Shown: piece after piece, positions 1 to 64,000 of the stretch | How the letters are laid out: each line of letters begins with the position of its first letter | Position numbering within the stretch: the first letter of the stretch is position 1 | Source: a virus | Virus record (IMG/VR): IMGVR_UViG_3300007735_000784 | Coordinates: 7,238-71,237 of that record | Reading direction: 5' to 3' (one strand) | Length of the DNA: 64,000 bases | Notes under the pieces: generated by a model | Told to the model about the DNA's origin: nothing | Seen by the model: only the letters and a program-made list of their open reading frames with translations | The model's database searches: none | Position numbers and translations under genes: made by a program

Positions 1-150
1 AAGGCGTTGCAACTACTAATTGACACAAATAGAGATGTAGCCTCTCCAAGTGATGTATCAGTAATTATAAATTCCTTCCCAAGTATGAAGGTATATGCAG
101 TGCTACCAAGAATAGCGGATCAAGGAGAAAAAACATTTTTAAGCGAATAA
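1..150 (+). CDS. Partial CDS (C-terminus), possibly GT25-like glycosyltransferase
   Basis: Frame +1 open from window start to TAA at 148-150 (...SPSDVSVIINSFPSMKVYAVLPRIADQ...); resembles the GT25 C-terminus and sits beside other glycan genes. Confidence 0.3.
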   Translation, partial: KALQLLIDTNRDVASPSDVSVIINSFPSMKVYAVLPRIADQGEKTFLSE

Positions 151-151
151 T

Positions 152-796
152 ATGACAATAGAAGAACAATTAACCCTAGACGATGGCCATAGATTTCAGA
201 AGAAATTAGGCGAACTAATAGCTGAAAATGGCTATAAACTAATAATGGAAACAGGAAGTGGCGTTTCAAGTATTTACGCATTAAAAGCTATGGACAACGC
301 AAACATTGATGGCGTTTTATATTCCATAGACCCTGCCATGTGGTATCCCCACCCAATAGAACACCCTAAATTCGTATCTATTAAGAAGAAAAGTATTGAC
401 GCTATTATTCCATTATATTTAGAAACAGGGGCATTTGATGTATGTGTAACAGATGGGGACCATGAGATATTAGCCCAAACCTATGAATATGAAATGCTAT
501 ACCGGATGCTAAAACCTGGGGGATGGTTAATTTGTGATGATGTTGGTTGGAATAATAACGGAGCTTGGACTAATTTCTTAGACCGATACGATTTCGTAGA
601 GGAGTTTTTTGGAGATGCAAGATGTATTCATAAGCCATTAGGAGAGCCTGTACTAGGATTTGAAGTAACAGAATTTGGCAGCTCAATGGATAAGGTAGCC
701 GTTCAGAGATTTCACGATGAATGGTTAGACTATTGCACTAACTTAGAAAAAGAATGGCTAGCAGCCGGTAATCAAAAACATCCTGCCTTCCAATGA
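152..796 (+). CDS. Class I SAM-dependent methyltransferase (Methyltransf_24-like, small-molecule/glycan)
   Basis: METGSGVSS motif I, DGDH, LKPGGWLICDD. Confidence 0.75.
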   Translation: MTIEEQLTLDDGHRFQKKLGELIAENGYKLIMETGSGVSSIYALKAMDNANIDGVLYSIDPAMWYPHPIEHPKFVSIKKKSIDAIIPLYLETGAFDVCVTDGDHEILAQTYEYEMLYRMLKPGGWLICDDVGWNNNGAWTNFLDRYDFVEEFFGDARCIHKPLGEPVLGFEVTEFGSSMDKVAVQRFHDEWLDYCTNLEKEWLAAGNQKHPAFQ

Positions 797-1071
797 GAAA
801 GTACGGAGTAGAAGATAAGCCCAGATTTAGCGTTAAATGGCCTAATGGGGAGATAGAACGTTTTGGGACGTGCAATCCAGATGATCCAGATAGATCCTAT
901 ATAACACAAATACAGGATAACATCTACCTTATTAAAGTAGGTAAAACAGGCGTTGTAGAACCAATATTACTAAATGACCTAGTACAGGTAACAAATGGGT
1001 TTTATGACCACGAACATACCGGATGGATAACTCCAAAACAATTTTTAATCCAATTCAATGAAGGCACTTAA
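793..1071 (+). CDS. Hypothetical protein
   Basis: 92-aa ORF, overlaps both neighbours in operon fashion. Confidence 0.5.
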   Translation: MRKYGVEDKPRFSVKWPNGEIERFGTCNPDDPDRSYITQIQDNIYLIKVGKTGVVEPILLNDLVQVTNGFYDHEHTGWITPKQFLIQFNEGT

Positions 1072-2740
1072 ATACAGAATACTATCATTAGGGGACATCC
1101 CTGATAGCAAAGGAGGACTATATAATCCTGGTGTTTTAAAAGAATGTAATAATCGTATATTCATAGTAAGACATGAACAAGATTATAAATTCACAAACGA
1201 TGTACAGACAACGCTATTTTTAGGCAACAAAGAAGATTTAAAGCAGGGTAAATATGAGAGTTATCATGTTTTAAGAAAAAAAGGATTTCCTGAGCAATGC
1301 CGAATAGAAGATTATAGACTATTTACATACCAAGATGAGGTATATGCTAGTCATACAATGGTTGTTACCCCAAGAGGATGGAAAGAAGCCTCTGTTATAA
1401 AGCCGGTAATATCAAAAATCAACCTAAAGGATAATATTATAGAGTATTTTGACTTTATGGACCTTCCTGTGAAGATGAACCGGTTTGAAAAGAATTGGCT
1501 ATTGTGGGAGTGGAATGGTGAATTATACTGTATCTATAATATAGATCCTTTAGTAATATTTAAACTAGAAGGTTTTTCTTGGAGAATATTAAAGAATGAG
1601 GAAAATGGCATAGGTCATTATATTAAAACGCAACTTCCAGGTGCAGGTTATATTTCATTATCTGCAATAACCCAATTAAATGAAACGCAAATGTTGGCGT
1701 TTTGGCATACTATCCACGAAGGATTATATAAGCAGGGAATGTTTGTATTAGATATGCCAACACTAGACATAGTTAATCTAACCGAGCCTGTATTGCAGGG
1801 AGGAGATTTACAGGGATATAAGCCAAACTGCCTATATGTATCAGGATTAGTAATTGATAATGATAAGCTAGAAATTTGGGCAGGGGAAGCGGATGCCCAT
1901 ACCTGCATGATTGAAATGGATTTAACAGAGGTAAAAGACTTATTGGCCAAATACCCATTCCATAAAATCACCCCAACTAAATTCTTATTTAGGGACTTTG
2001 GATTAGGAGATTATATTTGTATGTCCTACGCATTACAAGGCTACGTAAATAAGTATCCGTATAAGAAGGTGAAGTTATATGTAGAAAAGCATTTTGAACT
2101 TTCCTCGGCCCTAAGAATGAAGGGAGTGCAAATACACCTATGGAACGGAGAGAAGGCAGATGTTGATTTAACATCTAACTTGGACGATAAGGAATACAAG
2201 GAGAAGCTAAAAGGCTCGTTTAAGGAATGGTATAAGGAGAAGATTGAAAAGTTCACAGGAGAAGAAGCTAACTTTAGCGTTCCAAATACAGACCACATAA
2301 AAGCCAATGACAAGTACGAAGGATATATCATAGTAGCTCCTTATGCAGCATGGGAAGATAGAACCTGGAGTATAAAGTATTGGACTTTATTAACAGAGAT
2401 ACTAACCCTAATGGGAGAAAAGGTATTGATTATAGACCCACATACAAACCGATGCGCACATTTAAAAGGAGAATTGCACTGTGAGAGATCAATCATTGAT
2501 GACTTTAGAGCAATTAAGGCAGCCAAATGTGTTATCAGTAATGAAAGTGGAATAGCTCATGCAGCAGGCTTATTAGGAACGCCAACTTTAGTGATATGCG
2601 GTGCATTGACCAAAGACGGAGATCCAAGGCCAGAGAAGATTTACGACCTCACTAAAAACGAGTGGATATACAAAAAGAAACTACAGGAAGTAACAGTAGA
2701 TGACGTTATTGATAAACTTAAACAAATGGAGATTTTATGA
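1058..2740 (+). CDS. Fusion of beta-propeller glycoside hydrolase-like domain and GT9 (heptosyltransferase-like) glycosyltransferase
   Basis: N-half YNPG, IEDYRLF, EKNW (GH130/GH43-like propeller); C-half GLGDYI, APYAAWEDRTW, ISNESGIAHAAGLLGTPTLVICG (GT9 signature). Confidence 0.65.
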   Translation: MKALKYRILSLGDIPDSKGGLYNPGVLKECNNRIFIVRHEQDYKFTNDVQTTLFLGNKEDLKQGKYESYHVLRKKGFPEQCRIEDYRLFTYQDEVYASHTMVVTPRGWKEASVIKPVISKINLKDNIIEYFDFMDLPVKMNRFEKNWLLWEWNGELYCIYNIDPLVIFKLEGFSWRILKNEENGIGHYIKTQLPGAGYISLSAITQLNETQMLAFWHTIHEGLYKQGMFVLDMPTLDIVNLTEPVLQGGDLQGYKPNCLYVSGLVIDNDKLEIWAGEADAHTCMIEMDLTEVKDLLAKYPFHKITPTKFLFRDFGLGDYICMSYALQGYVNKYPYKKVKLYVEKHFELSSALRMKGVQIHLWNGEKADVDLTSNLDDKEYKEKLKGSFKEWYKEKIEKFTGEEANFSVPNTDHIKANDKYEGYIIVAPYAAWEDRTWSIKYWTLLTEILTLMGEKVLIIDPHTNRCAHLKGELHCERSIIDDFRAIKAAKCVISNESGIAHAAGLLGTPTLVICGALTKDGDPRPEKIYDLTKNEWIYKKKLQEVTVDDVIDKLKQMEIL

Positions 2741-3345
2741 GAAGTTATGATGAAATAAAGAAGCAAGTAATGAGTAAAGGATATACATGGTTTTCAAAGC
2801 CACTATCCCTTAACTTTATCTGGGAGAGAACAAGCTATAAAGCTACAAATATTTTTGATGATTGGCTCCATGTATGTTATTTAGATGATAAGGGAGATAA
2901 GAAAGTAGTATCCCTTCATGCTACTACAAAGCCAGGATTAAAAGGATCATTGTTAGAACCGGTAATTGTAGAAGGAATAAGAGGAACCGCTATTATCGAA
3001 GCAGGACAATACCGAGAAGCATGGCAATTTAGGGATACCGATAAGGAGTTTTCAAAATGCCCATATTTTAGGCAGATTGGGAAACTTAACTATTATAGGG
3101 ACGGAAATAAGGATAGGATAATTGACAAGGTAAATAGGCAGGTAGCTAAGTTATTTGGCACCCATTGGCATAGAATGAGTAATAACAATACGTATGGATC
3201 TGGGCAGGTTAATAATTGGTCGCTAGGATGTCTTGGAGTTCCGCATCCTGAGTGGGTATTATTATTCCCTATAGTGAGAGAATCGGTTGAAAGATATGGT
3301 GATAAATTTACAGGAACGATTATAGATGATTTTCCCCAAGCGTAA
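2737..3345 (+). CDS. Putative endolysin / L,D-transpeptidase-like cell-wall enzyme
   Basis: ATTKPG, YRDGNKD, GTHWHR and NWSLGC (His...Cys) motifs typical of Bacteroidota-phage lysins. Confidence 0.55.
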   Translation: MRSYDEIKKQVMSKGYTWFSKPLSLNFIWERTSYKATNIFDDWLHVCYLDDKGDKKVVSLHATTKPGLKGSLLEPVIVEGIRGTAIIEAGQYREAWQFRDTDKEFSKCPYFRQIGKLNYYRDGNKDRIIDKVNRQVAKLFGTHWHRMSNNNTYGSGQVNNWSLGCLGVPHPEWVLLFPIVRESVERYGDKFTGTIIDDFPQA

Positions 3346-4270
3346 TTTAATAACAACCTCTAGAAGGGAAGTAGGAGAGTATATCAAGATGCACGCAGAA
3401 TCTAGTTATGCTAGAGCCGCTATGTGGGCATTTTTTAACTGGCTATCCCAAAGAAGATTGGATAAGAATTACGAATTAGAAATGGAGTTGTTCAGCTATT
3501 TTGAGATCCAAAACCTGCATAGTAATAAAGTACCAAAATTAGCAGCCGAAAGATTAGAACGCCTATTTAAGCGTAAGAAAAAAACGATGTATGATAGGGT
3601 GTTTAGGTGGAGGACCGTTAATCAGATGATGAAGAAGATTGAGATACCTGATTCACATGGATTAGAGTGTAGAGCTACAAATGGCGTTTTAATTGCAGGA
3701 GATAAAATATATAATGGCACCTCACAATCACTATGGGATATAGCTAAATTCTTAGATGTAGAAAATAGTCCTAGGTACAAGGCGATAATCCAAAATGAAA
3801 AACTATCAGTATGTATGGATAGATACTATGCTGCTGACTTTGCAAGACTATGTAAGGCGTATATACCCCTCTATTGGTGGACACCACCGGCACTGTTAAA
3901 ACTCCTATCACATGGAGTAGTCAAACCAATAGTAGGGGATACGCTTTATAAGATGTCAACAAATGATATAGTTCATTGGTTTATGGAATACTCCCATTTT
4001 TTTGGATGGAGCAGGGTATATGACACAAAGGAAGCACAGAAATTAGCAGGTAAGGGAAAATTTGTGGTAATGATGTCATACAGAAAATATCAAAGGGGAA
4101 GAATAACAGTAGTGATGAATAATGCAGGTGGACATCCAAAAGCAACGGAGGCACATATACCATTGCAAAGTTACGCATGGCAAAAGAATAAAAAGAGTGA
4201 TAGATTAGAATGGTGGACAAGCAGATCTATGAAGTATTCTAGCTTGGCAATATACGTACATAACGCATGA
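3326..4270 (+). CDS. Hypothetical protein with C-terminal CHAP/papain-like amidase-related domain (possibly degenerate)
   Basis: SPRY, YAADF..L..AYIP..WW, N....WF....FGW, PLQS motifs. Confidence 0.35.
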   Translation: MIFPKRNLITTSRREVGEYIKMHAESSYARAAMWAFFNWLSQRRLDKNYELEMELFSYFEIQNLHSNKVPKLAAERLERLFKRKKKTMYDRVFRWRTVNQMMKKIEIPDSHGLECRATNGVLIAGDKIYNGTSQSLWDIAKFLDVENSPRYKAIIQNEKLSVCMDRYYAADFARLCKAYIPLYWWTPPALLKLLSHGVVKPIVGDTLYKMSTNDIVHWFMEYSHFFGWSRVYDTKEAQKLAGKGKFVVMMSYRKYQRGRITVVMNNAGGHPKATEAHIPLQSYAWQKNKKSDRLEWWTSRSMKYSSLAIYVHNA

Positions 4271-4659
4271 ATTATCAGGATTATAAGATATTGATAGATA
4301 ACCTTAATAAAGGTAGTAAAAACGCCAAAGTTAGCGTTCCAGCTACAAAAGGAGGAGATAAGGCTAAAACTCAAATGGAGTTTGTGATAAAATCAATGTT
4401 TCCTGATTATGTAACTGAGTTTAAATTCTTGGACAATAGGAAGTTTAAATTTGACTTTTACATCCCATCAGCAAGAACAGGAATAGAATACGATGGAATG
4501 TTCTCAGCTAAGAGCCGGCACCTAACAGTAACGGGATTTAGCAAAGACTGTGAAAAAACAAACCTAGCCCAATTAAACGGGTATAAGGTATTACGATATA
4601 CACAATTAACATATAGTGATTTGCAAAAAGATTTAGAATTATTAAAAAGTAAATTATGA
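4267..4659 (+). CDS. PD-(D/E)xK endonuclease (DUF559/Vsr-like)
   Basis: EFKF..RKFKFDF, GIEYDG, H, D.EK.N.AQL.GYKVLR. Confidence 0.7.
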   Translation: MNYQDYKILIDNLNKGSKNAKVSVPATKGGDKAKTQMEFVIKSMFPDYVTEFKFLDNRKFKFDFYIPSARTGIEYDGMFSAKSRHLTVTGFSKDCEKTNLAQLNGYKVLRYTQLTYSDLQKDLELLKSKL

Positions 4660-4868
4660 GCAGGAAGAAACAGGTAATGAGCCAAAGCGATAAGATTGTT
4701 GGCGGTAAAATTACAAAGAAAGTGGAGGCATACATTGAGGAGGTATCAAGTAAGCCTAAATTTGCAAAATTATTAAAGGTATCCAGAGGCACTTTAAACA
4801 CTAGGTTAGAGAAGCATAACTGGACGGAAACTGAAAAATATTTACTCAGAGAACGAAACATTATTTGA
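4656..4868 (+). CDS. Small HTH DNA-binding protein
   Basis: KPKFAKLLKVSRGTLNTRL helix-turn-helix pattern. Confidence 0.55.
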   Translation: MSRKKQVMSQSDKIVGGKITKKVEAYIEEVSSKPKFAKLLKVSRGTLNTRLEKHNWTETEKYLLRERNII

Positions 4869-4895
4869 ACAATATCAGTTTAATTAATATCTTTG
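4864..4895 (+). promoter_or_regulatory. Bacteroidota sigma-A promoter (-33 TTTG / -7 TATCTTTG)
   Basis: TTTG 4864-4867, 20-nt spacer, TATCTTTG 4888-4895, ATG at 4908. Confidence 0.7.
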
Positions 4896-4907
4896 TAAAA
4901 AACATAT

Positions 4908-5573
4908 ATGACATACACATTTAAGAAGGGAAATCACTATCCTAATTTATTTCAGAGGATACTTAACTTTGGCGTTTTTACATCAAAGAAACACATCTGG
5001 TCATTCAAAATACCAAAAGAAACATGGTATAAGATACCAAGTAATCCTGATGGATATGATACCAATAAACTATTTGGGATAACTGGATTGCTGAGTAAGA
5101 AGAAGTCAATAAGAATATCCTGGCTACCTGATAAGAAAGAAGGCCATTTTAACATCTTTGCTTATTTCTACATAGATGGTAAACCAACCAATAAGTATAT
5201 GTTTACTTGTGAGGGGGGAAAGGCTTATGAAATAGAGTATAAGCGCAAATCATGGGTAGGAACAGAAGTATTGAGTGTATCCGTAAATTGGGCAGATCAG
5301 CCCTATGAAACTATTATCGCAAATTATCCTAAAATAGGATGGTACCATCAGCCTTATCATGGAGGAGATTTAACAGCCCCACAAGATTATGAGCTATATG
5401 TAAGCCGGAAACGCAAACTTTCGCCAATAATTAAATGGATTGTGATGATTCTTATTTTGGGTTTACTAATAAACTATACAGACTCAATCGTATTTAAGGT
5501 TATGCTGCTAGTAATAATGGCGTTTCTATTCATGCTTGTAATCTATTCATTTATAAACCTGAGAAAGAAGTAA
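4908..5573 (+). CDS. Hypothetical protein, beta-sandwich-like domain plus two C-terminal TM helices
   Basis: Hydrophobic C-terminal segments WIVMILILGLLI and VMLLVIMAFLFMLVIYSFI. Confidence 0.5.
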   Translation: MTYTFKKGNHYPNLFQRILNFGVFTSKKHIWSFKIPKETWYKIPSNPDGYDTNKLFGITGLLSKKKSIRISWLPDKKEGHFNIFAYFYIDGKPTNKYMFTCEGGKAYEIEYKRKSWVGTEVLSVSVNWADQPYETIIANYPKIGWYHQPYHGGDLTAPQDYELYVSRKRKLSPIIKWIVMILILGLLINYTDSIVFKVMLLVIMAFLFMLVIYSFINLRKK

Positions 5574-5574
5574 T

Positions 5575-6573
5575 ATGATGAAATTCCACGAAGTAATACC
5601 AAACACAGAGGAGTGGCACGAATTTAGAAAGACAGGGATAGGGGCATCTGAGGCTGCAACTGTTTGTGGAATTAATGAATATGACAGTGCTGTAAGGCTA
5701 TTCCATGAGAAGGTGGGAACTCAAAAATCAACCTTCATGGGAAACGAAAGAACATTCTGGGGATCATACATGGAACCGCTAATTTTAGATATGTGGCAAT
5801 ATTGGGATGGTAAAGATTTCATCACTAACTACAATCTAAAGAACGTAGTAAGGACGCATAAGATACCAAACGGAGTATATACCAACACAGACTACCCTTG
5901 GCTATTTTACACCCCAGATGCCATAATTAATGCCGGGCAATTAGATTTATATGGAAATCCATTAGACAAAGATTGTCCTTTAGAGTGTAAGTGTATAGAT
6001 AAATTAGCCTATCAGAATTACGGAGGATTGCCTAGACGTTATCTATACCAAATTCACCATGAAATGATAGTAATGGATGTGCAGTATGCAGAGTTTGTAT
6101 ATCATGTAGGAGGTAATGAATTTAAGGTGCAGGCAATAGAGATGGATATGGATATTGCCAACGAGATACTTGAAAAGACTTATTTATTTTGGTATAAGAG
6201 AGTACAAGCGGCCAAAGACCAACCTATTGAAATAGTGCAGCAATTAGAGCCGGAGCCGGATGGAACAGAATCTTATACCGACTTCCAAAAAGAACGTTTC
6301 CAAAAAAGGAACGAGAAGATAATGGGATCGGCTGAGATGTATAACAGGTTGGTCCAGCGTGAATATCTATTAGGCTATATTAGCTTATTAGATGAGCAAG
6401 CTACTAAAATTAAGAACGAAGTATTACAATTACACGTACACGAAGGGGTATATAAAATTGATTGGGGAATTAGAGGTAAAAGCACCAAAACCTCCAGACA
6501 CGTTATATCTCTTAAAAATAAACCAAAAAAAGAGTTACTAATTAAAAATCTATTGGAGTTAAAACTATGGTAG
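5575..6573 (+). CDS. YqaJ-like viral recombinase (lambda-exonuclease family)
   Basis: EWHEFRKTGIGASE, WG..MEP, TPDA, LECK, YLYQI. Confidence 0.85.
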   Translation: MMKFHEVIPNTEEWHEFRKTGIGASEAATVCGINEYDSAVRLFHEKVGTQKSTFMGNERTFWGSYMEPLILDMWQYWDGKDFITNYNLKNVVRTHKIPNGVYTNTDYPWLFYTPDAIINAGQLDLYGNPLDKDCPLECKCIDKLAYQNYGGLPRRYLYQIHHEMIVMDVQYAEFVYHVGGNEFKVQAIEMDMDIANEILEKTYLFWYKRVQAAKDQPIEIVQQLEPEPDGTESYTDFQKERFQKRNEKIMGSAEMYNRLVQREYLLGYISLLDEQATKIKNEVLQLHVHEGVYKIDWGIRGKSTKTSRHVISLKNKPKKELLIKNLLELKLW

Positions 6574-6914
6574 CACAAAGAGCAGATCTTCCAGTATCAG
6601 AGATTCCTATTTACAAAATAGATAGGCTAAAGCAGGCTTATTATAATACAACTTCTATGGGACATATAAATAACATAGGATATTCTATGGGCCTTAGTAA
6701 AAAGGAAATAGATGATATTATAGCTGTTAAGTTTACCAAGGCAAGGAAGCCAATCAAAATTTCAACAGAAGATTTTAAAAGAGATGTGCCTGTAGAGGAT
6801 AGATGCCCAACTAAAATATGGCAAGAGTGGGATAAAACGCTAACTTTAAATCAAGTTAAACGGGGCGTTTGGAAAGATAATCATGTAATAGGCAATGTAA
6901 TATGCGAGTTCTAA
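6567..6914 (+). CDS. Hypothetical protein
   Basis: 115-aa ORF in operon. Confidence 0.5.
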   Translation: MVAQRADLPVSEIPIYKIDRLKQAYYNTTSMGHINNIGYSMGLSKKEIDDIIAVKFTKARKPIKISTEDFKRDVPVEDRCPTKIWQEWDKTLTLNQVKRGVWKDNHVIGNVICEF

Positions 6915-7231
6915 ACGAATTTGGAATAGAAATAGAATTAGAATCAGGAGATTTGTTCTATAAAGTAGATAAGGAAACGTTCTTAATCTATAATGAGGTG
7001 CTAACTAATTTTTTTGAGGCAGATGATAAGTTTGTATATTATGCCACAGAATTAGCAGCTAAGAACTATGTCTATTGGAATAAGCCCGTTTACAGCAGAT
7101 TAATCACTAACCTTAGCGTTTCAGTATTCAATTTAGAAAATACCAACTGTACAGCTTGTTTAGGATGTGGGGTATCGGTATGTAATGGATTCTGCTTATG
7201 TGAAAAATGCAATCAAACAGTAAATAATTAA
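6902..7231 (+). CDS. Hypothetical protein with C-terminal Cys-rich Zn ribbon
   Basis: CTACLGCG...CEKC. Confidence 0.5.
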   Translation: MRVLNEFGIEIELESGDLFYKVDKETFLIYNEVLTNFFEADDKFVYYATELAAKNYVYWNKPVYSRLITNLSVSVFNLENTNCTACLGCGVSVCNGFCLCEKCNQTVNN

Positions 7232-7241
7232 ACACGAATAT

Positions 7242-7973
7242 ATGGCAAGAGAAACAACAAGTACAGGATCAGGAAAGCACTTCTACGTGAAGGCTAAGAA
7301 CCTAAAACCAGGCATTGATGCCTACCCAACCCTTGAATTACAACAGAAGAACCCATCAACGGGTGCCTATGAAGTAGTCCAAGAAGTAACGGCACTATCA
7401 GGATGGATAACATCCATTGAGAAGGTAGATAAGCCTAAATCTGACAAGCACAAGCGTATCAGGGGAGTTAAATTCACCATGACCGACCCAAAGACAAGCG
7501 AGAACTATCACTTTGACCTCACCTATTCCAACCCCGTAAGAGAGCTGTTAAACAGAATGGCCGGACTAGGATCATTTGAAGATGAGCTAAGGATAGCGTT
7601 TTACCGAGGAGATAAGGGATACGCAGGAGCATCATTAAAAAAGACCTCATTAGGACAATCTACAAAGGTGGAAATTAAGTACAGCTACAAAGAGCATATT
7701 GAGCCTAGAATCAAAAAGGTGGTGCTTAATGGAGAAACGCAATCCGACTATGAGAAGGTGGATGAGTTTTTTGACAGCCTTATAGAGAAGGTTCTAGTGG
7801 CTTATAAAACGCAAAGGTTAGATGGAACTTATATTCCTGCATCACAGGGAGAAAGTGAGTTTACACCCGACACTGAGCCGGCTGTACCATTGTATGAGAG
7901 ATACGATAGTGATGGTACTAAAAAGCCAGAAGTATTTAATAATAACGATGATACAATGGGGCTTCCATTTTAA
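7242..7973 (+). CDS. Putative single-stranded DNA-binding protein
   Basis: Acidic tail ending DDTMGLPF; lies between exonuclease and ERF genes. Confidence 0.5.
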   Translation: MARETTSTGSGKHFYVKAKNLKPGIDAYPTLELQQKNPSTGAYEVVQEVTALSGWITSIEKVDKPKSDKHKRIRGVKFTMTDPKTSENYHFDLTYSNPVRELLNRMAGLGSFEDELRIAFYRGDKGYAGASLKKTSLGQSTKVEIKYSYKEHIEPRIKKVVLNGETQSDYEKVDEFFDSLIEKVLVAYKTQRLDGTYIPASQGESEFTPDTEPAVPLYERYDSDGTKKPEVFNNNDDTMGLPF

Positions 7974-7975
7974 GC

Positions 7976-9196
7976 ATGAGCATATACAAGAAACTAGCTG
8001 AGATTCGCAAGGCGTTACCTCAGTTCACCAAGGATCAGCAGATTAATGGTGTTAAATTTATCGGAGATGAGCAGCTAAAAAATGCGCTTTTGCCGCTATT
8101 AAATGAGCATAGGGTATTGGTTATACCCCATGCCTCAGCAGATAGAGATACCTTTGATTTAACGCTAGAATTTGTTGACTTGGATTCGGGAGATAAGATA
8201 CAATCAAATATGGTATTCCCTATACATGAAAGGGACTATCAATTTGGGGGTACCATCACATTAACTTACAAATATATCCTGTTAATATTATTTAACGTTA
8301 ATACTGGTGAGGAAAATAGCCTACATAAGGCGATTAATGGGTATAAAGCTCTTGAAACGCCAAAGTTATGTGATATTGTAAAGCAGGAAATAAAGGACAA
8401 AACACCTGATTATGACCTTAGTTATGATTCTATAAAGGCATTAGAGGATGAAAAGCCCACAATAAAGGAAAGTCCAGATTTTCAATTAAAAGAAGAACCT
8501 AAAGTTAGCGTTTCAGAAAATACCTTCGGAGCATTATTCACAGAGGAGAAAGAGATCCCTACATTGCCATCCATACTAGAAACAGTAGAGGAAGATAATA
8601 TAGAGATACCGGAAGTAGAAATCCCAGAAACAGCAGCCGCACCTATCATTAAGCCTAATTCAAGCAATCTTGATGTTAAATATCAAGCCCTAGAGAATAG
8701 AATCTTTGATGATCCAATTTTAAACGACCTACCATGCCATCCCAAGTACATATTTGAGATGCAGAAGGGAAAGAGAAGGACAAATAAGACCTATAGGGAG
8801 CTAATAATAGCGTTTCTAACAGGAGGAGAGCCAGAATTTAGAGCCATGCTCATCCAGAAGTACCAATTAACACCGGAGGACGTAATAGACTATGCAAATA
8901 GGACAATCGCCACTAGAGAGTTAATACCAGAGGTGTTACAGAACAATAAGAAAGGTGTTGAAATAGACATCCCAAATAAAACCCCAAGAGAAACATCACA
9001 GTATTTTAAGATTGTGGAAGGGCTGCAACAATTAGAAATATCTGAAACGCAAATTTTAGATGCCATACATTTATTGCAGGATACCGGTAAAATGGAGGAT
9101 AAATATAGGTTTGAGAATAAAGTTCACGTACCTACATTTTTAGTAAATGCTACTAAATCTGAAATTTTATTGGTATTAAATGAAACAAAACGCTAA
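7976..9196 (+). CDS. ERF-family ssDNA annealing protein with long C-terminal extension
   Basis: MSIYKKLAEIRK start; GGTITLTYKYILLILFNVNTGEE resembles the ERF G-S-x-x-T-Y motif. Confidence 0.6.
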   Translation: MSIYKKLAEIRKALPQFTKDQQINGVKFIGDEQLKNALLPLLNEHRVLVIPHASADRDTFDLTLEFVDLDSGDKIQSNMVFPIHERDYQFGGTITLTYKYILLILFNVNTGEENSLHKAINGYKALETPKLCDIVKQEIKDKTPDYDLSYDSIKALEDEKPTIKESPDFQLKEEPKVSVSENTFGALFTEEKEIPTLPSILETVEEDNIEIPEVEIPETAAAPIIKPNSSNLDVKYQALENRIFDDPILNDLPCHPKYIFEMQKGKRRTNKTYRELIIAFLTGGEPEFRAMLIQKYQLTPEDVIDYANRTIATRELIPEVLQNNKKGVEIDIPNKTPRETSQYFKIVEGLQQLEISETQILDAIHLLQDTGKMEDKYRFENKVHVPTFLVNATKSEILLVLNETKR

Positions 9197-9237
9197 AGTT
9201 AGCGTTATAATTAGTGGTTATTAATAAGTGGTTATGA

Positions 9238-9279
9238 TTCCCCTTCATAAAGAAATTTTTGGAGGGGTTTCTTTTTTTG
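9238..9279 (+). terminator. Rho-independent terminator
   Basis: CCCCTTCA...TGGAGGGG stem followed by T-run. Confidence 0.6.
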
Positions 9280-9287
9280 TATATTTG
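9258..9287 (+). promoter_or_regulatory. Bacteroidota sigma-A promoter
   Basis: TTTG 9258-9261, TATATTTG 9280-9287, ATG 9304. Confidence 0.6.
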
Positions 9288-9303
9288 AGCAAAATATTTT
9301 ATT

Positions 9304-9921
9304 ATGCCTCAATTAAATGCTTCAAATGGAAAATGCGCATTAGCAACACAAGTAGCTGCTGTTGGTGCCGTATCAGTTTTTACAGTAGCTACATACCAAT
9401 TTTACAGAGTTATAGTAAATGCGACAAATGGCTATGTTAAACTACAATTAAGAGCAGGAAATAATGGCATCTATCAAGGCGAGTTTAAGACATTTGTAAC
9501 TCCTTATAATACAAGTGCTGCTATTACCGCAACTGCATTAGCAGCCTTAATCACTGCCGACACATCACTTGTAAATATAACCATTACTGACTTGTCAAAT
9601 GGCACCTTTACTATTGAATCTGATACCCCGTCTAATGGGGTTCAAGTTAAAGGAGAATTTGGATGTGAGGTTAAGAGGGATAGAGAGGCCTTTAACCTAC
9701 AAACCTACGAAGGAGATGCTTATTTTTTAGCTAAAGTTAGCGGTGGTAATATAAGATATACAGAAAACCCTATTTTAGGATTATCCCCTACTACATCGGT
9801 AGGAATCTTAATTGAGAATGGTGGTTGGTTTGATATTATAGGTAAAAATAACATTTTAAAATCTGCATTTATAGAGGAAACGGCTGATGCTGTAATTGAT
9901 TACCAAATATATATTGCATGA
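9304..9921 (+). CDS. Putative virion structural protein
   Basis: Ala/Thr-rich beta-type sequence heading the fibre/lysis operon. Confidence 0.4.
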   Translation: MPQLNASNGKCALATQVAAVGAVSVFTVATYQFYRVIVNATNGYVKLQLRAGNNGIYQGEFKTFVTPYNTSAAITATALAALITADTSLVNITITDLSNGTFTIESDTPSNGVQVKGEFGCEVKRDREAFNLQTYEGDAYFLAKVSGGNIRYTENPILGLSPTTSVGILIENGGWFDIIGKNNILKSAFIEETADAVIDYQIYIA

Positions 9922-10688
9922 GTTTAGGTTTAAGGAAAAATCGACCATTATCTAAAAATGCCTTTGTAAGAGGTAGGGAGGGTATTGGTAATCTTGGATG
10001 CCCTACTATTACAATAGGCGATAATCAAGAAAGTGGGATTGTATTTATTGATGAAGGTGGAGGATTGCTTGCTTTAATTAATGGAGGTGAACCAGTTTAT
10101 ACAATAGGAACTATAACAGGTACAGTTCCATCAGGATTTAATTTAGATATTACTGAAATAGACGGAGAATATTATGTATATTTTGATTTAAAGGCTGATA
10201 CATTTGGTTCTTATACATTTTCAGTAACAGTATTAGATACTAATAACTGTGAAAGTGCTGCTAAGACATTTACTATTGAAGTATGGGCACAGTTTGCTAA
10301 TAAAACTACACAGGTTGTAACTATTGGAGATGCTTTTTTAATAGCTGTATCTGGACTCCCCCTTTATGGCTCGGGTGTAGCTTTAGATTCTATCACTTTG
10401 AATTATGCAAGTGCTGTCGGGTCATTTCCTAATATAGAAGATCCAAACGGTGATTTCACGGCTGATTTATACGGGACAGCACCAACAGGGAATGTTACTG
10501 ATGCTGTAATTTATGATATAACTGAGGCATATCCACCATTTGCAACAGGATCAACTCCATACACAGGATCATTTATTTCTGGATCAGATGGTTTTAGTGA
10601 ATTTGATGGATCAGTTGCTAATGGAGATTGGAAATTTCGTGGGGTGAACGGCACAATTAATTCAGTATCGCTAGTATTTAAACCATAA
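9918..10688 (+). CDS. Ig-like domain structural protein
   Basis: GGEPVY...GTVPSG...GSYTFSVTVLD.NNC Ig-like repeat; FDGSVANGDWKF P-domain-like tail. Confidence 0.5.
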   Translation: MSLGLRKNRPLSKNAFVRGREGIGNLGCPTITIGDNQESGIVFIDEGGGLLALINGGEPVYTIGTITGTVPSGFNLDITEIDGEYYVYFDLKADTFGSYTFSVTVLDTNNCESAAKTFTIEVWAQFANKTTQVVTIGDAFLIAVSGLPLYGSGVALDSITLNYASAVGSFPNIEDPNGDFTADLYGTAPTGNVTDAVIYDITEAYPPFATGSTPYTGSFISGSDGFSEFDGSVANGDWKFRGVNGTINSVSLVFKP

Positions 10689-10690
10689 AA

Positions 10691-11247
10691 ATGATAGGAA
10701 GTTTAAAAAATAAACCAAATAATTTATTAGCACTATTCTTTATATTAGTGTTTATGCTAATTTTAATACTATCTTCATGCGCAACAAGGGAGAAATGCAA
10801 TCAATTATTTCCTCCATCTACAAAGGATAGTATTGTTTATATCACTAAAGATAGCGTTTCGTATAGAGATACTACCATATATATACCAGGTAATACAATA
10901 ACTCTAAGAGATACAATAGTAGATTGTGCAGACTTTGAAAAGGAGCTAGAAGATGCCCGAACAAAACTAAGAATAATAGTAAGAAAAGGAAGATTAACAG
11001 CCACTTGTGAATGTAAGGAGCTAGAGGTTAAATTTAGGGTTTATGAGCATTGGCATACATTAGTAAAAAGCCATGATAGATTAGAATTAAGAACAGCCGC
11101 TACAAAACGCAAACATTGGCTATCTTTTTGGGAGTCATGGGCTGCTATTGGGCTATTAATTGTATTTATTGGAGGCTTTATATTTAAAAAAATAGGGCTA
11201 AAGTTGGCGTTTACCATTACACCCCCATTTATTACAATAGTAAAGAG

Positions 11248-11251
<4 letters not shown>
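10691..11251 (+). CDS. Putative unimolecular spanin (lipoprotein with C-terminal TM helix)
   Basis: Hydrophobic signal ending ILSS-C lipobox; C-terminal TM WAAIGLLIVFIGGFIF followed by KK. Confidence 0.55.
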
Positions 11252-12827
<1,576 letters not shown>

Positions 12828-12844
12828 TTTAAAAAATCAATAAT

Positions 12845-13300
12845 ATGGCATCAGTACCTTTATTAGGAGCAACACCCAAGACAACCTATTGTACTTGGCT
12901 TCCAGCAACAACAGCAAATACTAAATCAGATGGTTCTGGAACTATAGGAACAGATATTTTACTTGCCTGTACAGCAGGTTCTAATGGAGCATGGATAGAC
13001 AGAATACGTCTTATGCCTGTAGGGACAACAGCAGCAACATCAACAGCAACAACAGCTACAGTAGCTAGAATATTTGTATCTACTCAAACATCTGGAGCTA
13101 CCACAAACCTAAATACTCACTCATGGCAAGAGATGTCGTGTCCTGCTCAAACAGTAAATCAAGCTACAGTATCTATTAGCCCAGTAGATGTTCCTGCCGG
13201 TTTTAGATTAGAAGCCGGAGAAAGTATTTTATTTTCTATGTATCATGTAGCAGCAGCTAATACAGCATGGGAATGTACAGTTTTTTCAACAGATTACTAA
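12845..13300 (+). CDS. Fibre-associated structural protein
   Basis: Thr/Ala-rich; TAGSNGAWIDRI, GFRLEAGESI. Confidence 0.45.
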   Translation: MASVPLLGATPKTTYCTWLPATTANTKSDGSGTIGTDILLACTAGSNGAWIDRIRLMPVGTTAATSTATTATVARIFVSTQTSGATTNLNTHSWQEMSCPAQTVNQATVSISPVDVPAGFRLEAGESILFSMYHVAAANTAWECTVFSTDY

Positions 13301-13310
13301 AATCTAGTCT

Positions 13311-14243
13311 ATGAGTTATATAGAAGGAGGAGAAAACGAATTATATAAGAATACTTGTAGAGTAAGCACTTTTAGACCGTTACAACAAAGGGGTTCAAGT
13401 ATTGAAAGATGGCAAACTTGGCAACCAACACCTCAAGAAACCATGGCCTATTTTTTATGTATAGGTGGTGGTGGTGGTGGTGGAGGAGGATTCTCAGGAC
13501 TTACACTAACAGCTAGAGGTGGAGGAGGTGGTGGAGGTTCCGCAGGTCAAACAAGAGGATTAATACCTTTAATGTTCTTACCTAAAATATTATATATCTC
13601 AGTAGCAGTAGGTGGTGCAGGAGGAACCGCAGGAGTAAGTGGTGGAACTGCAAGTAGAAGTTATATATCTGTAGCTCCTAATAGCACTGCGGGAAATCGT
13701 GTTATGTCATCTGCTGGATCTTCTAATGGAGCTACTGGTGGAGCTGCTGGTACAGCCGCAGGTGCATCTGCTGGTGGTAATGGAGAAGCAGCAGGTGCTT
13801 TCACTGACCAGATGGTAGGTCAATGGGGAATATTTCAGTTTTTAGCAGGTAAGAATGGAGCTGCGGCTGGTGCTTTAGGATTAGCAGGAGGATCCAATAC
13901 ATTATATACTACAGGTTGTTCTAATGGAGGTAGTGGTGGTGGAAGCACTACAGCACTTAATGTTGCAGGAGCAGGAGGTGCCCAAACTGGAGTTGGTATT
14001 TGGGATAGCATACCAGGAGGTGCTGTAGCAGGACCAATAGATGGATCTACAGGATATAATACTAGATTTGAAATGATACTTCCTTATGGGGGAAGCGGAG
14101 GAGCATCAGGAACAACAGGAATAGGAGGTAATGGTGGTGATGGAGGATTCCCAGGTGGAGGTGGCGGAGGAGGTGGAGGAGGAACTACAGGAGGAGCTGG
14201 TGGTAATGGAGGTGATGGAATAGTAATGATTATATCATGGTAA
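13311..14243 (+). CDS. Glycine-rich tail-fibre/receptor-binding protein, paralog 1
   Basis: IGGGGGGG, GGGGGGSAG, GGNGGDGIVMIISW. Confidence 0.7.
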   Translation: MSYIEGGENELYKNTCRVSTFRPLQQRGSSIERWQTWQPTPQETMAYFLCIGGGGGGGGGFSGLTLTARGGGGGGGSAGQTRGLIPLMFLPKILYISVAVGGAGGTAGVSGGTASRSYISVAPNSTAGNRVMSSAGSSNGATGGAAGTAAGASAGGNGEAAGAFTDQMVGQWGIFQFLAGKNGAAAGALGLAGGSNTLYTTGCSNGGSGGGSTTALNVAGAGGAQTGVGIWDSIPGGAVAGPIDGSTGYNTRFEMILPYGGSGGASGTTGIGGNGGDGGFPGGGGGGGGGGTTGGAGGNGGDGIVMIISW

Positions 14244-14258
14244 TTAAAATTTTAAGTT

Positions 14259-15194
14259 ATGTATATTGAACCAGGAGATAACAGTCTTAATAGAACTAGA
14301 AATAGAGTAAGTATGTTTACTACTATGGGAGGTGCTGTAGGTACTTCATGGCAAACATGGCAACCTAATCCAGATGAAACTATGGCTTACATTATATGTG
14401 TAGGAGGAGGAGGTTCTGGAGCAGGCGGCTTCTCCGGTCTAGCAGGTTCTATCCGTGGTGGTGGAGGTGGTGGAGGTGCAGCAGGACAGACTAGATGTAT
14501 AATCCCTTTAATGTTTTTACCTAAGATTCTTTATATTTCACCCGGAGCAGGAGGAGCATCAGTAGCCGCTTCTACAAATGGTAATCCTGGAACTTTATCT
14601 TATGTATGTGTTGCACCTAATACTACAGCAGCTAATGTTATTGTTCAATCTGGAGCCGCAAGAGCTTCTAACACAGTAGCAACAGCAGGATCAGGAACAA
14701 CAGCAGGAGCAGGTGGTACAGCAGAAACTATTAGCACTGTATTATTATGTGTAGTGGGACAGTGGGGACTATTACAGTTTCTTGCCGGTAAAGCAGGAGC
14801 AGCCGCAGGAGCCGTTACGGGAGCCGCAGGAGGATCTAATACATTATATACAGCAGGTTGTTCTAATGGTGGAGCTGGTGGAGCTAGTACTCCAGCAGCT
14901 AATACTAACTTTGCAGGAGGTGCCCAAACAGGTGCAGGTATATGGCCTACTATGCCAGGTGGTACAGCAGGAGGTAATCCTGGATCAGGGGCTACGGGTT
15001 ATAATAATATGTTTGAAATGATTTTGCCTTATGGAGGTACAGGTGGTGGTACTGGAGGTACAGCACTTACTGTAGCAGGAAATGGTGGTGATGGAGGCTT
15101 TCCTGGTGGTGGAGGTGGTGGCGGTGGTGGTGGTGTTACTGGAGGGAGAGGTGGTAAAGGTGGTGATGGTTGCGTATGGATAATCTCATGGTAA
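14259..15194 (+). CDS. Glycine-rich tail-fibre/receptor-binding protein, paralog 2
   Basis: Shares WQTWQP, IPLMFLPKILYIS, QFLAGK, FEMILPYGG and IISW with the upstream gene. Confidence 0.7.
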   Translation: MYIEPGDNSLNRTRNRVSMFTTMGGAVGTSWQTWQPNPDETMAYIICVGGGGSGAGGFSGLAGSIRGGGGGGGAAGQTRCIIPLMFLPKILYISPGAGGASVAASTNGNPGTLSYVCVAPNTTAANVIVQSGAARASNTVATAGSGTTAGAGGTAETISTVLLCVVGQWGLLQFLAGKAGAAAGAVTGAAGGSNTLYTAGCSNGGAGGASTPAANTNFAGGAQTGAGIWPTMPGGTAGGNPGSGATGYNNMFEMILPYGGTGGGTGGTALTVAGNGGDGGFPGGGGGGGGGGVTGGRGGKGGDGCVWIISW

Positions 15195-16888
15195 AATTTG
15201 ATGTAGTCCTCATAGCTAGAAACGAAGATAAAACACTTCCTCGTTTATTAAAATCACTTAATGAGTTTAAATCATTAGGTGGTAAAGTATATATATTAGA
15301 TACAGGTTCAAAAGATAATACAGTCCAAGTGGCTAAACAATGGGGATGCCACGTAGAAGAAGTAGGTGATAAGTTTAGAATCACAATTAATAAAGAACTT
15401 GCCAACCAAATAAATGCGTTTACAGGAACACAAATAGTAAAAGACGGTGATAGTGTATTTGACTACGCATCTGCCCGTAACTACATAGCTAACTTCGCTA
15501 CCCATGACATGATAGCCACTCCTGATTGTGATGAAATATGGACAAAATTTAATATAGATAAGATAAATCAAGCCGTAGAACAAGCCGATCAATTAGAATA
15601 TAACTTCGTATTTGCTCACGACGAGAACGGCAAAGAACTCGTAAAATTCCTACACTCTAAATTCTACAACAGAAATAAAATGAAATGGGTAGGCATTATC
15701 CATGAAGTATTACAAGGAGAAGGTAAGCGATTATTCCTAGATGAGAGTATAATTAAACTCGAACATTGGCAAAATCCAGAAACAAATAGAAGCGGATACC
15801 TACCTGGACTTGCTATTGATTGTTATACAAACCAAGATAATGACAGGAACGCCCACTACTTTGGTAGAGAGTTAATGTATCATGGATATTTTGAAGCAGC
15901 TATAAAACAGTTAGAACGACATATAGCTATGGATAAGTGGCCTACTGAAAGATCACAAAGCATGATATTTATAGGGGACTGTTTGCAATACATGAATAAA
16001 TTTGATGCGTCATGGTATTTAAAAGCGTTTGATCTAGAACCAAACCGCAGGGAACCTCTAATGAAACTTGCTGAATATTACTATCAGCAGGGCAAAAAAG
16101 AGCAAACCAGAGCCTATGGTGAAGCCGCACTAACCATCCAAGGCAATAATTTCTACGCAAATTACCAACCTTATTATGAAGATCGGCCACATGAACTATT
16201 GTATTGGGCATGGGATGGCATAGATAAAGCAAAATCGGATTATCATTGGGATCAAGCATATAAGTTTAACCCACATAACACTAAAACATTATCAGGAGCC
16301 TCATATAGGTTTAATCTACCAAAAGTTAGTATTATAATACCACAGCTAGGTAGAGAAGAAGGATTAAAAAGATGCTTAGACTCTATAAAAAACCTTGACT
16401 ACCCAAACGCTTTAATAGAAACCATCGTTGTTGAGGGAGAAGAAACAGTGCCTATCAAGGTTCAAAAAGGACTAGAAAAGTCTACCGGAGAATATATATG
16501 TTATGCTGCCAACGACGTAGAATTTACACCAGATAGCCTTAAAATAGCTATCCAAGACTCTATTAAACTAAACAAAGGACTTGTTTCATTTACAAGTGGA
16601 TCACTATTGCCGGACAATGGCAATATTTGTGAGCACTTTATAATTAAGCGAGAACTTATTGATAAGCTAGAAGCTAGACAAATATTCTCTACCGACTTTA
16701 ATCACGTAGGAGTAGATAATTGGCTATGGGCACAGGCTACTAAGTTAGATACATCATATAGATCAACAGCGTTTATACACCACTACCACTTCTCAAAAGG
16801 AGCTGAATTAGATAATGTTTATAAAAGGGGATGGGATAAAGTAATGAGAGATAGAGAAATTTTACAAAATAAATTAAGTAAATTATAA
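15188..16888 (+). CDS. GT2 glycosyltransferase with TPR repeats and a second C-terminal GT2 domain
   Basis: Likely ATG 15188 (MVKFDVVLIARNE), LDTGSKD, ARN, DCDE, IHE, TPR-like helices, then PKVSIIIP...ANDVEF. Confidence 0.8.
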   Translation: MVKFDVVLIARNEDKTLPRLLKSLNEFKSLGGKVYILDTGSKDNTVQVAKQWGCHVEEVGDKFRITINKELANQINAFTGTQIVKDGDSVFDYASARNYIANFATHDMIATPDCDEIWTKFNIDKINQAVEQADQLEYNFVFAHDENGKELVKFLHSKFYNRNKMKWVGIIHEVLQGEGKRLFLDESIIKLEHWQNPETNRSGYLPGLAIDCYTNQDNDRNAHYFGRELMYHGYFEAAIKQLERHIAMDKWPTERSQSMIFIGDCLQYMNKFDASWYLKAFDLEPNRREPLMKLAEYYYQQGKKEQTRAYGEAALTIQGNNFYANYQPYYEDRPHELLYWAWDGIDKAKSDYHWDQAYKFNPHNTKTLSGASYRFNLPKVSIIIPQLGREEGLKRCLDSIKNLDYPNALIETIVVEGEETVPIKVQKGLEKSTGEYICYAANDVEFTPDSLKIAIQDSIKLNKGLVSFTSGSLLPDNGNICEHFIIKRELIDKLEARQIFSTDFNHVGVDNWLWAQATKLDTSYRSTAFIHHYHFSKGAELDNVYKRGWDKVMRDREILQNKLSKL

Positions 16889-16895
16889 TATTTCT

Positions 16896-16903
16896 TATAT
16901 TTG
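16896..16903 (+). promoter_or_regulatory. Bacteroidota -7 promoter element
   Basis: TATATTTG upstream of ATG 16919. Confidence 0.5.
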
Positions 16904-16918
16904 ACAAACTATTTATCT

Positions 16919-17119
16919 ATGTGGAAGCGATATTTAAGCCCAACGCCTGCTAATGTAGCAAGAATAATGCTAATAATCAAAGGTGGATTAGCGATATTTA
17001 TAGGATCAGAGATAGCAACTCACGATTATCGGATGGCAACTTATGGTGCCATAGTAGGTTTTATACTACAGGAGCTTGCTAATTTCCTAACTGAGAAACC
17101 TAAAGACGATGCTAATTAA
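16919..17119 (+). CDS. Putative holin (two TM helices)
   Basis: MWKRYLSPTP start, two hydrophobic segments, charged C-terminus; start moved to ATG 16919. Confidence 0.5.
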   Translation: MWKRYLSPTPANVARIMLIIKGGLAIFIGSEIATHDYRMATYGAIVGFILQELANFLTEKPKDDAN

Positions 17120-17246
17120 TGTATTAATAATAGCTATAGTTGGCGTTTCTACAATCATAACCCTTATATTATATAAGACAAGAGATAGAAAGTTTAATCA
17201 AAAGCATAGGAAGAATACCATTAAAGACCGAAGATATGATAAGTAA
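17109..17246 (+). CDS. Small single-TM membrane protein (45 aa)
   Basis: MLINVLIIAIVGVSTIITLILYKTRDRK..., overlaps both neighbours; below the ORF-track cutoff. Confidence 0.45.
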   Translation: MLINVLIIAIVGVSTIITLILYKTRDRKFNQKHRKNTIKDRRYDK

Positions 17247-17523
17247 TGAGATCTACACAGTAATAGGCTTATGTATAGGGATGGCAGGAATATTAAGTGC
17301 CGTTATTGGAGCCTGGATAAACATAAAAACAAAATTAGCGTCTATGGAAGTAAAGATGCTTGAATTAGAAAAGGACATCCGAAAGACAGACGAAGATGTA
17401 AAGGATCACAAGTCAGAGGTTAAAGTTTACATGGATAAGGTAGATAAGAAGCTAGGCAATATCCACGAAGGTATCAATGATATTAAGGTTACGTTGGCTA
17501 ATAAGCAGGACAGGAAGGGTTAA
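17236..17523 (+). CDS. Membrane protein with coiled coil (lysis-cassette type)
   Basis: N-terminal TM helix followed by heptad repeats. Confidence 0.5.
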   Translation: MISNEIYTVIGLCIGMAGILSAVIGAWINIKTKLASMEVKMLELEKDIRKTDEDVKDHKSEVKVYMDKVDKKLGNIHEGINDIKVTLANKQDRKG

Positions 17524-17762
17524 AGCTCTTTATCCATTAGTTTTAAAACCTGCGTCCATACCTCTTTAGTTTTATAAGACGTTTCAATAAGAACTCCACC
17601 AGAAAGATAGATGTCTAATCCATATAGCTTAGTATCGTCTTTAAATGCGTAGTATCCCTTAAAATCTATTTGATTAAATGATACCATTACAATTCCATCT
17701 ATGTAGATTTTTACTCTACCGTTGTAGATGTCTAGGGTGTAGGTGTGTTGATCGTTATTCAT
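17520..17762 (-). CDS. Hypothetical protein
   Basis: 80-aa ORF ending the minus-strand block. Confidence 0.5.
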   Translation of the reverse strand: MNNDQHTYTLDIYNGRVKIYIDGIVMVSFNQIDFKGYYAFKDDTKLYGLDIYLSGGVLIETSYKTKEVWTQVLKLMDKEL

Positions 17763-17771
17763 GTTTATTTT

Positions 17772-18278
17772 TTACGTTAATTTAAGGTAAAGGTTGCGTT
17801 CTATTTCATATAATTTCTCGATCCTACTTACATTCTTATTATAAATGAGCATCTTGGTTCTATCTTGGAACTCCCATTTTTCGTGGCAGCCGTTGGTTCC
17901 TAATCCACAGCAGAGTATATTGTGATTCAGAGGGTGAAACGCCAACTTTGGGTGTGCCCCTCTGGTGAGTATATGGCTTACATAACTATGGCTAAATTCT
18001 TTTAGCTCCATCCCACATTCTTCGCATTTACATATCCCCTGTTTATTGGCCGACAATAACCACATAGCCTGATAGTATTCCATTTTCTTGGCCGATTTAG
18101 CCTTGGTTTTATCTGAGGGCTTATACGAAAGTTTGCGTTTTGTCTTATTTTTAATAGCCTTGAAATGCGTTTCACATATCCTAGAGCAAACAGATTGAAG
18201 TGGTCTAATAGGCATAAAATCCAACTTACAATACTTGCACTTCTTTATTTTAAGGATGGGATTCATATAGATTTCCAA
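17772..18278 (-). CDS. NinG/Rap-like HNH nuclease
   Basis: CKYC..FMP.RPLQ.VCS..C N-terminus; CEECG...SHIL.RGAHP.LAF...N...LC...CH. Confidence 0.65.
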   Translation of the reverse strand: MEIYMNPILKIKKCKYCKLDFMPIRPLQSVCSRICETHFKAIKNKTKRKLSYKPSDKTKAKSAKKMEYYQAMWLLSANKQGICKCEECGMELKEFSHSYVSHILTRGAHPKLAFHPLNHNILCCGLGTNGCHEKWEFQDRTKMLIYNKNVSRIEKLYEIERNLYLKLT

Positions 18279-18481
18279 TTTAATGAAGGCTTAAACTCCC
18301 TAAATCTAATCACCGGATCTATATTCAATAGATGACAAGCCTCAATATACTCATTGAGTGTGAGTTTCTCCAGGCGAATATTAATTCTCTCATAGCTCCA
18401 GCCTGTCATCTGACAAAACTGCTTCATAGTTATCTTTCGCTTTTTTAATTCAGCCTTTAATGCTAATACAAAATTGTTCAT
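18263..18481 (-). CDS. XRE-family HTH regulator
   Basis: LKKRKITMKQFCQMTGWS...LTLNEYIEACHLL; ATG at 18481 downstream of a minus-strand TATATTTG (18498-18505). Confidence 0.6.
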   Translation of the reverse strand: MNNFVLALKAELKKRKITMKQFCQMTGWSYERINIRLEKLTLNEYIEACHLLNIDPVIRFREFKPSLNWKSI

Positions 18482-18541
18482 AGTGTCTAATTTTGTACAA
18501 ATATAGTGCAATTATATGAAACGCCAAAGTTAGCGTTGTAA

Positions 18542-18985
18542 TTAATACATCTCTGGGTTCTTATATACCCATACACATTCTAGTATAGGAGCATCACCTG
18601 AGAATATAAGTTTTGATGGCTTATCTATGAACTCTACCCCGTTCCATTTATATACAGCAGGGTGCCTTACATAAGCTATTCCAGATGGTGTGTGTATCTT
18701 TGTAGCAAAGCAGGTTGTTACTCTTAAAATGCTGCTATTAGGGAATGAGAATAGGTTTCCATAAACGTCTGTGGTCTTAATAAAGCCCGTATATTGGCCT
18801 CTGGTGTCCATATCATTAATGATGTCTAATGCAAGTATAGTTAGCGTTTCGGTCTTAATTTCAGCCACTATAATAGGCAAATATGCCCTAGTCTTTTCAA
18901 TATTAATCTTAAACTTCATGCCGGTCTTATCTCTGTTTTTAATAATGGATTCAAACGCTTTTCTAAATTCTGTTTCCATTTGCAT
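18542..18985 (-). CDS. Hypothetical protein
   Basis: 147-aa ORF. Confidence 0.5.
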   Translation of the reverse strand: MQMETEFRKAFESIIKNRDKTGMKFKINIEKTRAYLPIIVAEIKTETLTILALDIINDMDTRGQYTGFIKTTDVYGNLFSFPNSSILRVTTCFATKIHTPSGIAYVRHPAVYKWNGVEFIDKPSKLIFSGDAPILECVWVYKNPEMY

Positions 18986-19137
18986 AGTTTATAGGCTCCT
19001 GTTATAATAGTGCTGCCATCACGAGTATTGATGAGGGCATACTTTTTTGGAACGCTATCTTTGCCTTCTGTGGGTTTCTTTTTAAGGGGATCTTCTCCCG
19101 TCTTTTTGGCTATTGCAGCTCGTTGATATTCATTCAT
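18916..19137 (-). CDS. Hypothetical protein
   Basis: 73-aa ORF. Confidence 0.4.
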   Translation of the reverse strand: MNEYQRAAIAKKTGEDPLKKKPTEGKDSVPKKYALINTRDGSTIITGAYKLCKWKQNLEKRLNPLLKTEIRPA

Positions 19138-19435
19138 AGTTTTACAATCGCTTTTTAAAAATAATGCTTTTTGAAAACGCTTTTTAAAATTGCATATTAA
19201 GCCCTGGAACCGCTATTATATATTATGTATAGTTTGCGTTTCAGATGCTATTAATGCCGTTCTAAGGGGTTCTGTTCTTATGGGTTTCTTACCTGCGTTA
19301 CTATTATTCCTGTCCCAATAAGCCGGTTCACTATCTGTGAATAGCTTAATTTTGTGGTGAGTGTGTGCTGGTGGTTTGCCCGTCTTAAAATAAAGGTTTT
19401 ATATCTCATAGGTTAGTTATTTAAAGTTAGCGTTT

Positions 19436-19675
19436 CTAATAGTTATACTCTACACTAATAGCCCGTTCAAAATTATACATATTGTCCAGGGCTGCCAAAT
19501 ATTGATAGGTGGCTAGTTCGTTGTCCATCTCGGTCCATTCTTTTGTAAATTCTGGGCTGTTATTAAATAGCAGGTTCCCCCAATCAATCAAATGATTGTA
19601 GAATAATTCTGTGGGATATATGGACCTTAGCCAATTTTGGCGTTTCTCCAAGTGGTTTGGCATATTTATTTGCAT
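19436..19675 (-). CDS. Hypothetical protein
   Basis: 79-aa ORF. Confidence 0.5.
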   Translation of the reverse strand: MQINMPNHLEKRQNWLRSIYPTELFYNHLIDWGNLLFNNSPEFTKEWTEMDNELATYQYLAALDNMYNFERAISVEYNY

Positions 19676-19785
19676 AACTATTAAGGTATAAAATTGATAT
19701 TATTAATAGAGTGAATGTTATTATAAGCCAAACAAGGCCGCTAAAATTATGCTTTTTAATCATTGGTTAGAATGCTTTTTGAAAA

Positions 19786-19816
19786 TATACCCGTTTTAAG
19801 CGTTTGCAAACGGGTA
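19786..19816. terminator. Hairpin between minus-strand genes
   Basis: TATACCCGTTT...AAACGGGTATA inverted repeat. Confidence 0.45.
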
Positions 19817-19843
19817 TAATATTAGTAATGAGCTAGTTGTAAA

Positions 19844-20134
19844 TTACCCAAAAATTGATTTAGGTAGGTTCTTGTACATCTCTTGCATTTCAATAACATA
19901 AGTACAATAAACTAAAGTATCTTCTAGCTGCTTAATGTAATAAATAGCTGCTTTTTCGTCTTTTAGTTTTAGATATTCTTCTATTTCATCTAAAACTTCA
20001 TAGGAGCAATCTCTTTGCACTCTCATATCATCATGAAATTGATCGAAAATAGGAGTATCTGCGTCTAATTCATTATACTTTAAGCTAATTTGATTAACAA
20101 AAGTACAAGCGGCCTTTAACAAGTTCTTCTTCAT
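19844..20134 (-). CDS. Hypothetical protein
   Basis: 96-aa ORF with the conserved leader motif. Confidence 0.55.
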   Translation of the reverse strand: MKKNLLKAACTFVNQISLKYNELDADTPIFDQFHDDMRVQRDCSYEVLDEIEEYLKLKDEKAAIYYIKQLEDTLVYCTYVIEMQEMYKNLPKSIFG

Positions 20135-20391
20135 GGCTATTAATTTAGTGGTTTATAAAAAATGCTTTTTAAAATTATGGTATTAATGTAGGTGCGTTAT
20201 TTAACAGATAATATTGGCGTTTCTAGTTAAAGCTATCTAGCTTTTCCTTCCACTTATGGAATAGGAGTGCTTGTCCTTGTGGTTCTTTATAGTTTAATAT
20301 CATTCGTTTGCATGGTTCTAGCTGATCCGGTAATTTACAGGACTCAATGCATCTGGCAATAAAAAAAAAGGAGTTCATGGTTTTACGGGTT

Positions 20392-20589
20392 TTAAGGTTT
20401 GCATTTTATTTTTCTTAAATTGTACGGGGTTGCATCTAAATAATAATCAAAAGTATAGCCTAATTTATTTAGCTTCTTTAATAGTTTATCAGATAACATA
20501 TATGTATCACAGTCGCCAAAATTATCTATAATATTCCTAACTTTTTTAGGTAATAATTCAGGGCGTTCAAAAAAATCTATATTTGTCAT
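20392..20589 (-). CDS. Hypothetical protein
   Basis: 65-aa ORF (DFFERPELLP...GYTFDYYLDA.PY.L). Confidence 0.55.
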   Translation of the reverse strand: MTNIDFFERPELLPKKVRNIIDNFGDCDTYMLSDKLLKKLNKLGYTFDYYLDATPYNLRKIKCKP

Positions 20590-20613
20590 ATTAATTAAAG
20601 TTTGCGTTTTATA

Positions 20614-21231
20614 TTATTCGTAAATTTCAATGTTAAACAGGTCCTGAGTTATACATTCTGCATCAATTACTCTTTTAAAGTCAAAATACACGTTACCTCC
20701 GCATTCAATTTCTTCATAGGTGTTTGTTTCCTCTGCTGCGTCTTTATATATGCTCCAAAGGTCGTTGCCTTCTTTTACTTCAATATCATTAGCGGCAAAT
20801 TTCTTTTTGATGAGGTCTAAAAAATCCCTTTCTCCAAAGTTATTCCAGGCTTCTTCTATTAGTTCCTGCTCTACTTCGCTGCAATCTTCATCATCTATGC
20901 ACGGGTAATTATATAGGGCCGTTAAAGTTTCTATTATTTCCTCGTTGTCACATTGGCCGTTTATATATATTATCTCGCTGTTGTATGCTCCATTAATTTT
21001 AATTACGTTTGGATCGTCTTTGAATAGGTCCATAAATATACGTACATTGGACCTTTCTACATGGTAACTATTATCATAGTCTCCAAAAGATAGTAATTTG
21101 CATTGGAACCAGTCGTTGTTCTTGTTTGCGCTGGCCTGGTGTGCTGCGTATTGGCTTGGGCGGCCTTCTTCGTCCTTTACCCAACTATCATAGCTTTTAA
21201 ATTCGTCGAATAATGTGGTTTTGTTTTGCAT
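20614..21231 (-). CDS. Acidic hypothetical protein
   Basis: 205 aa, Asp/Glu-rich, conserved leader. Confidence 0.6.
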   Translation of the reverse strand: MQNKTTLFDEFKSYDSWVKDEEGRPSQYAAHQASANKNNDWFQCKLLSFGDYDNSYHVERSNVRIFMDLFKDDPNVIKINGAYNSEIIYINGQCDNEEIIETLTALYNYPCIDDEDCSEVEQELIEEAWNNFGERDFLDLIKKKFAANDIEVKEGNDLWSIYKDAAEETNTYEEIECGGNVYFDFKRVIDAECITQDLFNIEIYE

Positions 21232-21266
21232 GGTCGTTTTATTTTAGTGGTTATTAATTAGTTTCA

Positions 21267-21312
21267 CCAGGTTTAGCCGGTCCCGTTTTTAGTGGGTGCC
21301 GGCGGCCTGGTT
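21267..21312 (-). terminator. GC-rich hairpin (terminator or RNA processing site)
   Basis: ACCAGG..GCCGG.CCC...GGG.GCCGGC..CCTGGT nested stem between two minus-strand genes. Confidence 0.5.
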
Positions 21313-21329
21313 TGTTTTGGATTTAATTT

Positions 21330-21905
21330 TTAATAAATTTCTCCGTCCTCTGTAAATTCATATTTATTAGCTTCTATTGTTTCACTAATATATTCGTCTG
21401 AGTCCATCCAGTCAAAGTCCTTTTCAGCTATTTCCTCATAACTTGGTATCTCTAGGTCTAAGTTAGTGGTATGCTTGTCTGGATTCCGTAAAAAATCAAT
21501 GATAGGTTGTAAAAAGTCAAAGTCATAACATACTCCCGTTAGTGGGCAGTTGTCCAGGTTATTAGTTTTGAATACTTTTGATAATCTAACCTTTACCGGA
21601 TTATCATATTTATACTGAAAATAGGAGTTTTTAATTTTCCCGTCTGCGTGTTTGCTTATCCGGTTTGTATCGGTCCAAAGGTGGCTTAAATTATTTTGGA
21701 TCCATGCAACAAGTCTGGCGCCTTTAATTTCCTCCTGTATGTGTCTGAGGTCTTTATATATCTTCTCTGCGGCCTTGTAACTTGCAAGCCTATCAGGTCC
21801 CCAAAAGTCATCATTGTCCTGGTACCTGTAGTTATTTATTGCAGTCTGTTTAGCTTCTTCGCTGAGTTCAGCAAATTTGTATAATTTAATTTCGATGGTT
21901 TTCAT
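21330..21905 (-). CDS. Phage hypothetical protein
   Basis: MKTIEIKLYKFAELSEEAKQ.AI ... IEANKYEFTEDG termini, a recurrent phage family pattern. Confidence 0.65.
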   Translation of the reverse strand: MKTIEIKLYKFAELSEEAKQTAINNYRYQDNDDFWGPDRLASYKAAEKIYKDLRHIQEEIKGARLVAWIQNNLSHLWTDTNRISKHADGKIKNSYFQYKYDNPVKVRLSKVFKTNNLDNCPLTGVCYDFDFLQPIIDFLRNPDKHTTNLDLEIPSYEEIAEKDFDWMDSDEYISETIEANKYEFTEDGEIY

Positions 21906-22142
21906 GGTCGTTAATTTAGTGGTTATTAATTAAAGTTTGCGTTTCGTATTATAGTAGCGTTTTAATTTTATCTTCTGCCTCTTGTTGACTATTAGCGTAT
22001 ACAATATATGTACTTCGGTCAATTATTATTCTATATTGTTTCATAGTATATAAGCTATTAAATTAATAATATAAACTATACCGGCTAGCCATAGCATCCA
22101 GCCGTAAATTAGTAGGTCTTTAATGAGTGTTTTAAATTTCAT

Positions 22143-23123
22143 GGTTTCAATTATTGGTTACGTCTATATAAACGGTAGCTAATTATTAATGTTTCATTTA
22201 TTATGCTATATTTGTATAATTATTTACTAATTAGTAGCTAACTTGCTTATAATCAATGAGTATAAATTAATCAGGAAATAAGGGTTAAAATAAGCTATTT
22301 AAGCGGCTAATTAGTATAGTGTTGAGTATTAATACTATAACCGTTTGTAAGCGTTTAATTCTATTAGGTATATGGGCTGCTTATTATCTAAAGTTGGCGT
22401 TTTATATATAAGCCTCTCCCCTATATATAACATAAGCCTATAACCACTTCTGGACCTTACCTAAAAATTAAGGAGAAAATTAAAAATAAGGCGGGGGTGT
22501 TGGTTCTTTACTCCAGGTCAATGGCTGCTGCCGGTCCTCATTTCCTTTTATGATTGCTTTATTTGTGTGCCTTTCAACATGTCTTTAATTAGTCTTATAA
22601 TATTTATTATGTTAAGTAGCTATTTTAGTGGGCTTATTCTTCTGCTTCTGCTATGTTGTTGCATCAGCCCCTCCCCTACTCTATCATGTTTGCTTTATTT
22701 ATTATTATTCATTGGCTTAATTAGCTTTATCCCTTTGTTTATGGGGGTTGCCAGTGAGTGATGGTCCCTTTTATATTGGGTTTTGGTTTTGATCTTGCGT
22801 CTGGGGGGTGGGTTTCGGGATTAATTTCCCTTTGGACCACCCCCACCCGTCAATTTTTAACGGTAACTCCCCCTTCCCACCTATAAAAATTTTATTTTTT
22901 ATTTTTTTTAATTTTAGTGGGGGTTAATTAGTGAAATTAGTGGTATAAAAATGAAACTTTAAATTAGTGGCTGCGTTAAATAGGGTAAATTAGTTATTTT
23001 TGGCGATAAATGGGTGATATTTTAGAATGTAATATATTGATAATCAATAGTGGGTTATAAAAATCACCGAGCCGAGCCAAAATAAAAAAAGCGACAAAAT
23101 AGTAATTAATTAAAATAAGGGAT
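22143..23123. other. ~1-kb non-coding divergence region (candidate origin or genome-end region)
   Basis: Coding strand switches here; G/C tracts, GGGGGTGG...CCACCCCC inverted repeat near 22803-22845, TTAGTGG repeats. Confidence 0.45.
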
Positions 23124-23402
23124 ATGTTATTAATAAATCCAGATTTAGAGTTTCCGAAAAGATCGGATAATATTTTTAAGCCGATGACTGCTGCCTCTGC
23201 GGCTAAAATAACGCATGAGGCTAACATAAAAGGGTTAGAGCAGGACATTGCTACTATAGCTAGGCTGATATATGAGGCAGCGAATGGAGGTCTTAATTTT
23301 ATAGTAAGGGAGAAGGTGATGAAAGATGTACTAGATTATTATAAGGGATTAGGATATATAGTAAGTGTTGATAGTAATGGAGATTGGAGAATAGAGTGGT
23401 AA
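23124..23402 (+). CDS. Hypothetical protein
   Basis: 92-aa ORF. Confidence 0.55.
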   Translation: MLLINPDLEFPKRSDNIFKPMTAASAAKITHEANIKGLEQDIATIARLIYEAANGGLNFIVREKVMKDVLDYYKGLGYIVSVDSNGDWRIEW

Positions 23403-23433
23403 TTTACGAAACGCAAACTTTAGATAAGCAGTT

Positions 23434-23823
23434 ATGGAAATAGCAGAATTAAGGATAGGTAACCTATATAAATCCACTAAATTTAGATTACCGGTTACTT
23501 GCAAGTTGTCGGATTTAGTTGAGATATACCACATGGCTGATGGGGCCGAGGTTGATAAGTACCATGTGTTAAGTGTGTTTGCGCCTATACCTATTACGGA
23601 AGATTGGGTGATAGCTTTTGGATTTAAGAAGCATGAACTATGTATCCCTGATATGTATATTAAGGATGGTTGTGGGTTTTCTATTAAGTATAGGAAAGAA
23701 AATGGTTTTACTGTTGGGTATAGGTATGGCTATGTTTATTTAAAGTATGTCCATCAGTTGCAGGATCTTTATTTTGCTTTAATGGGGAGTGAGCTTATTT
23801 ATGAAACGCAAATTATATTTTAA
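23434..23823 (+). CDS. Bacteroidota-phage-type hypothetical protein
   Basis: ELRIGN...PIPITEDW...FGF...YVHQLQ.LYFAL.G.EL pattern. Confidence 0.65.
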   Translation: MEIAELRIGNLYKSTKFRLPVTCKLSDLVEIYHMADGAEVDKYHVLSVFAPIPITEDWVIAFGFKKHELCIPDMYIKDGCGFSIKYRKENGFTVGYRYGYVYLKYVHQLQDLYFALMGSELIYETQIIF

Positions 23824-24032
23824 TGGAAATATTAGTTAACAATCAACCGGCCATAAGAATTAGTGGCAAGGTGATTAAGGTGTACAAGGATAACTTCACG
23901 AAGAAGGTAAGCCGGTTATGTGATTGTGATGGGGATAAGGTGTGGTTCCCTGGGAGTAGTGTTAGGGATAATGATGATGGGACTATTGATATACAGGAGT
24001 GGATATACTATAAGAAGTTTCCAAATGGTTAA
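23823..24032 (+). CDS. Hypothetical protein
   Basis: 69-aa coupled ORF (VWFP.S...I.EW.Y.KK). Confidence 0.55.
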   Translation: MEILVNNQPAIRISGKVIKVYKDNFTKKVSRLCDCDGDKVWFPGSSVRDNDDGTIDIQEWIYYKKFPNG

Positions 24033-24228
24033 AACGCAAACTTTAGATAAGATGAGAGATTTAGATTTAGCAGCTTCTCCCCCATTGGGAAAGAGAAAGA
24101 GTAGTGATTGGCACAGAGGAGTAAAAGTGCTAATGCTATATTGGGAAAAGATGAGAGAGTATAGAGAGATAGAAGATAGATTTAATAGCAACGCCAAAGT
24201 TAGCGTTTCCGCACATGGTTCCAGATAA
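24025..24228 (+). CDS. Hypothetical protein
   Basis: Probable ATG 24025 (MVKTQTLDK...). Confidence 0.4.
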   Translation: MVKTQTLDKMRDLDLAASPPLGKRKSSDWHRGVKVLMLYWEKMREYREIEDRFNSNAKVSVSAHGSR

Positions 24229-24736
24229 AAAAATAGCAGCCGCACAGCATTGGATTGACATAATGTATCCAGGCATCACCGACCCTATTAAAATAGAGAA
24301 GTTAAAGAAGGAGTATTTCTCCATGACCAAGAACGTGGCAGTCCGGCCAAAGAAGTACCCAAAGAAAAAGAAAATAGTGGTTCGGTATAAGTACAAAATC
24401 ACCACTAGAAACTTCCTCACACTAATTAAGGCTGAGAGAAACCACATCTTTAAAAGATTAAGGGAGTTTGGGGTGAAGCTCAGTTATGTGCAGCTTAGGT
24501 ATTTAATCCTTATTACTTATGAGCAGCTATATGACTATCCGCTTAAAGTATCACTAAAGAGGATGGGGATTAATCGTATTAAAACGCAAACCTTAGAGGA
24601 TCAGGGAGTCCTAAAAGACGGGGAATTAACCGACCTTGGTAAAATAGTTTACAACGAATGTATTAATGTAGTGGTTACTAGGAGTGGGTTTGAGGTGAAA
24701 GAAAGTAGTTTTAGGTATTGGATTTTTGAACAATAA
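24215..24736 (+). CDS. Basic protein with probable winged-HTH C-terminus
   Basis: LSYVQLRYL...LEDQGVL...LTDLGK. Confidence 0.45.
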   Translation: MVPDKKIAAAQHWIDIMYPGITDPIKIEKLKKEYFSMTKNVAVRPKKYPKKKKIVVRYKYKITTRNFLTLIKAERNHIFKRLREFGVKLSYVQLRYLILITYEQLYDYPLKVSLKRMGINRIKTQTLEDQGVLKDGELTDLGKIVYNECINVVVTRSGFEVKESSFRYWIFEQ

Positions 24737-24759
24737 TTGTATAATTTGTAACTTTAATT

Positions 24760-24767
24760 TATCTTTG
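24760..24767 (+). promoter_or_regulatory. Bacteroidota -7 promoter element upstream of the cassette array
   Basis: TATCTTTG ahead of ATG 24784. Confidence 0.55.
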
Positions 24768-24783
24768 GCGTTAAATAACATAT

Positions 24784-25002
24784 ATGGAAGAAACTAAAGT
24801 TGGCGTTTCGACAGAACGTAAAACAGGATACTACTGGATAGTATATAAGAGAAGAAAATGGATCTTCTATTATAATAAGGATAAGGAAGAATGGTATGAC
24901 GTTCTTAATTATAAGCGGTATTATGATTATGACTTTGATAAAATATACGAAACGCAACTTTTAGCTCCGGCTAATGAACCTAGTGAAAACTATAAGTGGT
25001 AG
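24784..25002 (+). CDS. Hypothetical protein
   Basis: 72-aa ORF ending 5 nt before the first TAAC of the array. Confidence 0.55.
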   Translation: MEETKVGVSTERKTGYYWIVYKRRKWIFYYNKDKEEWYDVLNYKRYYDYDFDKIYETQLLAPANEPSENYKW

Positions 25003-25007
25003 ACCGC

Positions 25008-25133
25008 TAACGTTTTGCGTGTATAAGAAGTGGCGGAATTAAAGCATAAAATTAACTTGAAAGCAATGCAGTTGAATATAACACTAATGTTTCTAAATGG
25101 CACAAAACCCGCCATTTTTTATACACGCTGTTA
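25008..25133 (+). repeat. Hairpin element E1
   Basis: TAAC GTTTT GCGTGTATAAGAAGTGGCGG ... CCGCCATTTTTTATACACGC T GTTA. Confidence 0.85.
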
Positions 25134-25163
25134 TGTGTATGTGGCGGTTTAAATAACGAAAAT

Positions 25164-25412
25164 ATGAAGATAAAAGCAATTTACATTAAGAACTTAAAAA
25201 TGAGTGAAGGCAAAGTTGCTGCACAAGTGGCACACGCTGTTAAGAATTTAGGAATAACGCCAACTGATTGTGATATAATAGTTTTAGGTGTTTCAACCAC
25301 TAAGTTTAATGAATTAACAGCACAGCACGAATGTTACATTCAACGAGATAAAGGATTAACAGAAGTAGAAAGTGGTACAGCAACAGCAGCGGCTTGGATA
25401 GATGTTCCGTAG
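25164..25412 (+). CDS. Minimal peptidyl-tRNA hydrolase Pth2-like protein (cassette 1)
   Basis: LKMSEGKVAAQVAHA and I.RDKGLTEVE.GT.T match PTH2 family signatures. Confidence 0.7.
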   Translation: MKIKAIYIKNLKMSEGKVAAQVAHAVKNLGITPTDCDIIVLGVSTTKFNELTAQHECYIQRDKGLTEVESGTATAAAWIDVP

Positions 25413-25480
25413 CCATTACATGTAACGAACAAGTATTTTAGTAGTGCGATTAATAGCAGAAAGTAACAATGAAACAAGAA

Positions 25481-25564
25481 TAACGGGTTGCGGCTTTGCG
25501 AAGTTGCTTAAAACACATAATATGGAAAAATACAGATTGATACAATTTTGCAAAGCCGCTGTTA
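25481..25564 (+). repeat. Hairpin element E2
   Basis: TAAC GGGTT GCGGCTTTGCGAAGTTG ... CAATTTTGCAAAGCCGC T GTTA. Confidence 0.85.
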
Positions 25565-25677
25565 GCAGTAGGTTCGTACCTATTCGCTATTACTTAATAG
25601 AGTTTTTCTGTTGGGTAATTTGCGGAATTGATTTTTACAAAAATTATCAAAGGTTCTATAAACGAACTTACCGCTAA
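25522..25677 (+). CDS. Small hypothetical protein (cassette 2)
   Basis: ATG in E2 loop (MEKYRLIQFCKAAVSSRF...); stop is the TAA of the next TAAC. Confidence 0.45.
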   Translation: MEKYRLIQFCKAAVSSRFVPIRYYLIEFFCWVICGIDFYKNYQRFYKRTYR

Positions 25678-25801
25678 CGTTTTCGGGCTTTGTGTCCGTT
25701 GGCGAATTAAACCACAAATGTTAAATTAAAAACAAATATTGATTATGAGCAAAAAAGTTGAATTGAAAGACAAAACCGCCAATGGCACAAAAACCGTGTT
25801 A
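25675..25801 (+). repeat. Hairpin element E3
   Basis: TAAC GTTTT CGGGCTTTGTGTCCGTTGGCG ... CGCCAATGGCACAAAAACCG T GTTA. Confidence 0.85.
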
Positions 25802-26026
25802 GGCGTAGGTTTTTATCGCTGTGGCCACTGTGGGCAACCGACAGATAAAGATGGTGAGCCGTTGGATTTAGAAGCGTGTAAAACATGGCAAGCAGATAAA
25901 GCAGAGTTAGTGCATGGAAATTGTTGCGTGCATGAACTACGCCAACGGCAGACAATTATAGTAACGAGGGATATGGCTATTGATGCAGGAGATATGTCGC
26001 TGGAGGGTCAGGAGTGGGTTTGGTAA
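25745..26026 (+). CDS. Small Zn-finger-like protein (cassette 3)
   Basis: ATG in E3 loop; CGHCG...HGNCC, VTRDMAIDAGD..LEG. Confidence 0.6.
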   Translation: MSKKVELKDKTANGTKTVLGVGFYRCGHCGQPTDKDGEPLDLEACKTWQADKAELVHGNCCVHELRQRQTIIVTRDMAIDAGDMSLEGQEWVW

Positions 26027-26035
26027 ACTTACGCC

Positions 26036-26123
26036 TAACGTTTTGCGTATATGAGAAGTGGCACTTGTAGAATGTTGATGTTTAGCACAAATGTTTATGT
26101 GCAATTTCTTATATACGCTGTTA
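26036..26123 (+). repeat. Hairpin element E4
   Basis: TAAC GTTTT GCGTATATGAGAAGTGGCAC ... GTGCAATTTCTTATATACGC T GTTA. Confidence 0.85.
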
Positions 26124-26228
26124 TGTTCTCGTTGCGGTTTATTAACTAAAAACTTAAATCGAATCACAGAAGTAGTATTTATTTTTTTGTGCGGTGGCAA
26201 AAATTAATTTGAAAAATTAAAAAGAATT

Positions 26229-26987
26229 ATGAGTAAGAATATAGAATTAGACAAGTTTTATACACCAAAAGAAACGGCAAGACAATGTATTGAATTGTTT
26301 TTTGAAACATTTACTGATACGACTGAAATAATTGAACCAAGCGCAGGAAATGGTAATTTCAGTTTACAAATACCAAACTGTATTGCTTATGATTTAGAAC
26401 CCGAACACGAAAGTATAATAAGGCAAGATTTTCTTAAACTGGATTTACCTTACAAGAAAGGTAGAGCATTTATTGGAAACCCACCTTTCGGAGATAGAAA
26501 CAATCTTGCGAGAAGTTTTTACAAACACGCTTGTAAAATGGGTGATATGATTGGTTTTATACTCCCAATAAGCCAACTCGAAAATAGTGATAGTTTATAT
26601 CATTTTGACTTGATTAAAAGTGTTGATTTAGGTGTATTAGAATATAGTAATATGAAAGTACATTGCTGTTTCAATTTGTACAAAAGACCAAAGAATGGTA
26701 AACTAAATAGTAAGCCTAAATTAAGTAGTGAATTATTTACAATACATAGAGACGACCAAGATGGTTATAATGAACTTGATTATGATTTATGTATATTTAG
26801 GCGAGGTGCAAGTAGTGGTAAAGAAAAATTTACTGACTTACATACACAAACATATAAGATTGTTGTAAATGATAAAACCAATGTTGAGTATGTTAGAAAT
26901 ACTATATTGAAATTTGATTGGCAGAATTACAAGAAACACCAATCAGCACCAAGTATTAGTAAAAATGATATTTATAGACTTTTTTAA
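26229..26987 (+). CDS. DNA amino-methyltransferase, N6-adenine type (cassette 4)
   Basis: DKFYTP, IEPSAGNG (motif I) then GNPPFG (motif IV). Confidence 0.8.
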   Translation: MSKNIELDKFYTPKETARQCIELFFETFTDTTEIIEPSAGNGNFSLQIPNCIAYDLEPEHESIIRQDFLKLDLPYKKGRAFIGNPPFGDRNNLARSFYKHACKMGDMIGFILPISQLENSDSLYHFDLIKSVDLGVLEYSNMKVHCCFNLYKRPKNGKLNSKPKLSSELFTIHRDDQDGYNELDYDLCIFRRGASSGKEKFTDLHTQTYKIVVNDKTNVEYVRNTILKFDWQNYKKHQSAPSISKNDIYRLF

Positions 26988-27063
26988 AAAGCGAGGGAAG
27001 AAAAAATAAATACGGTATGATACCACAAAACTATAATCGAAGCACAATTGTAGCAATGGAGCA

Positions 27064-27152
27064 TAACGTATGGTGCTATGAGAAGGTTTGCCTTGCAGAA
27101 ATGTTCAAATTACCTAAAATGTTATTGGCAAACTTGCTTATAGCACGTGTTA
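27064..27152 (+). repeat. Hairpin element E5
   Basis: TAAC GTATG GTGCTATGAGAAGGTTTGCC ... GGCAAACTTGCTTATAGCAC GT GTTA. Confidence 0.85.
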
Positions 27153-27198
27153 CATGCAGTTTTTGTGCGTTGGATTAGTAAAAAATTAAAAGTAAAAT

Positions 27199-27804
27199 AT
27201 GAAGAAAGTATTGAATTTATTTGCAGGAATTGGGGGCAACAGAAAACATTGGAAAGATGTAGAAGTAACCGCAATAGAATACAATGAGGAAATTGCCAAT
27301 GTTTATAAGCAATTACATCCAAACGACAATGTTATCGTTGCTGATGCACACGAATATTTGACTAAACATTGGAGAGAGTTTGATTTTATATGGAGTAGCC
27401 CACCATGCCAAAGCCACAGCAAAGTTAGAATGATGGCAAGTAAAGGTGGAAGTTATGATGCTGTAATGCCTGATATGAGATTGTGGGCTGAAATAATCTT
27501 TTTGCAGAACTTTACAAAGAATACGGATATAAAGTTTGTGGTTGAAAATGTAAAACCATACTACGAACCATTTGTAAAACCAACAACAAAACTTGGTAGG
27601 CACTTATTTTGGGCAAACTTTGAAATACCACAAACTGAAATTAAAGACGGACTTACACACAATGAAAGAGGAAGTTCTGAAAAAGGTTATTTCGATTTGC
27701 GACCATATAAAATGGAACACAGGAAAGACCAGATTATTCGTAATTGCGTTGACCCCAATGTCGGAGATTACGTTCTTCGGTGTGCGTTGGGAAATTGCAC
27801 ATAA
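27199..27804 (+). CDS. C5-cytosine DNA methyltransferase, short form (cassette 5)
   Basis: LNLFAGIGG, SSPPCQSHS, VVENV, GRHLFW. Confidence 0.85.
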   Translation: MKKVLNLFAGIGGNRKHWKDVEVTAIEYNEEIANVYKQLHPNDNVIVADAHEYLTKHWREFDFIWSSPPCQSHSKVRMMASKGGSYDAVMPDMRLWAEIIFLQNFTKNTDIKFVVENVKPYYEPFVKPTTKLGRHLFWANFEIPQTEIKDGLTHNERGSSEKGYFDLRPYKMEHRKDQIIRNCVDPNVGDYVLRCALGNCT

Positions 27805-27861
27805 CGAACAGGGCTATACGCTCGGTTTGTTTTTCACAAACTGGCGTTATAGCCCATGTTA
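27802..27861 (+). repeat. Hairpin element E6 (minimal, 60 bp)
   Basis: TAAC GAACA GGGCTATACGCTCGGTTTGT TTTTC ACAAACTGGCGTTATAGCCC AT GTTA. Confidence 0.85.
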
Positions 27862-27921
27862 CCTGTCTGGTTTGTTTTTAATTTTTGTGGAAAGGAAGTC
27901 ACGCTTAAACGTATAATAGAT

Positions 27922-28272
27922 ATGAAAACTAACAAAGAAGAAAAAGAATACATAGAAAAATGCCTTGATGCCTACCAAAATGGAGGTGTGCTGTGGCTTA
28001 TTGAAAGGACTGATACAAATGAGTTCTGCTATAAAGAATTGAAGATGTGGCAAAGCAATAAGCCCGAAACGTGGAGAGATACATTATTGTGGTCAAAAGA
28101 CATTTCATTTTTCCATGTATTCTTTTTAACCAAAGAAGATGCTGAAAAGGAATTGCAAGAAAATATGTTTATGCAATTTACAGAAGGAGGTTGCCCTTGT
28201 TGTGGACACGGCTCAACTGAAATACCAATTGCAATTACTGAACACGAATTTGTGCGGATGGGGAAAAAATAA
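27922..28272 (+). CDS. Hypothetical protein (cassette 6)
   Basis: Probable ATG 27922 (MKTNKEEK); VLWLIER...CPCCG...ITEHEFV. Confidence 0.55.
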   Translation: MKTNKEEKEYIEKCLDAYQNGGVLWLIERTDTNEFCYKELKMWQSNKPETWRDTLLWSKDISFFHVFFLTKEDAEKELQENMFMQFTEGGCPCCGHGSTEIPIAITEHEFVRMGKK

Positions 28273-28287
28273 AAACAAACTTGCAGG

Positions 28288-28393
28288 TAACGGTTCGGGT
28301 ATTGCCGTTCGCTGTGTTCACAAATTAGATGCGTTCATGATTCGTGAACAGATGAAAATAATGAACAGCCACAATGACGGTAATACCATGTTA
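28288..28393 (+). repeat. Hairpin element E7
   Basis: TAAC GGTTCG GGTATTGCCGTT ... GACGGTAATACC AT GTTA. Confidence 0.75.
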
Positions 28394-28500
28394 TAAGATG
28401 GAGGTGGCGAGAAAAAAGGTTTGTAGTATCGGTTGGAAATCTGAAACCTTGAAATACCCATTAAGCTCGACAGTAGCCAACCATAGCCACCTCTTTCTTA

Positions 28501-28613
28501 TAACGTTGGGTATTGGCGTTGTTGCCTCACAAATGTTTAATTGAAATACTAAATTTAATATTATGAAAAAAGATAAATTGAAACACGAAAGCAATAACGC
28601 CAATGTGCTGTTA
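28501..28613 (+). repeat. Hairpin element E8
   Basis: TAAC GTTGG GTATTGGCGTTGTTGC ... GCAATAACGCCAATGTGC T GTTA. Confidence 0.85.
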
Positions 28614-28829
28614 TGTGCTGATAATTTTACGGGTTACTTCGATGATGCTAACAAACCAATTTTTGTTGGTGATAAATTGAAAAGCGAATGGAACTATGAA
28701 GTTATTGTTGTAAAAGACGAAGATGGTGATTACAGTGGAAAATTGGTTTGTGATAATAACCATAGTTGCAAAAACATTCCTTATGCTTTAAATAAAGGTA
28801 AAGGTTATAGTAAAATTATTTGCACATAA
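28563..28829 (+). CDS. YopX-like small protein (cassette 8)
   Basis: FTGYFDDANKPIFVGD resembles the YopX TG..D.NG..IYEGD motif; ATG in E8 loop, stop in the TAAC. Confidence 0.55.
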   Translation: MKKDKLKHESNNANVLLCADNFTGYFDDANKPIFVGDKLKSEWNYEVIVVKDEDGDYSGKLVCDNNHSCKNIPYALNKGKGYSKIICT

Positions 28830-28944
28830 CGTATGGGTATTGGCGAAGTTGCCGAACCGAAAGCTAAATTGAAAAACAAAAGTTGAAATTATGGACGAAA
28901 GTTTAATTGAAAAACAGAACGGCAATTTTGCCAATACCGTGTTA
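28827..28944 (+). repeat. Hairpin element E9
   Basis: TAAC GTATG GGTATTGGCGAAGTTGCCG ... CGGCAATTTTGCCAATACC GT GTTA. Confidence 0.85.
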
Positions 28945-29574
28945 GGTGCAGTGCCTTCTGTGGTGTATAATGAGGATTGTGTAGAGGCTTTAAAACGCTT
29001 TGACGATAACTACTTTGATATTGCTATTGTAGACCCACCTTATGGGCTTGGGAATAGATTAAGCGATGGAGGTGGCAAGCTAAAAAATACTCCTATGGCT
29101 GTGCTTTACAGAGATAAAGATTGGGATGTATTACCAACAGCCGAATATTGGGAGCAGTTGTTTAGAGTAAGCAAAAATCAAATGGTTTTTGGGGCTAATT
29201 ACTTTCTTGAATATTTGCCGAGCAGTAGAGGTATAATTTGTTGGGATAAAAAACAAGATATGCCAACGCTTTCGGCTTGGGAATTAGTTTGGACATCATT
29301 TGATAAGCCGAGCAAAATATACAAGAAAGTAAGCACAGATTTAGACCGCTTTCATCCAACCCAAAAACCTATTGGCGTTTATGATTTTTGCTTACATTTT
29401 GCAAAAGCACAGCCACAAATGAAAATGCTTGACACCCACGTTGGAAGTGGAAGTAGCAGAATAGCTGCCCATAAGATGGGGCTACAATACACAGGATTTG
29501 AAATTGATACAGAATATTATGAGAAACAAGAAAAGCGTTTTAAAGACTTCAAATCACAATTACGGTTGTTTTAG
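28891..29574 (+). CDS. Beta-class N4-C/N6-A DNA methyltransferase (cassette 9)
   Basis: IVDPPYG, HPTQKP, LDTHVGSGSS, GFEID. Confidence 0.85.
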   Translation: MDESLIEKQNGNFANTVLGAVPSVVYNEDCVEALKRFDDNYFDIAIVDPPYGLGNRLSDGGGKLKNTPMAVLYRDKDWDVLPTAEYWEQLFRVSKNQMVFGANYFLEYLPSSRGIICWDKKQDMPTLSAWELVWTSFDKPSKIYKKVSTDLDRFHPTQKPIGVYDFCLHFAKAQPQMKMLDTHVGSGSSRIAAHKMGLQYTGFEIDTEYYEKQEKRFKDFKSQLRLF

Positions 29575-29627
29575 CGGTGTCGGTGGCATTGCACCTAACT
29601 ACTGTATATAAGCAATAAAACTAAAGC

Positions 29628-29855
29628 ATGAAGATAACACTATCAAATATTTATGTACTAAAATGGCAGTTAAAAGACAACCCACAATACAAATGGACCT
29701 TATGCGGTAAATGTATTAACACTAAAACTGGTCGTGAAATAAAAAAGACTATTTGTGGAAGATCCATTGGATACTGCATTAAAGGCAAATTTGTATCAGC
29801 AAATACACTTAGGAAAGAATTAGAAACAATAAAAGAAATAGAATGTCCATTTTAA
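29628..29855 (+). CDS. Small basic protein, NUMOD4-like
   Basis: W.LKDNPQY.....GKCINTKTGREIK. Confidence 0.4.
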   Translation: MKITLSNIYVLKWQLKDNPQYKWTLCGKCINTKTGREIKKTICGRSIGYCIKGKFVSANTLRKELETIKEIECPF

Positions 29856-29865
29856 CTACAACAAT

Positions 29866-30108
29866 ATGACATTACCAGAAGCACTAGATTACGTATTATC
29901 CAATATGGAATACGGGGAAGAAAATTGGCTGAGTAAGGATGATATTAAGGAGCTTGTTCAGCGAGAATTAGGATACAGACCTAGACCAGGACACTTTGAG
30001 GAGGCTTTTATTATTAGCAGGGTTAAGTATGATGTTATATATAAGAATGATAGAGGATGGATTAGGATTAAGAGGAATAAACTTGTCGAAACGCAAACTA
30101 TAGACTAA
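29866..30108 (+). CDS. Hypothetical protein
   Basis: 80-aa ORF. Confidence 0.5.
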   Translation: MTLPEALDYVLSNMEYGEENWLSKDDIKELVQRELGYRPRPGHFEEAFIISRVKYDVIYKNDRGWIRIKRNKLVETQTID

Positions 30109-30512
30109 TGGAAAACATAATTAAGGAACTACAAAATCAGATTGCTGCCCTAAATGAAAGACTAACCGCCTTAGAGAATAAGAATAAGCGGTCATCGACA
30201 AAATTAGAGCCGGCAGAATGGAGAACTAACTTTGGCGTTTATAAAAAAGAACTAGACTTAGCATTTAAAACGCTATCTTTGGATACTAATTTCATAGCAG
30301 AACAAGAAAGGTTTAATCCTAATCTCGATATTAAACTATCAATGGAGAAGGCAGTAGTAAACTTCTGGGGAACGGAAGCCGGATGGAAATATAAGAAGAA
30401 GTCAAAAACCAATGACCTTGATTGGAAGCGCACACTCACAAATGCAATAGACATGAATAAAGTTTATAAGCAGAAAGGTCAATTAAATAACCCTTCAACT
30501 ATGGTGTATTAA
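30108..30512 (+). CDS. Putative replication initiator/helicase-loader-like protein
   Basis: Coupled to the primase; NFWG.EAGW.YKKK......DWK.T C-terminal motif. Confidence 0.4.
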   Translation: MENIIKELQNQIAALNERLTALENKNKRSSTKLEPAEWRTNFGVYKKELDLAFKTLSLDTNFIAEQERFNPNLDIKLSMEKAVVNFWGTEAGWKYKKKSKTNDLDWKRTLTNAIDMNKVYKQKGQLNNPSTMVY

Positions 30513-32311
30513 TGCTAGTTATCAACCTAGAAGATAAGTCCGAGCACGAAATAGAGGTAACGAGGGATGGGGAAAACGCCATGCCTTGCCCTGTATGCTC
30601 CAAAGACCGGAAGAAAGAAAGGATTAAATGCTTCTCTTTTAACTATGCTAAAAAAGCAGGCAGGTGCAATCATTGTGGGATAGTGCTGGTGGAGAAGCGA
30701 GAATACATAGAGCCTGTTAAATATAAGAGGCCGGTATTTAAGCAAGAAGCATCTTACCTATCACAGAATGTTATTTCTTGGTTTGCATCCAGGTCCATAT
30801 CTATTAAAACGCTAAGTTTATTTAAGATTACAGAAGGCAAAGAATGGATGCCACAGGTAGGAGCCGAAAGAAACACTATCCAATTTAATTATTTCAGAAA
30901 CGGGGAATTAATCAATACCAAGTTTAGGGATGGCGAGAAGAATTTTAAATTAGTATCGGAGGCCGAGCTTATTCCTTATAATTTAGATGCAGTCATTAAT
31001 GGTAAGCAGGTAATATGGGTAGAGGGGGAAATGGATTGCTTATCTGTGCATGAATCAGGGCTTCATAATGTAATTAGCGTTCCAAACGGAGCCACAGTAG
31101 GGAAAAACAACCTAACCTACCTTGATAATTGCATAGATTTATTCTCAGAAGATACTGAGCATATCCTAGCCTTTGATAATGACTTAGCCGGTAACGCACT
31201 TAGGGATGAATTTGTAAGAAGGCTTGGGGCCGAGAAATGTAGTAAGGTTACGTTCTTAGATTGCAAAGATGCCAATGAGTGCTTAGTGAAGTACGGAAGG
31301 GATGCTGTTAAAAACGCTATACTTAGCAAGCAGGAGTTTCCGGTAACAGGGATATTTACCGCCAAAGATATTAATGATGACATTGATGACTATTTTTATA
31401 ATGGGCTACCGGAAGGATCAGATATTGGGCTGCCTTATTTTGACGAGTTATTAAAGTTCCACCCAGGTTACATCACTACCATCACCGGTATCCCTTCGCA
31501 TGGTAAGTCAGAGTTCTTGGATTTTATAATGACTAGCTTAAATATAAGGCATAAATGGTCATTTGGCATTTACTCCCCAGAGAACTATCCATTGCAGCTA
31601 CATTTTAGTAAGATAGCGGAGAAGCTATTAGGTAAGTCGTTTAGTGTTATGAACGAAGCCGAACTTGGCGTTGCAAAAAAATACTTCAATGACAACTTCC
31701 ACTTCATCAAGCCGGAGGAGAATAATAAACTAGAGAACATACTAGAGAAAACAAAATACCTTGTAAGGAAGAAAGGCATACGGGCATTTATAATAGATGC
31801 TTGGAATAAGCTAGAACATGATTGGCAAGGATCTGAAACGCAATACATATCTAAGGAGTTAGATAAACTTGCAACCTTCTGTGAAAGAAACGGGGTGCAT
31901 CTATTTTTAGTAGCGCATCCGACCAAGATTAGCAAGGATAAACAGACAGGGCTATATGAAGTGCCTAATTTATATTCAATAAGCGGATCTGCCAATTTTT
32001 TTAATAAGACACATAATGGTATTTCGGTGTATAGGAATTTTACCACTAACCGGACAGAGATATACGTACAGAAGGTAAAGTTTAAGCATTGGGGTAAGCA
32101 TGGGATGGTAGAATTAGAGTGGAACCCTGCTAATGGAAGATACCACAAGTACACACCGGATTCTGTTAATTGGATTACAGGGCAGAGCAGACAAGTAGAG
32201 TTTGTAGAGGAAAACGCCAAAGTTAGCGTTCCAACAGAACGAAAATTAATACCTTTAGCAGAAGCATTAAGTAAAAATATTCCCACAGGGGACGAAGAAC
32301 CACCATTTTAA
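30512..32311 (+). CDS. Bifunctional primase-helicase (T7 gp4/Twinkle type)
   Basis: CPVC Zn finger, TOPRIM VEGEMD/DND.AG/KDANE, Walker A GIPSHGKS, IIDAWN, LVAHP. Confidence 0.9.
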   Translation: MLVINLEDKSEHEIEVTRDGENAMPCPVCSKDRKKERIKCFSFNYAKKAGRCNHCGIVLVEKREYIEPVKYKRPVFKQEASYLSQNVISWFASRSISIKTLSLFKITEGKEWMPQVGAERNTIQFNYFRNGELINTKFRDGEKNFKLVSEAELIPYNLDAVINGKQVIWVEGEMDCLSVHESGLHNVISVPNGATVGKNNLTYLDNCIDLFSEDTEHILAFDNDLAGNALRDEFVRRLGAEKCSKVTFLDCKDANECLVKYGRDAVKNAILSKQEFPVTGIFTAKDINDDIDDYFYNGLPEGSDIGLPYFDELLKFHPGYITTITGIPSHGKSEFLDFIMTSLNIRHKWSFGIYSPENYPLQLHFSKIAEKLLGKSFSVMNEAELGVAKKYFNDNFHFIKPEENNKLENILEKTKYLVRKKGIRAFIIDAWNKLEHDWQGSETQYISKELDKLATFCERNGVHLFLVAHPTKISKDKQTGLYEVPNLYSISGSANFFNKTHNGISVYRNFTTNRTEIYVQKVKFKHWGKHGMVELEWNPANGRYHKYTPDSVNWITGQSRQVEFVEENAKVSVPTERKLIPLAEALSKNIPTGDEEPPF

Positions 32312-32320
32312 AATAGATAT

Positions 32321-32500
32321 ATGGAAGAATTTGTAAAAGAACTTGAAAGATACGTACAGGAAATTAAATTAAGAGCATTACCTGGACAAACAAGGGAGGA
32401 AACGGAGAATTTCGCTAAAAAAGTAGCGGCTGCATTTCCTAATAAAAATATAGTATTAGAATTTAATGATTCTTTACTAACAATAAAATCAGTAAATTAG
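32321..32500 (+). CDS. Hypothetical protein (59 aa)
   Basis: MEEFVKELERY... fills the gap between helicase and GroES-like gene. Confidence 0.45.
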   Translation: MEEFVKELERYVQEIKLRALPGQTREETENFAKKVAAAFPNKNIVLEFNDSLLTIKSVN

Positions 32501-32506
32501 AAACAC

Positions 32507-33259
32507 ATGATAGAATCAATTAAACCAATTAACAACCAAGTCTTAATAAGACTAACCAGAAGGGGAGATGAGATAGAATTATCTAACGGCCACAAACTAC
32601 ACCTTGACACTTCTTATAATGAAGAAGAACACCGGCCAGTAGTAGGAGAGGTAATAGCTGTACCTGCAAAACTTAAATTCGTGGATGGGGATTTATCCTC
32701 AATGCCTTGGAAAACAGAAATGCAGCTACAAAAGGGAGATATTGTAATTATAAGGAGGCCGGCAGTATCAAGCTGCTTTATACAGAACTCAGGAAGAATT
32801 ATAGAACAAGATGGGGAGCAGTACCTATTTATAAAGTATAGCGACATCATTTTGGCAAAACGCCAACTTTCACGAGATACCGAAAACTTCCAAACAGTAG
32901 AAGTGGATGGAAATAAGATGGCAGTGATTATGCTAAACGGATTTATGCTATTGGAGCCTGATGAGGAAGAATACAAAACTTTCCTAGAACTACCAAAATC
33001 AGTAAGGAGATTATCTAAATTAACCGGTACAGTAAGATTTATAGGTATGCCAAACTTGGCGTATCAAAAAATGGTAGATGCCACAAGCCAAGATACCACA
33101 TTACCACCCGACTATTACTTTGACGTACAACCTGGAGATAGGGTAGTATTCCACAAAGCAGCCGATATACCATTGGAGCAGGATCTACACCAATCATTTG
33201 AAGGTAGGGATAAGAAGTATTTTAGATGCCAAAGGCACAAGTTATTAGCGAAACTTTAA
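32507..33259 (+). CDS. Tandem GroES-like co-chaperonin
   Basis: IKPINNQVLIR...GEVIAVP...LQKGDIV and LNGFMLLEP...GTVRFIG...VQPGDRVVF. Confidence 0.6.
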   Translation: MIESIKPINNQVLIRLTRRGDEIELSNGHKLHLDTSYNEEEHRPVVGEVIAVPAKLKFVDGDLSSMPWKTEMQLQKGDIVIIRRPAVSSCFIQNSGRIIEQDGEQYLFIKYSDIILAKRQLSRDTENFQTVEVDGNKMAVIMLNGFMLLEPDEEEYKTFLELPKSVRRLSKLTGTVRFIGMPNLAYQKMVDATSQDTTLPPDYYFDVQPGDRVVFHKAADIPLEQDLHQSFEGRDKKYFRCQRHKLLAKL

Positions 33260-33284
33260 TATCTTTGTGTAGAACACACAATAT

Positions 33285-33950
33285 ATGCTAGAGTATCCAA
33301 AAGAGGAAATGAAGAAGGCCATTCTGGATTTATACGAACTTCCAGAAGAAACAGACCTATTAAAAACGTTTCCAATACTTCAATCAATACAAGGGTTTAA
33401 TTACGACTTTAAAGATTTTAAAGCCCCCAACCAAGTAAGGAATAGCACCATCAGGTACATTAACTATGTTTATTCAGCAGGGCTTACTATTATTAAAGGT
33501 AGGTATCCTGATTATTTGAAACGCAAAGTTGAGTGTGCTAGGTTAGCCGGATTCCACTACGATCAGCATACCGGCAAATTCAACCCGAAGATTGAGGAGA
33601 TATTAAGCTGCAAAAATAAGCAGACAAACCAAATGATTATAGGCTTCTTACGCTATAACTATTCGGATAAATATGCCACGATGCAGATTACAAGGGATAG
33701 ATATTATAGGTCCTTGGCCGCAGACTACGATCAGCCGATGGAGGATTTTGGGGAGGAAAAAAAGAGGATTGTCTTATTGCAGGAGATAGAGAAGATGGAG
33801 CATGAATATTTGCAGGGAGATAAAACAACAGAGCTAACTGTGGCGTTGATACAAAATATCGAAGCCGAAGCATTAGGCTTAAAACCAGAAGATATAGCAT
33901 CAAGACTAAGAGAAGGCCGTTCACCAATAGACTTTGATCCCTATTTATGA
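33285..33950 (+). CDS. Hypothetical protein, candidate terminase small subunit
   Basis: Helical protein overlapping the terL start; own promoter TATCTTTG 33260-33267. Confidence 0.4.
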   Translation: MLEYPKEEMKKAILDLYELPEETDLLKTFPILQSIQGFNYDFKDFKAPNQVRNSTIRYINYVYSAGLTIIKGRYPDYLKRKVECARLAGFHYDQHTGKFNPKIEEILSCKNKQTNQMIIGFLRYNYSDKYATMQITRDRYYRSLAADYDQPMEDFGEEKKRIVLLQEIEKMEHEYLQGDKTTELTVALIQNIEAEALGLKPEDIASRLREGRSPIDFDPYL

Positions 33951-36361
33951 AGCCCGACACCCACTTCTGGATAAACGACAACGATAAGGACTTAAAGCCT
34001 ATCAAAATAGACATAGCCAAAGTAATAGAGAAGAACTATCTATTTTGGAACCCATCACATGAAGGCCCCATCCCTATATTAGAGCCGGACTTCCATAAAA
34101 TAAAAAACGCCACTAAGAGAAAAGAGGACCAAGTATGGGTGAGGGAAGAATACCCCGAAAAGCTATCTAAACTAGAGAAGCAATACTCAGGAGATCCCAA
34201 AAGGATATGGGATTTCCTAACCAAGAACCAAAAGGAGTACAAGCAAGAAATACGTTTCATAAAAAAACAATGGTACCACAGGCTGTATGGAGAATGGATA
34301 TGGATAGGCGGTAAACCAACCTGGATAAGCCCATACCATTGGATGTTTTTAAATTGGTGGAAAGGAGATTATCAATCTATTGACCGAAAGACTGGCAAGA
34401 GAGTATCAAGGCAATATCCCGATTACAGGGACAGGGATAGAAGAAAGTTCATCTTTATTAATTACGCTTATACCTGCACAGAAACATTTGAGAAAGTAGA
34501 TGACTATGGAGTGGCCATACCTGAGAAAGACGGCACCTATAATATGATAGATGTTAACTACCGGATATGTTTTGGAATTAACTATGCCAAGCATCGAAGG
34601 GATGGAGCCACGCAAAACTGCCTCAGTATATTATATCAGGTAGGATCACAAATAGAGGAGGGTTACAGCAGTATTACAGCCAACACCCCCAACACCCAAA
34701 AGAAACACTTTGACACTAAATTAGTGCCGGCATGGAGAAGGATGCCATTCTTTTTTAAGCCAATACACGAAGGAACAGATAGACCAAAAAGGGCTATTAA
34801 TTTTATTTCAGCAGCTAATAAACAAAAAGATGGTGAGCTATCATTTAATATGGATGGTGAGCTAAATAGCGTTATTGACTTTGCGGAAATGGTGGATAGG
34901 GCTTATTATGACCACGCCAAAATTACCGGAGTATTGTTAGGTGATGAAATGGGTAAGACCCTGGCAATAGATGTTTACGAAGGTTGGAACATAATTAAGC
35001 CTACCATGTCGCAGGGAGGGGAGAGTACAATTAACCCTTATGCCTTAGCATTACACCCATCCACAGTAGAGGAAATGGAAGAAGGGGGAGGATACAATTT
35101 TAAGCTGATATGTGATGCTTCTGATTTCTACCAAAGAAAGAAGAACGGGCAAACGCAGTCGGGGCTATTTAATATGTTTATACCTGCATGGGATGGACTA
35201 GAGAACTTTATAGGTCCGTATGGGGAATCCGTTATTGAAACGCCAACTTTAGAACAACAGAAATTCATAGGCCGGAACTATGGGGCCAAAGAATATATTA
35301 AGCAAACCAAGGCTCAGTTATTAGCAGAGAATAGCCCAAAATCATTAAAAGCATTGGCTCAGTTTAGCCGGATGCACCCCGAATGTTGGGCTGATTGTTG
35401 GAAGATGCAGGGAGGGGATTTAGGCTTTAACCAAGAGAAGCTAGATAAGCGGATGGAAGAATTGAACAGGTTAATGGCAGAACGTAAAGACCCTAGAACA
35501 AGGGGTAATTTTGTATGGGTGGTGGGGCATGAAAAACTATCAGCAGCCCAATACAGACAAAGGAAATTACACCTGCACCATGATCCTAGCCATTACGTTG
35601 AATGGGAAGATAGCGAAGAAGGGCGTTTCCTCATATCAAAAAAACTAACAAGAGGCAATGCTAGTAGAAGGATATGGGATTCTGATATGGAATATTGGAT
35701 GCCGGAAGGAGAGGAGCCTTTTATTGGATGTGCTGACCCCGTTGGCTATCATAATAAGATGCAGTCTAAAATGAGGGAGGATAAGGCTAAAACATCTTAT
35801 GCTGCCTGTGGCGTTTTCTATGATTATGATGAAAGAATAGATGGAGATAAGCCTATAGATGAATGGGCGAGTAATAGGTTTGTATGTAGCTATATGCACA
35901 AAACGCAAGACTTAGATGAGTATTGCGAGGAGTCATTAATGATGTGTATTTATTTTAATGCCTTAATGTTCCCAGAGGGTAACAGGGATGGTATCATTAA
36001 ATATTTCGAGGAAAGAGATCATGGGGGATATTTTAAATATGCCTATGAGATTGAAAATAAGAGTTTCAGAGATAAGCCAGGGTTTGACACCGGATCTGGA
36101 ATAGGATCTAAGAGTAACCTATTTAGCTGCATTAGAGATTATATTGAAATGCACCTATTTAAGGAAGATCACTATGAGTTTATAGAACAATGGAAAAGAA
36201 TTAAGGCCGTAGAGGAAATGACTAAGTATGACTTGTTTACGGTATCGGCAGGGTGCTTATTAGGGCAGCGATTCTCATTTAAGGAGGCCCCTGATTTTGT
36301 GAATGAGGAAAAGAGGAATGGTGATATTAACATTCATCATTGGTTTGGTAATCCCCATTAA
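33947..36361 (+). CDS. terL: Terminase large subunit
   Basis: KHRRDGAT Walker A-like, LLGDEMGK Walker B, GCADP nuclease Asp, upstream of portal. Confidence 0.8.
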   Translation: MKPDTHFWINDNDKDLKPIKIDIAKVIEKNYLFWNPSHEGPIPILEPDFHKIKNATKRKEDQVWVREEYPEKLSKLEKQYSGDPKRIWDFLTKNQKEYKQEIRFIKKQWYHRLYGEWIWIGGKPTWISPYHWMFLNWWKGDYQSIDRKTGKRVSRQYPDYRDRDRRKFIFINYAYTCTETFEKVDDYGVAIPEKDGTYNMIDVNYRICFGINYAKHRRDGATQNCLSILYQVGSQIEEGYSSITANTPNTQKKHFDTKLVPAWRRMPFFFKPIHEGTDRPKRAINFISAANKQKDGELSFNMDGELNSVIDFAEMVDRAYYDHAKITGVLLGDEMGKTLAIDVYEGWNIIKPTMSQGGESTINPYALALHPSTVEEMEEGGGYNFKLICDASDFYQRKKNGQTQSGLFNMFIPAWDGLENFIGPYGESVIETPTLEQQKFIGRNYGAKEYIKQTKAQLLAENSPKSLKALAQFSRMHPECWADCWKMQGGDLGFNQEKLDKRMEELNRLMAERKDPRTRGNFVWVVGHEKLSAAQYRQRKLHLHHDPSHYVEWEDSEEGRFLISKKLTRGNASRRIWDSDMEYWMPEGEEPFIGCADPVGYHNKMQSKMREDKAKTSYAACGVFYDYDERIDGDKPIDEWASNRFVCSYMHKTQDLDEYCEESLMMCIYFNALMFPEGNRDGIIKYFEERDHGGYFKYAYEIENKSFRDKPGFDTGSGIGSKSNLFSCIRDYIEMHLFKEDHYEFIEQWKRIKAVEEMTKYDLFTVSAGCLLGQRFSFKEAPDFVNEEKRNGDINIHHWFGNPH

Positions 36362-36436
36362 GGGATTGTTAAATGGGTAAAGTTTGCGTTTTGTATTAGT
36401 TATTTTAATATATTTGTTAACCGTAAAAAACTCATA

Positions 36437-37444
36437 ATGGCAGGAATAAAACAAACAATCGCAGGAAAATTAGCAGAACAATTATGTAAAGATTTTCCCA
36501 AAAAAGGAACATTAACACTAGCAAAAATACTTTACGGCAAATATCCTGAAGCCTTTAAAAATGTAGAGGCCGCAAGGTCAATGATAAGAGGTTATAGGGG
36601 AGAGTTAAAACGTGGTATTCGTGATAAGTCAAAGGTTACTCCACAATCAACTCCTAAGACCCTTAACCCATTTTCAATGCCAGATAGCCATGTATTCAAA
36701 AAAGAGGCTTTCATATTACCTAAATCAAGCAAGAAAATATTATTATTAAGCGACATACATATTCCATATCACGATATAGAAGCGATTGAAGGGGCTGTTG
36801 AATACGGAATAAAAGAGGGTGTGGATACTATTTATCTAAATGGAGATATACTTGATTTTTTTGGCTGTTCATTCCACGAAAAAGATGCTAGGAAGCGTCC
36901 CAGAATGAGTGAGGAACTAGATATGGGTAGACAATGGCTAGATTGGTTAAGGCACAAGTTTCCTACCCAACAAATTTACTTCATCCCAGGAAACCATGAA
37001 CATAGATTAGAACGGTATTTAATTGTTAAAGCTCCAGAGTTATTAGGCATTGAAGAATTTAATCTAGCCACGCTATTAAGGCTTGGTGAAAAAAGAATCC
37101 ATTGGTTAGAACATAAGAGTAAGGTTTATTTTGGTAAACTATTAGTTGAGCATGGGGATAAAATGAAAGGATCTGGAGGCATTAATCCGGCAAAGACATT
37201 ATTAGACAGATTTAAACGGCCAACAATTTGTGGGCATTTTCACAGAACATCATCTGCAAATGACAAAATATATGATGATAATGGCAATATATTAATGGCT
37301 TGGTCCACAGGATGCCTTTGTGATTTGGAACCAGAATATATGGAGCAAAACAAGCACAATCATGGAGCCGCTATAATTAATATTGAAGAAAACGGCAAGT
37401 TTAGAGTACATAATTTCCCAATTATTAACGGTAAAGTTTATTAA
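36437..37444 (+). CDS. Calcineurin-like metallophosphoesterase
   Basis: SDIHIP, GDILD, GNHE, HGD, GHFH. Confidence 0.85.
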   Translation: MAGIKQTIAGKLAEQLCKDFPKKGTLTLAKILYGKYPEAFKNVEAARSMIRGYRGELKRGIRDKSKVTPQSTPKTLNPFSMPDSHVFKKEAFILPKSSKKILLLSDIHIPYHDIEAIEGAVEYGIKEGVDTIYLNGDILDFFGCSFHEKDARKRPRMSEELDMGRQWLDWLRHKFPTQQIYFIPGNHEHRLERYLIVKAPELLGIEEFNLATLLRLGEKRIHWLEHKSKVYFGKLLVEHGDKMKGSGGINPAKTLLDRFKRPTICGHFHRTSSANDKIYDDNGNILMAWSTGCLCDLEPEYMEQNKHNHGAAIINIEENGKFRVHNFPIINGKVY

Positions 37445-37446
37445 TT

Positions 37447-37686
37447 ATGCAGGTATCTATATCTTGGGATCTGTCAGACGAGAAGGAAGCAGAATCTCAC
37501 CAACACGCATCCAATGGTAGATTGTATTATGATTCGATGTCAGACTTTGCTAAATATTTGTCTGAGTTAGAAGGCGGCACTCTTAATAAGAGCCAAACTG
37601 TACTACTATATAAAATAAGGCATCAGTTTTTTAAGTGTATGGCTGATAATAATTTAGATGTGCAGTTTGAAATACCGGAAGGCTAA
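37447..37686 (+). CDS. Hypothetical protein
   Basis: 79-aa ORF. Confidence 0.5.
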   Translation: MQVSISWDLSDEKEAESHQHASNGRLYYDSMSDFAKYLSELEGGTLNKSQTVLLYKIRHQFFKCMADNNLDVQFEIPEG

Positions 37687-37689
37687 TTA

Positions 37690-37746
37690 TACCTTGTCGG
37701 GTATAGATTGTATTAAATCAGACCATATCGTACCATGTCGGGTATA
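37690..37746. repeat. Pair of 16-bp direct repeats TACCWTGTCGGGTATA
   Basis: 37690-37705 and 37731-37746, one mismatch. Confidence 0.7.
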
Positions 37747-37780
37747 AATATCGCATATCGCAATATAAAAATTGTGTTAG

Positions 37781-37830
37781 AAAAAAAAGACCCCTATGTT
37801 TTGCAAAGGGGATCTTTTTTAATATATTTG
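37781..37830 (+). promoter_or_regulatory. Terminator hairpin overlapping a sigma-A promoter
   Basis: AAAAAAAGACCCCT...AGGGGATCTTTTTT; TTTG 37800-37803, 19-nt spacer, TATATTTG 37823-37830. Confidence 0.6.
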
Positions 37831-37846
37831 TTCCGTCAAGATAAAT

Positions 37847-38512
37847 ATGTCAGCAAATATAAAACATATAATTGAATTAAGAAAGAAAAAACAACTCAAA
37901 TATTGGGTTACTTATCTTAAAATCAAAAAATTCTGTAAGGGTTCTGGATATATTTCAAGAGCAAACACCCGAAAATGCTGTGTTACAAAGTATTCTACAT
38001 TTATTAACCACGTAAACCAAATGATAAAATTAGGGTGGATGAGCAAGTCTAAAAATGGATACAGGCTCACCTCCTACCATAAATTCACCGGATTATTAAG
38101 ATTAACAATAACCGGAGAATCAGTAGATGAATTAATAGCTAATGCTGCATTTTACGCTTGGGAAGATAGTGTAATCAAGCAGATTTGTAAAATAACGGAT
38201 TGTAAGAAAGGTCCAAAACGTAACCTACTCAAATTAAAAAGGCAAGGGATAGGGTTTTGGAATTATTCAGTATCAGTGCGTTGGTTTTCTAATCTAATGG
38301 GTTACAAATCAGCCACAAGTGGCAGTAGAATCGAAAAGCTAATGAAACAGTTTGAACTTATAACCATTCAACACAAGAGTAGATACTTATTTGATTTTAA
38401 CGACAAGGCTGGATGGACAGCACTTAGTCGTTCAGATTTAGGTAATAGATTCTTTATTAAAGGAGATAAGGTTTATGAAAGACTGCAAAATGTGTTAATC
38501 CCTGTATTATAA
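37847..38512 (+). CDS. Basic DNA-binding protein (two probable winged-HTH segments)
   Basis: Very Lys/Arg-rich; STFINHVNQMIKLGWM and SVRWFSNLMGYKSATSGSRIEK. Confidence 0.45.
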   Translation: MSANIKHIIELRKKKQLKYWVTYLKIKKFCKGSGYISRANTRKCCVTKYSTFINHVNQMIKLGWMSKSKNGYRLTSYHKFTGLLRLTITGESVDELIANAAFYAWEDSVIKQICKITDCKKGPKRNLLKLKRQGIGFWNYSVSVRWFSNLMGYKSATSGSRIEKLMKQFELITIQHKSRYLFDFNDKAGWTALSRSDLGNRFFIKGDKVYERLQNVLIPVL

Positions 38513-38661
38513 TTGGCGTTCCAAATTAGTGTACAACCATTAAAGGCTTTATTCATTATAGCTAACGAAAGAGAAAAGAAAACTAAAGAGAGAAGATAAA
38601 AGAGAGGGATAATATACAACTTATTAATTAAATTTAGTATTTTTGAAAAAAATATTTGTAA

Positions 38662-41019
38662 ATGATTGACGTAGAAAAATACCAAAGGTACGCATTTGGA
38701 TTCCCTGCACATGATATAGACCCCAAGCAGAAAGAGAAGAAAGATTACTGCATGGCCTTTTGTAAAGCCTTCTACTCATCATACGTCAGGAACGAGCTAT
38801 ACACCAACTTCACAATACGTAGAAACGAGATCTTTGTTTTAAGGAGATACGGAGTTGGGGACCAATCACAGGATATTTATTTGCAGCTATGTTATGGGAA
38901 TAACAATCAAGGGGAAATTATAAGAAAGGGGTGGATGAATGTTAACTGGAATATCTTAAAGATAGCAGTTAAGTATAGAAACGCCTTCCTTGGTATGTTT
39001 TTAGATGTCGATTTCGATGCCCAGGCCAATTCTCAGGATAAATTTGCTAAGAAAGAGAAAGAAGATAAGGCATATAAGCTATACATACAGAAGAAATTAA
39101 GACCATTATTGCAACAGGCCGGAATACAGCAGCCAGAATCAGAGATGCCGGAGCCAGATTCATTGAAGGAATTAGAGATATACGAGCAACTTGGCGTTTT
39201 CAAAAATAAGGCAGAATTAGCCTATGAGAAATTTATAAAGGAAAGTTTCGATACATTCTCAAATTGGGAACTAGAAACCAAGAGAATGATTTTAGAAGAT
39301 TTTTGGGATATAGGGGAAGTATGTTTAAAAGACTACGTAGATAGAAATACGCAGAAGATAAAAGTTAAATACTGTGATCCTGCCAATATTATTATACGTA
39401 AAGACCACGAAGGCCGTATTTTAGATGGAGGAGTAATCGAAATTAAGAGTATTGCTGATGTAAGGGCAGAAATGAAAAATTGCGGTGTAAACGTTAGTGA
39501 AGAAGAATTAGCTAAATGTGCCGTTGCATATAAAGGCTATTTTAACAATCCAAATACATGGTTTACAGACAGAGATGATGAACTATATAAGCCTAATAAC
39601 TTCGGGATATACAGATATGACGATTGGAAAATTGCCGTTTTAGATTGTGAATACAGAACCGAAGATGATAACTACTATAAGAAAGTAAAAGGAGAAGAAG
39701 GCGATAAATACTATAAGGAACACTACGGCAAAGTATATAAGAATAGCAAAAATAAGGAAACAATCGTAAAAGCCCGTATTAATTATTACAGAGCAAAATG
39801 GGTAGTAGGTAGCGAAGATTTAATCTATGACTATGGACAACAGTACGATGTGCCAAGGCCAAATAAGTCAGAAGCATTAAGCTCCTTCCATTACGTTAAA
39901 ATACCAGGGCCATCACCAGTAAAAATGTGCAGAGAAATCTTCGATCAAGTGCAGTTAGCATGGTTGAAGTTTCAAAACGCATGGGCCAAGGCTAGACCCG
40001 ATGGATACGCCTACGATGAAACAGTATTAGTAAATAGCACCATTGGTAGTAAATTATTGCCAGAGGAGATAGTATCCATGTCGGAGCAGACCGGTAGATT
40101 ATTCTTTAAATCAGTAAATAAAAGGAATCACCCAACAATGGCTCCAAATGCAGGGATGCCAATATTCCCAATGCCAGGAGGAATCGGAAACGCCCTTAAT
40201 GAGTTTGTGGCTACATGGAATCTGATGATCTCAATGTTACAGGAGATTACGGGAATGACACCGCAGGCAACAGCAAGTCCGTTGGCACCAGATACAGGTA
40301 AAGCAGTAAGTGAGATACAATTAGCAGCAACAAGTAATGTGTTGAAGCCAGTGGTGAATGAATATAAGAGAATTAAGAACTCAGTATCTAAAACGCTACT
40401 TTTACGTGGCCAGATAGTATTTAGGCACAATGAGGAAATCGCAAAAGACTATATAGACGTATTAGGAGAAGAAACGGTAAAGATATTACAGGAATCAGCT
40501 AAATCAGCGCAGCAATACGGAATTAACTTAGTGCAGCGAACCACAGGAGAAATCAGGGCCAAGTTAGAACAAGCGGCATTAGCATCCCTACAATCAGGTA
40601 GAAATGGTATGCCAGGAATCACATTGCCTCAATATACAATGTTGACAATGATGATTAGCTCCGGTTATAATCCGAAGTACATATATGCTATTTTAGCTAA
40701 GATGGAATCTGAAACCGAGCAGAAGCAACAAGCCTATCAGCAGCAGAATATAGCGGCACAAGGACAGCAGCAGCAACAGTTGGCCGTAGTTCAGAACCAA
40801 TCATTAAAAGATGTAGAGGCGTTTAAGTCTACGTTAAAAATTAATGAGGAAAGTGCCAAAGCAATTATACAGGCAGCCCTAGAGGAGCATAAAGCAAAAT
40901 TAGGCACAGAGTCGCAAATGACCACTGAAACCACATCACTATTGATGCAGAATCTTATAGCACAACTAATGCCAAAGCAAGGAGGAGCCGCACCTGGACC
41001 TGCTTCACCTGCACAATAG
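38662..41019 (+). CDS. Portal protein
   Basis: 785 aa between TerL and scaffold/MCP; YCDPAN, LQEITGM, Gln-rich C-terminus. Confidence 0.75.
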   Translation: MIDVEKYQRYAFGFPAHDIDPKQKEKKDYCMAFCKAFYSSYVRNELYTNFTIRRNEIFVLRRYGVGDQSQDIYLQLCYGNNNQGEIIRKGWMNVNWNILKIAVKYRNAFLGMFLDVDFDAQANSQDKFAKKEKEDKAYKLYIQKKLRPLLQQAGIQQPESEMPEPDSLKELEIYEQLGVFKNKAELAYEKFIKESFDTFSNWELETKRMILEDFWDIGEVCLKDYVDRNTQKIKVKYCDPANIIIRKDHEGRILDGGVIEIKSIADVRAEMKNCGVNVSEEELAKCAVAYKGYFNNPNTWFTDRDDELYKPNNFGIYRYDDWKIAVLDCEYRTEDDNYYKKVKGEEGDKYYKEHYGKVYKNSKNKETIVKARINYYRAKWVVGSEDLIYDYGQQYDVPRPNKSEALSSFHYVKIPGPSPVKMCREIFDQVQLAWLKFQNAWAKARPDGYAYDETVLVNSTIGSKLLPEEIVSMSEQTGRLFFKSVNKRNHPTMAPNAGMPIFPMPGGIGNALNEFVATWNLMISMLQEITGMTPQATASPLAPDTGKAVSEIQLAATSNVLKPVVNEYKRIKNSVSKTLLLRGQIVFRHNEEIAKDYIDVLGEETVKILQESAKSAQQYGINLVQRTTGEIRAKLEQAALASLQSGRNGMPGITLPQYTMLTMMISSGYNPKYIYAILAKMESETEQKQQAYQQQNIAAQGQQQQQLAVVQNQSLKDVEAFKSTLKINEESAKAIIQAALEEHKAKLGTESQMTTETTSLLMQNLIAQLMPKQGGAAPGPASPAQ

Positions 41020-41031
41020 TTATAGGATTAT

Positions 41032-41063
41032 TTTGCAGATATTGTAAAATAATAGTACATTTG
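41032..41063 (+). promoter_or_regulatory. Bacteroidota sigma-A promoter
   Basis: TTTG 41032-41035, 20-nt spacer, TACATTTG 41056-41063. Confidence 0.65.
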
Positions 41064-41080
41064 ACAAAACATATTTTATT

Positions 41081-42133
41081 ATGGCAGAAGAAGTAATTGA
41101 TAATACTAGAAGTATTTTTAGTCAAGCAGCAGCAGTAGCGGCAGTTGAATCAGAGGAAACGCCAATTATAGAGGCAGGTGTAGAAGGAGAAGAAGGTAAA
41201 GTTGGCGTTTCAGATAATACCCCAGAGGTAGAACTAACACCTTGGTATAAAGAGTTAGAGTTTGATGACGAAACCACAGCAAAGGAATTTGTAAGGAAGT
41301 ATAAAAACTTCCAACCAGAAGTTCCTAAACCTAAATTTGCAGCACCGGAAGTAGAGAAATACAATAAGTTTGTAGAAGCTACAGGTATAAATGATTTTGG
41401 AACCTTCCAAACAGTATCTAAGTTTTCAGAGGTAGAAAACCCCAACGAAGATCAAATGATTGATGCTATTATAGCAAAGAAGATTTATGACGATCCAGAG
41501 TTAAAAGGAGATGAAGCCTATTTAAAGCAGCGATTAATGAAGCAGTATAAATTAGATGTGGATTTAGACTATGCAGACGATGATGAGAAGTACGATGTGA
41601 AAGAATCAAAAAGAGCCTTGAAGAAAGAATTTGAAAGTTCAGCAGGGTTTTTTAAAGAAATAAGTGGCAAATTAGAAGTAGCACCTGTTGATAACGCAAA
41701 AATTGAGGCCAACCAAAAAACGTGGGAAGCCGAGTTAGCAAAGGATAAGCCGGAAGAATTTAAGATAGATATTCCCGTGTTGAAAAAAAATGACAAAGGA
41801 GAACTTGTTGCTACTGAGGAAATTGAAAAAAGTATTATTTTTGACAAGCCGATGCACGATGCTTACGTAAGAAATTACAAGGCATTGTTAAACGCAAAAG
41901 GTTGGCCGGAGCTTGAAAGCGGTGTCGCACAAGAAGCAAAAAGCATAGCCGCAGGTTTAACACTGGCAGAAAATATTTATAAGATATATGGTGATGCGGT
42001 TTCGCATGGCTATAGTAAGGCCGTAAAGGACTATCATATAGATACTGAAAACCCATCAGCAGTAGGTACACACAGGAAGATTGCGGATACAGGCGATAAA
42101 TCAGACACATCAGCCGGTATTTTCAAAAGATAA
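41081..42133 (+). CDS. Putative capsid scaffolding protein
   Basis: Acidic helical protein between portal and MCP. Confidence 0.55.
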   Translation: MAEEVIDNTRSIFSQAAAVAAVESEETPIIEAGVEGEEGKVGVSDNTPEVELTPWYKELEFDDETTAKEFVRKYKNFQPEVPKPKFAAPEVEKYNKFVEATGINDFGTFQTVSKFSEVENPNEDQMIDAIIAKKIYDDPELKGDEAYLKQRLMKQYKLDVDLDYADDDEKYDVKESKRALKKEFESSAGFFKEISGKLEVAPVDNAKIEANQKTWEAELAKDKPEEFKIDIPVLKKNDKGELVATEEIEKSIIFDKPMHDAYVRNYKALLNAKGWPELESGVAQEAKSIAAGLTLAENIYKIYGDAVSHGYSKAVKDYHIDTENPSAVGTHRKIADTGDKSDTSAGIFKR

Positions 42134-42185
42134 AAGGGGAGTAAGAAGATTAAAATTAAATATTAATCTTTAAACTCAAAAAATT

Positions 42186-43577
42186 ATGGCACTAGCCGAC
42201 TTAGCGAGAGGTTACTCTCAGGATTATATCTCCACACTTGATCCATTATTGGAGAAGTACGATATTTCAAAAGAAATTTATCGTTCTTATGGCGATCAAA
42301 GATACAATAGCTACATGGCTATTAAAGAACTTGGTTTACAAGAGCCGATTGCTCAGATTCAAGGTCATCACTTTGAAGAAGAAAGAAAGCTACAAACCTT
42401 AGAGGTTGAAAGCAATGCTTCTGGAGCAGCCGGAGCAGATGTTGTAGTTCCTTTAACAGCAGCTATGTTTACCAATGGTAAAACTTATGCTCGTAAATGG
42501 TTTAACGTTATCTTCCCAGACTACGGACAAGCAACCATTACTGACATTGATACCGTTAACGAAACTATCACTTTAACTCCAAAATCTAGCACTTATGCTA
42601 TTAGCGTAACAGCAGGAGATGAGTTAGTAATCGGTGATTCTAACTTCGGTGAGGGTACAACTCAGCCAGAAGGTATCATTAGAGGTTTCATTATCCGTAA
42701 CTTCTACACTCAGATTTTGAAAGAGGCTTACAGAGCATCCGGTACTGCAATGACCAATGAGGCATCAGTAGATGTTAAGCGTTTAGCTGATTATATCAAA
42801 AATACACCTGAGTTAGGAAATACATTGGTAGCAATGTGCCAGGCAGATGTTGACTTCCGTATGACCGTACAGTTGAGTAATCAAATGTTATGGGGTACTG
42901 AAAACACCAACACATCAGCTTTATCTGATCCAGATACAGCAGCTATGGACGGTTCAATTTGGGCAACCAAAGGATTAAATGCCGTTACTGATGCGTTGGG
43001 ACAAACATACCCATATACAGTAGGTACACTTTCATTGACTGACTTCTATGCTATTACCGATTTATTGGATCAGCAATTAGTTAGCCCAATGAAACCAATC
43101 TGGTGGTTATGTGGTCGTAAGCAGAAAAACGAGTTTGACCAATTATTAATGGCAAACAACGCAATCCAATATCAAACTTCTTACACTAAAGATATGGTTA
43201 GAAATGACATCTTTGGTAGAGAATCAAAAGAAGTGTTCATTGATTTCTCTGGATTACAATTAGGAGGTTACTCATTCGCTTGTAACGTGGATTACACATT
43301 CACAGATCCAAAAGGAATGGGAGCAGCCGGATATAACACCCCTAACCTTGGATTTATGATTCCATTGGCAGAAGGTAAAGATCCAAAAACAGGTAAGCCA
43401 GTAGATTCTATTAAGGCCCGTTACAAAAAATTGGGAACTTACAATAGAATGTTTGAAACCTGGACTAGAGATTGGAACCAAACTAACTACGACATCAGAG
43501 AGTGGGAATTACGTTGTAACGTAGGATACCAATTCTTTGGAGCCAACAGGTTTGTGAAACTAGAAGGTCAATCATAA
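42186..43577 (+). CDS. Major capsid protein
   Basis: 463 aa, biased codons, NFYTQILKE.Y..SGTA and TKGL motifs, followed by a strong terminator. Confidence 0.75.
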   Translation: MALADLARGYSQDYISTLDPLLEKYDISKEIYRSYGDQRYNSYMAIKELGLQEPIAQIQGHHFEEERKLQTLEVESNASGAAGADVVVPLTAAMFTNGKTYARKWFNVIFPDYGQATITDIDTVNETITLTPKSSTYAISVTAGDELVIGDSNFGEGTTQPEGIIRGFIIRNFYTQILKEAYRASGTAMTNEASVDVKRLADYIKNTPELGNTLVAMCQADVDFRMTVQLSNQMLWGTENTNTSALSDPDTAAMDGSIWATKGLNAVTDALGQTYPYTVGTLSLTDFYAITDLLDQQLVSPMKPIWWLCGRKQKNEFDQLLMANNAIQYQTSYTKDMVRNDIFGRESKEVFIDFSGLQLGGYSFACNVDYTFTDPKGMGAAGYNTPNLGFMIPLAEGKDPKTGKPVDSIKARYKKLGTYNRMFETWTRDWNQTNYDIREWELRCNVGYQFFGANRFVKLEGQS

Positions 43578-43612
43578 GAAGTTCTTTTCGAGTTTTTTCA
43601 TATATGGTTTGT

Positions 43613-43646
43613 AAAAGAGCCTCACTTAATTGTGGGGCTTTTTTTT
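43613..43646 (+). terminator. Rho-independent terminator after MCP
   Basis: AGCCTCAC TTAATT GTGGGGCT followed by T-run. Confidence 0.8.
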
Positions 43647-43674
43647 GTTTATTTCAAAACTATCTGTATATTTG
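43644..43674 (+). promoter_or_regulatory. Bacteroidota sigma-A promoter
   Basis: TTTG 43644-43647, 19-nt spacer, TATATTTG 43667-43674. Confidence 0.65.
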
Positions 43675-43701
43675 CCATAAATAGTTCAAAAATTATATAG
43701 C

Positions 43702-44847
43702 ATGATTTACGTTAATAATGAAAAAGCACAACTACCACAAGCCTTGATTTCGGCACTACGTAAGGAGTTAGAGGGAGGGGTTCAGTTGAAATATCCTAAA
43801 AAATACAGGTCAGAATCAAAGACAGATAAGGGAAAGAATATTATTGAATGGCCGGCAGCCAGGGTTGTTCGATATGTAGATTCTGTTAATTTGGATTTAG
43901 ATACAATGTTGCCTGCTAATAAAAATTCGGCTAGGGCGCAGCAGGTACAAGTAAGATGGGCAATCGGCACATCATTTAATTCACAGACAAAGCAGGACGA
44001 GTATAAGCCTATTGCTCTGGATAAATTAAAGACTTTGCATCCAGAGGATTATGAAGAATTTTGGTTCTTAAAATATTGTTCACGTTTCGTAGAAGGAGGA
44101 CACAATGCAAAGGCGAATAACTCTAAAAACTACTCTATTATTTTATATAACCCAGAGGCCGAAGCAATAGAAGAAGAAAGCAAGAAGCGTAATTATTATA
44201 GAGTAAATGCACTTATTTATAATAGCGACAAAGAGGGAGGGTTATCAGAACCACAACTAAGGGATATTGCAGCAGCATTTAATGTAGGAAAGGCTATGGA
44301 AATGTCATTGCCTGCATTAAGACTTAAATTAGAATCGGCAGTATCACAAGATCAGGCAAAGGGAGCCGTATCAGGAGATGCCGGATTAAAAGGAGAGAAG
44401 TATTTTCTACATCTAATTGACCAAAAAGTAGACCTTACACTTAAAACAACTATTAGAAGGGCAATCGACCTTGGCGTTGTAAAATATGACACAGCAAGAT
44501 CAGCTTGGTTTTATTTAAGTGAAAAAGAAGGTGGAAAACAAGTCTTAACTGAAAGGATTGTTAATTGTGAAAAAAATGTAGCAAATAAAGAAAACGTTTT
44601 ATTTAATCACTTTGAGAGAAAAGCAGAAGAAAAAGCAGATTTTTTAAAGAGAGTTTCAGCCGGAAGTAAAGAGGAGGTAGATAGCAAATTAGAGGTTGAT
44701 ACTTTAAAAATGGAAGCAGAAGCAGCTAAAGCAGAAGGAGATGTAAAAAAATATTACGATATTTGGGAAAAGATAGTTGCCATAGCTCCAACTCAAAAAC
44801 ATCAGAGAGAGCTTGCAAAAGCGGAGGGTTTATTGAACGAAGTGTAG
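43702..44847 (+). CDS. Morphogenesis-module protein
   Basis: 381 aa directly after MCP. Confidence 0.5.
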   Translation: MIYVNNEKAQLPQALISALRKELEGGVQLKYPKKYRSESKTDKGKNIIEWPAARVVRYVDSVNLDLDTMLPANKNSARAQQVQVRWAIGTSFNSQTKQDEYKPIALDKLKTLHPEDYEEFWFLKYCSRFVEGGHNAKANNSKNYSIILYNPEAEAIEEESKKRNYYRVNALIYNSDKEGGLSEPQLRDIAAAFNVGKAMEMSLPALRLKLESAVSQDQAKGAVSGDAGLKGEKYFLHLIDQKVDLTLKTTIRRAIDLGVVKYDTARSAWFYLSEKEGGKQVLTERIVNCEKNVANKENVLFNHFERKAEEKADFLKRVSAGSKEEVDSKLEVDTLKMEAEAAKAEGDVKKYYDIWEKIVAIAPTQKHQRELAKAEGLLNEV

Positions 44848-44873
44848 GTTTTTCATTTATGTTTATTTTGTTT

Positions 44874-44905
44874 AGAGGGGGTATATTTAATATCCCCTTT
44901 TTTTT
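44874..44905 (+). terminator. Rho-independent terminator
   Basis: AGGGGGTATA...TATCCCCT followed by T-run. Confidence 0.7.
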
Positions 44906-44940
44906 GTTGGGAATTATTTATATTTTTGAAAAAAATTGTC

Positions 44941-46953
44941 ATGTCTACACCAACAATATCTAATTCTGTTTTATTTAATCTAAATAACGAACAGTTAACA
45001 TTTTCGGATAATACCAATTATTCAAGTTATGGGATAGCCCTTACCGATGTGAATGGTAATTTAAGGGTAACTGGACCATCTGGTATATTCTATAATAATA
45101 CATCATGGGTAACGCCAAGTATAGTATTAAATACAGGAAATACGAAAGTGGTTAATTTGCCATTAAATACAGCAGGAGATGTTTTAGCTGGCAACTATGA
45201 CTTCGTTTATACGGTAAGAGTAAATTGGGGGTTTTCAATATATGCCAGTACCGGTGGATTAGGGTTTAATGTTTTAGGGAATCAAACGGCTATTTTTACA
45301 GCAAACTCAGATTTTACTATTGTTGGAGGTCCCAATGCCGGAACATATAGTGTTATAAGTTCAACATATAACTCATTGACGGGGTTGACATATATTCTTG
45401 TAAACGAATCTATCGCTGATCCAAACTCATTACAGGGATCTATAGAAATTGATTCGGATTATACAAATTCATTTACACGATATTTTTCATGCACACTTCC
45501 TGTGGTTGATATACAAGCAGAGGTGGAATGTGATTGTGGTCAAATAACAAGTACCGACTTAACTAACTATGGTATAACCGTAGATGGAACTTATATATAT
45601 CCTACAATAGCTAGGACTCATGTTGTTTATCCTCCTCTTAGCCCATCAACAGGGCAGAGAGTAGACGGAACAACAACCTCTAGTTCGGCTACAATTATTC
45701 TTAGCCCAATATGGACAAATGACTATATTACAACTATAAGTAGCGTTTTAACTTATGCTTATGCAGATGATTTTACAGTAATAGTAACTGTAACAGGATC
45801 GGAAACATATACTGTAGAGTGTACATCTGAGCTATGTTGTGTATATAGCTGTTTAGCAAATATCTTTGAAACATGGAAAGATTATAAGCAAACAAATTTA
45901 GTAAGAGCAAAAGAATGGGAAGCAAAATTAATCCAAGCCTATGGAGCCTGGATGCTGTATTCTATTGCTAAAACTTGTGGGCAATCAACAAGTGCAGAAA
46001 CATATCTAGCACAAATTATAACATTAGCGCAAAGCTCAGGTTGTACTTGTTGCACAGGTAATTCAGCAGAGCCGGCACAAGTTATACCTATCTGTGGTAA
46101 TGTTTCAACATCAAATGGATCAGGAACCGGAGGAAACGTTGTAATTACTACTTGTGGAAACGGAATCATAGTATCGGCAAATACCGTAGGAATCACAACC
46201 ACCTATACATTATGTGTAGATGAGCAAATTATTTATGGTATTGTTGCAGATTACTTAGCCGACAACCCATTATCATTAAACGACCTTGCTGATGTAGATA
46301 CTACCGGATATGGTTCTGGTAGCCTATTAAGGTTTAACGGACAAAATTGGGTATCGGTAGATTCTATTAGCTTAGATCAGATAACCGAATTTAGCGTTTC
46401 AAATCCACTTGTAGGACAGGTTTTGACTTGGAACGGAAGTAATTGGGTTAACCAAAGTAATACCGGAAACATTATAGCTATTGAGCAAAACACTTATACA
46501 TCAAGTGGAAGTGCCGTTCAAACATTAAAGTCAGTTACAATCCCTGCCGGTACATTAGTGCAAACAGGAGATTATTTAGATATAGATTGTGAGTATTTGC
46601 TTACATCATCATCTACCCCTAAAAGAGTTTTGGTGGGAATGACAGGTAATGATTCATTTACTACGGCTTGGTTAAATACAGCAGCAATAAGAAGAACAAT
46701 AGTAAGTATTCGATTCATAAGAGTAAGTTCAACTACTGTTAGGCAGCAATACCGATATGATTCTTATAACAACTTTGGCCCAGGATACGCCTATCCTCCT
46801 TATGGAGTTCCGGTTGTATTCTCTGATCCAACAACCTACGCTGTAAATAACCTAGACATAGCATCTAATACCGTACAATTTAGGTATGACCCAACAGTAT
46901 CAAGTACATCAGGTTCATTAGTGAACTATACTATAAAATTATTTAAACTTTAA
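44941..46953 (+). CDS. Cys/Thr-rich virion structural protein with tail-fibre repeats
   Basis: Likely ATG 44941; LNDLADVD...LRFNGQNWV and LDQI...GQVLTWNGSNWVN fibre repeats. Confidence 0.6.
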   Translation: MSTPTISNSVLFNLNNEQLTFSDNTNYSSYGIALTDVNGNLRVTGPSGIFYNNTSWVTPSIVLNTGNTKVVNLPLNTAGDVLAGNYDFVYTVRVNWGFSIYASTGGLGFNVLGNQTAIFTANSDFTIVGGPNAGTYSVISSTYNSLTGLTYILVNESIADPNSLQGSIEIDSDYTNSFTRYFSCTLPVVDIQAEVECDCGQITSTDLTNYGITVDGTYIYPTIARTHVVYPPLSPSTGQRVDGTTTSSSATIILSPIWTNDYITTISSVLTYAYADDFTVIVTVTGSETYTVECTSELCCVYSCLANIFETWKDYKQTNLVRAKEWEAKLIQAYGAWMLYSIAKTCGQSTSAETYLAQIITLAQSSGCTCCTGNSAEPAQVIPICGNVSTSNGSGTGGNVVITTCGNGIIVSANTVGITTTYTLCVDEQIIYGIVADYLADNPLSLNDLADVDTTGYGSGSLLRFNGQNWVSVDSISLDQITEFSVSNPLVGQVLTWNGSNWVNQSNTGNIIAIEQNTYTSSGSAVQTLKSVTIPAGTLVQTGDYLDIDCEYLLTSSSTPKRVLVGMTGNDSFTTAWLNTAAIRRTIVSIRFIRVSSTTVRQQYRYDSYNNFGPGYAYPPYGVPVVFSDPTTYAVNNLDIASNTVQFRYDPTVSSTSGSLVNYTIKLFKL

Positions 46954-46955
46954 AA

Positions 46956-47810
46956 ATGGGACTATATAAAACAATATCAGTTGGGGCATCCACACTATCA
47001 GTAGATGGATCATCGGTAGGAGCTACATACGATATACCGTTGGGAGATCCAGCATTATATCTTAATGATGAAGTGGCGTTTTTTGTAGTAGAAGGAAATT
47101 CTACCACATTAGTTACATCATTATCAATAACATCTACCTATACTCCAATAGCTCCACTTGTCTATAAATTTATGTTTGATGGGGGAGTGGTTTTAGGTGC
47201 CAATAATTTCTCATTTTTTGGAACGCAATTAACAGCAGTACAGGCATTGTATCCGGCAGTAATTGAAGCGTGGTGGACAGGATCAGCATGGAATGTAGTT
47301 GTTTGTAGGGTTGAAGTTAGAACAACCGGATTACCTAATAGCCAATTAGCAAATATGGCACCCCAGACGGTGAAGATGAACAGTGGGTTAAGTGCCGGAG
47401 TTCCGCAAGATGTAACGTATGATGGTTTAAGAAGCCAAATTGGATTAAACAAGTACGTTTATCATGTGCCAATTTCATTTAATTCTGGAGAGCAGGGATA
47501 TAATACAATTATGGCTCCTGTTGTTGGTGAAATAACTAGAATAGGGTATGTCGTAACTAAAAAAATCGCAGGAACAGATGATGCTACGATTGATGTAGGA
47601 ATTACAAATTTTTGGCCAGTTCCGGTTAGTAATTATATTGTAACAATTCCAGCAGATACGCCTGTAAATACAGGTGGAATATTAAATACAACAGGGCAAG
47701 GTTTAGATTTACCTGCATTAACTGTAAATAGTAATTATATTGGACTAGATGCAGCAAAAACTACATGGGGTGGTTCAGCGTTATTATCTATTGAAATTAC
47801 ATTAGCATAA
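46956..47810 (+). CDS. Virion structural/fibre protein
   Basis: Beta-rich, LANMAPQTVK fibre-type motif. Confidence 0.5.
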   Translation: MGLYKTISVGASTLSVDGSSVGATYDIPLGDPALYLNDEVAFFVVEGNSTTLVTSLSITSTYTPIAPLVYKFMFDGGVVLGANNFSFFGTQLTAVQALYPAVIEAWWTGSAWNVVVCRVEVRTTGLPNSQLANMAPQTVKMNSGLSAGVPQDVTYDGLRSQIGLNKYVYHVPISFNSGEQGYNTIMAPVVGEITRIGYVVTKKIAGTDDATIDVGITNFWPVPVSNYIVTIPADTPVNTGGILNTTGQGLDLPALTVNSNYIGLDAAKTTWGGSALLSIEITLA

Positions 47811-47811
47811 T

Positions 47812-48612
47812 ATGACACTACAGGATATATGGGATCATATATATAGCAGGACAAATAAGGACCAATCTGGGAATACTTATAATCCGGAACGTTTTAATGT
47901 TGACCTTAAAACGGCCAATATTGAAATGTTTTCTAAAATGTATGGTTTACCCACAGATTATTCACCTGGAGTAGCTATCCCAAGAGTTGCCTATTCGGTA
48001 ACTCAAAGAGTAAAAGATGATTTACGTCATTTAGTGGTAAATATGGGTGGAGTTGCAGCAGGTGATCCAGGTCCATTAGAAGTAAATTCGGATGGTATTG
48101 CTTATTTACCAGAGGACTATATTCACGTTTCAGCAATGAATTATACCTATGTGGATGGTAATTGCAACCAAAAAATAAAATACCCCAAGTTTGACGTTTT
48201 AACAGATCAACAATGGAGTGAAGCAATAGGAAATGTTACTATGAATTATAGAGTAGCAGAATTTCCATATTGCACATTTAGAAAAAATTATATAGAAGTA
48301 AGACCCAAAACAATACAGCATATTAATTTCGTTTACCTAAGAACTCCGATTACACCGGTTTATGATTATTACGTAGACTCAAATGATGCTATCATATATT
48401 TACCGCCTGGGACAAGATATAATTTACAGCCAGGAGAAACAGGATCAGCAGGACAAACTAACGTGCAAGTTCAATCAAATAGTGTAGAATTAGAATGGCC
48501 GGTAGAGGTGCATCCTGATATTTGCAACTTACTATTATCGTATGTAGCAGATAATTTGAGAAGCCAAGAATTAAAACAAAGTGCAGAAATGCGTAAAGCA
48601 AGCGGATACTAA
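47812..48612 (+). CDS. Tail ring/adaptor protein
   Basis: LPEDY, YLRTP..P, ELEWP...H.DI; position before the stabilisation protein. Confidence 0.55.
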   Translation: MTLQDIWDHIYSRTNKDQSGNTYNPERFNVDLKTANIEMFSKMYGLPTDYSPGVAIPRVAYSVTQRVKDDLRHLVVNMGGVAAGDPGPLEVNSDGIAYLPEDYIHVSAMNYTYVDGNCNQKIKYPKFDVLTDQQWSEAIGNVTMNYRVAEFPYCTFRKNYIEVRPKTIQHINFVYLRTPITPVYDYYVDSNDAIIYLPPGTRYNLQPGETGSAGQTNVQVQSNSVELEWPVEVHPDICNLLLSYVADNLRSQELKQSAEMRKASGY

Positions 48613-49256
48613 TGTTAACCAAAGTCGAATATAGAGAATCGGTATTATACCAACTGGCAGGGGGAATCCCCGTAGCTGACCTATTAGGTAGATATTCGCC
48701 AATGTTGGTTGACAGAGTTATTGGAGAGTGCTATGATGCCCTTTTAGCCAATGCTTATAGGCAATCATCAGCCGCTAGAGGTACAAGTGATTTAGCAATG
48801 CTAGATGCCTATACAAAAGCCTTCCCTAATGTTAGCGTTTCGTATAACACAGACAGGGAAGAATATTACTCATCATTGCCGGCTCCAATAATTATACTGC
48901 CAGAAGGAATGGGAATAAGGTTTATATCTTGGATGAAAGATCAAGCCACACAATTTATTCCAATTACAAACAATGCGCTATCTGTATTTGATGAGTTAGA
49001 AGTTAGCAAAACGTCAACTTTACCTACTTATTACATAGAGGCAAATACGGTATATTTTAATTTCTTAGGTGAGCCTTTGAGTAATGTATTAATGAAATTA
49101 GTACCTTCGTACTTCTACCTTAATGATGAAGATTATGTGGGTGATCCACAAATCGTAGGAAAGGGAGGGTTTGTAACAGTAACGGATATGGTAAGGCAGA
49201 AATTATTAACCATGCCGCCAGAAGATACGGCAAATGATAACGTAGAAAGACAATGA
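48612..49256 (+). CDS. Tail ring/adaptor protein
   Basis: Coupled ORF in the tail module; YYSSLPAPII.LP. Confidence 0.45.
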   Translation: MLTKVEYRESVLYQLAGGIPVADLLGRYSPMLVDRVIGECYDALLANAYRQSSAARGTSDLAMLDAYTKAFPNVSVSYNTDREEYYSSLPAPIIILPEGMGIRFISWMKDQATQFIPITNNALSVFDELEVSKTSTLPTYYIEANTVYFNFLGEPLSNVLMKLVPSYFYLNDEDYVGDPQIVGKGGFVTVTDMVRQKLLTMPPEDTANDNVERQ

Positions 49257-49501
49257 GTGCAAGAAACATAGCTACCGGATTTATGAACCTATGGCGAGAG
49301 CATATAGGTATAGCAGATGATAAGGTTGAGAAATTAGCCAAAGTCAGGGGAGAGATATGTTTAGCTTGCCCATCAGTATTAAAAAGAGGAAACCCATCGG
49401 AAAAAAATACAGATATTAGAGTAGGTTGTGGGGAATGTGGATGTAGTGTAGCGGCAAAAATTAGAGTGAAGGCTGAGAAATGTCCCTTAAATAAATGGTA
49501 A
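49253..49501 (+). CDS. Small Cys-rich Zn-binding protein
   Basis: R..IC..CP...CGECGC....K......CP..KW. Confidence 0.6.
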   Translation: MSARNIATGFMNLWREHIGIADDKVEKLAKVRGEICLACPSVLKRGNPSEKNTDIRVGCGECGCSVAAKIRVKAEKCPLNKW

Positions 49502-49502
49502 G

Positions 49503-50300
49503 ATGGCAGTAACTAGAGCAAACCCATTAAAAGCATCAGGCACCGTTTCGGTTAGATATATCGTACAAAATATAAAGAACCGTAGGAAAGAGTATTCTGC
49601 AACAGATTATAAGCACATTGAGCAGCTTGTAATAGATGCTATTGGGTATTTGAATATATTTACCCTTGATACTATTGAAGTATCTTATATAGATGTGGAT
49701 TCAACCGGAGTGATTGAGTTGCCAGAGGACTATGTAGATTACACTAAAATTGGCGTTGTAGATAGAAATATGAAACTATGGACGCTAACCCTAGATAAAT
49801 CATTAGTAAGACTTCCAGTAGAAGAATGTGGATTGCCATTAGATAGAGTGCTTACCGGCCATGCGGATTTTAACCGTACCGCCTTTCCATACCCAACCAC
49901 AGGTTACTTCTGGTCCCCTCACTTTCATTATGGAAATTTCATAGATAACTATTATGGAATGGGGGGTGGATTTAACCGAGGCTATTACAATATTGATAGA
50001 GCAGGAAGAAGATTATTAACTAGAGGGCTTCCAGCAGGAACCACAGTTGTATTAGAATATAAGTCTAGCGGAGTTGGAGTAAGTGCTGGCACGTATGTTC
50101 CTAGACAAGCATTAGAGGCTATTATAGCTAAGGTGATGTGGGTGGAAACCGAGTATAGCGTTTTACCAGGAAATCCTCAGTATTGGGAAAAAAGATTTTA
50201 CGATGAAGAAAATATGTTAATTAACCTAGAGTACACAAGGACAATGCAAGAACACCTTGATTCTCTATATGCAGTTTGGACACAAGGACCTAAGAGATAA
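49503..50300 (+). CDS. Tail ring/adaptor protein
   Basis: ELPEDYVDYTKIG, VVLEYKS. Confidence 0.55.
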   Translation: MAVTRANPLKASGTVSVRYIVQNIKNRRKEYSATDYKHIEQLVIDAIGYLNIFTLDTIEVSYIDVDSTGVIELPEDYVDYTKIGVVDRNMKLWTLTLDKSLVRLPVEECGLPLDRVLTGHADFNRTAFPYPTTGYFWSPHFHYGNFIDNYYGMGGGFNRGYYNIDRAGRRLLTRGLPAGTTVVLEYKSSGVGVSAGTYVPRQALEAIIAKVMWVETEYSVLPGNPQYWEKRFYDEENMLINLEYTRTMQEHLDSLYAVWTQGPKR

Positions 50301-53300
50301 TGACAGCTAACCAACCGATAGACTTTAGAGGAACCGGACTTGACACAGATAGTGATATTCGTGCCATGCAACCAGGCGATTCAGATTCTCGCTTGAATTG
50401 CTATTACGACTCCTCAGATGAAAGTAATTGGGGTAATATCATTAACGTAAAAGGTAATTTAAGGCCAACGGATAATCCGGTATTGCCATCAGGGGTAAAC
50501 GAGGTGATAGGATCATGCGAAGATTTAGCTAATAGTGGCGTTATATATTTTATTTGGAACTCAGAGCAAAAACATCAAATAAGAAGATGGTTCTCAAAAA
50601 CCAATGCAGTACAAATAATATTAGAATCACCTGTACTTAATTTCAAAAGAGATTATCCTATTTACCATTCAAACGTAATAGGAGATATATTGACTTGGAC
50701 CGATGGCTACCAAAATCCAAGTAATGAAACAGATTATAATGGTCCACGATCAATAAGCATAAGTAAAAGTTTAGGCTATATGGCAGCATTGCCTTGGCCA
50801 TCAGGATATACCGCAATTACCCAACAAGTGTTAGATGCAATCCGATACCCACCGGTACTACAACCTGGGGCTTCATTGATGGATATACCTGGGGTTCAGA
50901 GTTTATTTGCAGGTAAGTATATGCAATTTTGCTATCAATACGTATATTTCGATAATAGTAAGTCAGTATTTTCTCCATTAACGGAGCTATTGGTTAGTCA
51001 AAATGAAGATGGAGATGGTAATTTTGTATATGATATTGACAACGCTGTAGATATTAACGTAAAAACAGGTCCCGAAATTGTAAGTAAAATTAACATTTGC
51101 GTTAAAGTAAATGGTAAATTCCATTACATTGTAGAAACTATTGAAAAATATGACGAAAGTGGGGCATTAAACCCAGGTATAGCTAATAATAGTAATTACA
51201 ATTATATTTACTTAGGAGATAAAATTATTAATGAAGTCGATCCGGCAGAGGTAAATAAGCCTTATGACTTTGTTCCGCAAACGGCAGCTTGTCAAGAAGT
51301 AGTTGAAGGAAACACTCTCGTTTATGCAAACGTAAGGGAGGGATATAAAACGCCAACTACCGACTTAGCAGCATCTTGCGAAATTATAAAAGCAACAAAC
51401 GATGCCCCAATATTTGACTCACTAGATTTTGGTAAAAACATTAACTACAGGTCATTATCATTTAAGAGAGGTGGCATATACCGACTAGGGATTATCTTTA
51501 GAGATTTTGGGGGTAGAACTTCATTTGTAAGCAGTTCTGATCTTTCACAGGTACAAATACCTTCATTATACGTAACTCCAGCAACACCTGGGGATGAATG
51601 GGAATTTTCTTTAAATCAAAAGCCAAAGATAACTTGGACGTTAACCGACAATACATTAATACCAGAATGGGCAGAGTCCTATGAAATAGTATGCACTAAA
51701 GATATAAGGGACTTAGAAAGAACGTTCTATTTTACCCAATGGGGGGCTTGCTTAGGGGATGAAGATGCAATCTATCAGAATGATAAGACAACGTTATTAA
51801 TCCCAAGCACAGTAGGGTATTCATATCAAAGCGGAGATAGGTTGCGTTTAGTTTCACAATATACAAGGGCATCAGAAATAACTAGCTCAGATTTAGGAGA
51901 AATCGTTGCCCCAACAGCACCAGGAGCATTTGGAAATGGGAGATATCCGCAAAAAAACATAGATACATATAATGTAGATGGCTCAAATGATATTATTTAT
52001 GATTTTGTAATTCAAAGTTTTAATGAGCAGACGGGAAGAATATCATTCTCAGGAGAGGTTACGGGAATTTTGCCAACCAATGCCTATGTATGGGAGATTT
52101 ATAACCCAACAAGAACAACTACTGAATCTGAAATATTTTATGGAGTAGGGCAATCTTATATAATAGAAAATGCTCGCCAACCAAATAGATCCTACTATCT
52201 TAGCCAAAACACTATTGATGGGATAGACATATTCCACAGGTGGAAGAAAATCGTATGGAAACCGCAAAGAGTTAAATTTAGGGTAAATCAAGTATGTATT
52301 CCCGTTAACCCTGGACCAGGTATTACGTGGCCAAGAAATACAAATGTTGCCTTAAATGGAATAGACCTATCAACAGTATTATTTTTACAATTCCCAAAAT
52401 CTGTTTCAACAGTAGCACCGCCTGTATTAAGCAATTTGGCCGATGCCAATACAAGTGCAAAAATAATTGGATTTAAGGATGAAAAATATGGTACATCATT
52501 AAATGGTAATTGGAGTTCGTTTAATATGTATTATGAGCCAGGGGTTTACCCTTTAAATCCATCCACCATGATAAACATATTATCTGGTAATATTTTAAAT
52601 CAAAATAGTTGGGCAGTATTAAGTACAATTTTCAATCCACACGATATAGTTCCCTTAGATGCTCTAGGCATAATTATAACAGCAGGGCAAACGCACGCTT
52701 TAATGGCTGCTTCCGATGATATGACGATTGAGTTTGATACTAACAATAATCCTGCATACGTTCCATTATTTACAATAGGTGGTGGACTTCCTGTTGATTT
52801 AGAATTATTGCAGAAGGAAACAGACCCATCATTTGACATTTATCTACTCTGTGAAGATCACTCACTATCTGATTTTTATGAATCAAATATGGATAGTGTT
52901 GGAAAACCATACGTAGAAAATATAAATGCAGAACGTAGACATTACATAGCAAAAATAAGAAACGGAGGCCGCTACTTTGACAATAGTTTTATTAATCAGC
53001 TATTTTCATTTGATTCAAAAGCGCAAGAGTCATTACAGAAAAGATTTAATGAAATTACCAGAATAAGAGAAGTGGGATTTACCCTAAAAGTGCATCAGAG
53101 AAACAAAATGACGGCTATTTATATAGGCAGGACAGAGATTTATGATTCACAAGGAGCAAGTCAACTATCCCTTACCGACAATATACTAGGAAGCAAAAAT
53201 CCGGCAGATGAATACTATGGTAGTTATTCGCCAGGTGCCGATGTGAAATCAATAAGAAACATCTACTTTGCCGACCTAACTAACGGTTGTATCGTAAGAG

Positions 53301-54046
53301 ATGCAGGAAATACACCTGTTTCCATATCAGGAAACAAAGAAACGGTAGCTGATCCATATAGAATGAGCAGATATTTTAGAAACCTGTTTAAATTCATAAG
53401 GGATAACGGAGATGAAAACTTTAAAATAAGAGCCATGTGGGATGAATACTCTGGCTGTTATTATTTTACTGTAAAAGACAATAGAAAAAGAGTTGATGGA
53501 CAGGAAGATATAAGTGTAACTTTGGCGTTTCACGAAGCAAGTAACAGGTGGAAATCATTTTGGTCATTTGTACCGGAGTGGTATGAGAGAAGCGGAACCA
53601 ATATGGTATCATTTAAGGACGGAGATATATGGGTACACTATACCAATGACGTTAGAAATAACTTCTACGGAAATCAATATACCACAAAACATAACGTAAT
53701 CTGCAACCTATCTTACAATACCATGAAGGTATTTAATAATATAGATGTGGATTCAAATAAGGCATGGGAGGCCACTAATGTTAGCGTTGCCCCAAATGCC
53801 ATATATCCACAAGGAATGAGATCAAGAATAAAGAAAGGCAAGTTTGTAAACAAGGAAGGAAAGTTCCATGCAGCCTTTATGAGAGATATGCTAACACCTG
53901 GGATAAACAACCAATCACTAGCATTAGTAAACGGTAGAGCATTAAGAGGAGAGGCTGTAACAGTAACATTAGAGAATGATGATACGAGCTTGGTATGGAC
54001 AAGGCAAGTAATAATTTACGTTACCCCTAGTGAACTAACAAGTTAA
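50300..54046 (+). CDS. Tail stabilisation/nozzle protein (P22 gp10/crAss muzzle-like)
   Basis: 1248 aa, GLDTDSD...N...G.I.NVKGN N-terminus, NRWKSFWSFVPE and NNFYG C-terminus. Confidence 0.65.
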   Translation: MTANQPIDFRGTGLDTDSDIRAMQPGDSDSRLNCYYDSSDESNWGNIINVKGNLRPTDNPVLPSGVNEVIGSCEDLANSGVIYFIWNSEQKHQIRRWFSKTNAVQIILESPVLNFKRDYPIYHSNVIGDILTWTDGYQNPSNETDYNGPRSISISKSLGYMAALPWPSGYTAITQQVLDAIRYPPVLQPGASLMDIPGVQSLFAGKYMQFCYQYVYFDNSKSVFSPLTELLVSQNEDGDGNFVYDIDNAVDINVKTGPEIVSKINICVKVNGKFHYIVETIEKYDESGALNPGIANNSNYNYIYLGDKIINEVDPAEVNKPYDFVPQTAACQEVVEGNTLVYANVREGYKTPTTDLAASCEIIKATNDAPIFDSLDFGKNINYRSLSFKRGGIYRLGIIFRDFGGRTSFVSSSDLSQVQIPSLYVTPATPGDEWEFSLNQKPKITWTLTDNTLIPEWAESYEIVCTKDIRDLERTFYFTQWGACLGDEDAIYQNDKTTLLIPSTVGYSYQSGDRLRLVSQYTRASEITSSDLGEIVAPTAPGAFGNGRYPQKNIDTYNVDGSNDIIYDFVIQSFNEQTGRISFSGEVTGILPTNAYVWEIYNPTRTTTESEIFYGVGQSYIIENARQPNRSYYLSQNTIDGIDIFHRWKKIVWKPQRVKFRVNQVCIPVNPGPGITWPRNTNVALNGIDLSTVLFLQFPKSVSTVAPPVLSNLADANTSAKIIGFKDEKYGTSLNGNWSSFNMYYEPGVYPLNPSTMINILSGNILNQNSWAVLSTIFNPHDIVPLDALGIIITAGQTHALMAASDDMTIEFDTNNNPAYVPLFTIGGGLPVDLELLQKETDPSFDIYLLCEDHSLSDFYESNMDSVGKPYVENINAERRHYIAKIRNGGRYFDNSFINQLFSFDSKAQESLQKRFNEITRIREVGFTLKVHQRNKMTAIYIGRTEIYDSQGASQLSLTDNILGSKNPADEYYGSYSPGADVKSIRNIYFADLTNGCIVRDAGNTPVSISGNKETVADPYRMSRYFRNLFKFIRDNGDENFKIRAMWDEYSGCYYFTVKDNRKRVDGQEDISVTLAFHEASNRWKSFWSFVPEWYERSGTNMVSFKDGDIWVHYTNDVRNNFYGNQYTTKHNVICNLSYNTMKVFNNIDVDSNKAWEATNVSVAPNAIYPQGMRSRIKKGKFVNKEGKFHAAFMRDMLTPGINNQSLALVNGRALRGEAVTVTLENDDTSLVWTRQVIIYVTPSELTS

Positions 54047-54074
54047 TTTAATATATTTGTAAAAATAATTCAAT

Positions 54075-54923
54075 ATGCCAACAGGAGCAATTACAGGAGC
54101 AACAGCAGGATACCAAGCAGGAACTCAGGGCATGAATCAAGCGATGTCAGGATTATCCGGTATTAGTGGTATGCTTCCATTTATAGGCCCAATGGTTCAA
54201 GGAGGTATAGGTTTATTTCAAGGACTAAGTAATTTATTTGCTCCTAAAGCTGAGAGGCCAGTACAGGAAGTACCGGAATCAATGCGACAAGCAACAGCCA
54301 ATGCAGAGAGGTTAGCATCCATGAAAGAAATGCCAGGTTACGCTAATTTAGTGGGGCAAATAGATACATCAGTAGGTACCGGTTTAAATACATTAAAAGA
54401 ATCCCAAGGGGGTAATGCAGATATAGCACAGTCGGTAGCTGATTTAGTTGGTAAGAAAAATGAGGCTTTAATTGGGTTAGGAACGCAAAACGCAAACTTT
54501 AATATGGGTGCTAATCAAGCCTTACAAGCACAATTAAACGCCCAAGCCCAACAAGAGCAAGCGGCCTTTGATTATAACGAGAAAGACCTATACGATAGTG
54601 AAGCAGCAGCAGAATCAGCAATGACACAAGCTAGTACAAGTAATTTATTTAATGCAGCTAACACCGCAGCCGGAGTAGGAGCATATAATAATTTAGCCAA
54701 AATGTACGGGCAACAGAATAATACTTATAACCCATTTGGAAACTTACTAGGACAAGCAAATAACCAATCAGCTAACAATGGCGTTTCAAATACATCACAA
54801 GGAAACACATTTAATCCAAATTCAACCTTTCAAGGAGGGCGATTTGGAGGATTCAATATACCAGGAATGTTTACTGGCCAATATGGTGTAATGCCAACTT
54901 TTAACATTCCAAAATTATTTTAA
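54075..54923 (+). CDS. Putative internal virion/ejection protein
   Basis: Gly/Ala/Gln-rich; promoter TATATTTG 54052-54059. Confidence 0.5.
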   Translation: MPTGAITGATAGYQAGTQGMNQAMSGLSGISGMLPFIGPMVQGGIGLFQGLSNLFAPKAERPVQEVPESMRQATANAERLASMKEMPGYANLVGQIDTSVGTGLNTLKESQGGNADIAQSVADLVGKKNEALIGLGTQNANFNMGANQALQAQLNAQAQQEQAAFDYNEKDLYDSEAAAESAMTQASTSNLFNAANTAAGVGAYNNLAKMYGQQNNTYNPFGNLLGQANNQSANNGVSNTSQGNTFNPNSTFQGGRFGGFNIPGMFTGQYGVMPTFNIPKLF

Positions 54924-54927
54924 ATAG

Positions 54928-56727
54928 ATGGCTGGAGCAAATGAAGTATTCTTAAAGCAAGCCGGAACGGGAGCCGCATGGATGGGTCCCCAAAGCTCTT
55001 TTGACCCTGTATTATTTGCAAGGGAAGCCGCTTATGCTAAAATTGGAGCAGAGCAAGGGAAGAAAGATGAGGAGAATAAGGCAAAAGCAGCGTTTCTAAA
55101 AGGACTAAAAATAAACCCAGAGCAGATATTAGCTAATGATGCAATGGAGGGGCAGCAGAGAGAATTGACTAACCTCGATAATTATTTAGCTAAAATAATA
55201 AATACTAATGTAGGTTGGACACCCGAAATTCAGCAAAAAGCACAATATGAGGTTAGCCAGGTAGAAAACCTAATTAAAACATGGAAAGCCCAAGAGCAAG
55301 AGTTTTTGAAATTTCGTGAATTACAGAAGGATCAAAACCTATTACCGGAGGATATGAGTAAAAATGGAGAAATGTGGTATGCTCCAGAACTTCATTTAGA
55401 CGATCCAGAATTTCAGCCTTATAGACAGGAATTTGAAGATATACTAGAAAATGTTACTTCTACATCACCGAGGTATAAAGATGACCCCGTAGCCGCAACA
55501 ACCAAGGCTAGAACAATATTTAGAGATAGACACAGGGAGTTTTTAAATCCTATCCAAAAACCAAAAGATATTGCTGTTTTATGGAATGGAGTAAGAGATT
55601 TAGTTACCAATAATATTAAACAAGTAACTGGATCTGACTATAATACTAAGACAGATGAATACGCTGATTGGGATAATGATGTAGAAATAACATTAAATAA
55701 TGGCGAGAAGAAAACAATTAAGTCTATAAAATCTAATGCAATAAATTATTATAATGGATCTCCCGATGCGCAATATTCAGCACAATATGGTTTAAGTAAA
55801 CAGCCACAAGAGATTAAAGATAAGTATGCTAATTCTACAAATCCAGGGTTAGATTATTTCTTAGATCAAGTTAGGGGGTATAACCAAGACGTTATCACAA
55901 GCAATGCAACAAAAACGCCTGGTGGCGGAAATTCTATAAATTTTGGTGGCTATAGTACAACATCAGATTGGACTCCAACACCATTGTCATCTACAATTAC
56001 AACAACCAGGGATGCTGCTAATAATATTTATGGGGAAACAGATATTGATGGATTTAGTGTTAATAAGGGCGAAAATCAATTAAACTTAGATAAAGTTGTT
56101 ACGGCACCAATATATTATAAGTCTAATGACGCTACTCAAAACGCAGTTCCTTCAAATGCCACAAGTATAACACTTGCAGGGGTAAAACCATTTATGGCTC
56201 CTACATTTAGCGAAGATATTACATGGACTGATTTTGAGAAGGAATTAAGAAAAATCGAATATGATACCCCAATTAAAAAGAAAACAGGTGAAATTATAGA
56301 TAATGCCTATGAGGATTTTTTGTATGATTTTGGTAAAAGATATGCAAATGCTAAAAAAGAGGGCAAAATGGGTGGCATAATTTTAACTAAGGGGGAGCAG
56401 AAATTCTTAAAGAAAATTGGATTACAGAAATATATCGTTGGAGGCAAATTCGTGTCAGGAGAAATGTCTTGGACCGAAACCAATGAGGATGGCGACCAAA
56501 TTTTAAAGAAAGAACCAGCCGCAATAATTCCTTTATCTTATGTAAATACTGATATACAGTCAGTTACAAATATTGATTTTAACAAAGCACTTAATAAATA
56601 TAAGGAAAAGTATAATGGCAATGTAACTGATTTTGAATATTTAAAGCCACAAGAAGATAAAACCAATACCAAAGGTTCAAATACAGATAAAAAGAACCCA
56701 AGCGTTGACGAAGCAATAAATTATTAA
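54928..56727 (+). CDS. Putative internal virion protein
   Basis: 599 aa after the tail genes. Confidence 0.45.
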   Translation: MAGANEVFLKQAGTGAAWMGPQSSFDPVLFAREAAYAKIGAEQGKKDEENKAKAAFLKGLKINPEQILANDAMEGQQRELTNLDNYLAKIINTNVGWTPEIQQKAQYEVSQVENLIKTWKAQEQEFLKFRELQKDQNLLPEDMSKNGEMWYAPELHLDDPEFQPYRQEFEDILENVTSTSPRYKDDPVAATTKARTIFRDRHREFLNPIQKPKDIAVLWNGVRDLVTNNIKQVTGSDYNTKTDEYADWDNDVEITLNNGEKKTIKSIKSNAINYYNGSPDAQYSAQYGLSKQPQEIKDKYANSTNPGLDYFLDQVRGYNQDVITSNATKTPGGGNSINFGGYSTTSDWTPTPLSSTITTTRDAANNIYGETDIDGFSVNKGENQLNLDKVVTAPIYYKSNDATQNAVPSNATSITLAGVKPFMAPTFSEDITWTDFEKELRKIEYDTPIKKKTGEIIDNAYEDFLYDFGKRYANAKKEGKMGGIILTKGEQKFLKKIGLQKYIVGGKFVSGEMSWTETNEDGDQILKKEPAAIIPLSYVNTDIQSVTNIDFNKALNKYKEKYNGNVTDFEYLKPQEDKTNTKGSNTDKKNPSVDEAINY

Positions 56728-56781
56728 ATATTTGAAACTTTTGCCTAAAGTTGGCGTTTAATAAGGTAAATACACCACTAT

Positions 56782-57174
56782 ATGAGAACTATCTTAATAA
56801 CACTACTTACAGCAATCACACTTGGATACGGTCAATTAATTGACACTTGTAAAATATGCCCTAGTAATAGTTGGTACTATGATTTAGAGTATGCAGATGA
56901 TACACACGCATATATTGATACTGCTACCAATAACACCTATGGATGTAAATACATTATTATTGACGGCCAAAGATTTAAAGCAGATTCTATTGTTGTTATC
57001 TATTATACTAAAATTAGTGTTTTTGTAGAAGGAAGGGAGTATATAGTACCTAATCCAGAGGAATCTCAATTTGTTTGGATTACTGCTATTCAAATCCAAT
57101 GTAAATACCCTCCGTATGATCTTCGTGATAGAATATACAGAAATAGCGCAAATGTGTCATTCTATTTCGATTAA
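56782..57174 (+). CDS. Secreted protein with signal peptide
   Basis: MRTILITLLTAITLGYGQ signal peptide (Gln at +1, typical of Bacteroidota). Confidence 0.55.
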   Translation: MRTILITLLTAITLGYGQLIDTCKICPSNSWYYDLEYADDTHAYIDTATNNTYGCKYIIIDGQRFKADSIVVIYYTKISVFVEGREYIVPNPEESQFVWITAIQIQCKYPPYDLRDRIYRNSANVSFYFD

Positions 57175-57213
57175 TGCCTATATTTTTTATATATTTGCTT
57201 AAAATAAATAAAA

Positions 57214-60200
57214 ATGAAGCCAGTTCCAATATCTAATAAAATTGCTAATCAATGGAATGAATTTCTTGATTATTTCAATGAAAAGGCTTACAATATATTA
57301 CCCAAAAACGGAGATAAGCCTAAATGGGAATTGCTTGATACAAACCAAGGATGGGATAATTTAGGTTATAGTGGAGCCGAAGACTTCTATCAAAAAACAT
57401 TAAATGAATTTAAAAATCAAAAAGGATATACGGCTGCTGATGATTTAACTTTAGAGCATATCCCTGTAATACAAAAACATTTTGACGAATTAGCTAATAC
57501 GGTTCAAAGTGATCCCGAATATTTTAATAACATAATGCTTCCAATGTTGAGGAATGTATCAAATTCCGGTGATAGAAAAATGGAAGTTATATATAATCCA
57601 GAGGATATGGGGTTGTATAATTCATCTACTAACCAAGTTAATACATCTTTTGCTTCATCTGGAAATGTCAATCCGACAGGATGGGTTGGTAGTAAATCAA
57701 GATTAATGCGATTACCTTTTAAGGATTTATTAAATTCGGCTAAGTCAGATAAAGATGTTACTCCAATTAGTAAAGGCCAATTTGTTCCAGCCTCATTTAA
57801 TCAAGGTGAGCCATTTTATAAGAAGGCTAAATTTGGTGTAATTAATACAATGGAGTATGGTGGTAAATTAGAAGATGGTGGCAAGTTGGGTAGTGCAGAG
57901 CAAATACAGGCTACTAAAAAAATATTATTACAAAACAAGGATAAGGAATTTGTTAAAAGAATTTTTGATCCTAACACAATGGCTCCTGCTAATTTAGGCG
58001 GTGGAGAGTTTGGAACACATTTAATGGAATACGCTTCTGACGATCAGGGCCATTTAGTTTATCCAAGAATAGTTAATATTAATGGTAAATTGACAGAGCT
58101 GTCTAGTGATGATGCCTATAATCACGCTATAAAAACTGGCGAATTTATTAGAACCCCAGATAAAAATATTGCAGCGTATATATCTACAAATGGATATAAA
58201 GAGGCGGCTGGTTGGAATAAAGGTACTTTTGAAGAAGGTGGCGAATTAGAAGAAGAAGTAGAGGTAACAGGAGAAGGTGAATTAGAGGAAGTATCAGAAG
58301 AAATATCAAAGGCAAAAGGACCAGGCCATGAAAAAGGAGGCATAGACCTTAATACCGGAGATGAGATTAGAGGGGACGAAACGGTGAACGTAAAGAAGGG
58401 AATGGTATTCTCTGCATCCCTTATAAACCCCGAAACAAATAACCCATTTGCTAAAGACCATGAAGCATTAGCAAAACAAATGAAGGAAGTAGAAGGCAGA
58501 ACAGAAAAATGGGCAGTAAAGAAACTTAGCGTTTTAAAAGAAAAAGAACACGAACTTTTTGAAAAGCAACAAACCCTTAACGGAAACAACGGAGAAGATG
58601 AAGAAGAAGGCGAAGAAATGGAAGATGGAGGATTAACAGACGGAGATCCACCGGCAAAGGCAAAAAGCAAAGTGCCACAGATACGGTATTTCGTAGCTAA
58701 CGAAAAAACCTATGCCGTAAATCCTAAGAAATACGACCAATTTATAAAGGAGTTTCCCGAAGCGAAGGAATATGAGAAACTATCAGACAACACCCTTGTA
58801 GAAGCTACCTCCCCCCTTGCAAAAGCAGGGCAAAAAAAAAATGAGCCTCTTAGTAAAGCGGCAACCACTACCAAAACTACAACTCAGCCCACCGATGGAT
58901 TCAAGGCCGATTGGAACATAGTAAAAGACTTATTACCACAGGAAAAAGTTGATATTGTCCAAACGCAGGAAGTCCCAGATCAATTAGGTGGATTAGATAT
59001 TCAAGAACATAAAGACTTATACAAAGAGGTAATCCCATTAGTAGAAAAAATAGGGGCCAATAAATTTATTGAACCATTAATCGGTGAGCAGCAGAAAGAA
59101 CTTATTGGTACCCAAAATCCATTTTCTAAAATAACTACATTTGGCGTTTTCAATGATATAATTAAGGATCAAATAAGAGCAAACTATGATCCCGAAACGC
59201 AAAAGTTAGTTGACCAATACGGCCCCGAATACGAAAGAATATTCCAGGGAGCAGCTAGAATAATCCGAGATGAAGAAAATTCATTTGTTGGAAAAAAAAT
59301 ACTAGAGGAATTATATAAGCAGGAACAAGGAATATTACAATATGAGAAGAGTCGAGCAAATGAAGGCGAAAATGTAGGTACTATTATACCGGCAAACGTT
59401 GAAACCTCAAAAGGATTTGATTATTCATTTGAAGATTTAGTTTCCAAATTTAAGGGAATAAAGCTAACTGATGAGAAGGGAAAGGTTATTGATACAAATA
59501 ACATCACCCCATCTCAATTAAAGGAAATAGAGGCTTACGTAAAGAATAGCTACCAAACCTTTAGGAATCTAAAGATTGAGGGAGATAACCTTAATAAGAC
59601 AGTAGAGGCAATCGCCAACGGTAAAAATGAGTTTATGACCGGCCAATACGATGAGAATGGATTGTATGTTGGTGAGAAAATGGTTAAGGTGGATGAGAAT
59701 AATCCATTATACGCACAGGCTAAGGATGCTATAGACCAAGGAATTATCCCAAAAGATAGTGATTTTTGGAAAGGATTTTTAGATAAATCCAATAACGTAA
59801 ATCAAAAATACACAAAGATTTATAGCGACCTGCAAACAACTATTGACATAGATACGAAAGCCTCAAAGTTGGCGTTGCAAAAAGAAGATGCAGAATTTAC
59901 AAACTCTGCAATCCCACGATTAGAACAAGCACAAGCCGACATACAGAATAAGATAGATAAAGGTGAAATTTCATTTGAAGCCGGATCACTATTATTAGAG
60001 CAAACTGAATCAGCAATAAATCAACAAAGAACACAGATCTACGATAAGTGGAGTAAGAAGATAAATGCCAATATCCAACAGCAAATGAAGTTGGTTAACG
60101 AATCCTATAACAAAGAATTAAAGGATATGTTTACCAATAGTGTATATGAAGGATTAGATATAAGCAAGGTAGACGAACAATATATAAACAAGAGTTTACA

Positions 60201-61899
60201 GGCATTTTATGGAATAGTTGGGGAGCAGGTAGATAAGAACTTGGGAAGCCAATATGTACAACTAAACAAATTAGCTAATGACGCTTACCAATTAAATCCA
60301 GATTGGAAGATAGGTAGCGTTACATTAACAAATACCGGTAAAATTTCTACAGAGTTTGGCCGAGGCATACTCCAAATGGGAGAAAGCCTTGGAGGATTAG
60401 TTTCATTTTTGGGAGGATGGGAATTAGGAAATCAGCTAACAGATACCTACCAACAATACAATGCAGACAATCCTCAATTAAATACAGGGGATATAAAATT
60501 AGCAGACTTTTTAAACCCTGATTTTTATATAGCCAACTTAGTTCCGTCAATGCCAATGGCTATTACATTTACAGGGATAGGATTAATAACAGGAGGGGCA
60601 GCAGGAGGAGTAGCAGAAAGTATTGGTGCATCGGGAGTAGGTAAGACTATATTTCAAGGTGTGGCAGGATCATTTATGGAAACGCCATTAATGGCTCTTA
60701 GCGAAGCTGGTTCAGATTTTACAGAGCAAATAAACAATGGAGTATCAGTAGATGTAGCAGCTAATCAAGCAGCAGATACGTTTGCCGGAAACATGAGTTT
60801 ATGGTATATGAATGTAGGGCAGCTAATGATGGCGTTTACCCCACTAGGTAAAATGAAAGGTATTAAATCAGCCTTATTAAAAGCACCAGCAGGTATATTC
60901 ACAGAAGGAGCAGAGGAAGTATATCAAGGCCATTTAACCCAACATAACCCATATCAGACCTTATTAGATTATGCCTTTAGCCCAATGGGTAAGAAGGAAT
61001 TTGTAATAGGTGGAGTAATGGGATTAGCATTTTCGGCACCAGACGTAGCATCTACAATAGCCGGAAAGGATGATAAATTTAGTAGTGCATTAATGTACGA
61101 TATGCTTATGGCTGGAGATATGGCTACAGAGTACAATCGTATTAAGCAAGGATTAGATTTAATGAAGGTAAGGGATCAAATAGCCCCTGAGAAATATGAT
61201 GCAGCAATGCAGCAATTAGAGTTTGCGTTGTTAAAAGGCAGAGAAATCCCAGAGAATTTAAAGCCAGAGCAGAAGCAAAACATATTCTCAATATTATCAG
61301 ACATTAATAAGATTGAGCAGGTAAAAGCGACTACTACCGATCCGACTTTAATAAAAACATATGATAAAGAAATAGGGGCATTAGAAAAGCAGGTACAGGA
61401 AACAATGGCCGGAACTCAGCCTATGTATTTTATAGGCAGGGTATCTTATCCTAAAGACCAATTTGAGCAATTAATAGAAGACCCAGATGTAGCAGCCCAA
61501 ATAATAAATGGGGAAACCACAGTTGGCGTTTACAATGATGATGCAGTAAAATCTAAAATAGAAGCACTATATGATACAGAAAACAAAAACGGGGTACAAG
61601 GTGGTATCCAAGACGGGCAAGAACTTGTCGAAGGGGAACTTGACAAAGGAGCAGGCGGAGAGGAGATTAGCCCAAGTGGAGTGGTACAAAACGAAGAAGG
61701 AGTCGTAGACATCACCCCAGAAGATCAAGAATTTGTGGATATTTTTGAAGAAGCTAAAGGATATACCGGATTACGTAAGATAGAGGCAATGGATGAGTTA
61801 AAAACAAAAAATTCTGCTAAATTTGCACAAGTATCTTTCATAGACAATAACCTTGACGTTATAGCTGAAAAGTTAAATATTAAAAAAGATTGTAAGTAA
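57214..61899 (+). CDS. Large internal virion/ejection protein
   Basis: 1561 aa, repeated E-x-GG motifs, GPGHEKGGI, hydrophobic Gly-rich segment, EGAEEVYQ; promoter TATATTTG 57190-57197. Confidence 0.55.
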   Translation: MKPVPISNKIANQWNEFLDYFNEKAYNILPKNGDKPKWELLDTNQGWDNLGYSGAEDFYQKTLNEFKNQKGYTAADDLTLEHIPVIQKHFDELANTVQSDPEYFNNIMLPMLRNVSNSGDRKMEVIYNPEDMGLYNSSTNQVNTSFASSGNVNPTGWVGSKSRLMRLPFKDLLNSAKSDKDVTPISKGQFVPASFNQGEPFYKKAKFGVINTMEYGGKLEDGGKLGSAEQIQATKKILLQNKDKEFVKRIFDPNTMAPANLGGGEFGTHLMEYASDDQGHLVYPRIVNINGKLTELSSDDAYNHAIKTGEFIRTPDKNIAAYISTNGYKEAAGWNKGTFEEGGELEEEVEVTGEGELEEVSEEISKAKGPGHEKGGIDLNTGDEIRGDETVNVKKGMVFSASLINPETNNPFAKDHEALAKQMKEVEGRTEKWAVKKLSVLKEKEHELFEKQQTLNGNNGEDEEEGEEMEDGGLTDGDPPAKAKSKVPQIRYFVANEKTYAVNPKKYDQFIKEFPEAKEYEKLSDNTLVEATSPLAKAGQKKNEPLSKAATTTKTTTQPTDGFKADWNIVKDLLPQEKVDIVQTQEVPDQLGGLDIQEHKDLYKEVIPLVEKIGANKFIEPLIGEQQKELIGTQNPFSKITTFGVFNDIIKDQIRANYDPETQKLVDQYGPEYERIFQGAARIIRDEENSFVGKKILEELYKQEQGILQYEKSRANEGENVGTIIPANVETSKGFDYSFEDLVSKFKGIKLTDEKGKVIDTNNITPSQLKEIEAYVKNSYQTFRNLKIEGDNLNKTVEAIANGKNEFMTGQYDENGLYVGEKMVKVDENNPLYAQAKDAIDQGIIPKDSDFWKGFLDKSNNVNQKYTKIYSDLQTTIDIDTKASKLALQKEDAEFTNSAIPRLEQAQADIQNKIDKGEISFEAGSLLLEQTESAINQQRTQIYDKWSKKINANIQQQMKLVNESYNKELKDMFTNSVYEGLDISKVDEQYINKSLQAFYGIVGEQVDKNLGSQYVQLNKLANDAYQLNPDWKIGSVTLTNTGKISTEFGRGILQMGESLGGLVSFLGGWELGNQLTDTYQQYNADNPQLNTGDIKLADFLNPDFYIANLVPSMPMAITFTGIGLITGGAAGGVAESIGASGVGKTIFQGVAGSFMETPLMALSEAGSDFTEQINNGVSVDVAANQAADTFAGNMSLWYMNVGQLMMAFTPLGKMKGIKSALLKAPAGIFTEGAEEVYQGHLTQHNPYQTLLDYAFSPMGKKEFVIGGVMGLAFSAPDVASTIAGKDDKFSSALMYDMLMAGDMATEYNRIKQGLDLMKVRDQIAPEKYDAAMQQLEFALLKGREIPENLKPEQKQNIFSILSDINKIEQVKATTTDPTLIKTYDKEIGALEKQVQETMAGTQPMYFIGRVSYPKDQFEQLIEDPDVAAQIINGETTVGVYNDDAVKSKIEALYDTENKNGVQGGIQDGQELVEGELDKGAGGEEISPSGVVQNEEGVVDITPEDQEFVDIFEEAKGYTGLRKIEAMDELKTKNSAKFAQVSFIDNNLDVIAEKLNIKKDCK

Positions 61900-62384
61900 T
61901 GAAAAAAGCATTAATCAAAGAAGAAGTTTGTAACCTCCTAAACAAGGCATTAGGCAAGGAACTTTACGTTTCTAACCTATACAAACACGTTGCAAATCAG
62001 CTACAAACGCTAGGATATTTCGGAACTCAAAAATACTTCTTAGGTGAGAGTGCTGAGGAGTTAACCCATTATCAGAAGATAGTAGACTATCTAAATGATA
62101 TGGGAGATACGGCAAAGATGCCAGAAGTGCCGGCAATGACCGAGAAGATAGGAAGTATTGGAGATGCGCTAAAGTTGGCGTTTGACCAAGAGATAGCCCT
62201 TATGAACTTCTACGCTTCAATGTGTGATAAGGTAGACCACATAACATATCAATTCTTATTGCAGTTTATTGAGATACAGAGAACATCAGTAGGGCAGTAT
62301 GGAGATTTAATAGCCAGGTATGAAAAGTTGGCCGGAGATACTTGTGGATTTATAATCTTTGACCAAGAAATGAATGGCTTGTAA
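61899..62384 (+). CDS. ftn: Ferritin-like protein
   Basis: ELYVSNLY, GYFG...YF..ESAEELTH..KI.DYLND.G, FLLQFIEIQ ferroxidase-type pattern. Confidence 0.8.
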   Translation: MKKALIKEEVCNLLNKALGKELYVSNLYKHVANQLQTLGYFGTQKYFLGESAEELTHYQKIVDYLNDMGDTAKMPEVPAMTEKIGSIGDALKLAFDQEIALMNFYASMCDKVDHITYQFLLQFIEIQRTSVGQYGDLIARYEKLAGDTCGFIIFDQEMNGL

Positions 62385-64000
62385 ATACTACGTTAACGGA
62401 AAGTGGATAACAGAGGTAGAATTTAAGGCACATCTTTTAGGTGGGGCCTTAGAAAACGCTATTAATAGTGGCGTTGAGATAGAAGGGTATCCTAAAATGG
62501 AAGCTAAAGATAGCGTTTCAGATGAGGACTACCCAGAATCAGTACTATCTGATGAAGAAGAACTATCAGAAGAAGAAAGAGTACAAAAGGAACGGGATAT
62601 GTTTGGTGAATATATCCAACAGGAAGCCCCACAAGAATTTACAGAAGATGAATTAGACCAGATAACATCCTCCTATTATATGGATGATGAAGGCGTTGTT
62701 CGTGATTATGACGGGGATGAAACAACAATCGAAGCAGTAGTTGAAAAGGCCAAGGAGTTAAAGCAAGGAACAATATTTGAAACAGGTGATGGTAAATATC
62801 GGTTTGTTAGAGAAGGAGAAGATATTGTAATGAAAGATGCCCAAGGTAGAACAATTACAGCTCCTAAATATAAAACCATTAAGGGTAAAAAGATTAAAAT
62901 AGAGCCTTCAACTAACGTTGCATATATAGATCAACGCTTAATTAATAAATATAATCAGGAAAGACTAGGCGAAGGATTAGAAGAAGGTCAAAGTATTCAA
63001 GCCAACCCTGCAAATCCAGAGGATAGGTTAATAATAGCCGAAGATTCTACAAACCCTCAGCAAATAAAAGAAGCCTGGGAGCAAGAAAAAATGTCATTAA
63101 GGGATGAGGTAGATCAAAATGATAAAATATATGATGCGGTAGCCACTTATGGCGTTAGAGCAAAGGACTTTCAAAGATATGGTGATAATAAATTAGTTAA
63201 AGATGGTTCTGTTTCAGCGTTAGGGTGGTTTTCATCCCAAGCATTACCGATGGATATAATGGCTCAGCAAATAGGAGTTGAAATAGAAGATATAATTTCA
63301 TTTATTAAAAAATATAACAAGGGGCCTAATCAATATAAGGCTGAACGTGAATATACTCTAAAAGCATTAGCTGATAAATATAAGCAGGTAACAGGCGTTG
63401 ATATTAAGACTAAAGTTAAGCCGGTGGCTAAACCCGAAGCTAAAGTTAGCGTTTCAAAAGAGGAACCAATAACAGCCGAAGAAGTAAAGAAGGAAATAGA
63501 AGAAGAAAAGATAGTAGATGATGCAATAGCCAAAAAGAAAAAAGAAATAGCTGATAGGTTAAAAAACGCATTAAAGAGTAAACCTAGAACTATTAAATGG
63601 ATTGATGAGAATGGAAATGAAATAGAATCTCCAATAACAAAGCTAGGAATAGGGTTGAATGAGTGGAACGACTTAGTTGATGTATTTGCAGAAGCATTTG
63701 CAAGTGCAGTAGTAAAAGGGCAAAAATATAAAATAGCATTAAAGGCCACCCTTGAATATTTAAGAGATTTAGATTCATTTAAGGCATTAGGGGAATCTGA
63801 ACGTGAGGCTATTGAGCAGGATTTAAAGCAATTCCTAAAAGAAAATAGTGGCGTTAAATTTAAGAAAGTAGAGAAGAAGCCTGGAGTTAGCCAAGCTAGA
63901 ACCAAGATAGCATCAGCCGAAGAAGGCGTTTCAGAAGAAGTTAAAAGTAAATTCTCCTTAACTTATCTCAGGGATAGCATTAAAAATATGACCCAATCAG
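62374..64000 (+). CDS. Large protein, N-terminal part, runs off the window (not in ORF track)
   Basis: ATG 62374 MACKYYVNGKWITEVEFK..., no stop seen before the window end. Confidence 0.7.
   Translation, partial: MACKYYVNGKWITEVEFKAHLLGGALENAINSGVEIEGYPKMEAKDSVSDEDYPESVLSDEEELSEEERVQKERDMFGEYIQQEAPQEFTEDELDQITSSYYMDDEGVVRDYDGDETTIEAVVEKAKELKQGTIFETGDGKYRFVREGEDIVMKDAQGRTITAPKYKTIKGKKIKIEPSTNVAYIDQRLINKYNQERLGEGLEEGQSIQANPANPEDRLIIAEDSTNPQQIKEAWEQEKMSLRDEVDQNDKIYDAVATYGVRAKDFQRYGDNKLVKDGSVSALGWFSSQALPMDIMAQQIGVEIEDIISFIKKYNKGPNQYKAEREYTLKALADKYKQVTGVDIKTKVKPVAKPEAKVSVSKEEPITAEEVKKEIEEEKIVDDAIAKKKKEIADRLKNALKSKPRTIKWIDENGNEIESPITKLGIGLNEWNDLVDVFAEAFASAVVKGQKYKIALKATLEYLRDLDSFKALGESEREAIEQDLKQFLKENSGVKFKKVEKKPGVSQARTKIASAEEGVSEEVKSKFSLTYLRDSIKNMTQS

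Follow-up and report, generated by a model that had tools for sequence, protein, structure and literature searches.

DNA uptake sequences of the Pasteurellaceae and Neisseriaceae are a property of the bacterial genome tied to competence; they lie on both strands at a density of about one copy per kb, within genes with frame preferences and in some cases as inverted pairs, and are scarce in recently acquired DNA. Cis-acting sites can also lie within genes that encode the machinery using them, as do pac in small-terminase genes and the lambda ori iterons in gene O. Phage stoperators are found mostly between genes. According to the accessible text of the papers describing them, the stoperators of Cluster A are asymmetric, have a monomeric repressor as their reader and halt transcription elongation in temperate phages (PMC9283540), and they are oriented with transcription (PMC4351075). 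In the portion of the Cluster O report available, mycobacteriophages of that cluster carry a dispersed, partly intragenic 17-bp repeat with dyad symmetry and no tie to which way transcription runs, for which the authors predicted a dimeric DNA-binding protein while leaving the function unknown (Cresawn et al. 2015, PMC4351075). One of these phages, Corndog, has 34 copies with invariant 7-bp arms, only about a third of them clearly intragenic (same account, PMC4351075).

Here we describe a repeated word in the 71-kb genome (71,110 bp, treated as circular) of a freshwater phage; coordinates refer to the window, the whole 64,000-nt stretch of DNA that was analysed. Judging from the sequence, we propose, with a probability of roughly 0.4, that the word is a selected genome-wide docking site of a sequence-specific DNA-binding protein, possibly tied to DNA packaging.

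The word is enriched at the level of DNA

The exact 18-mer AACGCCAAAGTTAGCGTT is present at 4321, 18520, 24190 and 32213, as the first-pass annotation had reported, all four copies lying on the + strand, compared with 0.00 expected from 100 dinucleotide shuffles. The peptide NAKVSV(P/S), said to be encoded by three of them, is indeed read in ORF 4267-4659, ORF 23920-24228 and the tail of primase-helicase 30512-32311. Two additional full copies placed at 1683 and 9188 are real, but start at 1684 with three mismatches and at 9189 with one. The six copies are:

4321..4338, + strand: exact 18-mer, double site (a full palindrome scoring on both strands) in endonuclease ORF 4267-4659, encoding NAKVSV
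18520..18537, + strand: exact 18-mer, double site between genes, about 9 nt upstream of where ORF 18263-18511 (- strand) starts
24190..24207, + strand: exact 18-mer, double site that stops 8 nt short of the ATG of ORF 24215-24736
32213..32230, + strand: exact 18-mer, double site in the C-terminal tail of primase-helicase 30512-32311, encoding NAKVSV
1684..1701, + strand: palindromic copy with three mismatches, AACGCAAATGTTGGCGTT, within ORF 1058-2740
9189..9206, + strand: 18-mer with one mismatch, AACGCTAAAGTTAGCGTT, double site at the 3' end of the Erf-like gene 7976-9196

The flanks of these six copies show no likeness to one another, indicating that the copies are not fragments of a longer repeat. 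The shorter word AAAGTTRGCGTT occurs 15+5 times (0+0 for the reversed control), rising to 32+15 with at most one mismatch and 65+43 with at most two, against 0.4+0.3 and 7.6+4.8, respectively, in 20 dinucleotide shuffles. Sites were defined by a 22-nt position matrix with a score of at least 12 bits, which identified 110 sites in the circular genome (66+44), 104 of them inside the window, with the consensus cTAAAGTT[G/A/T]GCGTTT[C/T]a. All 11 example positions of the first-pass annotation are among them; its dispersed partial copies exist, but its figure of about 70 was too low. The dyad symmetry is imperfect: the right half, TTnGCGTTT, is strong and the left half, aGCTAA, is weaker. Such symmetry fits a dimeric reader.

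The enrichment on which the idea of a genome-wide imprint hinged stands against codon-preserving null models: the 110 sites compare with 25.9 after synonymous-codon shuffling (sd 3.0, max 34; n=200) and 17.4 after codon-order shuffling (sd 1.5, max 22; n=200), intergenic DNA being kept unshuffled in both. That the signal resides in the DNA and not in the protein is supported by its loss under both kinds of shuffling, by its occurrence on both strands and in several frames, and by the replaced residues in the large terminase (TerL) and the conserved core described below.

Placement of the copies and a possible role in transcription

Taking the first A of AAAGTT as the coordinate of a site, with a copy extending from -5 to +16 in its own orientation, the sites in the window (305..63458; matrix score at least 12 bits) are:

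+ strand, 61 copies: 305, 1690, 2270, 3677, 4327, 4965, 5513, 7109, 7589, 8501, 8803, 9195, 9733, 10847, 11200, 12180, 17136, 17789, 18128, 18526, 18837, 19229, 19423, 19633, 20210, 20597, 21932, 22390, 24196, 24796, 30228, 31661, 32219, 33052, 33836, 36379, 38509, 39187, 39514, 41198, 44467, 45736, 46387, 48187, 48828, 49746, 50151, 50531, 53518, 53777, 54774, 56747, 58522, 59137, 59865, 60825, 61218, 61519, 62171, 62506, 63442
Minus (-) strand, 43 copies: 307, 1221, 1695, 2275, 2589, 4332, 5421, 5786, 6847, 7819, 8367, 9057, 9200, 11117, 17949, 18531, 19062, 23421, 23816, 24044, 24201, 24594, 24962, 30101, 30280, 30819, 31324, 31848, 32224, 32870, 33531, 35250, 37402, 38991, 40403, 41169, 45122, 49021, 51360, 54500, 59207, 60692, 62466

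By our own ORF calls, 95 of the 110 copies (86%) are genic, 52 in sense and 43 in antisense orientation, and 15 are intergenic. The sense excess can be attributed to stop-codon constraint, as the consensus implies two open frames in sense and one in antisense. Motif cores make up 1.1% of codons yet hold 16% of all GCG, 15% of ACG and 26% of CGC, which are rare codons. We detected no strand polarity (runs test P 0.91; best two-arc split P 0.14), contrary to a suggested KOPS-like role, and no regular spacing, the placement being as if random (CV 0.86 with gaps removed). The window holds about 100 dispersed single or double sites, including eight overlapping double sites on both strands, and no array. 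Given the random look of orientation and spacing and the 86% of copies that are intragenic, the putative reader would probably act along the whole chromosome and not at single promoters.

Site density is highest in the early-gene block (window 17-25 kb), and intragenic copies occur in late structural genes as well. Some early copies directly precede genes, for example:

20592..20613, + strand: intergenic copy, reading AAAACGCAAACTTTAATTAAT on the coding (-) strand immediately before the ATG of ORF 20392-20589

This arrangement recurs before ORFs 21330-21905, 23434-23823, 23823-24032 and 30108-30512. Seven early genes have the word no more than 30 nt from the start, each with GAAACGC..AAnnTT toward the gene, and one has it in the opposite orientation. 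This bias, the early density peak and the location of perfect double sites, 8-10 nt ahead of ORF 18263-18511 and ORF 24215-24736, point to genome-wide operators of a phage transcription factor, a dimeric helix-turn-helix protein such as that of ORF 18263-18511. Copies just before early starts would then be operators and intragenic copies elongation roadblocks, together causing a stoperator-like shut-off or transcription block; as far as the accessible accounts go, stoperators and Cluster O repeats are precedents for tens of dispersed regulator-type sites in phages (PMC9283540, PMC4351075). Indeed, the early density and the double sites before putative regulator genes fit a transcription factor at least as well as a docking site. 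We nevertheless consider operators unlikely, as the largely intragenic copies, late structural genes included, have no tie to the direction of transcription, and most host-type TAnnTTTG promoters before middle and late genes are clear of sites. The annotated genes showed neither an integrase nor any other sign of lysogeny, leaving whole-genome silencing without obvious use, and operators would leave unexplained that the terS-terL module of unrelated phages bears the same word (below).

Conservation of the word and its scarcity in imported DNA

The docking-site reading draws further support from relatives at 70-92% nucleotide identity, in which the word is kept. At 76% identity, GCGTTT is intact at six of seven orthologous sites (about 3.6e-4, a binomial estimate with 0.764 per base), and in the GCGTT of 22 orthologous sites aligned without gaps, 100 of 110 positions are identical, compared with 0.82 in the flanks; the site at 18520..18537 is 100% conserved in one relative (L250). 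The word is lineage-specific: five relatives at 28-47% TerL identity (G402-G406) lack it, containing TTDGCGTTT 0-6 times per whole genome versus 60 in the studied genome. One of them, G404, has a dispersed word of its own, (G)CCACAG (96+46 versus 18+11 in synonymous shuffles).

In TerL, comparison with homologues indicates that the word overwrites conserved residues by substitution:

35229..35255, - strand: TerL copy, coding strand ATT GAA ACG CCA ACT TTA GAA = IETPTLE

The corresponding residues are mostly IDDPTPE in 23 homologues, and there is no indel. Two segments of the window are free of the motif:

12181..17130, no strand: collagen-like and Gly-rich fibre genes, glycosyltransferase
25003..30100, no strand: small-gene cassette region with three DNA methyltransferase genes

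The first-pass annotation had noted scarcity in both, and we count one site versus 8.6 expected in the fibre/glycosyltransferase module (P 0.0017) and none versus 7.9 in the methyltransferase cassette region (P 0.0004). Its reading of these segments as recent imports is backed for the fibre/glycosyltransferase module, whose proteins are 82-98% identical to those of G402, a phage with only 47% TerL identity, indicating recent transfer. Recently transferred modules thus lack the word.

The rise in copies with residence time, their absence from recent imports and their random-like placement are also consistent with molecular drive, in which biased repair, gene conversion or packaging preference for word-bearing DNA would spread the word without service to the phage; G404's own word suggests that such a process recurs in this phage group. 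Drive of this kind seems improbable as a true alternative, as it would still need a sequence-specific reader and so becomes a variant of the docking-site reading. The amino-acid changes in TerL and the core conservation in relatives fit both alike.

The same word forms arrays in the packaging module of unrelated phages

A new observation is that the same word is the sole array in the terS-terL module of unrelated phages. There, the near-identical aAAGTTAGCGTTCCa, the consensus of 56 units from 13 distinct zinc-ribbon genes, forms an array of 3-6 units within a small zinc-ribbon gene beside TerL. It is read in two frames, KLAF and VSVP: KLAF is AAG TTA GCG TTC in 17 of 17 viral loci and SVP-type repeats are almost always nTT AGC GTT CCn, at loci ranging from 34 to 47% GC. 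A TerL-type gene lies within about 1.5 kb of the zinc-ribbon gene in all nine annotated viral loci and likewise in L181, while the large neighbouring ORF in L262 matched only a family of unknown function; two of six scanned upstream neighbours (L269, L258) gave a helix-turn-helix-type small terminase match. Five genomes of 40-45 kb, four of which are rated complete, contain the 9-mer 3-5 times each, always at the array except for one copy about 1.1 kb away in G410. Full palindromic array units, AACGCTAAAGTTAGCGTTCC (= NAKVSVP), match the 18-mers of the studied phage. The variants differ in GCGTTTC (studied phage) versus GCGTTCC (arrays) and at position 6, which is G/A/T in the studied phage and only A in arrays.

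No homologue of the array-bearing zinc-ribbon protein was found in the studied phage (regex, tblastn, HMM), no protein is common to this phage and the ±6 kb around the arrays at BLASTP E 1e-4, and its two helix-turn-helix candidates are absent from five array-bearing phages. Candidate readers and the packaging genes of the studied phage are:

18263..18511, - strand: small protein with a helix-turn-helix that looks XRE-like by eye and matches no Pfam or PHROG profile; a perfect double site stands at the start of its gene
17772..18278, - strand: NinG/Rap-like endonuclease, gene overlapping the end of ORF 18263-18511
24215..24736, + strand: basic protein of 173 aa without a known family; a perfect double site precedes the gene
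33285..36361, + strand: packaging genes, with 33285-33950 abutting TerL (small-terminase position) and TerL at 33947-36361

Motif-free relatives carry ORF 33285-33950 too. Gene products of the studied phage include two endonuclease-like proteins as well as a RecE-like exonuclease and an Erf-like annealing protein, and PHROG profiles connect the array-bearing zinc ribbon to HNH endonucleases. The word might accordingly be the site of a nicking or cutting enzyme, either the HNH-type ORF 17772-18278 or endonuclease ORF 4267-4659, akin to the localized nicks of T5-like phages or serving recombination-dependent replication. The N-terminal zinc ribbon of the former, CxxCxxxFxxxRx5CSxxC, has the Cys/Phe/Arg spacing of the array-bearing family, but the similarity is weak (hhalign E 0.0045, 24 columns, probability 7.7%), and the latter is found in motif-free relatives too (37-57% identity). 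Since sites on both strands, including the overlapping double sites, would lead to double-strand breaks, we hold this explanation to be improbable as well.

A signal read by the host (uptake-like, Chi-like or a nucleoid-protein site, or a decoy or shield against host defence) would explain through a common host factor why one word serves unrelated phages that, in the DNA examined, have no recognizable phage protein in common, but is very improbable given the lack of polarity, a 17-18 bp site far longer than Chi, and the 13-mer count in 401 sampled Bacteroidia genomes, at most seven per genome and at the reversed-control level in all (a sample that may not include the host).

Discussion

We infer that a protein, putatively a dimer, docks at the 18-bp imperfect palindrome. 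The roughly 110 copies would have been written in the phage lineage by substitution, through codon choice and some amino-acid changes and without insertion; they would build up with the residence time of DNA in the lineage and be retained by selection. Because the terS-terL module of unrelated phages has essentially this word as its only repeated cis-array, our leading functional guess is that the sites tag DNA for packaging or DNA-handling machinery, through recognition or loading for encapsidation or condensation, such that phage DNA may be told from host DNA. Among the roles that the first-pass annotation had offered for a whole-genome marker, packaging thereby gains an indirect lead, while the Chi, uptake-sequence and KOPS analogies are unsupported and no ParB-like gene was seen among 77 ORFs scanned against Pfam. 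Against the docking-site reading, the arrays themselves could be regulatory sites rather than packaging sites. To our knowledge, one packaging site per genome suffices in known phages, so that 110 copies need a further reason.

The studied word resembles uptake sequences in its density of about one copy per kb, its presence on both strands and, with frame preferences, within genes, its occasional inverted pairs and its scarcity in imports, making drive-like accumulation plausible; it differs in belonging to a phage lineage, the 401 genomes of the likely host class being unenriched. Like pac and the ori iterons, the tight 3-6-unit array of the unrelated phages lies in a coding region of the packaging module, where the protein tolerates a KLAF/VSVP linker; those phages carry one array per genome, unlike the dispersed sites of the window. 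As far as the accessible accounts describe them, stoperators similarly place many copies of one word across a phage genome, where a phage-encoded regulator reads them, whereas the studied word has no orientation rule, is mostly intragenic and occurs without visible lysogeny genes. Measured against the available part of the Cluster O description, both cases involve one short dyad-symmetric word dispersed in a lytic-looking phage genome of similar size. Unlike Corndog as described there, the studied phage has about 110 copies, 86% of them intragenic, with one strong and one degenerate half, and its word goes beyond that account in its documented amino-acid changes, its import gaps and its link to packaging-module arrays.

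A near-palindromic word dispersed through the genome

The first-pass annotation had described four identical 18-mers as the core of a genome-wide quasi-palindrome. We recovered exactly four matches, all on the + strand, versus 0.00 expected, and the sequences flanking these copies are unrelated to each other. Two other proposed full copies are present, starting at 1684 and 9189, but neither is exact (3 mismatches and 1 mismatch, respectively). Allowing up to one mismatch gave 47 copies versus 0.7 in dinucleotide shuffles, and up to two mismatches gave 108 versus 12.4. There are 15+5 occurrences of AAAGTTRGCGTT versus 0+0 for the reversed control, and the pentamer GCGTT alone occurs 200 times versus about 90. 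An iterated 22-nt matrix identified 110 sites scoring at least 12 bits (66 on the + strand, 44 on the - strand), of which 105 pass a 14-bit and 89 a 16-bit threshold; all eleven positions put forward as partial copies are in this list.

The consensus is a-[A/C]-[G/A]-C-T-A-A-a-g-T-T-[G/A/T]-G-C-G-T-T-T-[C/T]-a, an imperfect dyad with halves aCGCTAAA and GTTAGCGT that forms a 16-18-bp palindrome centred on AG. The right half of the word is near-invariant and the left half degenerate, and at eight places the word scores on both strands, giving overlapping double sites. The enrichment held against nulls that preserve codons (200 shuffles each, within genes, with intergenic DNA kept unshuffled): synonymous-codon shuffles yielded 25.9±3.0 sites (maximum 34) versus the 110 found, and codon-order shuffles yielded 17.4±1.5 (maximum 22), near the 15 sites that are intergenic.

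Gene content of the phage

The virus record is 71,237 bp long (the window being bases 7238-71237) and has a 127-bp repeat at both ends. An ORF of 1742 aa spans these ends (window 62374-64000, then L009:1-3729), indicating that the terminal repeat reflects a circular assembly or a permuted genome rather than a gene boundary, and the genome was therefore handled as a 71,110-bp circle. Genes were named by a PHROG scan (84 ORFs) and a Pfam scan (77 ORFs), in which none of the window ORFs matched a DNA polymerase, an integrase or ParB.

Main features of the window (names from PHROG/Pfam)
4267-4659: small endonuclease
5575-6573: RecE/YqaJ-like exonuclease
7976-9196: Erf-like annealing protein
11553-15194: collagen-like and Gly-rich fibre genes
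17520-21905, minus strand: early-gene block
26229-29574: matches to three DNA methyltransferases, within a small-gene cassette at ~25-30 kb
30512-32311: primase-helicase
33947-36361: large terminase, TerL
38662-41019: portal
Glycosyltransferases: no coordinates given

By TerL, the closest named phages are 25% identical and have Cellulophaga and Flavobacterium as hosts. Near-identical DNA is found in runs labelled as lake, sediment, wastewater and estuary metagenomes. TAnnTTTG boxes, which we take to be Bacteroidota-type promoters, lie 20-25 nt ahead of many middle and late genes; examples (such as TTAATATATTTG) are seen 20-30 nt before the starts at 4908, 9304, 33285, 36437, 37847, 41081, 43702, 54075 and 57214. 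Promoters of this kind would fit a Bacteroidota host. The four exact 18-mers contain, on the bottom strand, TAACTTTG, presumably a host-type -7 box; by eye just one of them, at 18520, points towards a gene, and we therefore take this match to be a coincidence.

Three genes or elements distinct from the word deserve mention. A ferritin/Dps-like gene (61899-62384; Pfam Ferritin, E 1.5e-17) has an unusual location between two giant virion-module ORFs. Immediately upstream of the packaging genes, a 250-aa protein (32507-33259), conserved across four of five relatives, has a GroES/Cpn10-like domain at its N terminus (Pfam E 1.2e-8). In the early region, a second element, the leader AATTAATAACCACTAAA(T/A)TAA..(A/G)CC, abuts the ATG of three genes, as seen in their upstream regions:
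19844-20134, minus strand: leader-bearing early gene
20614-21231, minus strand: leader-bearing early gene
21330-21905, minus strand: leader-bearing early gene

Copies overwrite coding sequence at a visible cost

According to the ORF calls, 52 copies are sense, 43 antisense and 15 intergenic, so that 95 of the 110 are intragenic. Sense copies favour frame 0 (36 copies; AAA GTT NGC GTT TCA, encoding K-V-S/G-V-S) and frame 2 (15 copies, L-K-L-A-F), and antisense copies have one main frame (25 copies, E-T-P/Q/L-T-L). Judging from the consensus, stop codons within the word (TAA in sense; TGA and TAG in antisense) probably account both for these frame preferences and for the modest + strand excess. 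A motif at the peptide level (NAKVSV or KLAF) was rejected for the window, since copies occupy several frames and both strands.

The word imposes unusual codons and residues. Motif cores make up 1.1% of codons and hold 16% of all GCG, 15% of ACG and 26% of CGC, which are rare codons here. In TerL, the copy at 35250 is antisense and yields IETPTLE in place of the IDDPTPE seen in most of 23 homologues; its Leu is unique among the 24 aligned sequences and the alignment has no indel at this site. Substitution without an indel indicates that the copies are overwritten sequence and not inserted elements. Among the 40 listed of 973 differences in contigs of four runs, none of the 38 within 7001-9200 falls in positions -2 to 13 of the eight sites there, with ~2 expected, which is not significant.

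Sites are spread in a random-like fashion, with no cluster in the window. A regular lattice was rejected (mean spacing 697 bp; CV 1.19, or 0.86 without the four gaps >2.5 kb). Orientation has no polarity along the genome: for the 94 non-palindromic sites neither the runs test (P 0.91) nor the best two-arc split (P 0.14) is significant, and we rejected polarity of a replication or packaging type.

The word is shared by close relatives and nearly absent from transferred modules

Used as a lone query, TerL retrieved no close relative from IMG/VR, and an alignment-based search was needed. Five whole-genome relatives (G402-G406), with TerL 28-47% identical, have 0-6 occurrences of TTDGCGTTT each versus 60 in the present genome. 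Scans with the 18-mer gave 8 viral and 75 metagenome loci, mostly singletons; the informative ones were relatives (L189, L194, L239, L241, L250) and zinc-ribbon genes (L181, identical to L255, and L200). The metagenome scan yielded five contig pieces with 70-92% nucleotide identity to the phage, and the word is common to them. In a piece at 76% identity, GCGTTT is intact at six of seven orthologous sites (binomial estimate 3.6e-4, from 0.764 identity per base), with changes in the flanks and the loose positions. Across the 22 orthologous sites that align without gaps, GCGTT matches at 100 of 110 positions, versus an identity of 0.82 in the flanks; three weak sites were lost outright. Among the matches listed from a 15-mer scan of IMG/VR there were single matches only, at about the rate expected from a composition estimate. 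In a sample of 401 Bacteroidia genomes (including the unpublished G181, count only), which may not include the host, the 13-mer occurs 0-7 times each with no excess over the reversed control.

Four stretches are motif-free, and for two of these there is an explanation. Proteins encoded at 11553-16888 and 17520-17762 share 82-98% identity with those of the relative G402, whereas its core proteins are only about 30-47% identical, showing that this module moved recently. As the first-pass annotation had noticed, the word is scarce in the fibre genes and the cassette array: the transferred fibre module has 1 site versus 8.6 expected (P 0.0017) and the methyltransferase cassette has none versus 7.9 (P 0.0004). 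These near-empty modules indicate that the word accumulates in DNA that remains within the lineage.

The fibre, Gly-rich and glycosyltransferase genes are a host-recognition module that was exchanged recently. At 11.6-12.8 kb and 13.9-15.1 kb, joints and loose ends are numerous in the contigs of four runs, suggesting that the collagen-like and Gly-rich repeats differ in length in nature. Within the cassette (25000-30100), similar non-coding stretches (..ACATAACG..GGGTATTGGCG..) lie ahead of the starts at 27856, 28563 and 28891 (perhaps also 25444 and 25739), suggesting a repeated inter-cassette element.

The relative G404 (L157-L160, whole record; TerL 36% identical) has a dispersed word of its own, (G)CCACAG, with 96+46 copies (142) versus 18+11 (29) in synonymous shuffles; one strand has 72% of the GCCACAG copies, and no wider consensus was seen. 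Genome-wide words may thus be a trait that recurs within this phage group.

The same word forms an array in zinc-ribbon genes of unrelated phages

Two unrelated contigs (L181 and L200) have 4-6 copies of the word packed within about 100 bp. The clusters lie inside a small gene whose protein begins MxCxxCxxEFxxxRxTAKYCSxKCRKLAF and continues into VSVP repeats. A protein search found 19 further members of the family and an IMG/VR scan found 17 loci.

Zinc-ribbon genes carrying the array
L181:207-545: zinc-ribbon array gene
L200:598-939, minus strand: zinc-ribbon array gene
L257-L273: further loci of the family

The family consists of small phage proteins that have an FCS-type zinc ribbon at the N terminus, and their genes contain arrays of 3-6 units of TTAGCGTTC. 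KLAF is written AAG TTA GCG TTC in 17 of 17 loci (GC 34-47%), and the SVP-type repeats are nearly always nTT AGC GTT CCn, with few variants (ACC GTT CCT, AGC GTA, AGT). Two reading frames (KLAF and VSVP) thus use the same nine letters with near-fixed codons, indicating that the array exists at the level of DNA; near-invariant codons rule out a peptide repeat. The 56 units from 13 distinct genes have the consensus aAAGTTAGCGTTCCa; the complete palindrome AACGCTAAAGTTAGCGTTCC (NAKVSVP), identical to the window's 18-mers, occurs among them.

A TerL-type gene is found within about 1.5 kb of the zinc-ribbon gene in nine of nine annotated viral loci, and also in L181. The TerL families differ among loci; in L262 the adjoining large ORF matches only a family of unknown function and is followed by a portal. 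Two of the six upstream neighbours scanned match small-terminase families, clearly in L269 (E 1.5e-17) and weakly in L258 (E 9.5e-5), giving the order terS (small terminase), zinc-ribbon gene with array, terL (large terminase). On these grounds we dropped the idea that the zinc-ribbon protein is itself the small terminase. Five array genomes of 40-45 kb (four rated complete) have the 9-mer 3-5 times, at the array, the exception being one copy ~1.1 kb off in G410. The gene and its array look like a self-contained module of a cis site plus a gene. Among the papers listed in our literature search, none connects a zinc ribbon with a small terminase.

The present phage has no such array. No zinc-ribbon homologue was found in it or in G402-G406, apart from a weak likeness in a NinG-like ORF, and no proteins are shared between it and the ±6 kb around the arrays at BLASTP E 1e-4. 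The words also differ slightly, being GCGTTTC here versus GCGTTCC in the arrays, with position 6 free among G/A/T here. Given these differences, the word in this phage would be read by a host factor, by another phage's protein, or by a non-homologous or very diverged protein whose specificity is nearly the same.

Candidate reader proteins
18263-18511, minus strand: small ORF, XRE-like helix-turn-helix by eye, no family match
17772-18278, minus strand: NinG/Rap-like ORF overlapping the end of the 18263-18511 gene
24215-24736: ORF placed behind another perfect double site

A perfect double site lies about 9 nt ahead of the start of 18263-18511. The N-terminal CxxCxxxFxxxRx5CSxxC of 17772-18278 has the spacing of the zinc-ribbon family and matches it weakly (hhalign E 0.0045, 24 columns, probability 7.7%), and a protein atlas gave no lead for 24215-24736 (best score 0.82). 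All three are absent from the relatives lacking the motif, which says little since most early genes are absent there too.

Possible roles of the word

We consider it probable (roughly 0.75) that the word is a docking site for a protein, maintained by selection or drive at the DNA level. Random placement and orientation, high copy number, absence from sampled genomes of the probable host class and identity with the packaging-module arrays point, tentatively and at somewhat below even odds, to a function over the whole chromosome that is connected with packaging and DNA handling.

Genome-wide sites for a transcription factor are an unlikely alternative that several observations would suit: perfect sites lie ahead of putative regulator genes, site density is highest in the early block, and seven early genes have the word just before the start codon in a single orientation. 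We give little credence to nicking sites, and as little to pure drive. Least probable is a signal read by the host, as the word is not enriched in the sampled Bacteroidia genomes.

Returning to the docking site and its possible packaging role, we can envisage a specific, rather improbable course of events in which the word is the recognition signal of the zinc-ribbon packaging-module protein. That protein would be the product of the gene which, with its array, sits between terS and terL in many ~40-kb phages, and an unrelated 71-kb phage without the gene would have amplified the word about 100-fold. The copies might mark all of its own DNA for packaging into capsids, or serve as decoys by which packaging proteins of rivals in the same host are captured or titrated. 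If so, one phage would be mimicking the cis site of others throughout its genome.

The distribution of the word acts as a clock: recently transferred modules are empty, relatives at 70-92% identity share sites and relatives with TerL at or below 47% identity do not, so that the word builds up and persists within a lineage. Its cost is visible in rare codons and altered conserved residues, and the single packaging-module array in unrelated phages offers a concrete process that can be tested. If the word serves packaging or self-tagging, a phage would discriminate its own from host DNA by sequence alone, with bearing on transduction, phage-phage competition and synthetic recoding of phage genomes.

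Comparison with known systems

Several analogies raised by the first-pass annotation found no support. Uptake sequences are not favoured, with the word at control level in the 401 sampled Bacteroidia genomes (a sample that may not include the host); Chi and KOPS are disfavoured by the lack of strand polarity, and parS by the lack of a ParB/KorB-type Pfam match in 77 ORFs at E 0.01 or better. Arrays of the pac/terminase type are localized in or beside terminase genes, as in L181, L200 and L257-L273, whereas the window has none. REP, MITE and Rickettsia palindromic elements are insertions that add length, unlike the present copies with no indel in TerL and unrelated flanks around the 18-mers.

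Stoperators, in Cluster A mycobacteriophages, are described as asymmetric sites at which a monomeric repressor halts elongation (PMC9283540) and whose orientation follows transcription (PMC4351075). Here there is no orientation rule (52 sense versus 43 antisense), and whereas those phages are temperate, with an immunity repressor and a system for integration or partition, no integrase or ParAB match was found here (84 ORFs in PHROGs, 77 in Pfam); a repressor may still be encoded.

Among described cases the nearest is the 17-bp dyad repeat of Cluster O mycobacteriophages, an example of dispersed intragenic binding words. Corndog has 34 copies, about a third of them clearly intragenic, and a dimeric binder is predicted, the function being given as unknown (PMC4351075). 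Tens of copies, a dyad word of ~17 bp and dispersal over the whole genome are common to both (110 copies and an imperfect dyad here). The Cluster O repeat differs in its invariant arms and its many intergenic or near-start copies, whereas here the left arm is degenerate, eight sites are double and 95 of 110 copies are intragenic. The present word is about three times more numerous than in the Cluster O case, is overwhelmingly intragenic and has a documented amino-acid cost. It adds to that case a gradient with residence time and a word held in common with a localized packaging-module array elsewhere.

Follow-up and report, generated by a model that had tools for sequence, protein, structure and literature searches.

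Can a virus that encodes no integrase carry its accessory genes as integron-type cassettes? This question is raised by a 64,000-nucleotide stretch of viral DNA (hereafter the window; positions 7,238 to 71,237 of IMG/VR record IMGVR_UViG_3300007735_000784). A previous sequence-only reading had reported nine attC-like hairpins here, E1 to E9, and had proposed a system for shuffling phage genes that is either a divergent integron or one using an unrecognised recombinase. We demonstrate the anatomy of the array, the covariation of its hairpin arms, the pairing of cassette ends, cassette-bounded variation in cultured relatives, and linkage to a recombinase in other phages and in chromosomes. End pairing, TAAC-bounded variation and recombinase linkage all support the proposal. 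We consider it likely that positions 25008 to 29609 hold some ten mobile gene cassettes of integron type in an array, which would depend on an Xer-like recombinase acting in trans.

Hairpin sites and their folding strand

The nine-hairpin array is confirmed. Checked on the letters, every element starts with TAACG, ends with GTTA and lies on the + strand. Folding E1 to E9 as DNA on both strands gave, for each, a single long stem with an AT-rich loop. The claim that the + strand folds best is true by free energy for eight of the nine; it fails for E7, at −13.9 (+) versus −14.1 kcal/mol (−). A rule-based scan of the whole window confined strong hairpins (12 to 20 paired) to the + strand between 25008 and 28944. 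It returned 10 matches on + and 2 on −, the remainder being weak, and 20 shuffles used as a control gave 0 to 4 matches each.

We also built a covariance model from 13 elements, five of them from the window. It recovered all nine window elements on the + strand, with scores spanning 18 to 107 bits, and the four elements outside the training set scored 66.0, 62.1, 29.8 and 17.9 bits (the last, E6, is weak, E 0.24). No further element was found with this model in the 64 kb, where the top minus-strand score was 23.4 bits. None of the Rfam families matches the hairpins. Searches with the model did find elements in Bacteroidota phages and chromosomes.

The observation that arms differ between copies while pairing is kept was borne out. 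In the 13 sequences, which were chosen from 21 for a common alignment register, 88.3% of cells are paired, compared with 66.0% in shuffles. Furthermore, 18 of 25 pairs have changed on both sides, a level of compensation that none of 500 shuffles reached. The G.T wobbles noted earlier are likewise present, two of them being conserved (in 13/13 and 11/13 sequences), and the asymmetric spacer is real: a one-sided bulge of 3 to 4 nt follows TAACG. No two bases stood out clearly as an extrahelical pair. When set against the core RYYYAAC / GTTRRRY, RYYY is full in 1/9 elements and RRRY in 2/9, with 2 to 3 of the 4 positions present in the others. The core consensus of the hairpin family itself is NNNTAACG / TGTTANNN.

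Cassettes and their cargo

Single cargo segments, all read on the + strand, alternate with the hairpins. E1 (25008 to 25133; 126 nt, 107.1 bits) opens cassette 1, whose gene (25164 to 25412) encodes 82 aa resembling a phage peptidyl-tRNA hydrolase of PTH2 type (phrog_31188) and has DNA matches to genes annotated as peptidyl-tRNA hydrolase in Clostridioides phages. A tenth boundary TAAC, absent from the earlier list, then begins a 58-nt hairpin-less remnant (25423 to 25480). The 8 nt before this TAAC pair with the 8 nt after the GTTA of E1 at 6/8 contiguous positions. Cassette 2 has its start codon (ATG 25522) within the loop of E2 (25481 to 25564; 84 nt, 68.1 bits), and its 51-aa open reading frame (25522 to 25677) stops on the TAA of the E3 TAAC. 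E3 (25675 to 25801; 127 nt, 104.2 bits), 73% identical to a site of Flavobacterium phage morran9-1, also holds a gene start in its loop and has a coding 3′ arm; the 93-aa product of cassette 3 (25745 to 26026) has no family match. E4 (26036 to 26123; 88 nt, 68 bits) shares 77% identity with a site of the uncultured megaphage LR745206 and precedes a DNA methyltransferase of 252 aa (cassette 4, 26229 to 26987; phrog_5172, phrog_799).

A second DNA methyltransferase (201 aa; phrog_363) makes up cassette 5 (27199 to 27804), between E5 (27064 to 27152; 89 nt, 29.8 bits) and E6, in whose TAAC it finds its stop codon, TAA. E6 (27802 to 27861) is a short form of 60 nt, with a fold z of −7.0 and a weak score of 17.9 bits. 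The open reading frame of cassette 6 (27856 to 28272; at most 138 aa, without family match) may in reality start at ATG 27923. E7 (28288 to 28393; 106 nt, 56 bits) is followed in cassette 7 (28398 to 28494) by no open reading frame; the segment is a structured RNA-like element of about 90 nt with long matching ends. Both remaining cargo genes start in the loop of their hairpin: that of cassette 8 (28563 to 28829; 88 aa, without family match) at ATG 28563 in E8 (28501 to 28613; 113 nt, 62.1 bits), with its stop in the TAA of the E9 TAAC, and that of cassette 9 (28891 to 29574) at ATG 28891 in E9 (28827 to 28944; 118 nt, 66 bits). The latter encodes a third DNA methyltransferase (227 aa; phrog_67), 43% identical to one from morran9-1. 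Beyond it lies a hairpin-less, attI-like terminal site, TAACTACTGTATAT (29596 to 29609), also absent from the earlier list; the 8 nt before it pair 8/8 with the 8 nt after the GTTA of E9.

The cargo is thus of an anti-restriction and accessory kind. Besides the three DNA methyltransferases and the PTH2-like protein, it includes small proteins of unknown function and one small structured RNA-like element. Genes had been suggested to lie downstream of their own hairpins, and all window cargo genes indeed do so on the folding strand. In 4/9 window elements the start codon sits inside the loop and translation covers the 3′ arm.

Cassette ends and turnover among near-identical phages

The 8 nt after each GTTA are complementary to the 8 nt before the next TAAC. 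Pairing holds at 59/72 positions in the window (permutation mean 39.7, sd 3.7; 0/20000 equal), at 109/112 in morran9-1 and at 117/120 in hemulen6-1 (0/20000 permutations each). Far fewer positions (35, 65 and 60, respectively) pair when the partner is taken from the flank upstream of the same hairpin. Complementary ends of this type are the signature of integron cassettes. Because end pairing is looser in the window than in Lillamyvirus (59/72 versus 109/112) and one unit is a remnant, the window array may be decaying.

Cassettes have moved in relatives. The only differences among eight Lillamyvirus genomes of about 99.5% identity are blocks, and 9/9 of their breakpoints fall on a boundary TAAC. 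Comparison of cassette content in related genomes thus revealed gains, losses and a move at TAAC in another phage genus, and every such change between these near-identical phages is bounded by TAAC. The cassette that moved is internal in morran9-1 and sits at the terminal site in lillamy9-7. Similarly, Freya_10, a Polaribacter phage, carries an insertion of 12 genes relative to Freya_1, placed exactly beside the integrase. The borders of this insertion read ...TTTAC followed by AAC and ...GCTAAC followed by ACCCC, and the Freya sites score weakly with the covariance model (43, 26 and 20 bits). Use of the terminal site as an insertion point was seen only in lillamy9-7 and Freya_10. According to the sequence-only reading, fixed gene order in relatives or arms without covariation would leave these elements as RNA regulatory hairpins; the opposite was seen in both respects, with turnover in another phage genus and covarying arms.

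The window lineage itself is harder to follow. The array is absent from the nearest relatives that we fetched; at 71% primase identity, these are too remote to reveal any turnover of cassettes in that lineage. On contigs from other metagenomes, likeness to the window ends exactly at the TAAC of E3, E4 and E7. Circular cassettes had been suggested as a further sign of mobility, and among contigs we found a joint from 29592 back to 28827, which could reflect either a circle or a tandem copy.

Could this turnover occur with no dedicated enzyme? The hairpins might simply be patches of likeness, with the genes between them shuffled by general recombination, whether homologous or based on microhomology. 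Some exchanges could indeed be due to ordinary homologous recombination at the hairpins: hairpin subfamilies are 80 to 94% identical across unrelated phages, and one Lillamyvirus junction shares 16 nt. A NinG/Rap-like protein is also encoded by morran9-1 and by the window phage (weakly, 20.7 bits against a cutoff of 25.4). There is a precedent in the PeSLs of T4-type phages. In the available portions of the papers describing them, these are stem-loops between small accessory genes in hyperplastic regions, mediating modular insertions, deletions and replacements and forming mini-circles (Arbiol et al. 2010; Comeau et al. 2014). As described there, PeSLs are a conserved promoter plus terminator, with an early promoter of sigma-70 type, and are exchanged by homology. 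The window hairpins are unlike them: arms vary between copies, those of neighbouring elements being mostly wholly different; junctions share only about 5 letters, several in Lillamyvirus just aTAACg; and the family is linked to a site-specific recombinase. The near-complete complementarity of unit ends in morran9-1 and hemulen6-1 is unexpected under homology-driven exchange, and the strict strand bias and recombinase linkage described below also argue against it. We therefore regard shuffling by homology as unlikely and favor site-specific exchange of integron-type cassettes.

Recombinase linkage and relation to integrons

The earlier remark that no integrase is in view holds across the whole 71,237-bp record. 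A search of the rest of the genome revealed no tyrosine, serine or Y1 recombinase (no PF00589 match and no remnant). The absence of a Y1 enzyme bears on a further alternative. In IS200/IS605 and REP/RAYT systems, a conserved tetranucleotide lies a few bases 5′ of the foot of a hairpin that folds in a strand-specific manner, and by analogy the window elements could be ends or targets of such an HUH (Y1) transposase system, cutting beside TAAC. The phage has no match to Y1_Tnp (PF01797) at E ≤ 1, and the enzyme linked to such arrays elsewhere belongs to the Xer/IntI kind of tyrosine recombinases, which makes an HUH system highly improbable.

That enzyme is a short Xer-like tyrosine recombinase of about 267 aa. 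We surveyed 196 viral stretches that encode a relative. Near the recombinase, 300 hairpins lie upstream in sense orientation, compared with 4 upstream in antisense and 6 + 6 downstream. Of the 61 recombinase loci whose upstream flank spans 1.5 kb or more, 51 have at least two hairpins. Among the 40 terminal sites listed from recombinase-encoding viral contigs, 23 start with TAACTA, and most of these are found 32 to 110 nt before the recombinase match. The terminal site of the window conforms to this TAACTA-type motif, with no integrase after it. Co-location thus suggests that the Xer-like recombinase serves hairpin arrays.

Arrays of the same family are also present in Bacteroidota chromosomes. 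A pattern scan gave at least 120 chromosomal matches, with Bacteroidota-type names in 72 of the 80 listed, and the covariance model gave 153 matches in 80 loci, with 18 to 62 matches in each of five isolate genomes. Large arrays lie beside a recombinase; in 3/3 examined, a tyrosine recombinase is at the array end. In 4/4 chromosomal arrays the hairpins fold on one strand and the genes are read from the other, and therefore the strand-specific fold is not tied to mRNA.

This is relevant to the possibility that the hairpins are mainly RNA elements of early mRNA, which process or stabilize transcripts or hold a start codon in an open AU-rich loop, with exchange as a by-product. In phages the folding strand is indeed nearly always the sense strand (300 versus 4 in the survey; 9/9 in the window), the loop start codons and translated 3′ arms described above fit such a role, and G.T wobbles suit RNA equally with single-stranded DNA. 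Nevertheless, an RNA role does not account for the opposite orientation in chromosomes, the ties to a tyrosine recombinase and a conserved terminal site, or the fall of all nine breakpoints between near-identical phages on TAAC. It also leaves unexplained why the last 8 nt of a unit pair with its own post-hairpin 8 nt, and the lack of an Rfam match does not favor it. We judge an RNA function to be quite unlikely as the main one, and the integron-type reading is again preferred.

The resemblance to integrons, including sedentary chromosomal integrons, is extensive. They likewise have structure-conserved imperfect hairpins with AAC...GTT bounds, one folding strand and crossover in the core, along with complementary cassette ends and a tyrosine recombinase of the Xer/IntI branch. 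Complete integrons have a hairpin-less primary site beside the recombinase gene, as do complete versions of the hairpin arrays. There are also clear differences. The lower stem of the hairpin family is about 12 to 13 bp, compared with the 7-bp core of an integron attC, and the spacer is the one-sided bulge of 3 to 4 nt. By convention, an integron cassette has a top-strand open reading frame with its own attC after it; this canonical orientation is present in 4/4 chromosomal arrays and absent in the window. In phage arrays, unlike integrons, the strand that folds is also the sense strand of the genes; each gene follows its own site, often beginning within the loop, and the recombinase gene comes after the cassettes and reads in the same direction.

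Note that attC clusters in virulent phages have already been published (Qi et al. 2023, PMC9892861). The available text of that study counts as a CALIN any group of two or more predicted attC sites that has no integron integrase close by, reports 17 of them in virulent phages using integron software, and discusses the transfer of bacterial cassettes. The window, with nine sites and no recombinase in the genome, would be a CALIN only if its sites count as attC-type. Among the phages in that text is Polaribacter phage P12002L, which, like the window phage, is a virulent flavobacterial phage with DNA methyltransferase cargo, attC-type sites and no integrase. Two P12002L sites were detected with IntegronFinder/HattCI, and IntI1 recombined one of them with attI1 in E. 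coli, on the bottom strand only (Qi et al. 2023). We find that P12002L has the same TAAC...GTTA hairpins, on the gene-sense strand. The portion of that paper available to us has no dedicated recombinase of phages or Bacteroidota, terminal site, inverted orientation rule or turnover between near-identical phages, and our literature searches turned up no account of the recombinase, of the terminal site, of inverted gene orientation or of natural shuffling.

The P12002L experiment, together with the integron-like cores, sizes, folding strand and end pairing, would also suit ordinary bacterial integron attC sites that were captured by phages and are served by a classical IntI. The linked recombinases fit this poorly. 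They are 265 to 347 aa long (one is 473 aa), their best family is NF040815, of XerA type, and they reach 150 to 215 bits on TIGR02249, below its cutoff of 265. The TIGR02249 match falls in two stretches, with the middle of the model unmatched; an additional IntI-specific domain is what defines IntI in the accessible text of Ghaly et al. (2022). Gene orientation in the phages is inverted, and for Bacteroidetes the available part of the IntegronFinder 2.0 paper reports no more than In0 elements and a single complete integron, that of Salinibacter. Service by a classical IntI is thus very unlikely, and an array-linked Xer-like enzyme remains our preferred recombinase.

From these features we can outline how the array would work. 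On the + strand, each unit consists of TAA and C-G on either side of the putative cut, a bulge of 3 to 4 nt, an arm, an AT-rich loop, the second arm, (T)GTTA, N8, cargo and N′8. Because N′8 is complementary to N8, a circularised unit would carry a complete site, with a lower stem of about 12 to 13 bp, a 5′ bulge and a long upper stem. The + strand would fold as single-stranded DNA, and strands would be exchanged inside TAACG, where the hairpin has its 5′ foot, in a geometry corresponding to that of the bottom strand of an integron attC. The probable enzyme is the Xer-like tyrosine recombinase of about 267 aa whose gene, in many other phages, lies about 40 nt past such a terminal site and, in Bacteroidota chromosomes, is found at the same end of the array. 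It would join single-stranded E1 to E9 with a TAACTAYTRTATAT site, and new units would enter at the hairpin-less terminal site at 29596.

Since the phage has no recombinase, its array is an orphan of CALIN type, for which the enzyme is needed in trans. Movement would therefore depend on an enzyme of the host or of a co-infecting phage, or else the array is a fossil; it may be active in its own phage. CTX-phage integrates at dif via host XerCD, on a hairpin of one phage DNA strand, and may by analogy illustrate how a phage site can be served in trans. It differs in having a single site for the whole phage genome, not a cassette array with its own linked recombinase. The anti-restriction genes of this phage would thus be swappable units arranged in a row and linked, in the manner of an integron, by sites that fold into DNA hairpins.

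Folded sites and cassette boundaries in the phage array

The array is carried by an IMG/VR phage record of 71,237 bp with a 127-bp direct terminal repeat; the window spans bases 7238-71237 of it. Nearly all genes of the window are on the + strand, with a single minus-strand block (17520-21905), and the array is located approximately 2 to 3 kb inside a rightward early region that begins past a divergent gap (21905-22579). A primase/helicase gene (30512-32311) lies just downstream of it. Scanning the whole window detected no tRNA, and searching it against Rfam at gathering thresholds gave no match.

The sequence-only reading had proposed nine structure-conserved hairpin sites, E1 to E9 (25008-28944, + strand), each opening one cassette. 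We recovered all nine where it had placed them, each starting with TAACG and ending with GTTA. DNA folding gave one long stem of 12 to 23 pairs per element, with an AT-rich loop. The + strand, which had been named as the better folding one, was indeed favored in eight of the nine elements, with E7 folding marginally better on the minus strand. A broad hairpin scan was too noisy and was replaced by a scan anchored on TAAC and GTTA. In this anchored scan, strong hairpins of the window were confined to 25008-28944 on the + strand, and twenty shuffles yielded 0 to 4 hits each.

The pairing of the arms is maintained by covariation, as had also been claimed. In an alignment of 13 elements from the window, two Flavobacterium phages and a megaphage, picked from 21 for their common register, 88.3% of cells were paired, compared to 66.0% in shuffles. 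Compensatory changes on both sides were present in 18 of 25 pairs of this alignment (matched by none of 500 shuffles), and pairing fell to 34 to 49% when partners were slid out of register. Two G.T wobbles are conserved in the site alignment, which explains the strand preference. A covariance model derived from this alignment found all nine elements on the + strand, including four outside its training set, with E6 being weak (17.9 bits). It detected no site beyond these nine in the 64-kb window.

Cassette boundaries are defined by the pairing of cassette ends. For E2 to E9, the 8 nt after GTTA (N8) are complementary to the 8 nt ahead of the following TAAC (N'8) at 7, 8, 6, 6, 6, 7, 7, and 8 of 8 positions, respectively, compared to 1, 6, 3, 4, 3, 4, 4, and 6 in a control using each hairpin's own upstream flank. 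The partner of E1 is a TAAC at 25423, just past the stop codon of its cargo gene (6 of 8 paired, contiguously), and a 58-nt remnant unit lies between 25423 and E2. The last unit closes at the terminal site (29596), an attI-like TAAC without a hairpin, where the preceding 8 nt pair perfectly (8/8) with the 8 nt downstream of E9. End pairing across the window totals 59 of 72 positions, against a permutation mean of 39.7 (sd 3.7; 0 of 20,000 permutations as high). This pairing, including that of the terminal site, thus delimits a unit consisting of TAAC, hairpin, GTTA, N8, cargo, and N'8. As a circle, such a unit would carry a complete site with a 12- to 13-bp lower stem.

Three of the cargo genes encode DNA methyltransferases and one a PTH2-like protein. 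The remaining units carry three small proteins with no family hit, a 51-aa open reading frame (ORF), and, in one case, no ORF at all. In E2, E3, E8, and E9, the loop holds the start codon and the 3' arm is part of the coding sequence. Three units use the TAA of the following TAAC as their stop codon.

The ORF-less cargo of cassette 7 (28398-28494, + strand) folds into a closed multi-stem structure of ~90 nt (−27.9 kcal/mol, z = −2.7). Its sequence matches, at 81% identity, the unannotated spacer that separates the tRNA-His and tRNA-Cys genes in the tRNA clusters of KVP40-type Vibrio phages (positions 1484-1590 of the Vibrio phage KVP40 locus), and two stems show compensatory changes. ARAGORN identified no tRNA in it, and an Rfam search of 28380-28510 at E ≤ 10 returned two chance-level matches only. 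The cargo may be an undescribed small phage RNA that travels as a cassette. Two short motifs were also noted. The loop motif (A)AATGTT(T)AAAT recurs in E3, E4, E5, E8, and one further locus (L005, 3001-3090), and could be a promoter, a protein-binding site, or a sign of shared ancestry. In the broad hairpin scan, a motif of the form AAAGTTAGCGTT recurred near gene boundaries outside the array (~6990, 9206, 19426, and further intergenic positions); it may represent a promoter or a terminator of the phage.

Cassette turnover in related phages, and breaks in metagenome contigs

At the DNA level, E3 has a match in Flavobacterium phage morran9-1 and E4 one in an uncultured 635-kb phage; several such hairpins are present in each of the two phages. 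Morran9-1 is one of a group of Lillamyvirus isolates sharing about 99.5% identity yet mosaic in the array region. We compared cassette content and order across the first 10.5 kb of eight of these genomes. All nine breakpoints fall on a boundary TAAC, within letters common to both partners. As boundary zones make up ~5% of the array, we calculate the probability of nine out of nine by chance to be of the order of 1e-12. End pairing in Lillamyvirus is near-perfect (109/112 and 117/120). One cassette is internal in morran9-1, between two others, and located at the hairpin-less terminal site in lillamy9-7; judged from these sequences, it behaves like a unit that was excised and re-inserted at the primary site. 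Methyltransferases are among the units gained and lost. In Nilsson et al. 2020, efficiency of plating on a second host is linked to carriage of a specific methyltransferase; the words 'hairpin' and 'stem-loop' are absent from the text of that paper.

Among 80 loci related to the window by their primase/helicase, five have at least two hairpins. The closest relatives with long flanks (L017 and L019; 71% primase identity) have a stretch from the early region to the primase that is ~5 kb shorter than in the window. Neither has any hairpin site; the whole array is absent, not merely different. Because the nearest relatives examined are array-less, turnover within the window's own lineage is not traceable.

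We also aligned the contigs of four metagenome runs to the window, noting that contigs cannot reveal starts, ends, or rare circles, and that uncovered bins in runs X3-X5 do not indicate absence. Contigs stop resembling the window exactly at the first TAAC base of E3, E4, and E7, and near that of E1. In one contig, an E9-like methyltransferase directly precedes the E4 unit. Such breaks fit unit boundaries at TAAC. A further contig joint (29592->28827) is compatible with both a cassette circle and a tandem copy. Three other joints (25025->25489, 28307->28869, and 28955->29585) were rejected as cassette junctions due to short sides (18 to 23 letters) or unknown letters between the two sides; they probably reflect look-alike hairpins in other cassettes.

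Chromosomal arrays and a linked tyrosine recombinase

No integrase had been seen near the array, and this extends to the entire phage, from which tyrosine recombinases, resolvases, and Y1 transposases are all absent. The annotation of morran9-1 likewise contains no integrase. Searching downstream of 29596 for a recombinase remnant (tblastn with 80 phage recombinases) gave chance matches only. The window does encode a 164-aa protein (17772-18266, minus strand) that weakly matches NinG/Rap (20.7 bits, under the cutoff) and shares 27% identity with gp047 of morran9-1, a 'recombination protein'; the annotation of Polaribacter phage P12002L also has a NinG/Rap endonuclease. We dropped this protein as a structure-specific hairpin nuclease, given the weak match and that NinG/Rap-like proteins are common in phages.

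The same sites occur in bacterial chromosomes. A pattern scan of one-genome-per-species contigs found at least 120 stretches, with Bacteroidota-type names on 72 among the 80 listed, and the covariance model identified 153 sites on those 80 loci. Five isolate genomes of Pedobacter, Flavobacterium, and Kaistella have 18, 62, 28, 24, and 34 sites according to the model. Genes of four chromosomal arrays are opposite to the folding strand, which is the classical integron arrangement. A tyrosine recombinase is located at the array end that matches the 3' end of the folding strand in all three accessible chromosomal arrays. The best family for these recombinases is an XerA-type model (208 to 228 bits; cutoff 220), and the integron-integrase model matches them in two stretches at 192 to 215 bits (cutoff 265).

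Several peculiarities were observed among these chromosomal loci. In two of them (L217 and L219), the recombinase gene points the same way as the cassette genes and has a hairpin site directly after it (at 23 nt in L217), which makes it look like a first cassette. The recombinase of the Pedobacter array is 473 aa, with a long N-terminal extension. In Kaistella palustris (L220, 811-5457; G004:C10:52000-61673), mercury-resistance genes, encoding a MerT/HMA protein and a MerA-like oxidoreductase with an HMA domain, lie between the recombinase and the first hairpin; they may be a large first cassette or an insertion.

Using one chromosomal array recombinase as the query, we found a relative in 196 stretches of viral contigs, 80 of which were kept. 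On the recombinase strand of these 80 loci, 300 hairpins lie upstream; there are 4 upstream on the other strand and 6 plus 6 downstream. At least two hairpins are present in 51 of the 61 loci having at least 1.5 kb of upstream flank, and of the 167 hits given by the covariance model, 166 lie on the + strand. A conserved motif follows the TAAC with which the last cassette pairs: TAACTA opens 23 of 40 distinct sites (typically as TAACTATTATATAT), and most TAACTA terminal sites are 32 to 110 nt before the recombinase match. The terminal site of the window (TAACTACTGTATATAAG) fits this motif and is the sole exact match in the window, to a degenerate pattern that was partly derived from the window's own site. 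For the phage array-linked recombinases, the median length is 267 aa. On retesting, three of them scored below the integron-integrase cutoff, with the middle of that model unmatched.

Cultured carriers of the recombinase include the Polaribacter phages Freya_1-10, Danklef, and Leef, and the Cellulophaga phage Ingeline. The ten Freya isolates, all of one species, have genomes of 43,978 to 48,920 bp, with the integrase start shifting from 83 to 4180. Freya_10 carries 12 genes that Freya_1 lacks. They sit precisely between ...TTTAC|AAC and ...GCTAAC|ACCCC, directly 5' of the integrase, and the inserted segment begins with a hairpin site. The strict TAAC/GTTA scan found no array hairpins in Freya phages, whose core is AAC rather than TAAC; the covariance model found three weak-to-moderate matches. 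Bartlau et al. 2021 took the Freya integrase to suggest that these phages might be temperate, and the words 'integron' and 'hairpin' are absent from the text of that paper.

A proposed integron-like system of Bacteroidota and their phages

Integrons are the textbook bacterial device for collecting and reshuffling genes, and are defined by a special integrase. The arrays described here, in virulent phages and across Bacteroidota, follow the same logic, with folded single-strand sites, matching-ended cassettes, and a primary insertion site. They differ from integrons in having a different, shorter recombinase and, in phages, cassettes that face the other way. The folding strand of the phage sites has the same geometry as the bottom strand of integron attCs. 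Recombination would involve the folding strand with crossover at the 5' AAC, and the primary site at its 3' end beside the recombinase. From co-location and the match to attC geometry, we infer that the acting enzyme is a Xer-like recombinase; by the same analogy, its substrate would be single-stranded and its cut would fall within TAACG at the 5' foot of the hairpin. Covariation, end pairing, TAAC-bounded turnover in relatives, and recombinase linkage together support the original proposal of an integron-type gene-shuffling system.

The hairpins might instead act at the RNA level. The fold is antisense to the genes in chromosomes and sense in phages, and is therefore not primarily an mRNA feature. 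Nevertheless, the near-absolute sense orientation in phages, and the genes that start within the loop, leave room for a secondary role in RNA alongside recombination.

The window array itself is an orphan, having sites and a primary site without an enzyme or its remnant. Compared with Lillamyvirus, its cassette ends pair more loosely, and one of its units is decayed. The array may depend on an enzyme supplied in trans, or it may be drifting.

Part of this system is already in print. According to Qi et al. 2023 (PMC9892861), 17 integrase-less attC clusters occur in phages, including one with methyltransferase cargo in P12002L, from which IntI1 recombines one site, on the bottom strand only. We find that P12002L has the same TAAC...GTTA hairpins on the gene-sense strand; attC-type clusters in virulent flavobacterial phages have thus been reported. 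In the literature covered by our searches, we found no account of a dedicated short recombinase, of a conserved terminal site, of inverted cassettes, of chromosomal arrays in Bacteroidota, or of natural turnover between near-identical isolates. For Bacteroidetes, passages of the IntegronFinder 2.0 paper list no complete integron besides one in Salinibacter, the others being In0 elements. The closest phage-specific analogue is the PeSLs of T4-type phages, which recombine by homology between conserved sequences.

On balance, we lean slightly toward the view that Bacteroidota and their phages have an integron-like system of their own, distinct from classical integrons. Its components would be a short Xer-like recombinase that lacks the IntI-specific insert, TAACTATTATATAT as a conserved primary site, and folded sites of about 60 to 130 nt with a 12-bp lower stem. 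Phage cassettes would be reversed, with genes reading through the site and often starting in its loop. For virulent phages, it would be a means of exchanging anti-restriction methyltransferases in the course of a bloom season, either via their own recombinase or, as in the window and Lillamyvirus, via one borrowed in trans.

Methyltransferases are units gained and lost among phages that are otherwise about 99.5% identical. Together with the plating link in Nilsson et al. 2020, such turnover would give a concrete mechanism for rapid change in host range and anti-defence repertoires. Freya, Danklef, Leef, and Ingeline offer laboratory models with the recombinase, and the Lillamyvirus phages offer models without it. 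For integron biology, the system would test whether folded-site recombination needs the IntI-specific domain.

What the first reader, a model, noticed from the sequence alone, without database searches (positions are those of the whole stretch)
25130..29599. Each cassette's two ends are complementary to each other: excision/shuffling footprint
Seen (start after hairpin vs reverse complement of end before the next TAAC): C2 GTTAGCAGTAGGTTCGT / GTTAGCGGTAAGTTCGT; C3 GTTAGGCGTAGGTTT / GTTAGGCGTAAGTTT; C4 GTTATGTTCTCGTTGC / GTTATGCTCCATTGC; C5 GTTACATGCAGTTT / GTTATGTGCAATTT; C6 GTTACCTGTCTGGTTTGTTTTTA / GTTACCTGCAAGTTTGTTTTTA; C7 GTTATAAGATGGAGGTGGC / GTTATAAGAAAGAGGTGGC; C8 GTTATGTGCTGATAATTTTAC / GTTATGTGCAAATAATTTTAC; C9 GTTAGGTGCAGTGCC / GTTAGGTGCAATGCC; C1 pairs through G:T wobbles. 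The flanks on either side of a single hairpin do not match in this way. Inference: circularising a unit at TAAC would join these ends around its hairpin into one long stem, the logic of integron R''/R' complementarity but extended to 14-23 bp, so units likely moved independently as circles.
Basis: partly seen in the sequence, partly recalled or inferred. Interest (0 to 1): 0.85.

Follow-up and report, generated by a model that had tools for sequence, protein, structure and literature searches.

The report
Integron-like cassette ends in a phage
In this phage each small accessory gene, including three DNA methyltransferases, is a swappable unit whose two ends pair with each other around a DNA hairpin, much as integron gene cassettes do, but the site differs from the classical one and the phage has no recombinase of its own.

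Summary
In the nine-unit array at 25008-29599, each unit's start (GTTA...) is the reverse complement of its own end (...TAAC), and of no other unit's. The cognate score averages 8.1 against 1.4 off the diagonal, and 0 of 100000 permutations reach the observed sum. C1 pairs only weakly; C4 and C5 pair moderately.

In 81 related loci the rule holds more precisely. The arm is 15 bp, variable but compensated, with a fixed G (start) opposite T (end) at position 11. Joined in silico, cognate ends plus the upstream hairpin fold into one long stem; the cognate end ranks first for 7 of 9 units. Homology with other loci breaks at TAAC, and none shares two adjacent window cassettes.

My reading is that the arms are the outer stem of an attC-like folded recombination site, and that the array is an integron-like, integrase-less cluster. 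The closest published case is the phage CALINs of Qi et al. 2023.

It differs from classical integrons: no extrahelical bases, a poor RYYYAAC/GTTRRRY fit, and start codons inside hairpin loops. No recombinase was found in the phage. A Xer/XerA-like enzyme without the IntI domain lies beside some related arrays.

Circles were not observed. This scan has met the same family on other DNA before.

The parts
25008..25011 (+). Left boundary TAAC of the array. It is the end of backbone sequence and is followed by G and hairpin HP0.
   Evidence: An HP0-like hairpin (25008-25135) recurs in L107 at 90.7% identity.
25012..25484 (+). Unit 1: hairpin HP0 (25012-25129) plus cassette C1 (from 25130). Cargo is an 82-aa PTH2-like ORF at 25164-25412. 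The arm pair is weak. The likely true end is TAAC 25423-25426, followed by a 58-nt remnant that ends in a second TAAC at 25481-25484.
   Evidence: Hairpin score 19. Pfam PTH2 E 1.2e-06. Arm comparison.
25485..25678 (+). Unit 2: hairpin HP1 (25485-25560) plus cassette C2 (25561-25678). Arms are 25561-25577 and 25662-25678. Cargo is a 51-aa ORF that starts at ATG 25522 in the hairpin loop; its TAA stop is the first three bases of the terminal TAAC.
   Evidence: Arm score 9. The whole unit 25481-25679 recurs in L068 at 83% identity. The ORF was read.
25679..26039 (+). Unit 3: hairpin HP2 (25679-25797) plus cassette C3 (25798-26039). Arms are 25798-25812 and 26025-26039. Cargo is a 93-aa ORF from ATG 25745 in the loop, with no family match.
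   Evidence: Arm score 9. Cognate fold -29.2 against -19.9 kcal/mol non-cognate mean. No Pfam or PHROG hit.
26040..27067 (+). Unit 4: hairpin HP3 (26040-26119) plus cassette C4 (26120-27067). Arms are 26120-26135 and 27053-27067, with an indel. Cargo is a 252-aa DNA methyltransferase at 26229-26987; an NPPF motif was seen by eye.
   Evidence: Arm score 5, cognate rank 1. phrog_799 DNA methyltransferase E 1.2e-12.
27068..27805 (+). Unit 5: hairpin HP4 (27068-27148) plus cassette C5 (27149-27805). Arms are 27149-27162 and 27792-27805. Cargo is a 201-aa C5-cytosine methyltransferase-like ORF at 27199-27804; its TAA stop is the first three bases of the terminal TAAC.
   Evidence: Arm score 4, cognate rank 2. 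PF00145 E 2e-11.
27806..28291 (+). Unit 6: hairpin HP5 (27806-27857) plus cassette C6 (27858-28291). Arms are 27858-27880 and 28270-28291, with an indel. Cargo is a 138-aa ORF at 27856-28272 of unknown function.
   Evidence: Arm score 12. Cognate fold -30.0 against -19.8. One 494-nt contig of run X4 covers exactly 27800-28293.
28292..28504 (+). Unit 7: hairpin HP6 (28292-28389) plus cassette C7 (28390-28504). Arms are 28390-28408 and 28486-28504. There is no convincing ORF. The interior resembles an unannotated element in KVP40-like tRNA clusters.
   Evidence: the repeat finder I18. Arm score 11. KVP40 match.
28505..28830 (+). Unit 8: hairpin HP7 (28505-28609) plus cassette C8 (28610-28830). 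Arms are 28610-28630 and 28810-28830. Cargo is an 88-aa ORF from ATG 28563 in the loop; its TAA stop is the first three bases of the terminal TAAC.
   Evidence: the repeat finder I7, 21 nt at 90%. Arm score 13.
28831..29599 (+). Unit 9: hairpin HP8 (28831-28940) plus cassette C9 (28941-29599). Arms are 28941-28955 and 29585-29599. Cargo is a 227-aa N6/N4 DNA methyltransferase from ATG 28891 in the loop.
   Evidence: Arm score 9. PF01555 E 4.1e-10. 13 HSPs with other loci start exactly at 28827, and 49 end at 29592 or 29599. Six arm words are compensated within this cassette family.
29596..29620 (+). Terminal junction: TAAC is followed by T and by no hairpin (TAAC TACTGTATATAAGCAAT). This is an attI-like end of the array.
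   Evidence: By eye, about 30 of the 79 hairpin-less junctions listed read TAAC, then T, then a loosely conserved (C/A)TA..CGC motif. The L100 junction, which lies beside a recombinase gene, reads TAAC TACTATATGTAT.

Best explanation
The complementary ends are the two halves of the outer stem of a folded, attC-like recombination site.

What a unit is. Each unit has a hairpin, then GTTA plus a 15-nt arm, then cargo, then the complementary arm ending in TAAC. In the array, each hairpin sits between the end arm of one unit and the start arm of the next. Array sites are therefore hybrids that pair only through TAAC/GTTA and a few consensus positions.

What happens on excision. If a unit is cut out at TAA|C (or TAAC|G) on both sides and closed, its own two arms meet around its hairpin and form one long stem on the + strand.

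Strand choice. The + strand corresponds to the recombinogenic bottom strand of integron attC (5'-..AAC, stem, stem, GTT..-3'). It is marked by conserved G.T wobbles that would be C.A mismatches on the other strand.

Proposed mechanism. Units are exchanged between phages and Bacteroidota chromosomes by site-specific recombination at the TAAC, probably by a tyrosine recombinase supplied in trans. New units enter at the hairpin-less TAAC|T end of the array. Cargo here includes three DNA methyltransferases (C4, C5, C9), presumably anti-restriction.

Shown here: the complementarity, its specificity, covariation in arms and hairpin, breakpoints at TAAC, and the absence of a recombinase from the four families searched in this phage.

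Inferred: single-strand folding in vivo, circles, the crossover position within TAACG, and the identity of the enzyme.
For: Specificity in the window. The diagonal dominates the all-against-all matrix, and 0 of 100000 permutations match it.

Generality.
- My detector finds 272 TAAC-hairpin-GTTA sites on the gene strand against 18 on the other strand in 940,568 bases. 78 of 82 sources have at least one.
- Cassettes were also defined only by consecutive hairpins, without using the arms. 86 of 156 distinct arm pairs then match at 8 or more of 10 variable positions. The rate is 1.3% for shuffled partners and 2.3% across one hairpin.
- Among those 86, there are 62 different six-base words, and position 11 is G in the start and A in the reverse-complemented end in 84.
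- Position by position: 1-10 and 12-15 are complementary (0.82-1.0), position 11 agrees in 0.02, and positions 16 onward are not complementary.

Compensation within one cassette family. 58 C9-type cassettes carry six different words at positions 5-9, each matched on the other arm.

Hairpin covariation. In 50 diverse sites, 17 of 24 pairs have changes on both sides. 97.5% of cells pair, against 68.6% when shuffled and 39-45% when slid. G.T is invariant at two places.

Folding. The cognate end is the most stable for 7 of 9 units. The + strand is more stable than the - strand for 9 of 9.

Breakpoints. 58 of 210 HSP starts and 66 of 210 ends fall at TAAC, and none crosses one. Metagenome contigs diverge from the window at 25675/25680, 26036 and 28288.

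Hairpin linkage. In 3 of 5 hairpin clusters the same hairpin keeps its downstream arm while the upstream flank varies: 15 upstream against 2 downstream, 12 against 1, and 3 against 1. The window has nine hairpins for nine units, with none after the last TAAC.

Recombinase.
- The phage record has no match to PF00589, NF040815, PF00239 or PF01797.
- A Xer/XerA-like recombinase lies within about 1 kb of the last cassette in L086, L087, L100, L106 and viral L009. Two of the three scored pass NF040815: 234.5 and 227.6 bits against a cut-off of 220. L009 scores 200.3.

Published support. Qi et al. 2023 (PMC9892861; abstract, passages and section 3.4 read) report attC clusters in virulent phages. One is Polaribacter phage P12002L with methyltransferases, and one of its sites was recombined into attI1 by IntI1. 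P12002L carries sites of this family.
Against: - No circular junction was seen. Only Logan contigs were available.
- 70 of 156 arm pairs between consecutive detected hairpins match at fewer than 8 of 10 positions. Missed intermediate sites, indels or decay could explain this, but I did not sort them.
- In 2 of 5 hairpin clusters both flanks vary: 6 upstream against 5 downstream, and 4 against 4. A single crossover at the left TAAC does not explain all exchanges.
- The three clusters that support hairpin-downstream linkage all precede the methyltransferase used to fetch the loci. That count is therefore biased.
- C1 does not fit well.
- The link to the recombinase is modest. It holds for 4 of 28 genome loci and 1 of 80 viral loci. 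Only 6 of 29 recombinase loci have a site within 1.5 kb, against roughly 1-2 expected.
- The sites used for the covariation test were pre-selected for stem pairing by my detector. The percentage paired is therefore partly built in; the compensatory counts are less affected.
- I could not confirm which P12002L sites Qi et al. tested, because supplements are closed.
Confidence: 0.7

Rival explanations
1. This is a classical integron remnant (CALIN). The sites are ordinary attC sites serviced by a true integron integrase (IntI) of the host. The extended complementarity is only a lineage-specific attC flavour.
For: Qi et al. 2023 (PMC9892861) found attC clusters in virulent phages with IntegronFinder and HattCI, and showed IntI1-mediated recombination of one P12002L site. 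P12002L has sites of this family. Reviews list Bacteroidota among phyla with integrons (passages read). The layout AAC, stem, stem, GTT and the cassette-specific core complementarity match attC.
Against: - 0 of 5 Bacteroidota genomes that hold such arrays have a match over the TIGR02249 cut-off. Their best hits skip profile positions 181-237, the IntI-specific region.
- Only 31 of 260 sites fit RYYYAAC and 33 of 260 fit GTTRRRY.
- The consensus stem has no single-base bulges.
- The recombinase found beside some arrays fits a XerA-type model, not IntI.
Confidence: 0.12
2. These are PeSL-like regulatory cassettes. The hairpins are promoter/terminator modules, and units are shuffled by homologous recombination between them, for example by the phage's own ERF/YqaJ system, as in T4-type phages.
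For: - Arbiol et al. 2010 (PMC2839356, abstract read) describe stem-loop regulatory cassettes that mediate shuffling and form mini-circles.
- This phage encodes a YqaJ exonuclease and an ERF annealing protein.
- Start codons and A-rich leaders sit in the hairpin loops.
Against: - Homologous exchange does not predict cassette-specific complementarity of the two ends, or its compensation.
- The hairpins are only 59% identical per column, and their stems covary rather than stay constant. They are poor substrates for homologous exchange.
- Breakpoints sit at the TAAC rather than inside the repeats.
Confidence: 0.08
3. This is an RNA-level structure. The G.U-compatible helices act in the transcript, for example as processing sites, terminators or translational control, and the end-to-end pairing closes each gene's mRNA. 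Modularity would then be a by-product.
For: - Conserved G.T positions are all wobble-compatible on the coding strand.
- The + strand folds better in 9 of 9 units.
- Start codons lie in the loops of five hairpins.
Against: - An RNA role does not explain why homology between genomes breaks exactly at TAAC.
- It does not explain the hairpin-less attI-like end or the neighbouring tyrosine recombinases.
- Strand-biased folding is also what a single-stranded DNA site needs.
- No Rfam family matches at its gathering score.
- The two roles are not mutually exclusive.
Confidence: 0.07
4. Each cassette is a small terminal-inverted-repeat transposon (MITE-like) that targets hairpins. The complementary ends would be transposase binding sites.
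For: The ends are inverted repeats that begin with a constant GTTA.
Against: - The repeat words differ from unit to unit (62 words), so no single transposase could read them.
- No transposase of the Y1 family was found. DDE transposases were not searched for.
- No target-site duplications were noted in the junction sequences read.
- The fixed mismatch at position 11 is strand-asymmetric.
Confidence: 0.03

Closest known systems
Integron gene cassettes and attC sites (R''-L''...L'-R'; IntI; attI). General features are recalled from established knowledge; the passages read are.
   Same: - The site is a folded imperfect hairpin bounded by ..AAC and GTT...
- The first bases of a linear cassette are complementary to its own far end, because both belong to one site in the circular form. 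Array sites are hybrids.
- One strand folds better than the other.
- The array has a distinct hairpin-less insertion end.
- Cargo is single small genes, mostly in one orientation.
   Different: - Complementarity runs 15 bp, with a fixed G.T at position 11, rather than a 7-bp core.
- RYYYAAC and GTTRRRY are met in only 31 and 33 of 260 sites.
- There are no extrahelical bases. Instead there is a 4-5 nt bulge on the 5' side and invariant G.T wobbles.
- The hairpin precedes the gene and often holds its start codon, so ORFs lie on the strand equivalent to the attC bottom strand.
- No IntI with the extra domain was found.
Phage CALINs (clusters of attC sites lacking an integrase), Qi et al. 2023, Front Microbiol, PMC9892861. 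Abstract, passages and section 3.4 were read.
   Same: - The host is a virulent phage with no integrase.
- Methyltransferase cargo is present.
- One example is a phage of Flavobacteriia (Polaribacter phage P12002L), and it carries sites of this same family.
   Different: - That paper reports two sites in P12002L and treats them as ordinary attC sites.
- In the passages I read it does not describe the 15-bp cassette-specific arms, the fixed mismatch, start codons in loops or the Xer-like neighbour.
- I could not see its supplements.
PeSL regulatory cassettes of T4-type phages (Arbiol et al. 2010, PMC2839356, abstract read).
   Same: Stem-loop modules lie between small accessory phage genes. They carry expression signals, shuffle modules and are proposed to form mini-circles.
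   Different: PeSLs recombine by sequence homology between repeats. Here the repeats covary in sequence, breakpoints are at a four-base core, and each unit has its own complementary ends.
Folded single-strand substrates of Xer recombinases (CTX-phage attP) and dif/pdif modules. Recalled; not tested here.
   Same: A Xer-type tyrosine recombinase could act on a hairpin formed by one DNA strand. In pdif, modules are bounded by inverted sites.
   Different: No dif-like 28-bp site was looked for or seen. These arrays are tandem, with unit-specific arm words.

Membership tests
Integron attC site / gene cassette | Site bounded by inverted core sequences that end in AAC and begin with GTT | tested here: met
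   TAAC and GTTA are invariant in 50 of 50 aligned sites. All nine window sites have them. My detector required them.
Integron attC site / gene cassette | Full core consensus RYYYAAC / GTTRRRY | tested here: not met
   31 of 260 and 33 of 260 distinct sites fit.
Integron attC site / gene cassette | Conserved secondary structure rather than conserved sequence (paired L boxes and a variable loop) | tested here: met
   17 of 24 pairs have compensatory changes. The covariation score is 0.664 against 0.134 when shuffled. The sites were pre-selected for pairing.
Integron attC site / gene cassette | Extrahelical bases in the stem that mark the recombinogenic strand | tested here: not met
   The consensus stem of 19 pairs is continuous. 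The only asymmetry is 5 nt against 1 nt next to the core. Strand bias comes from G.T wobbles instead.
Integron attC site / gene cassette | The start of the linear cassette is complementary to the core at its own end, not to that of its neighbour | tested here: met
   The complementarity extends to 15 bp.
Integron (complete) | Adjacent integrase with the IntI-specific additional domain | tested here: not met
   No tyrosine recombinase is in the phage record. 0 of 5 array-bearing genomes pass TIGR02249, and the extra-domain region is unmatched.
Integron (complete) | IntI-catalysed recombination of the site | not testable with these tools
   Qi et al. 2023 report it for one P12002L site. I could not confirm which site, because supplements are closed.
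CALIN (attC cluster without integrase) | Two or more attC sites called by IntegronFinder or HattCI, with no integrase nearby | not testable with these tools
   Those programs are not available here. By my own detector there are nine sites in 4.6 kb and no integrase.
PeSL regulatory cassettes | Highly similar direct repeats (promoter plus terminator stem-loop) that recombine by homology | tested here: not met
   Mean column identity is 59%. Breakpoints lie at TAAC and not within the repeats. Promoter activity was not tested.
Xer/XerA-type tyrosine recombinase (candidate enzyme, found in related loci only) | Match to NF040815 above its cut-off and absence of the IntI insertion | tested here: met
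   234.5 and 227.6 bits against a cut-off of 220 for two bacterial copies; the viral L009 copy scores 200.3, below the cut-off. TIGR02249 is matched in two stretches only. No such gene is in this window's phage.

The most novel reading that the evidence does not exclude
This may be a separate integron-like gene-capture system of Bacteroidota and their phages that does not use IntI.
- A Xer/XerA-type recombinase acts on folded single-strand sites.
- The active strand is encoded by conserved G.T wobbles (arm position 11, the base after TAAC, and mid-stem) rather than by extrahelical bases.
- The 15-bp unit-specific outer stem makes a free unit a much better folded substrate than the hybrid sites in the array. 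That would bias the system towards capture and retention.
- Units carry their own translation start inside the recombination site, so a virulent phage can express whatever it captures, chiefly anti-restriction methyltransferases.
Probability: 0.45. Interest if true: 0.8.

Novelty: new variant of a known kind. Interest (0 to 1): 0.62.

Why it matters
It would explain how virulent phages of abundant aquatic Bacteroidota swap anti-restriction methyltransferases gene by gene. Nilsson et al. 2020 (PMC7077304, passages read) already linked methyltransferase content to plating efficiency in Flavobacterium phages, but did not mention cassettes.

It also gives a precise, testable site grammar: TAAC|G, a 15-bp unit-specific arm, and a fixed G.T. 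That grammar differs from classical attC. It therefore bears on how folded-DNA recombination sites specify strand and direction, and on whether integron-like capture evolved more than once.

Tried and rejected
Junction-spanning reads. The look-up of sequencing runs found 20 holders, all kept as Logan contigs. I laid 4 of the 23 listed runs (X2-X5). Contigs cannot show rare circles, and none was seen. One back-joint (29581 to 25673, with 13 other letters between) is a different array order in another phage, not a circle of C9.

RNA families and tRNAs. The only Rfam hit at E up to 1 was WsnRNA46, at 26.5 bits against a gathering score of 65.3. I take it as chance. ARAGORN found no tRNA.

A phage-encoded enzyme linked to the arrays. 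Clustering 2436 ORFs from 82 sources gave no family, other than the query methyltransferase, that is present in more than 14 sources. The 381-aa ORF next to the hemulen6-1 array has no NCBIfam match.

Recombinase neighbourhood in a wider sample. 105 of 201 genomes of the class have a homologue at E up to 1e-40. That tally includes the unpublished genome G099, and ordinary Xer proteins may be among the hits. Of the 30 best loci I dropped L152 (G099). 6 of the remaining 29 have a site within 1.5 kb. This is only a modest enrichment.

Not done. I did not build a covariance model, since my own detector was sufficient. I ran no structure or complex predictions. IntegronFinder and HattCI are not available here.

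Literature. Searches for an earlier description of this site grammar found only Qi et al. 2023 as close. This covers the open library only. Supplements were closed, so the coordinates of the P12002L sites they tested are unknown to me.

The pattern TAACGNNNNNNG alone is not specific: 23 matches against 15 expected.

Full report
**Context**

The window is most of a 71,237-bp virus record with direct terminal repeats. It has about 36% G+C and the genes of a tailed phage. Among them are a YqaJ exonuclease, an ERF annealing protein and a primase-helicase. The finding lies between the early genes and the replication genes.

**The observation**

Reading 24500-30500 shows ten TAAC points and nine GTTA restarts. 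Each TAAC...GTTA interval of 52-118 nt is an imperfect hairpin. The stretch after each GTTA and the stretch before the next TAAC are reverse complements.

I scored every start against every reverse-complemented end.
- The diagonal is 1, 9, 9, 5, 4, 12, 11, 13, 9.
- The off-diagonal mean is 1.4, with a maximum of 6.
- None of 100000 permutations reaches the observed sum.
- Flanks of a single hairpin score 0-5.

C1 is the exception. The repeat finder lists three of the arm pairs on its own.

**Is it general?**

The last cassette's methyltransferase brought in 80 viral loci and 28 loci from Bacteroidota genomes and bins. Flavobacterium phage hemulen6-1 shows the same architecture by eye.

I wrote a simple detector: TAAC, a stem that allows G.T pairs, then GTTA, with a score of 11 or more.
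- It finds 272 sites on the gene strand and 18 on the opposite strand in 940,568 bases.
- 78 of 82 sources have at least one site.
- 20 of the 28 genome loci have at least one.

For 197 cassettes with a detectable partner (of 269), positions 1-10 and 12-15 are complementary (0.82-1.0). Position 11 is G in the start (189 of 197) and A in the reverse-complemented end (192 of 197). Positions from 16 on are unrelated.

To avoid circularity I also defined cassettes only by consecutive hairpins.
- 86 of 156 distinct arm pairs match at 8 or more of 10 variable positions.
- The rate is 1.3% for shuffled partners and 2.3% across one hairpin.
- Those 86 pairs use 62 different six-base words.
- The other 70 pairs match less well. 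I did not resolve whether missed sites, indels or decay explain them.

Within the single family of C9-type methyltransferase cassettes (58 copies), six different words at positions 5-9 occur, each compensated on the other arm.

**The hairpin**

I aligned fifty diverse sites of the 112-128 nt class.
- RNAalifold and the pair counter give 24 pairs, 17 of them with changes on both sides.
- 97.5% of cells pair, against 68.6% in shuffles and 39-45% when the partner is slid.
- The covariation score is 0.664 against 0.134.
- Two G.T pairs are essentially invariant: the G after TAAC with the T before GTTA (48 of 50), and a mid-stem pair (50 of 50).
- Five nucleotides lie unpaired after TAAC-G against one before GTTA. 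There are no single-base bulges.

The sites were pre-selected for pairing, so the compensatory counts carry more weight than the percentage paired.

**Folding the circular form**

A script joined each unit's end to a hairpin and to a start arm, then folded the result with DNA parameters.
- The cognate end gives the most stable fold for 7 of 9 units. C5 ranks second and C1 last.
- Examples: -30.4 against a non-cognate mean of -19.7 kcal/mol for C9, and -28.3 against -16.2 for C8.
- The predicted structure is one continuous stem.
- The + strand is more stable than the - strand in all nine, by 0.8-8.8 kcal/mol. This is what conserved G.T wobbles predict.

**Do units move independently?**

I ran BLASTN of 24500-30500 against all other loci.
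- It gave 210 HSPs of 60 nt or more.
- 58 start within -8 to +2 nt of a TAAC (3.8 expected), and 66 end within -5 to +8 nt (4.9 expected).
- Thirteen start exactly at 28827.
- None spans a TAAC by 30 nt on both sides, so no other locus shares two adjacent window cassettes.
- The unit HP1+C2 (25481-25679) recurs alone in L068.

Contigs of other metagenomes match the window and then diverge at 25675/25680, 26036 and 28288. One 494-nt contig equals 27800-28293, which is unit 6.

**Which hairpin belongs to a unit?**

The array has nine hairpins for nine units and none after the last TAAC. Five ORFs start inside the preceding loop.

Identical hairpins keep their downstream arm while upstream flanks differ in three clusters: 15 upstream against 2 downstream, 12 against 1, and 3 against 1. 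In two clusters both sides vary: 6 against 5, and 4 against 4. The supportive clusters all precede the gene used to fetch the loci, so this count is biased.

I therefore place the usual crossover at the left TAAC (TAA|C or TAAC|G; these are indistinguishable because the bases are invariant). Some exchanges must use the other side or another route.

With that polarity, the + strand reads 5'-..TAAC, stem, stem, GTTA..-3'. This is the layout of the recombinogenic bottom strand of attC as I recall it.

**The end of the array**

Where a terminal TAAC has no hairpin after it, the next base is usually T and a loose motif follows. By eye this holds for about 30 of the 79 junctions listed. The window reads TAAC TACTGTATATAAGCAAT. 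L100, where a recombinase gene starts about 55 bp further on, reads TAAC TACTATATGTAT.

**The enzyme**

The phage record has no match to tyrosine recombinase, XerA-type, serine recombinase or Y1 transposase families. No ORF family other than the methyltransferase is shared by more than 14 of 82 sources.

Five array-bearing Bacteroidota genomes have no protein over the integron-integrase cut-off. Their best hits match profile positions 2-180 and 238-315 only.

One such protein lies within about 1 kb of the last cassette in L086, L087, L100 and L106 and in viral L009. Two bacterial copies pass the XerA-type model at 234.5 and 227.6 bits against a cut-off of 220. The viral copy scores 200.3.

The hairpin before the L086 methyltransferase is, by eye, the same as window HP8.

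A wider look is only mildly supportive. Sites lie near 5 of 7 such genes in those genomes, and within 1.5 kb of 6 of 29 homologues in a sample of the class. The tally includes the unpublished genome G099, and L152 was left out.

**Comparison with what is known**

Qi et al. 2023 reported 17 attC clusters without integrase in phages. One is in Polaribacter phage P12002L with methyltransferases, and they showed IntI1-mediated insertion of five of six tested phage sites into attI1. P12002L carries sites of this family on its gene strand, around its methyltransferases. The general phenomenon is therefore published.

In the passages I read, and in six literature searches, I did not find these features described:
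- the 15-bp unit-specific arm with a fixed G.T;
- the wobble-based strand bias;
- start codons inside the site;
- the Xer-like neighbour.

The classical definition is only partly met. The full core consensus holds in 31 and 33 of 260 sites, there are no extrahelical bases, and there is no IntI.

PeSL cassettes of T4-type phages are the nearest phage analogue. They work by homology and do not predict complementary ends.

Earlier reports of this scan describe the same family in at least 25 other genomes. I used their Xer-like lead and tested it in part.

**Verdict**

The circular intermediate and the enzyme remain inferred. This is a new variant of a known kind, the integron-like cassette array.

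Noticed in passing
window 28390-28504 (C7), interior 28411-28477: This ORF-less cassette's interior is about 84% identical to an unannotated gap between tRNA-His and tRNA-Cys in Vibrio phage KVP40 and in 16 other Vibrio phage records (17 in all). The pairwise alignment shows a compensatory helix change. There is no Rfam or tRNA match. It may be a small structured RNA carried as cassette cargo.
   Followed up: partly
window 25522-25677, 25745, 28563, 28891; also 27856: Five cargo ORFs start at an ATG inside the preceding hairpin loop. One further ATG (27856) overlaps the T-GTTA core. Three ORFs use the TAA of the terminal TAAC as their stop codon (C2, C5, C8). The recombination site therefore supplies translation signals.
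   Followed up: partly
window 28827-29045 and 29431-29599 (within unit 9): Many loci match the hairpin plus the first ~100 nt of the methyltransferase at 92-95% identity, and the last ~170 nt at 75-85%. The middle diverges. This suggests mosaic exchange inside the gene, perhaps of its target-recognition part.
   Followed up: no
hairpin loops, e.g. window 25713-25730, 28528-28545; alignment A1 columns 50-120: The loops carry repeated CACAAA/ACAAA motifs in an A-rich context. They could be expression signals or a binding site for an accessory protein.
   Followed up: no
window 25427-25484: A 58-nt stretch lies between two TAACs (25423 and 25481) after the PTH2-like gene. It may be the remnant of a decayed unit.
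   Followed up: no
L082 (Polaribacter phage P12002L) 29250-32700, minus strand: The methyltransferase region is an array of the same family with short hairpins. Some units use CAAC/GTTG instead of TAAC/GTTA as the core. My detector, which requires TAAC/GTTA, therefore undercounts the family.
   Followed up: partly
window 11553-16888: A collagen-repeat protein sits next to glycine-rich proteins and a GT2 glycosyltransferase. Another first-stage note covers this.
   Followed up: no
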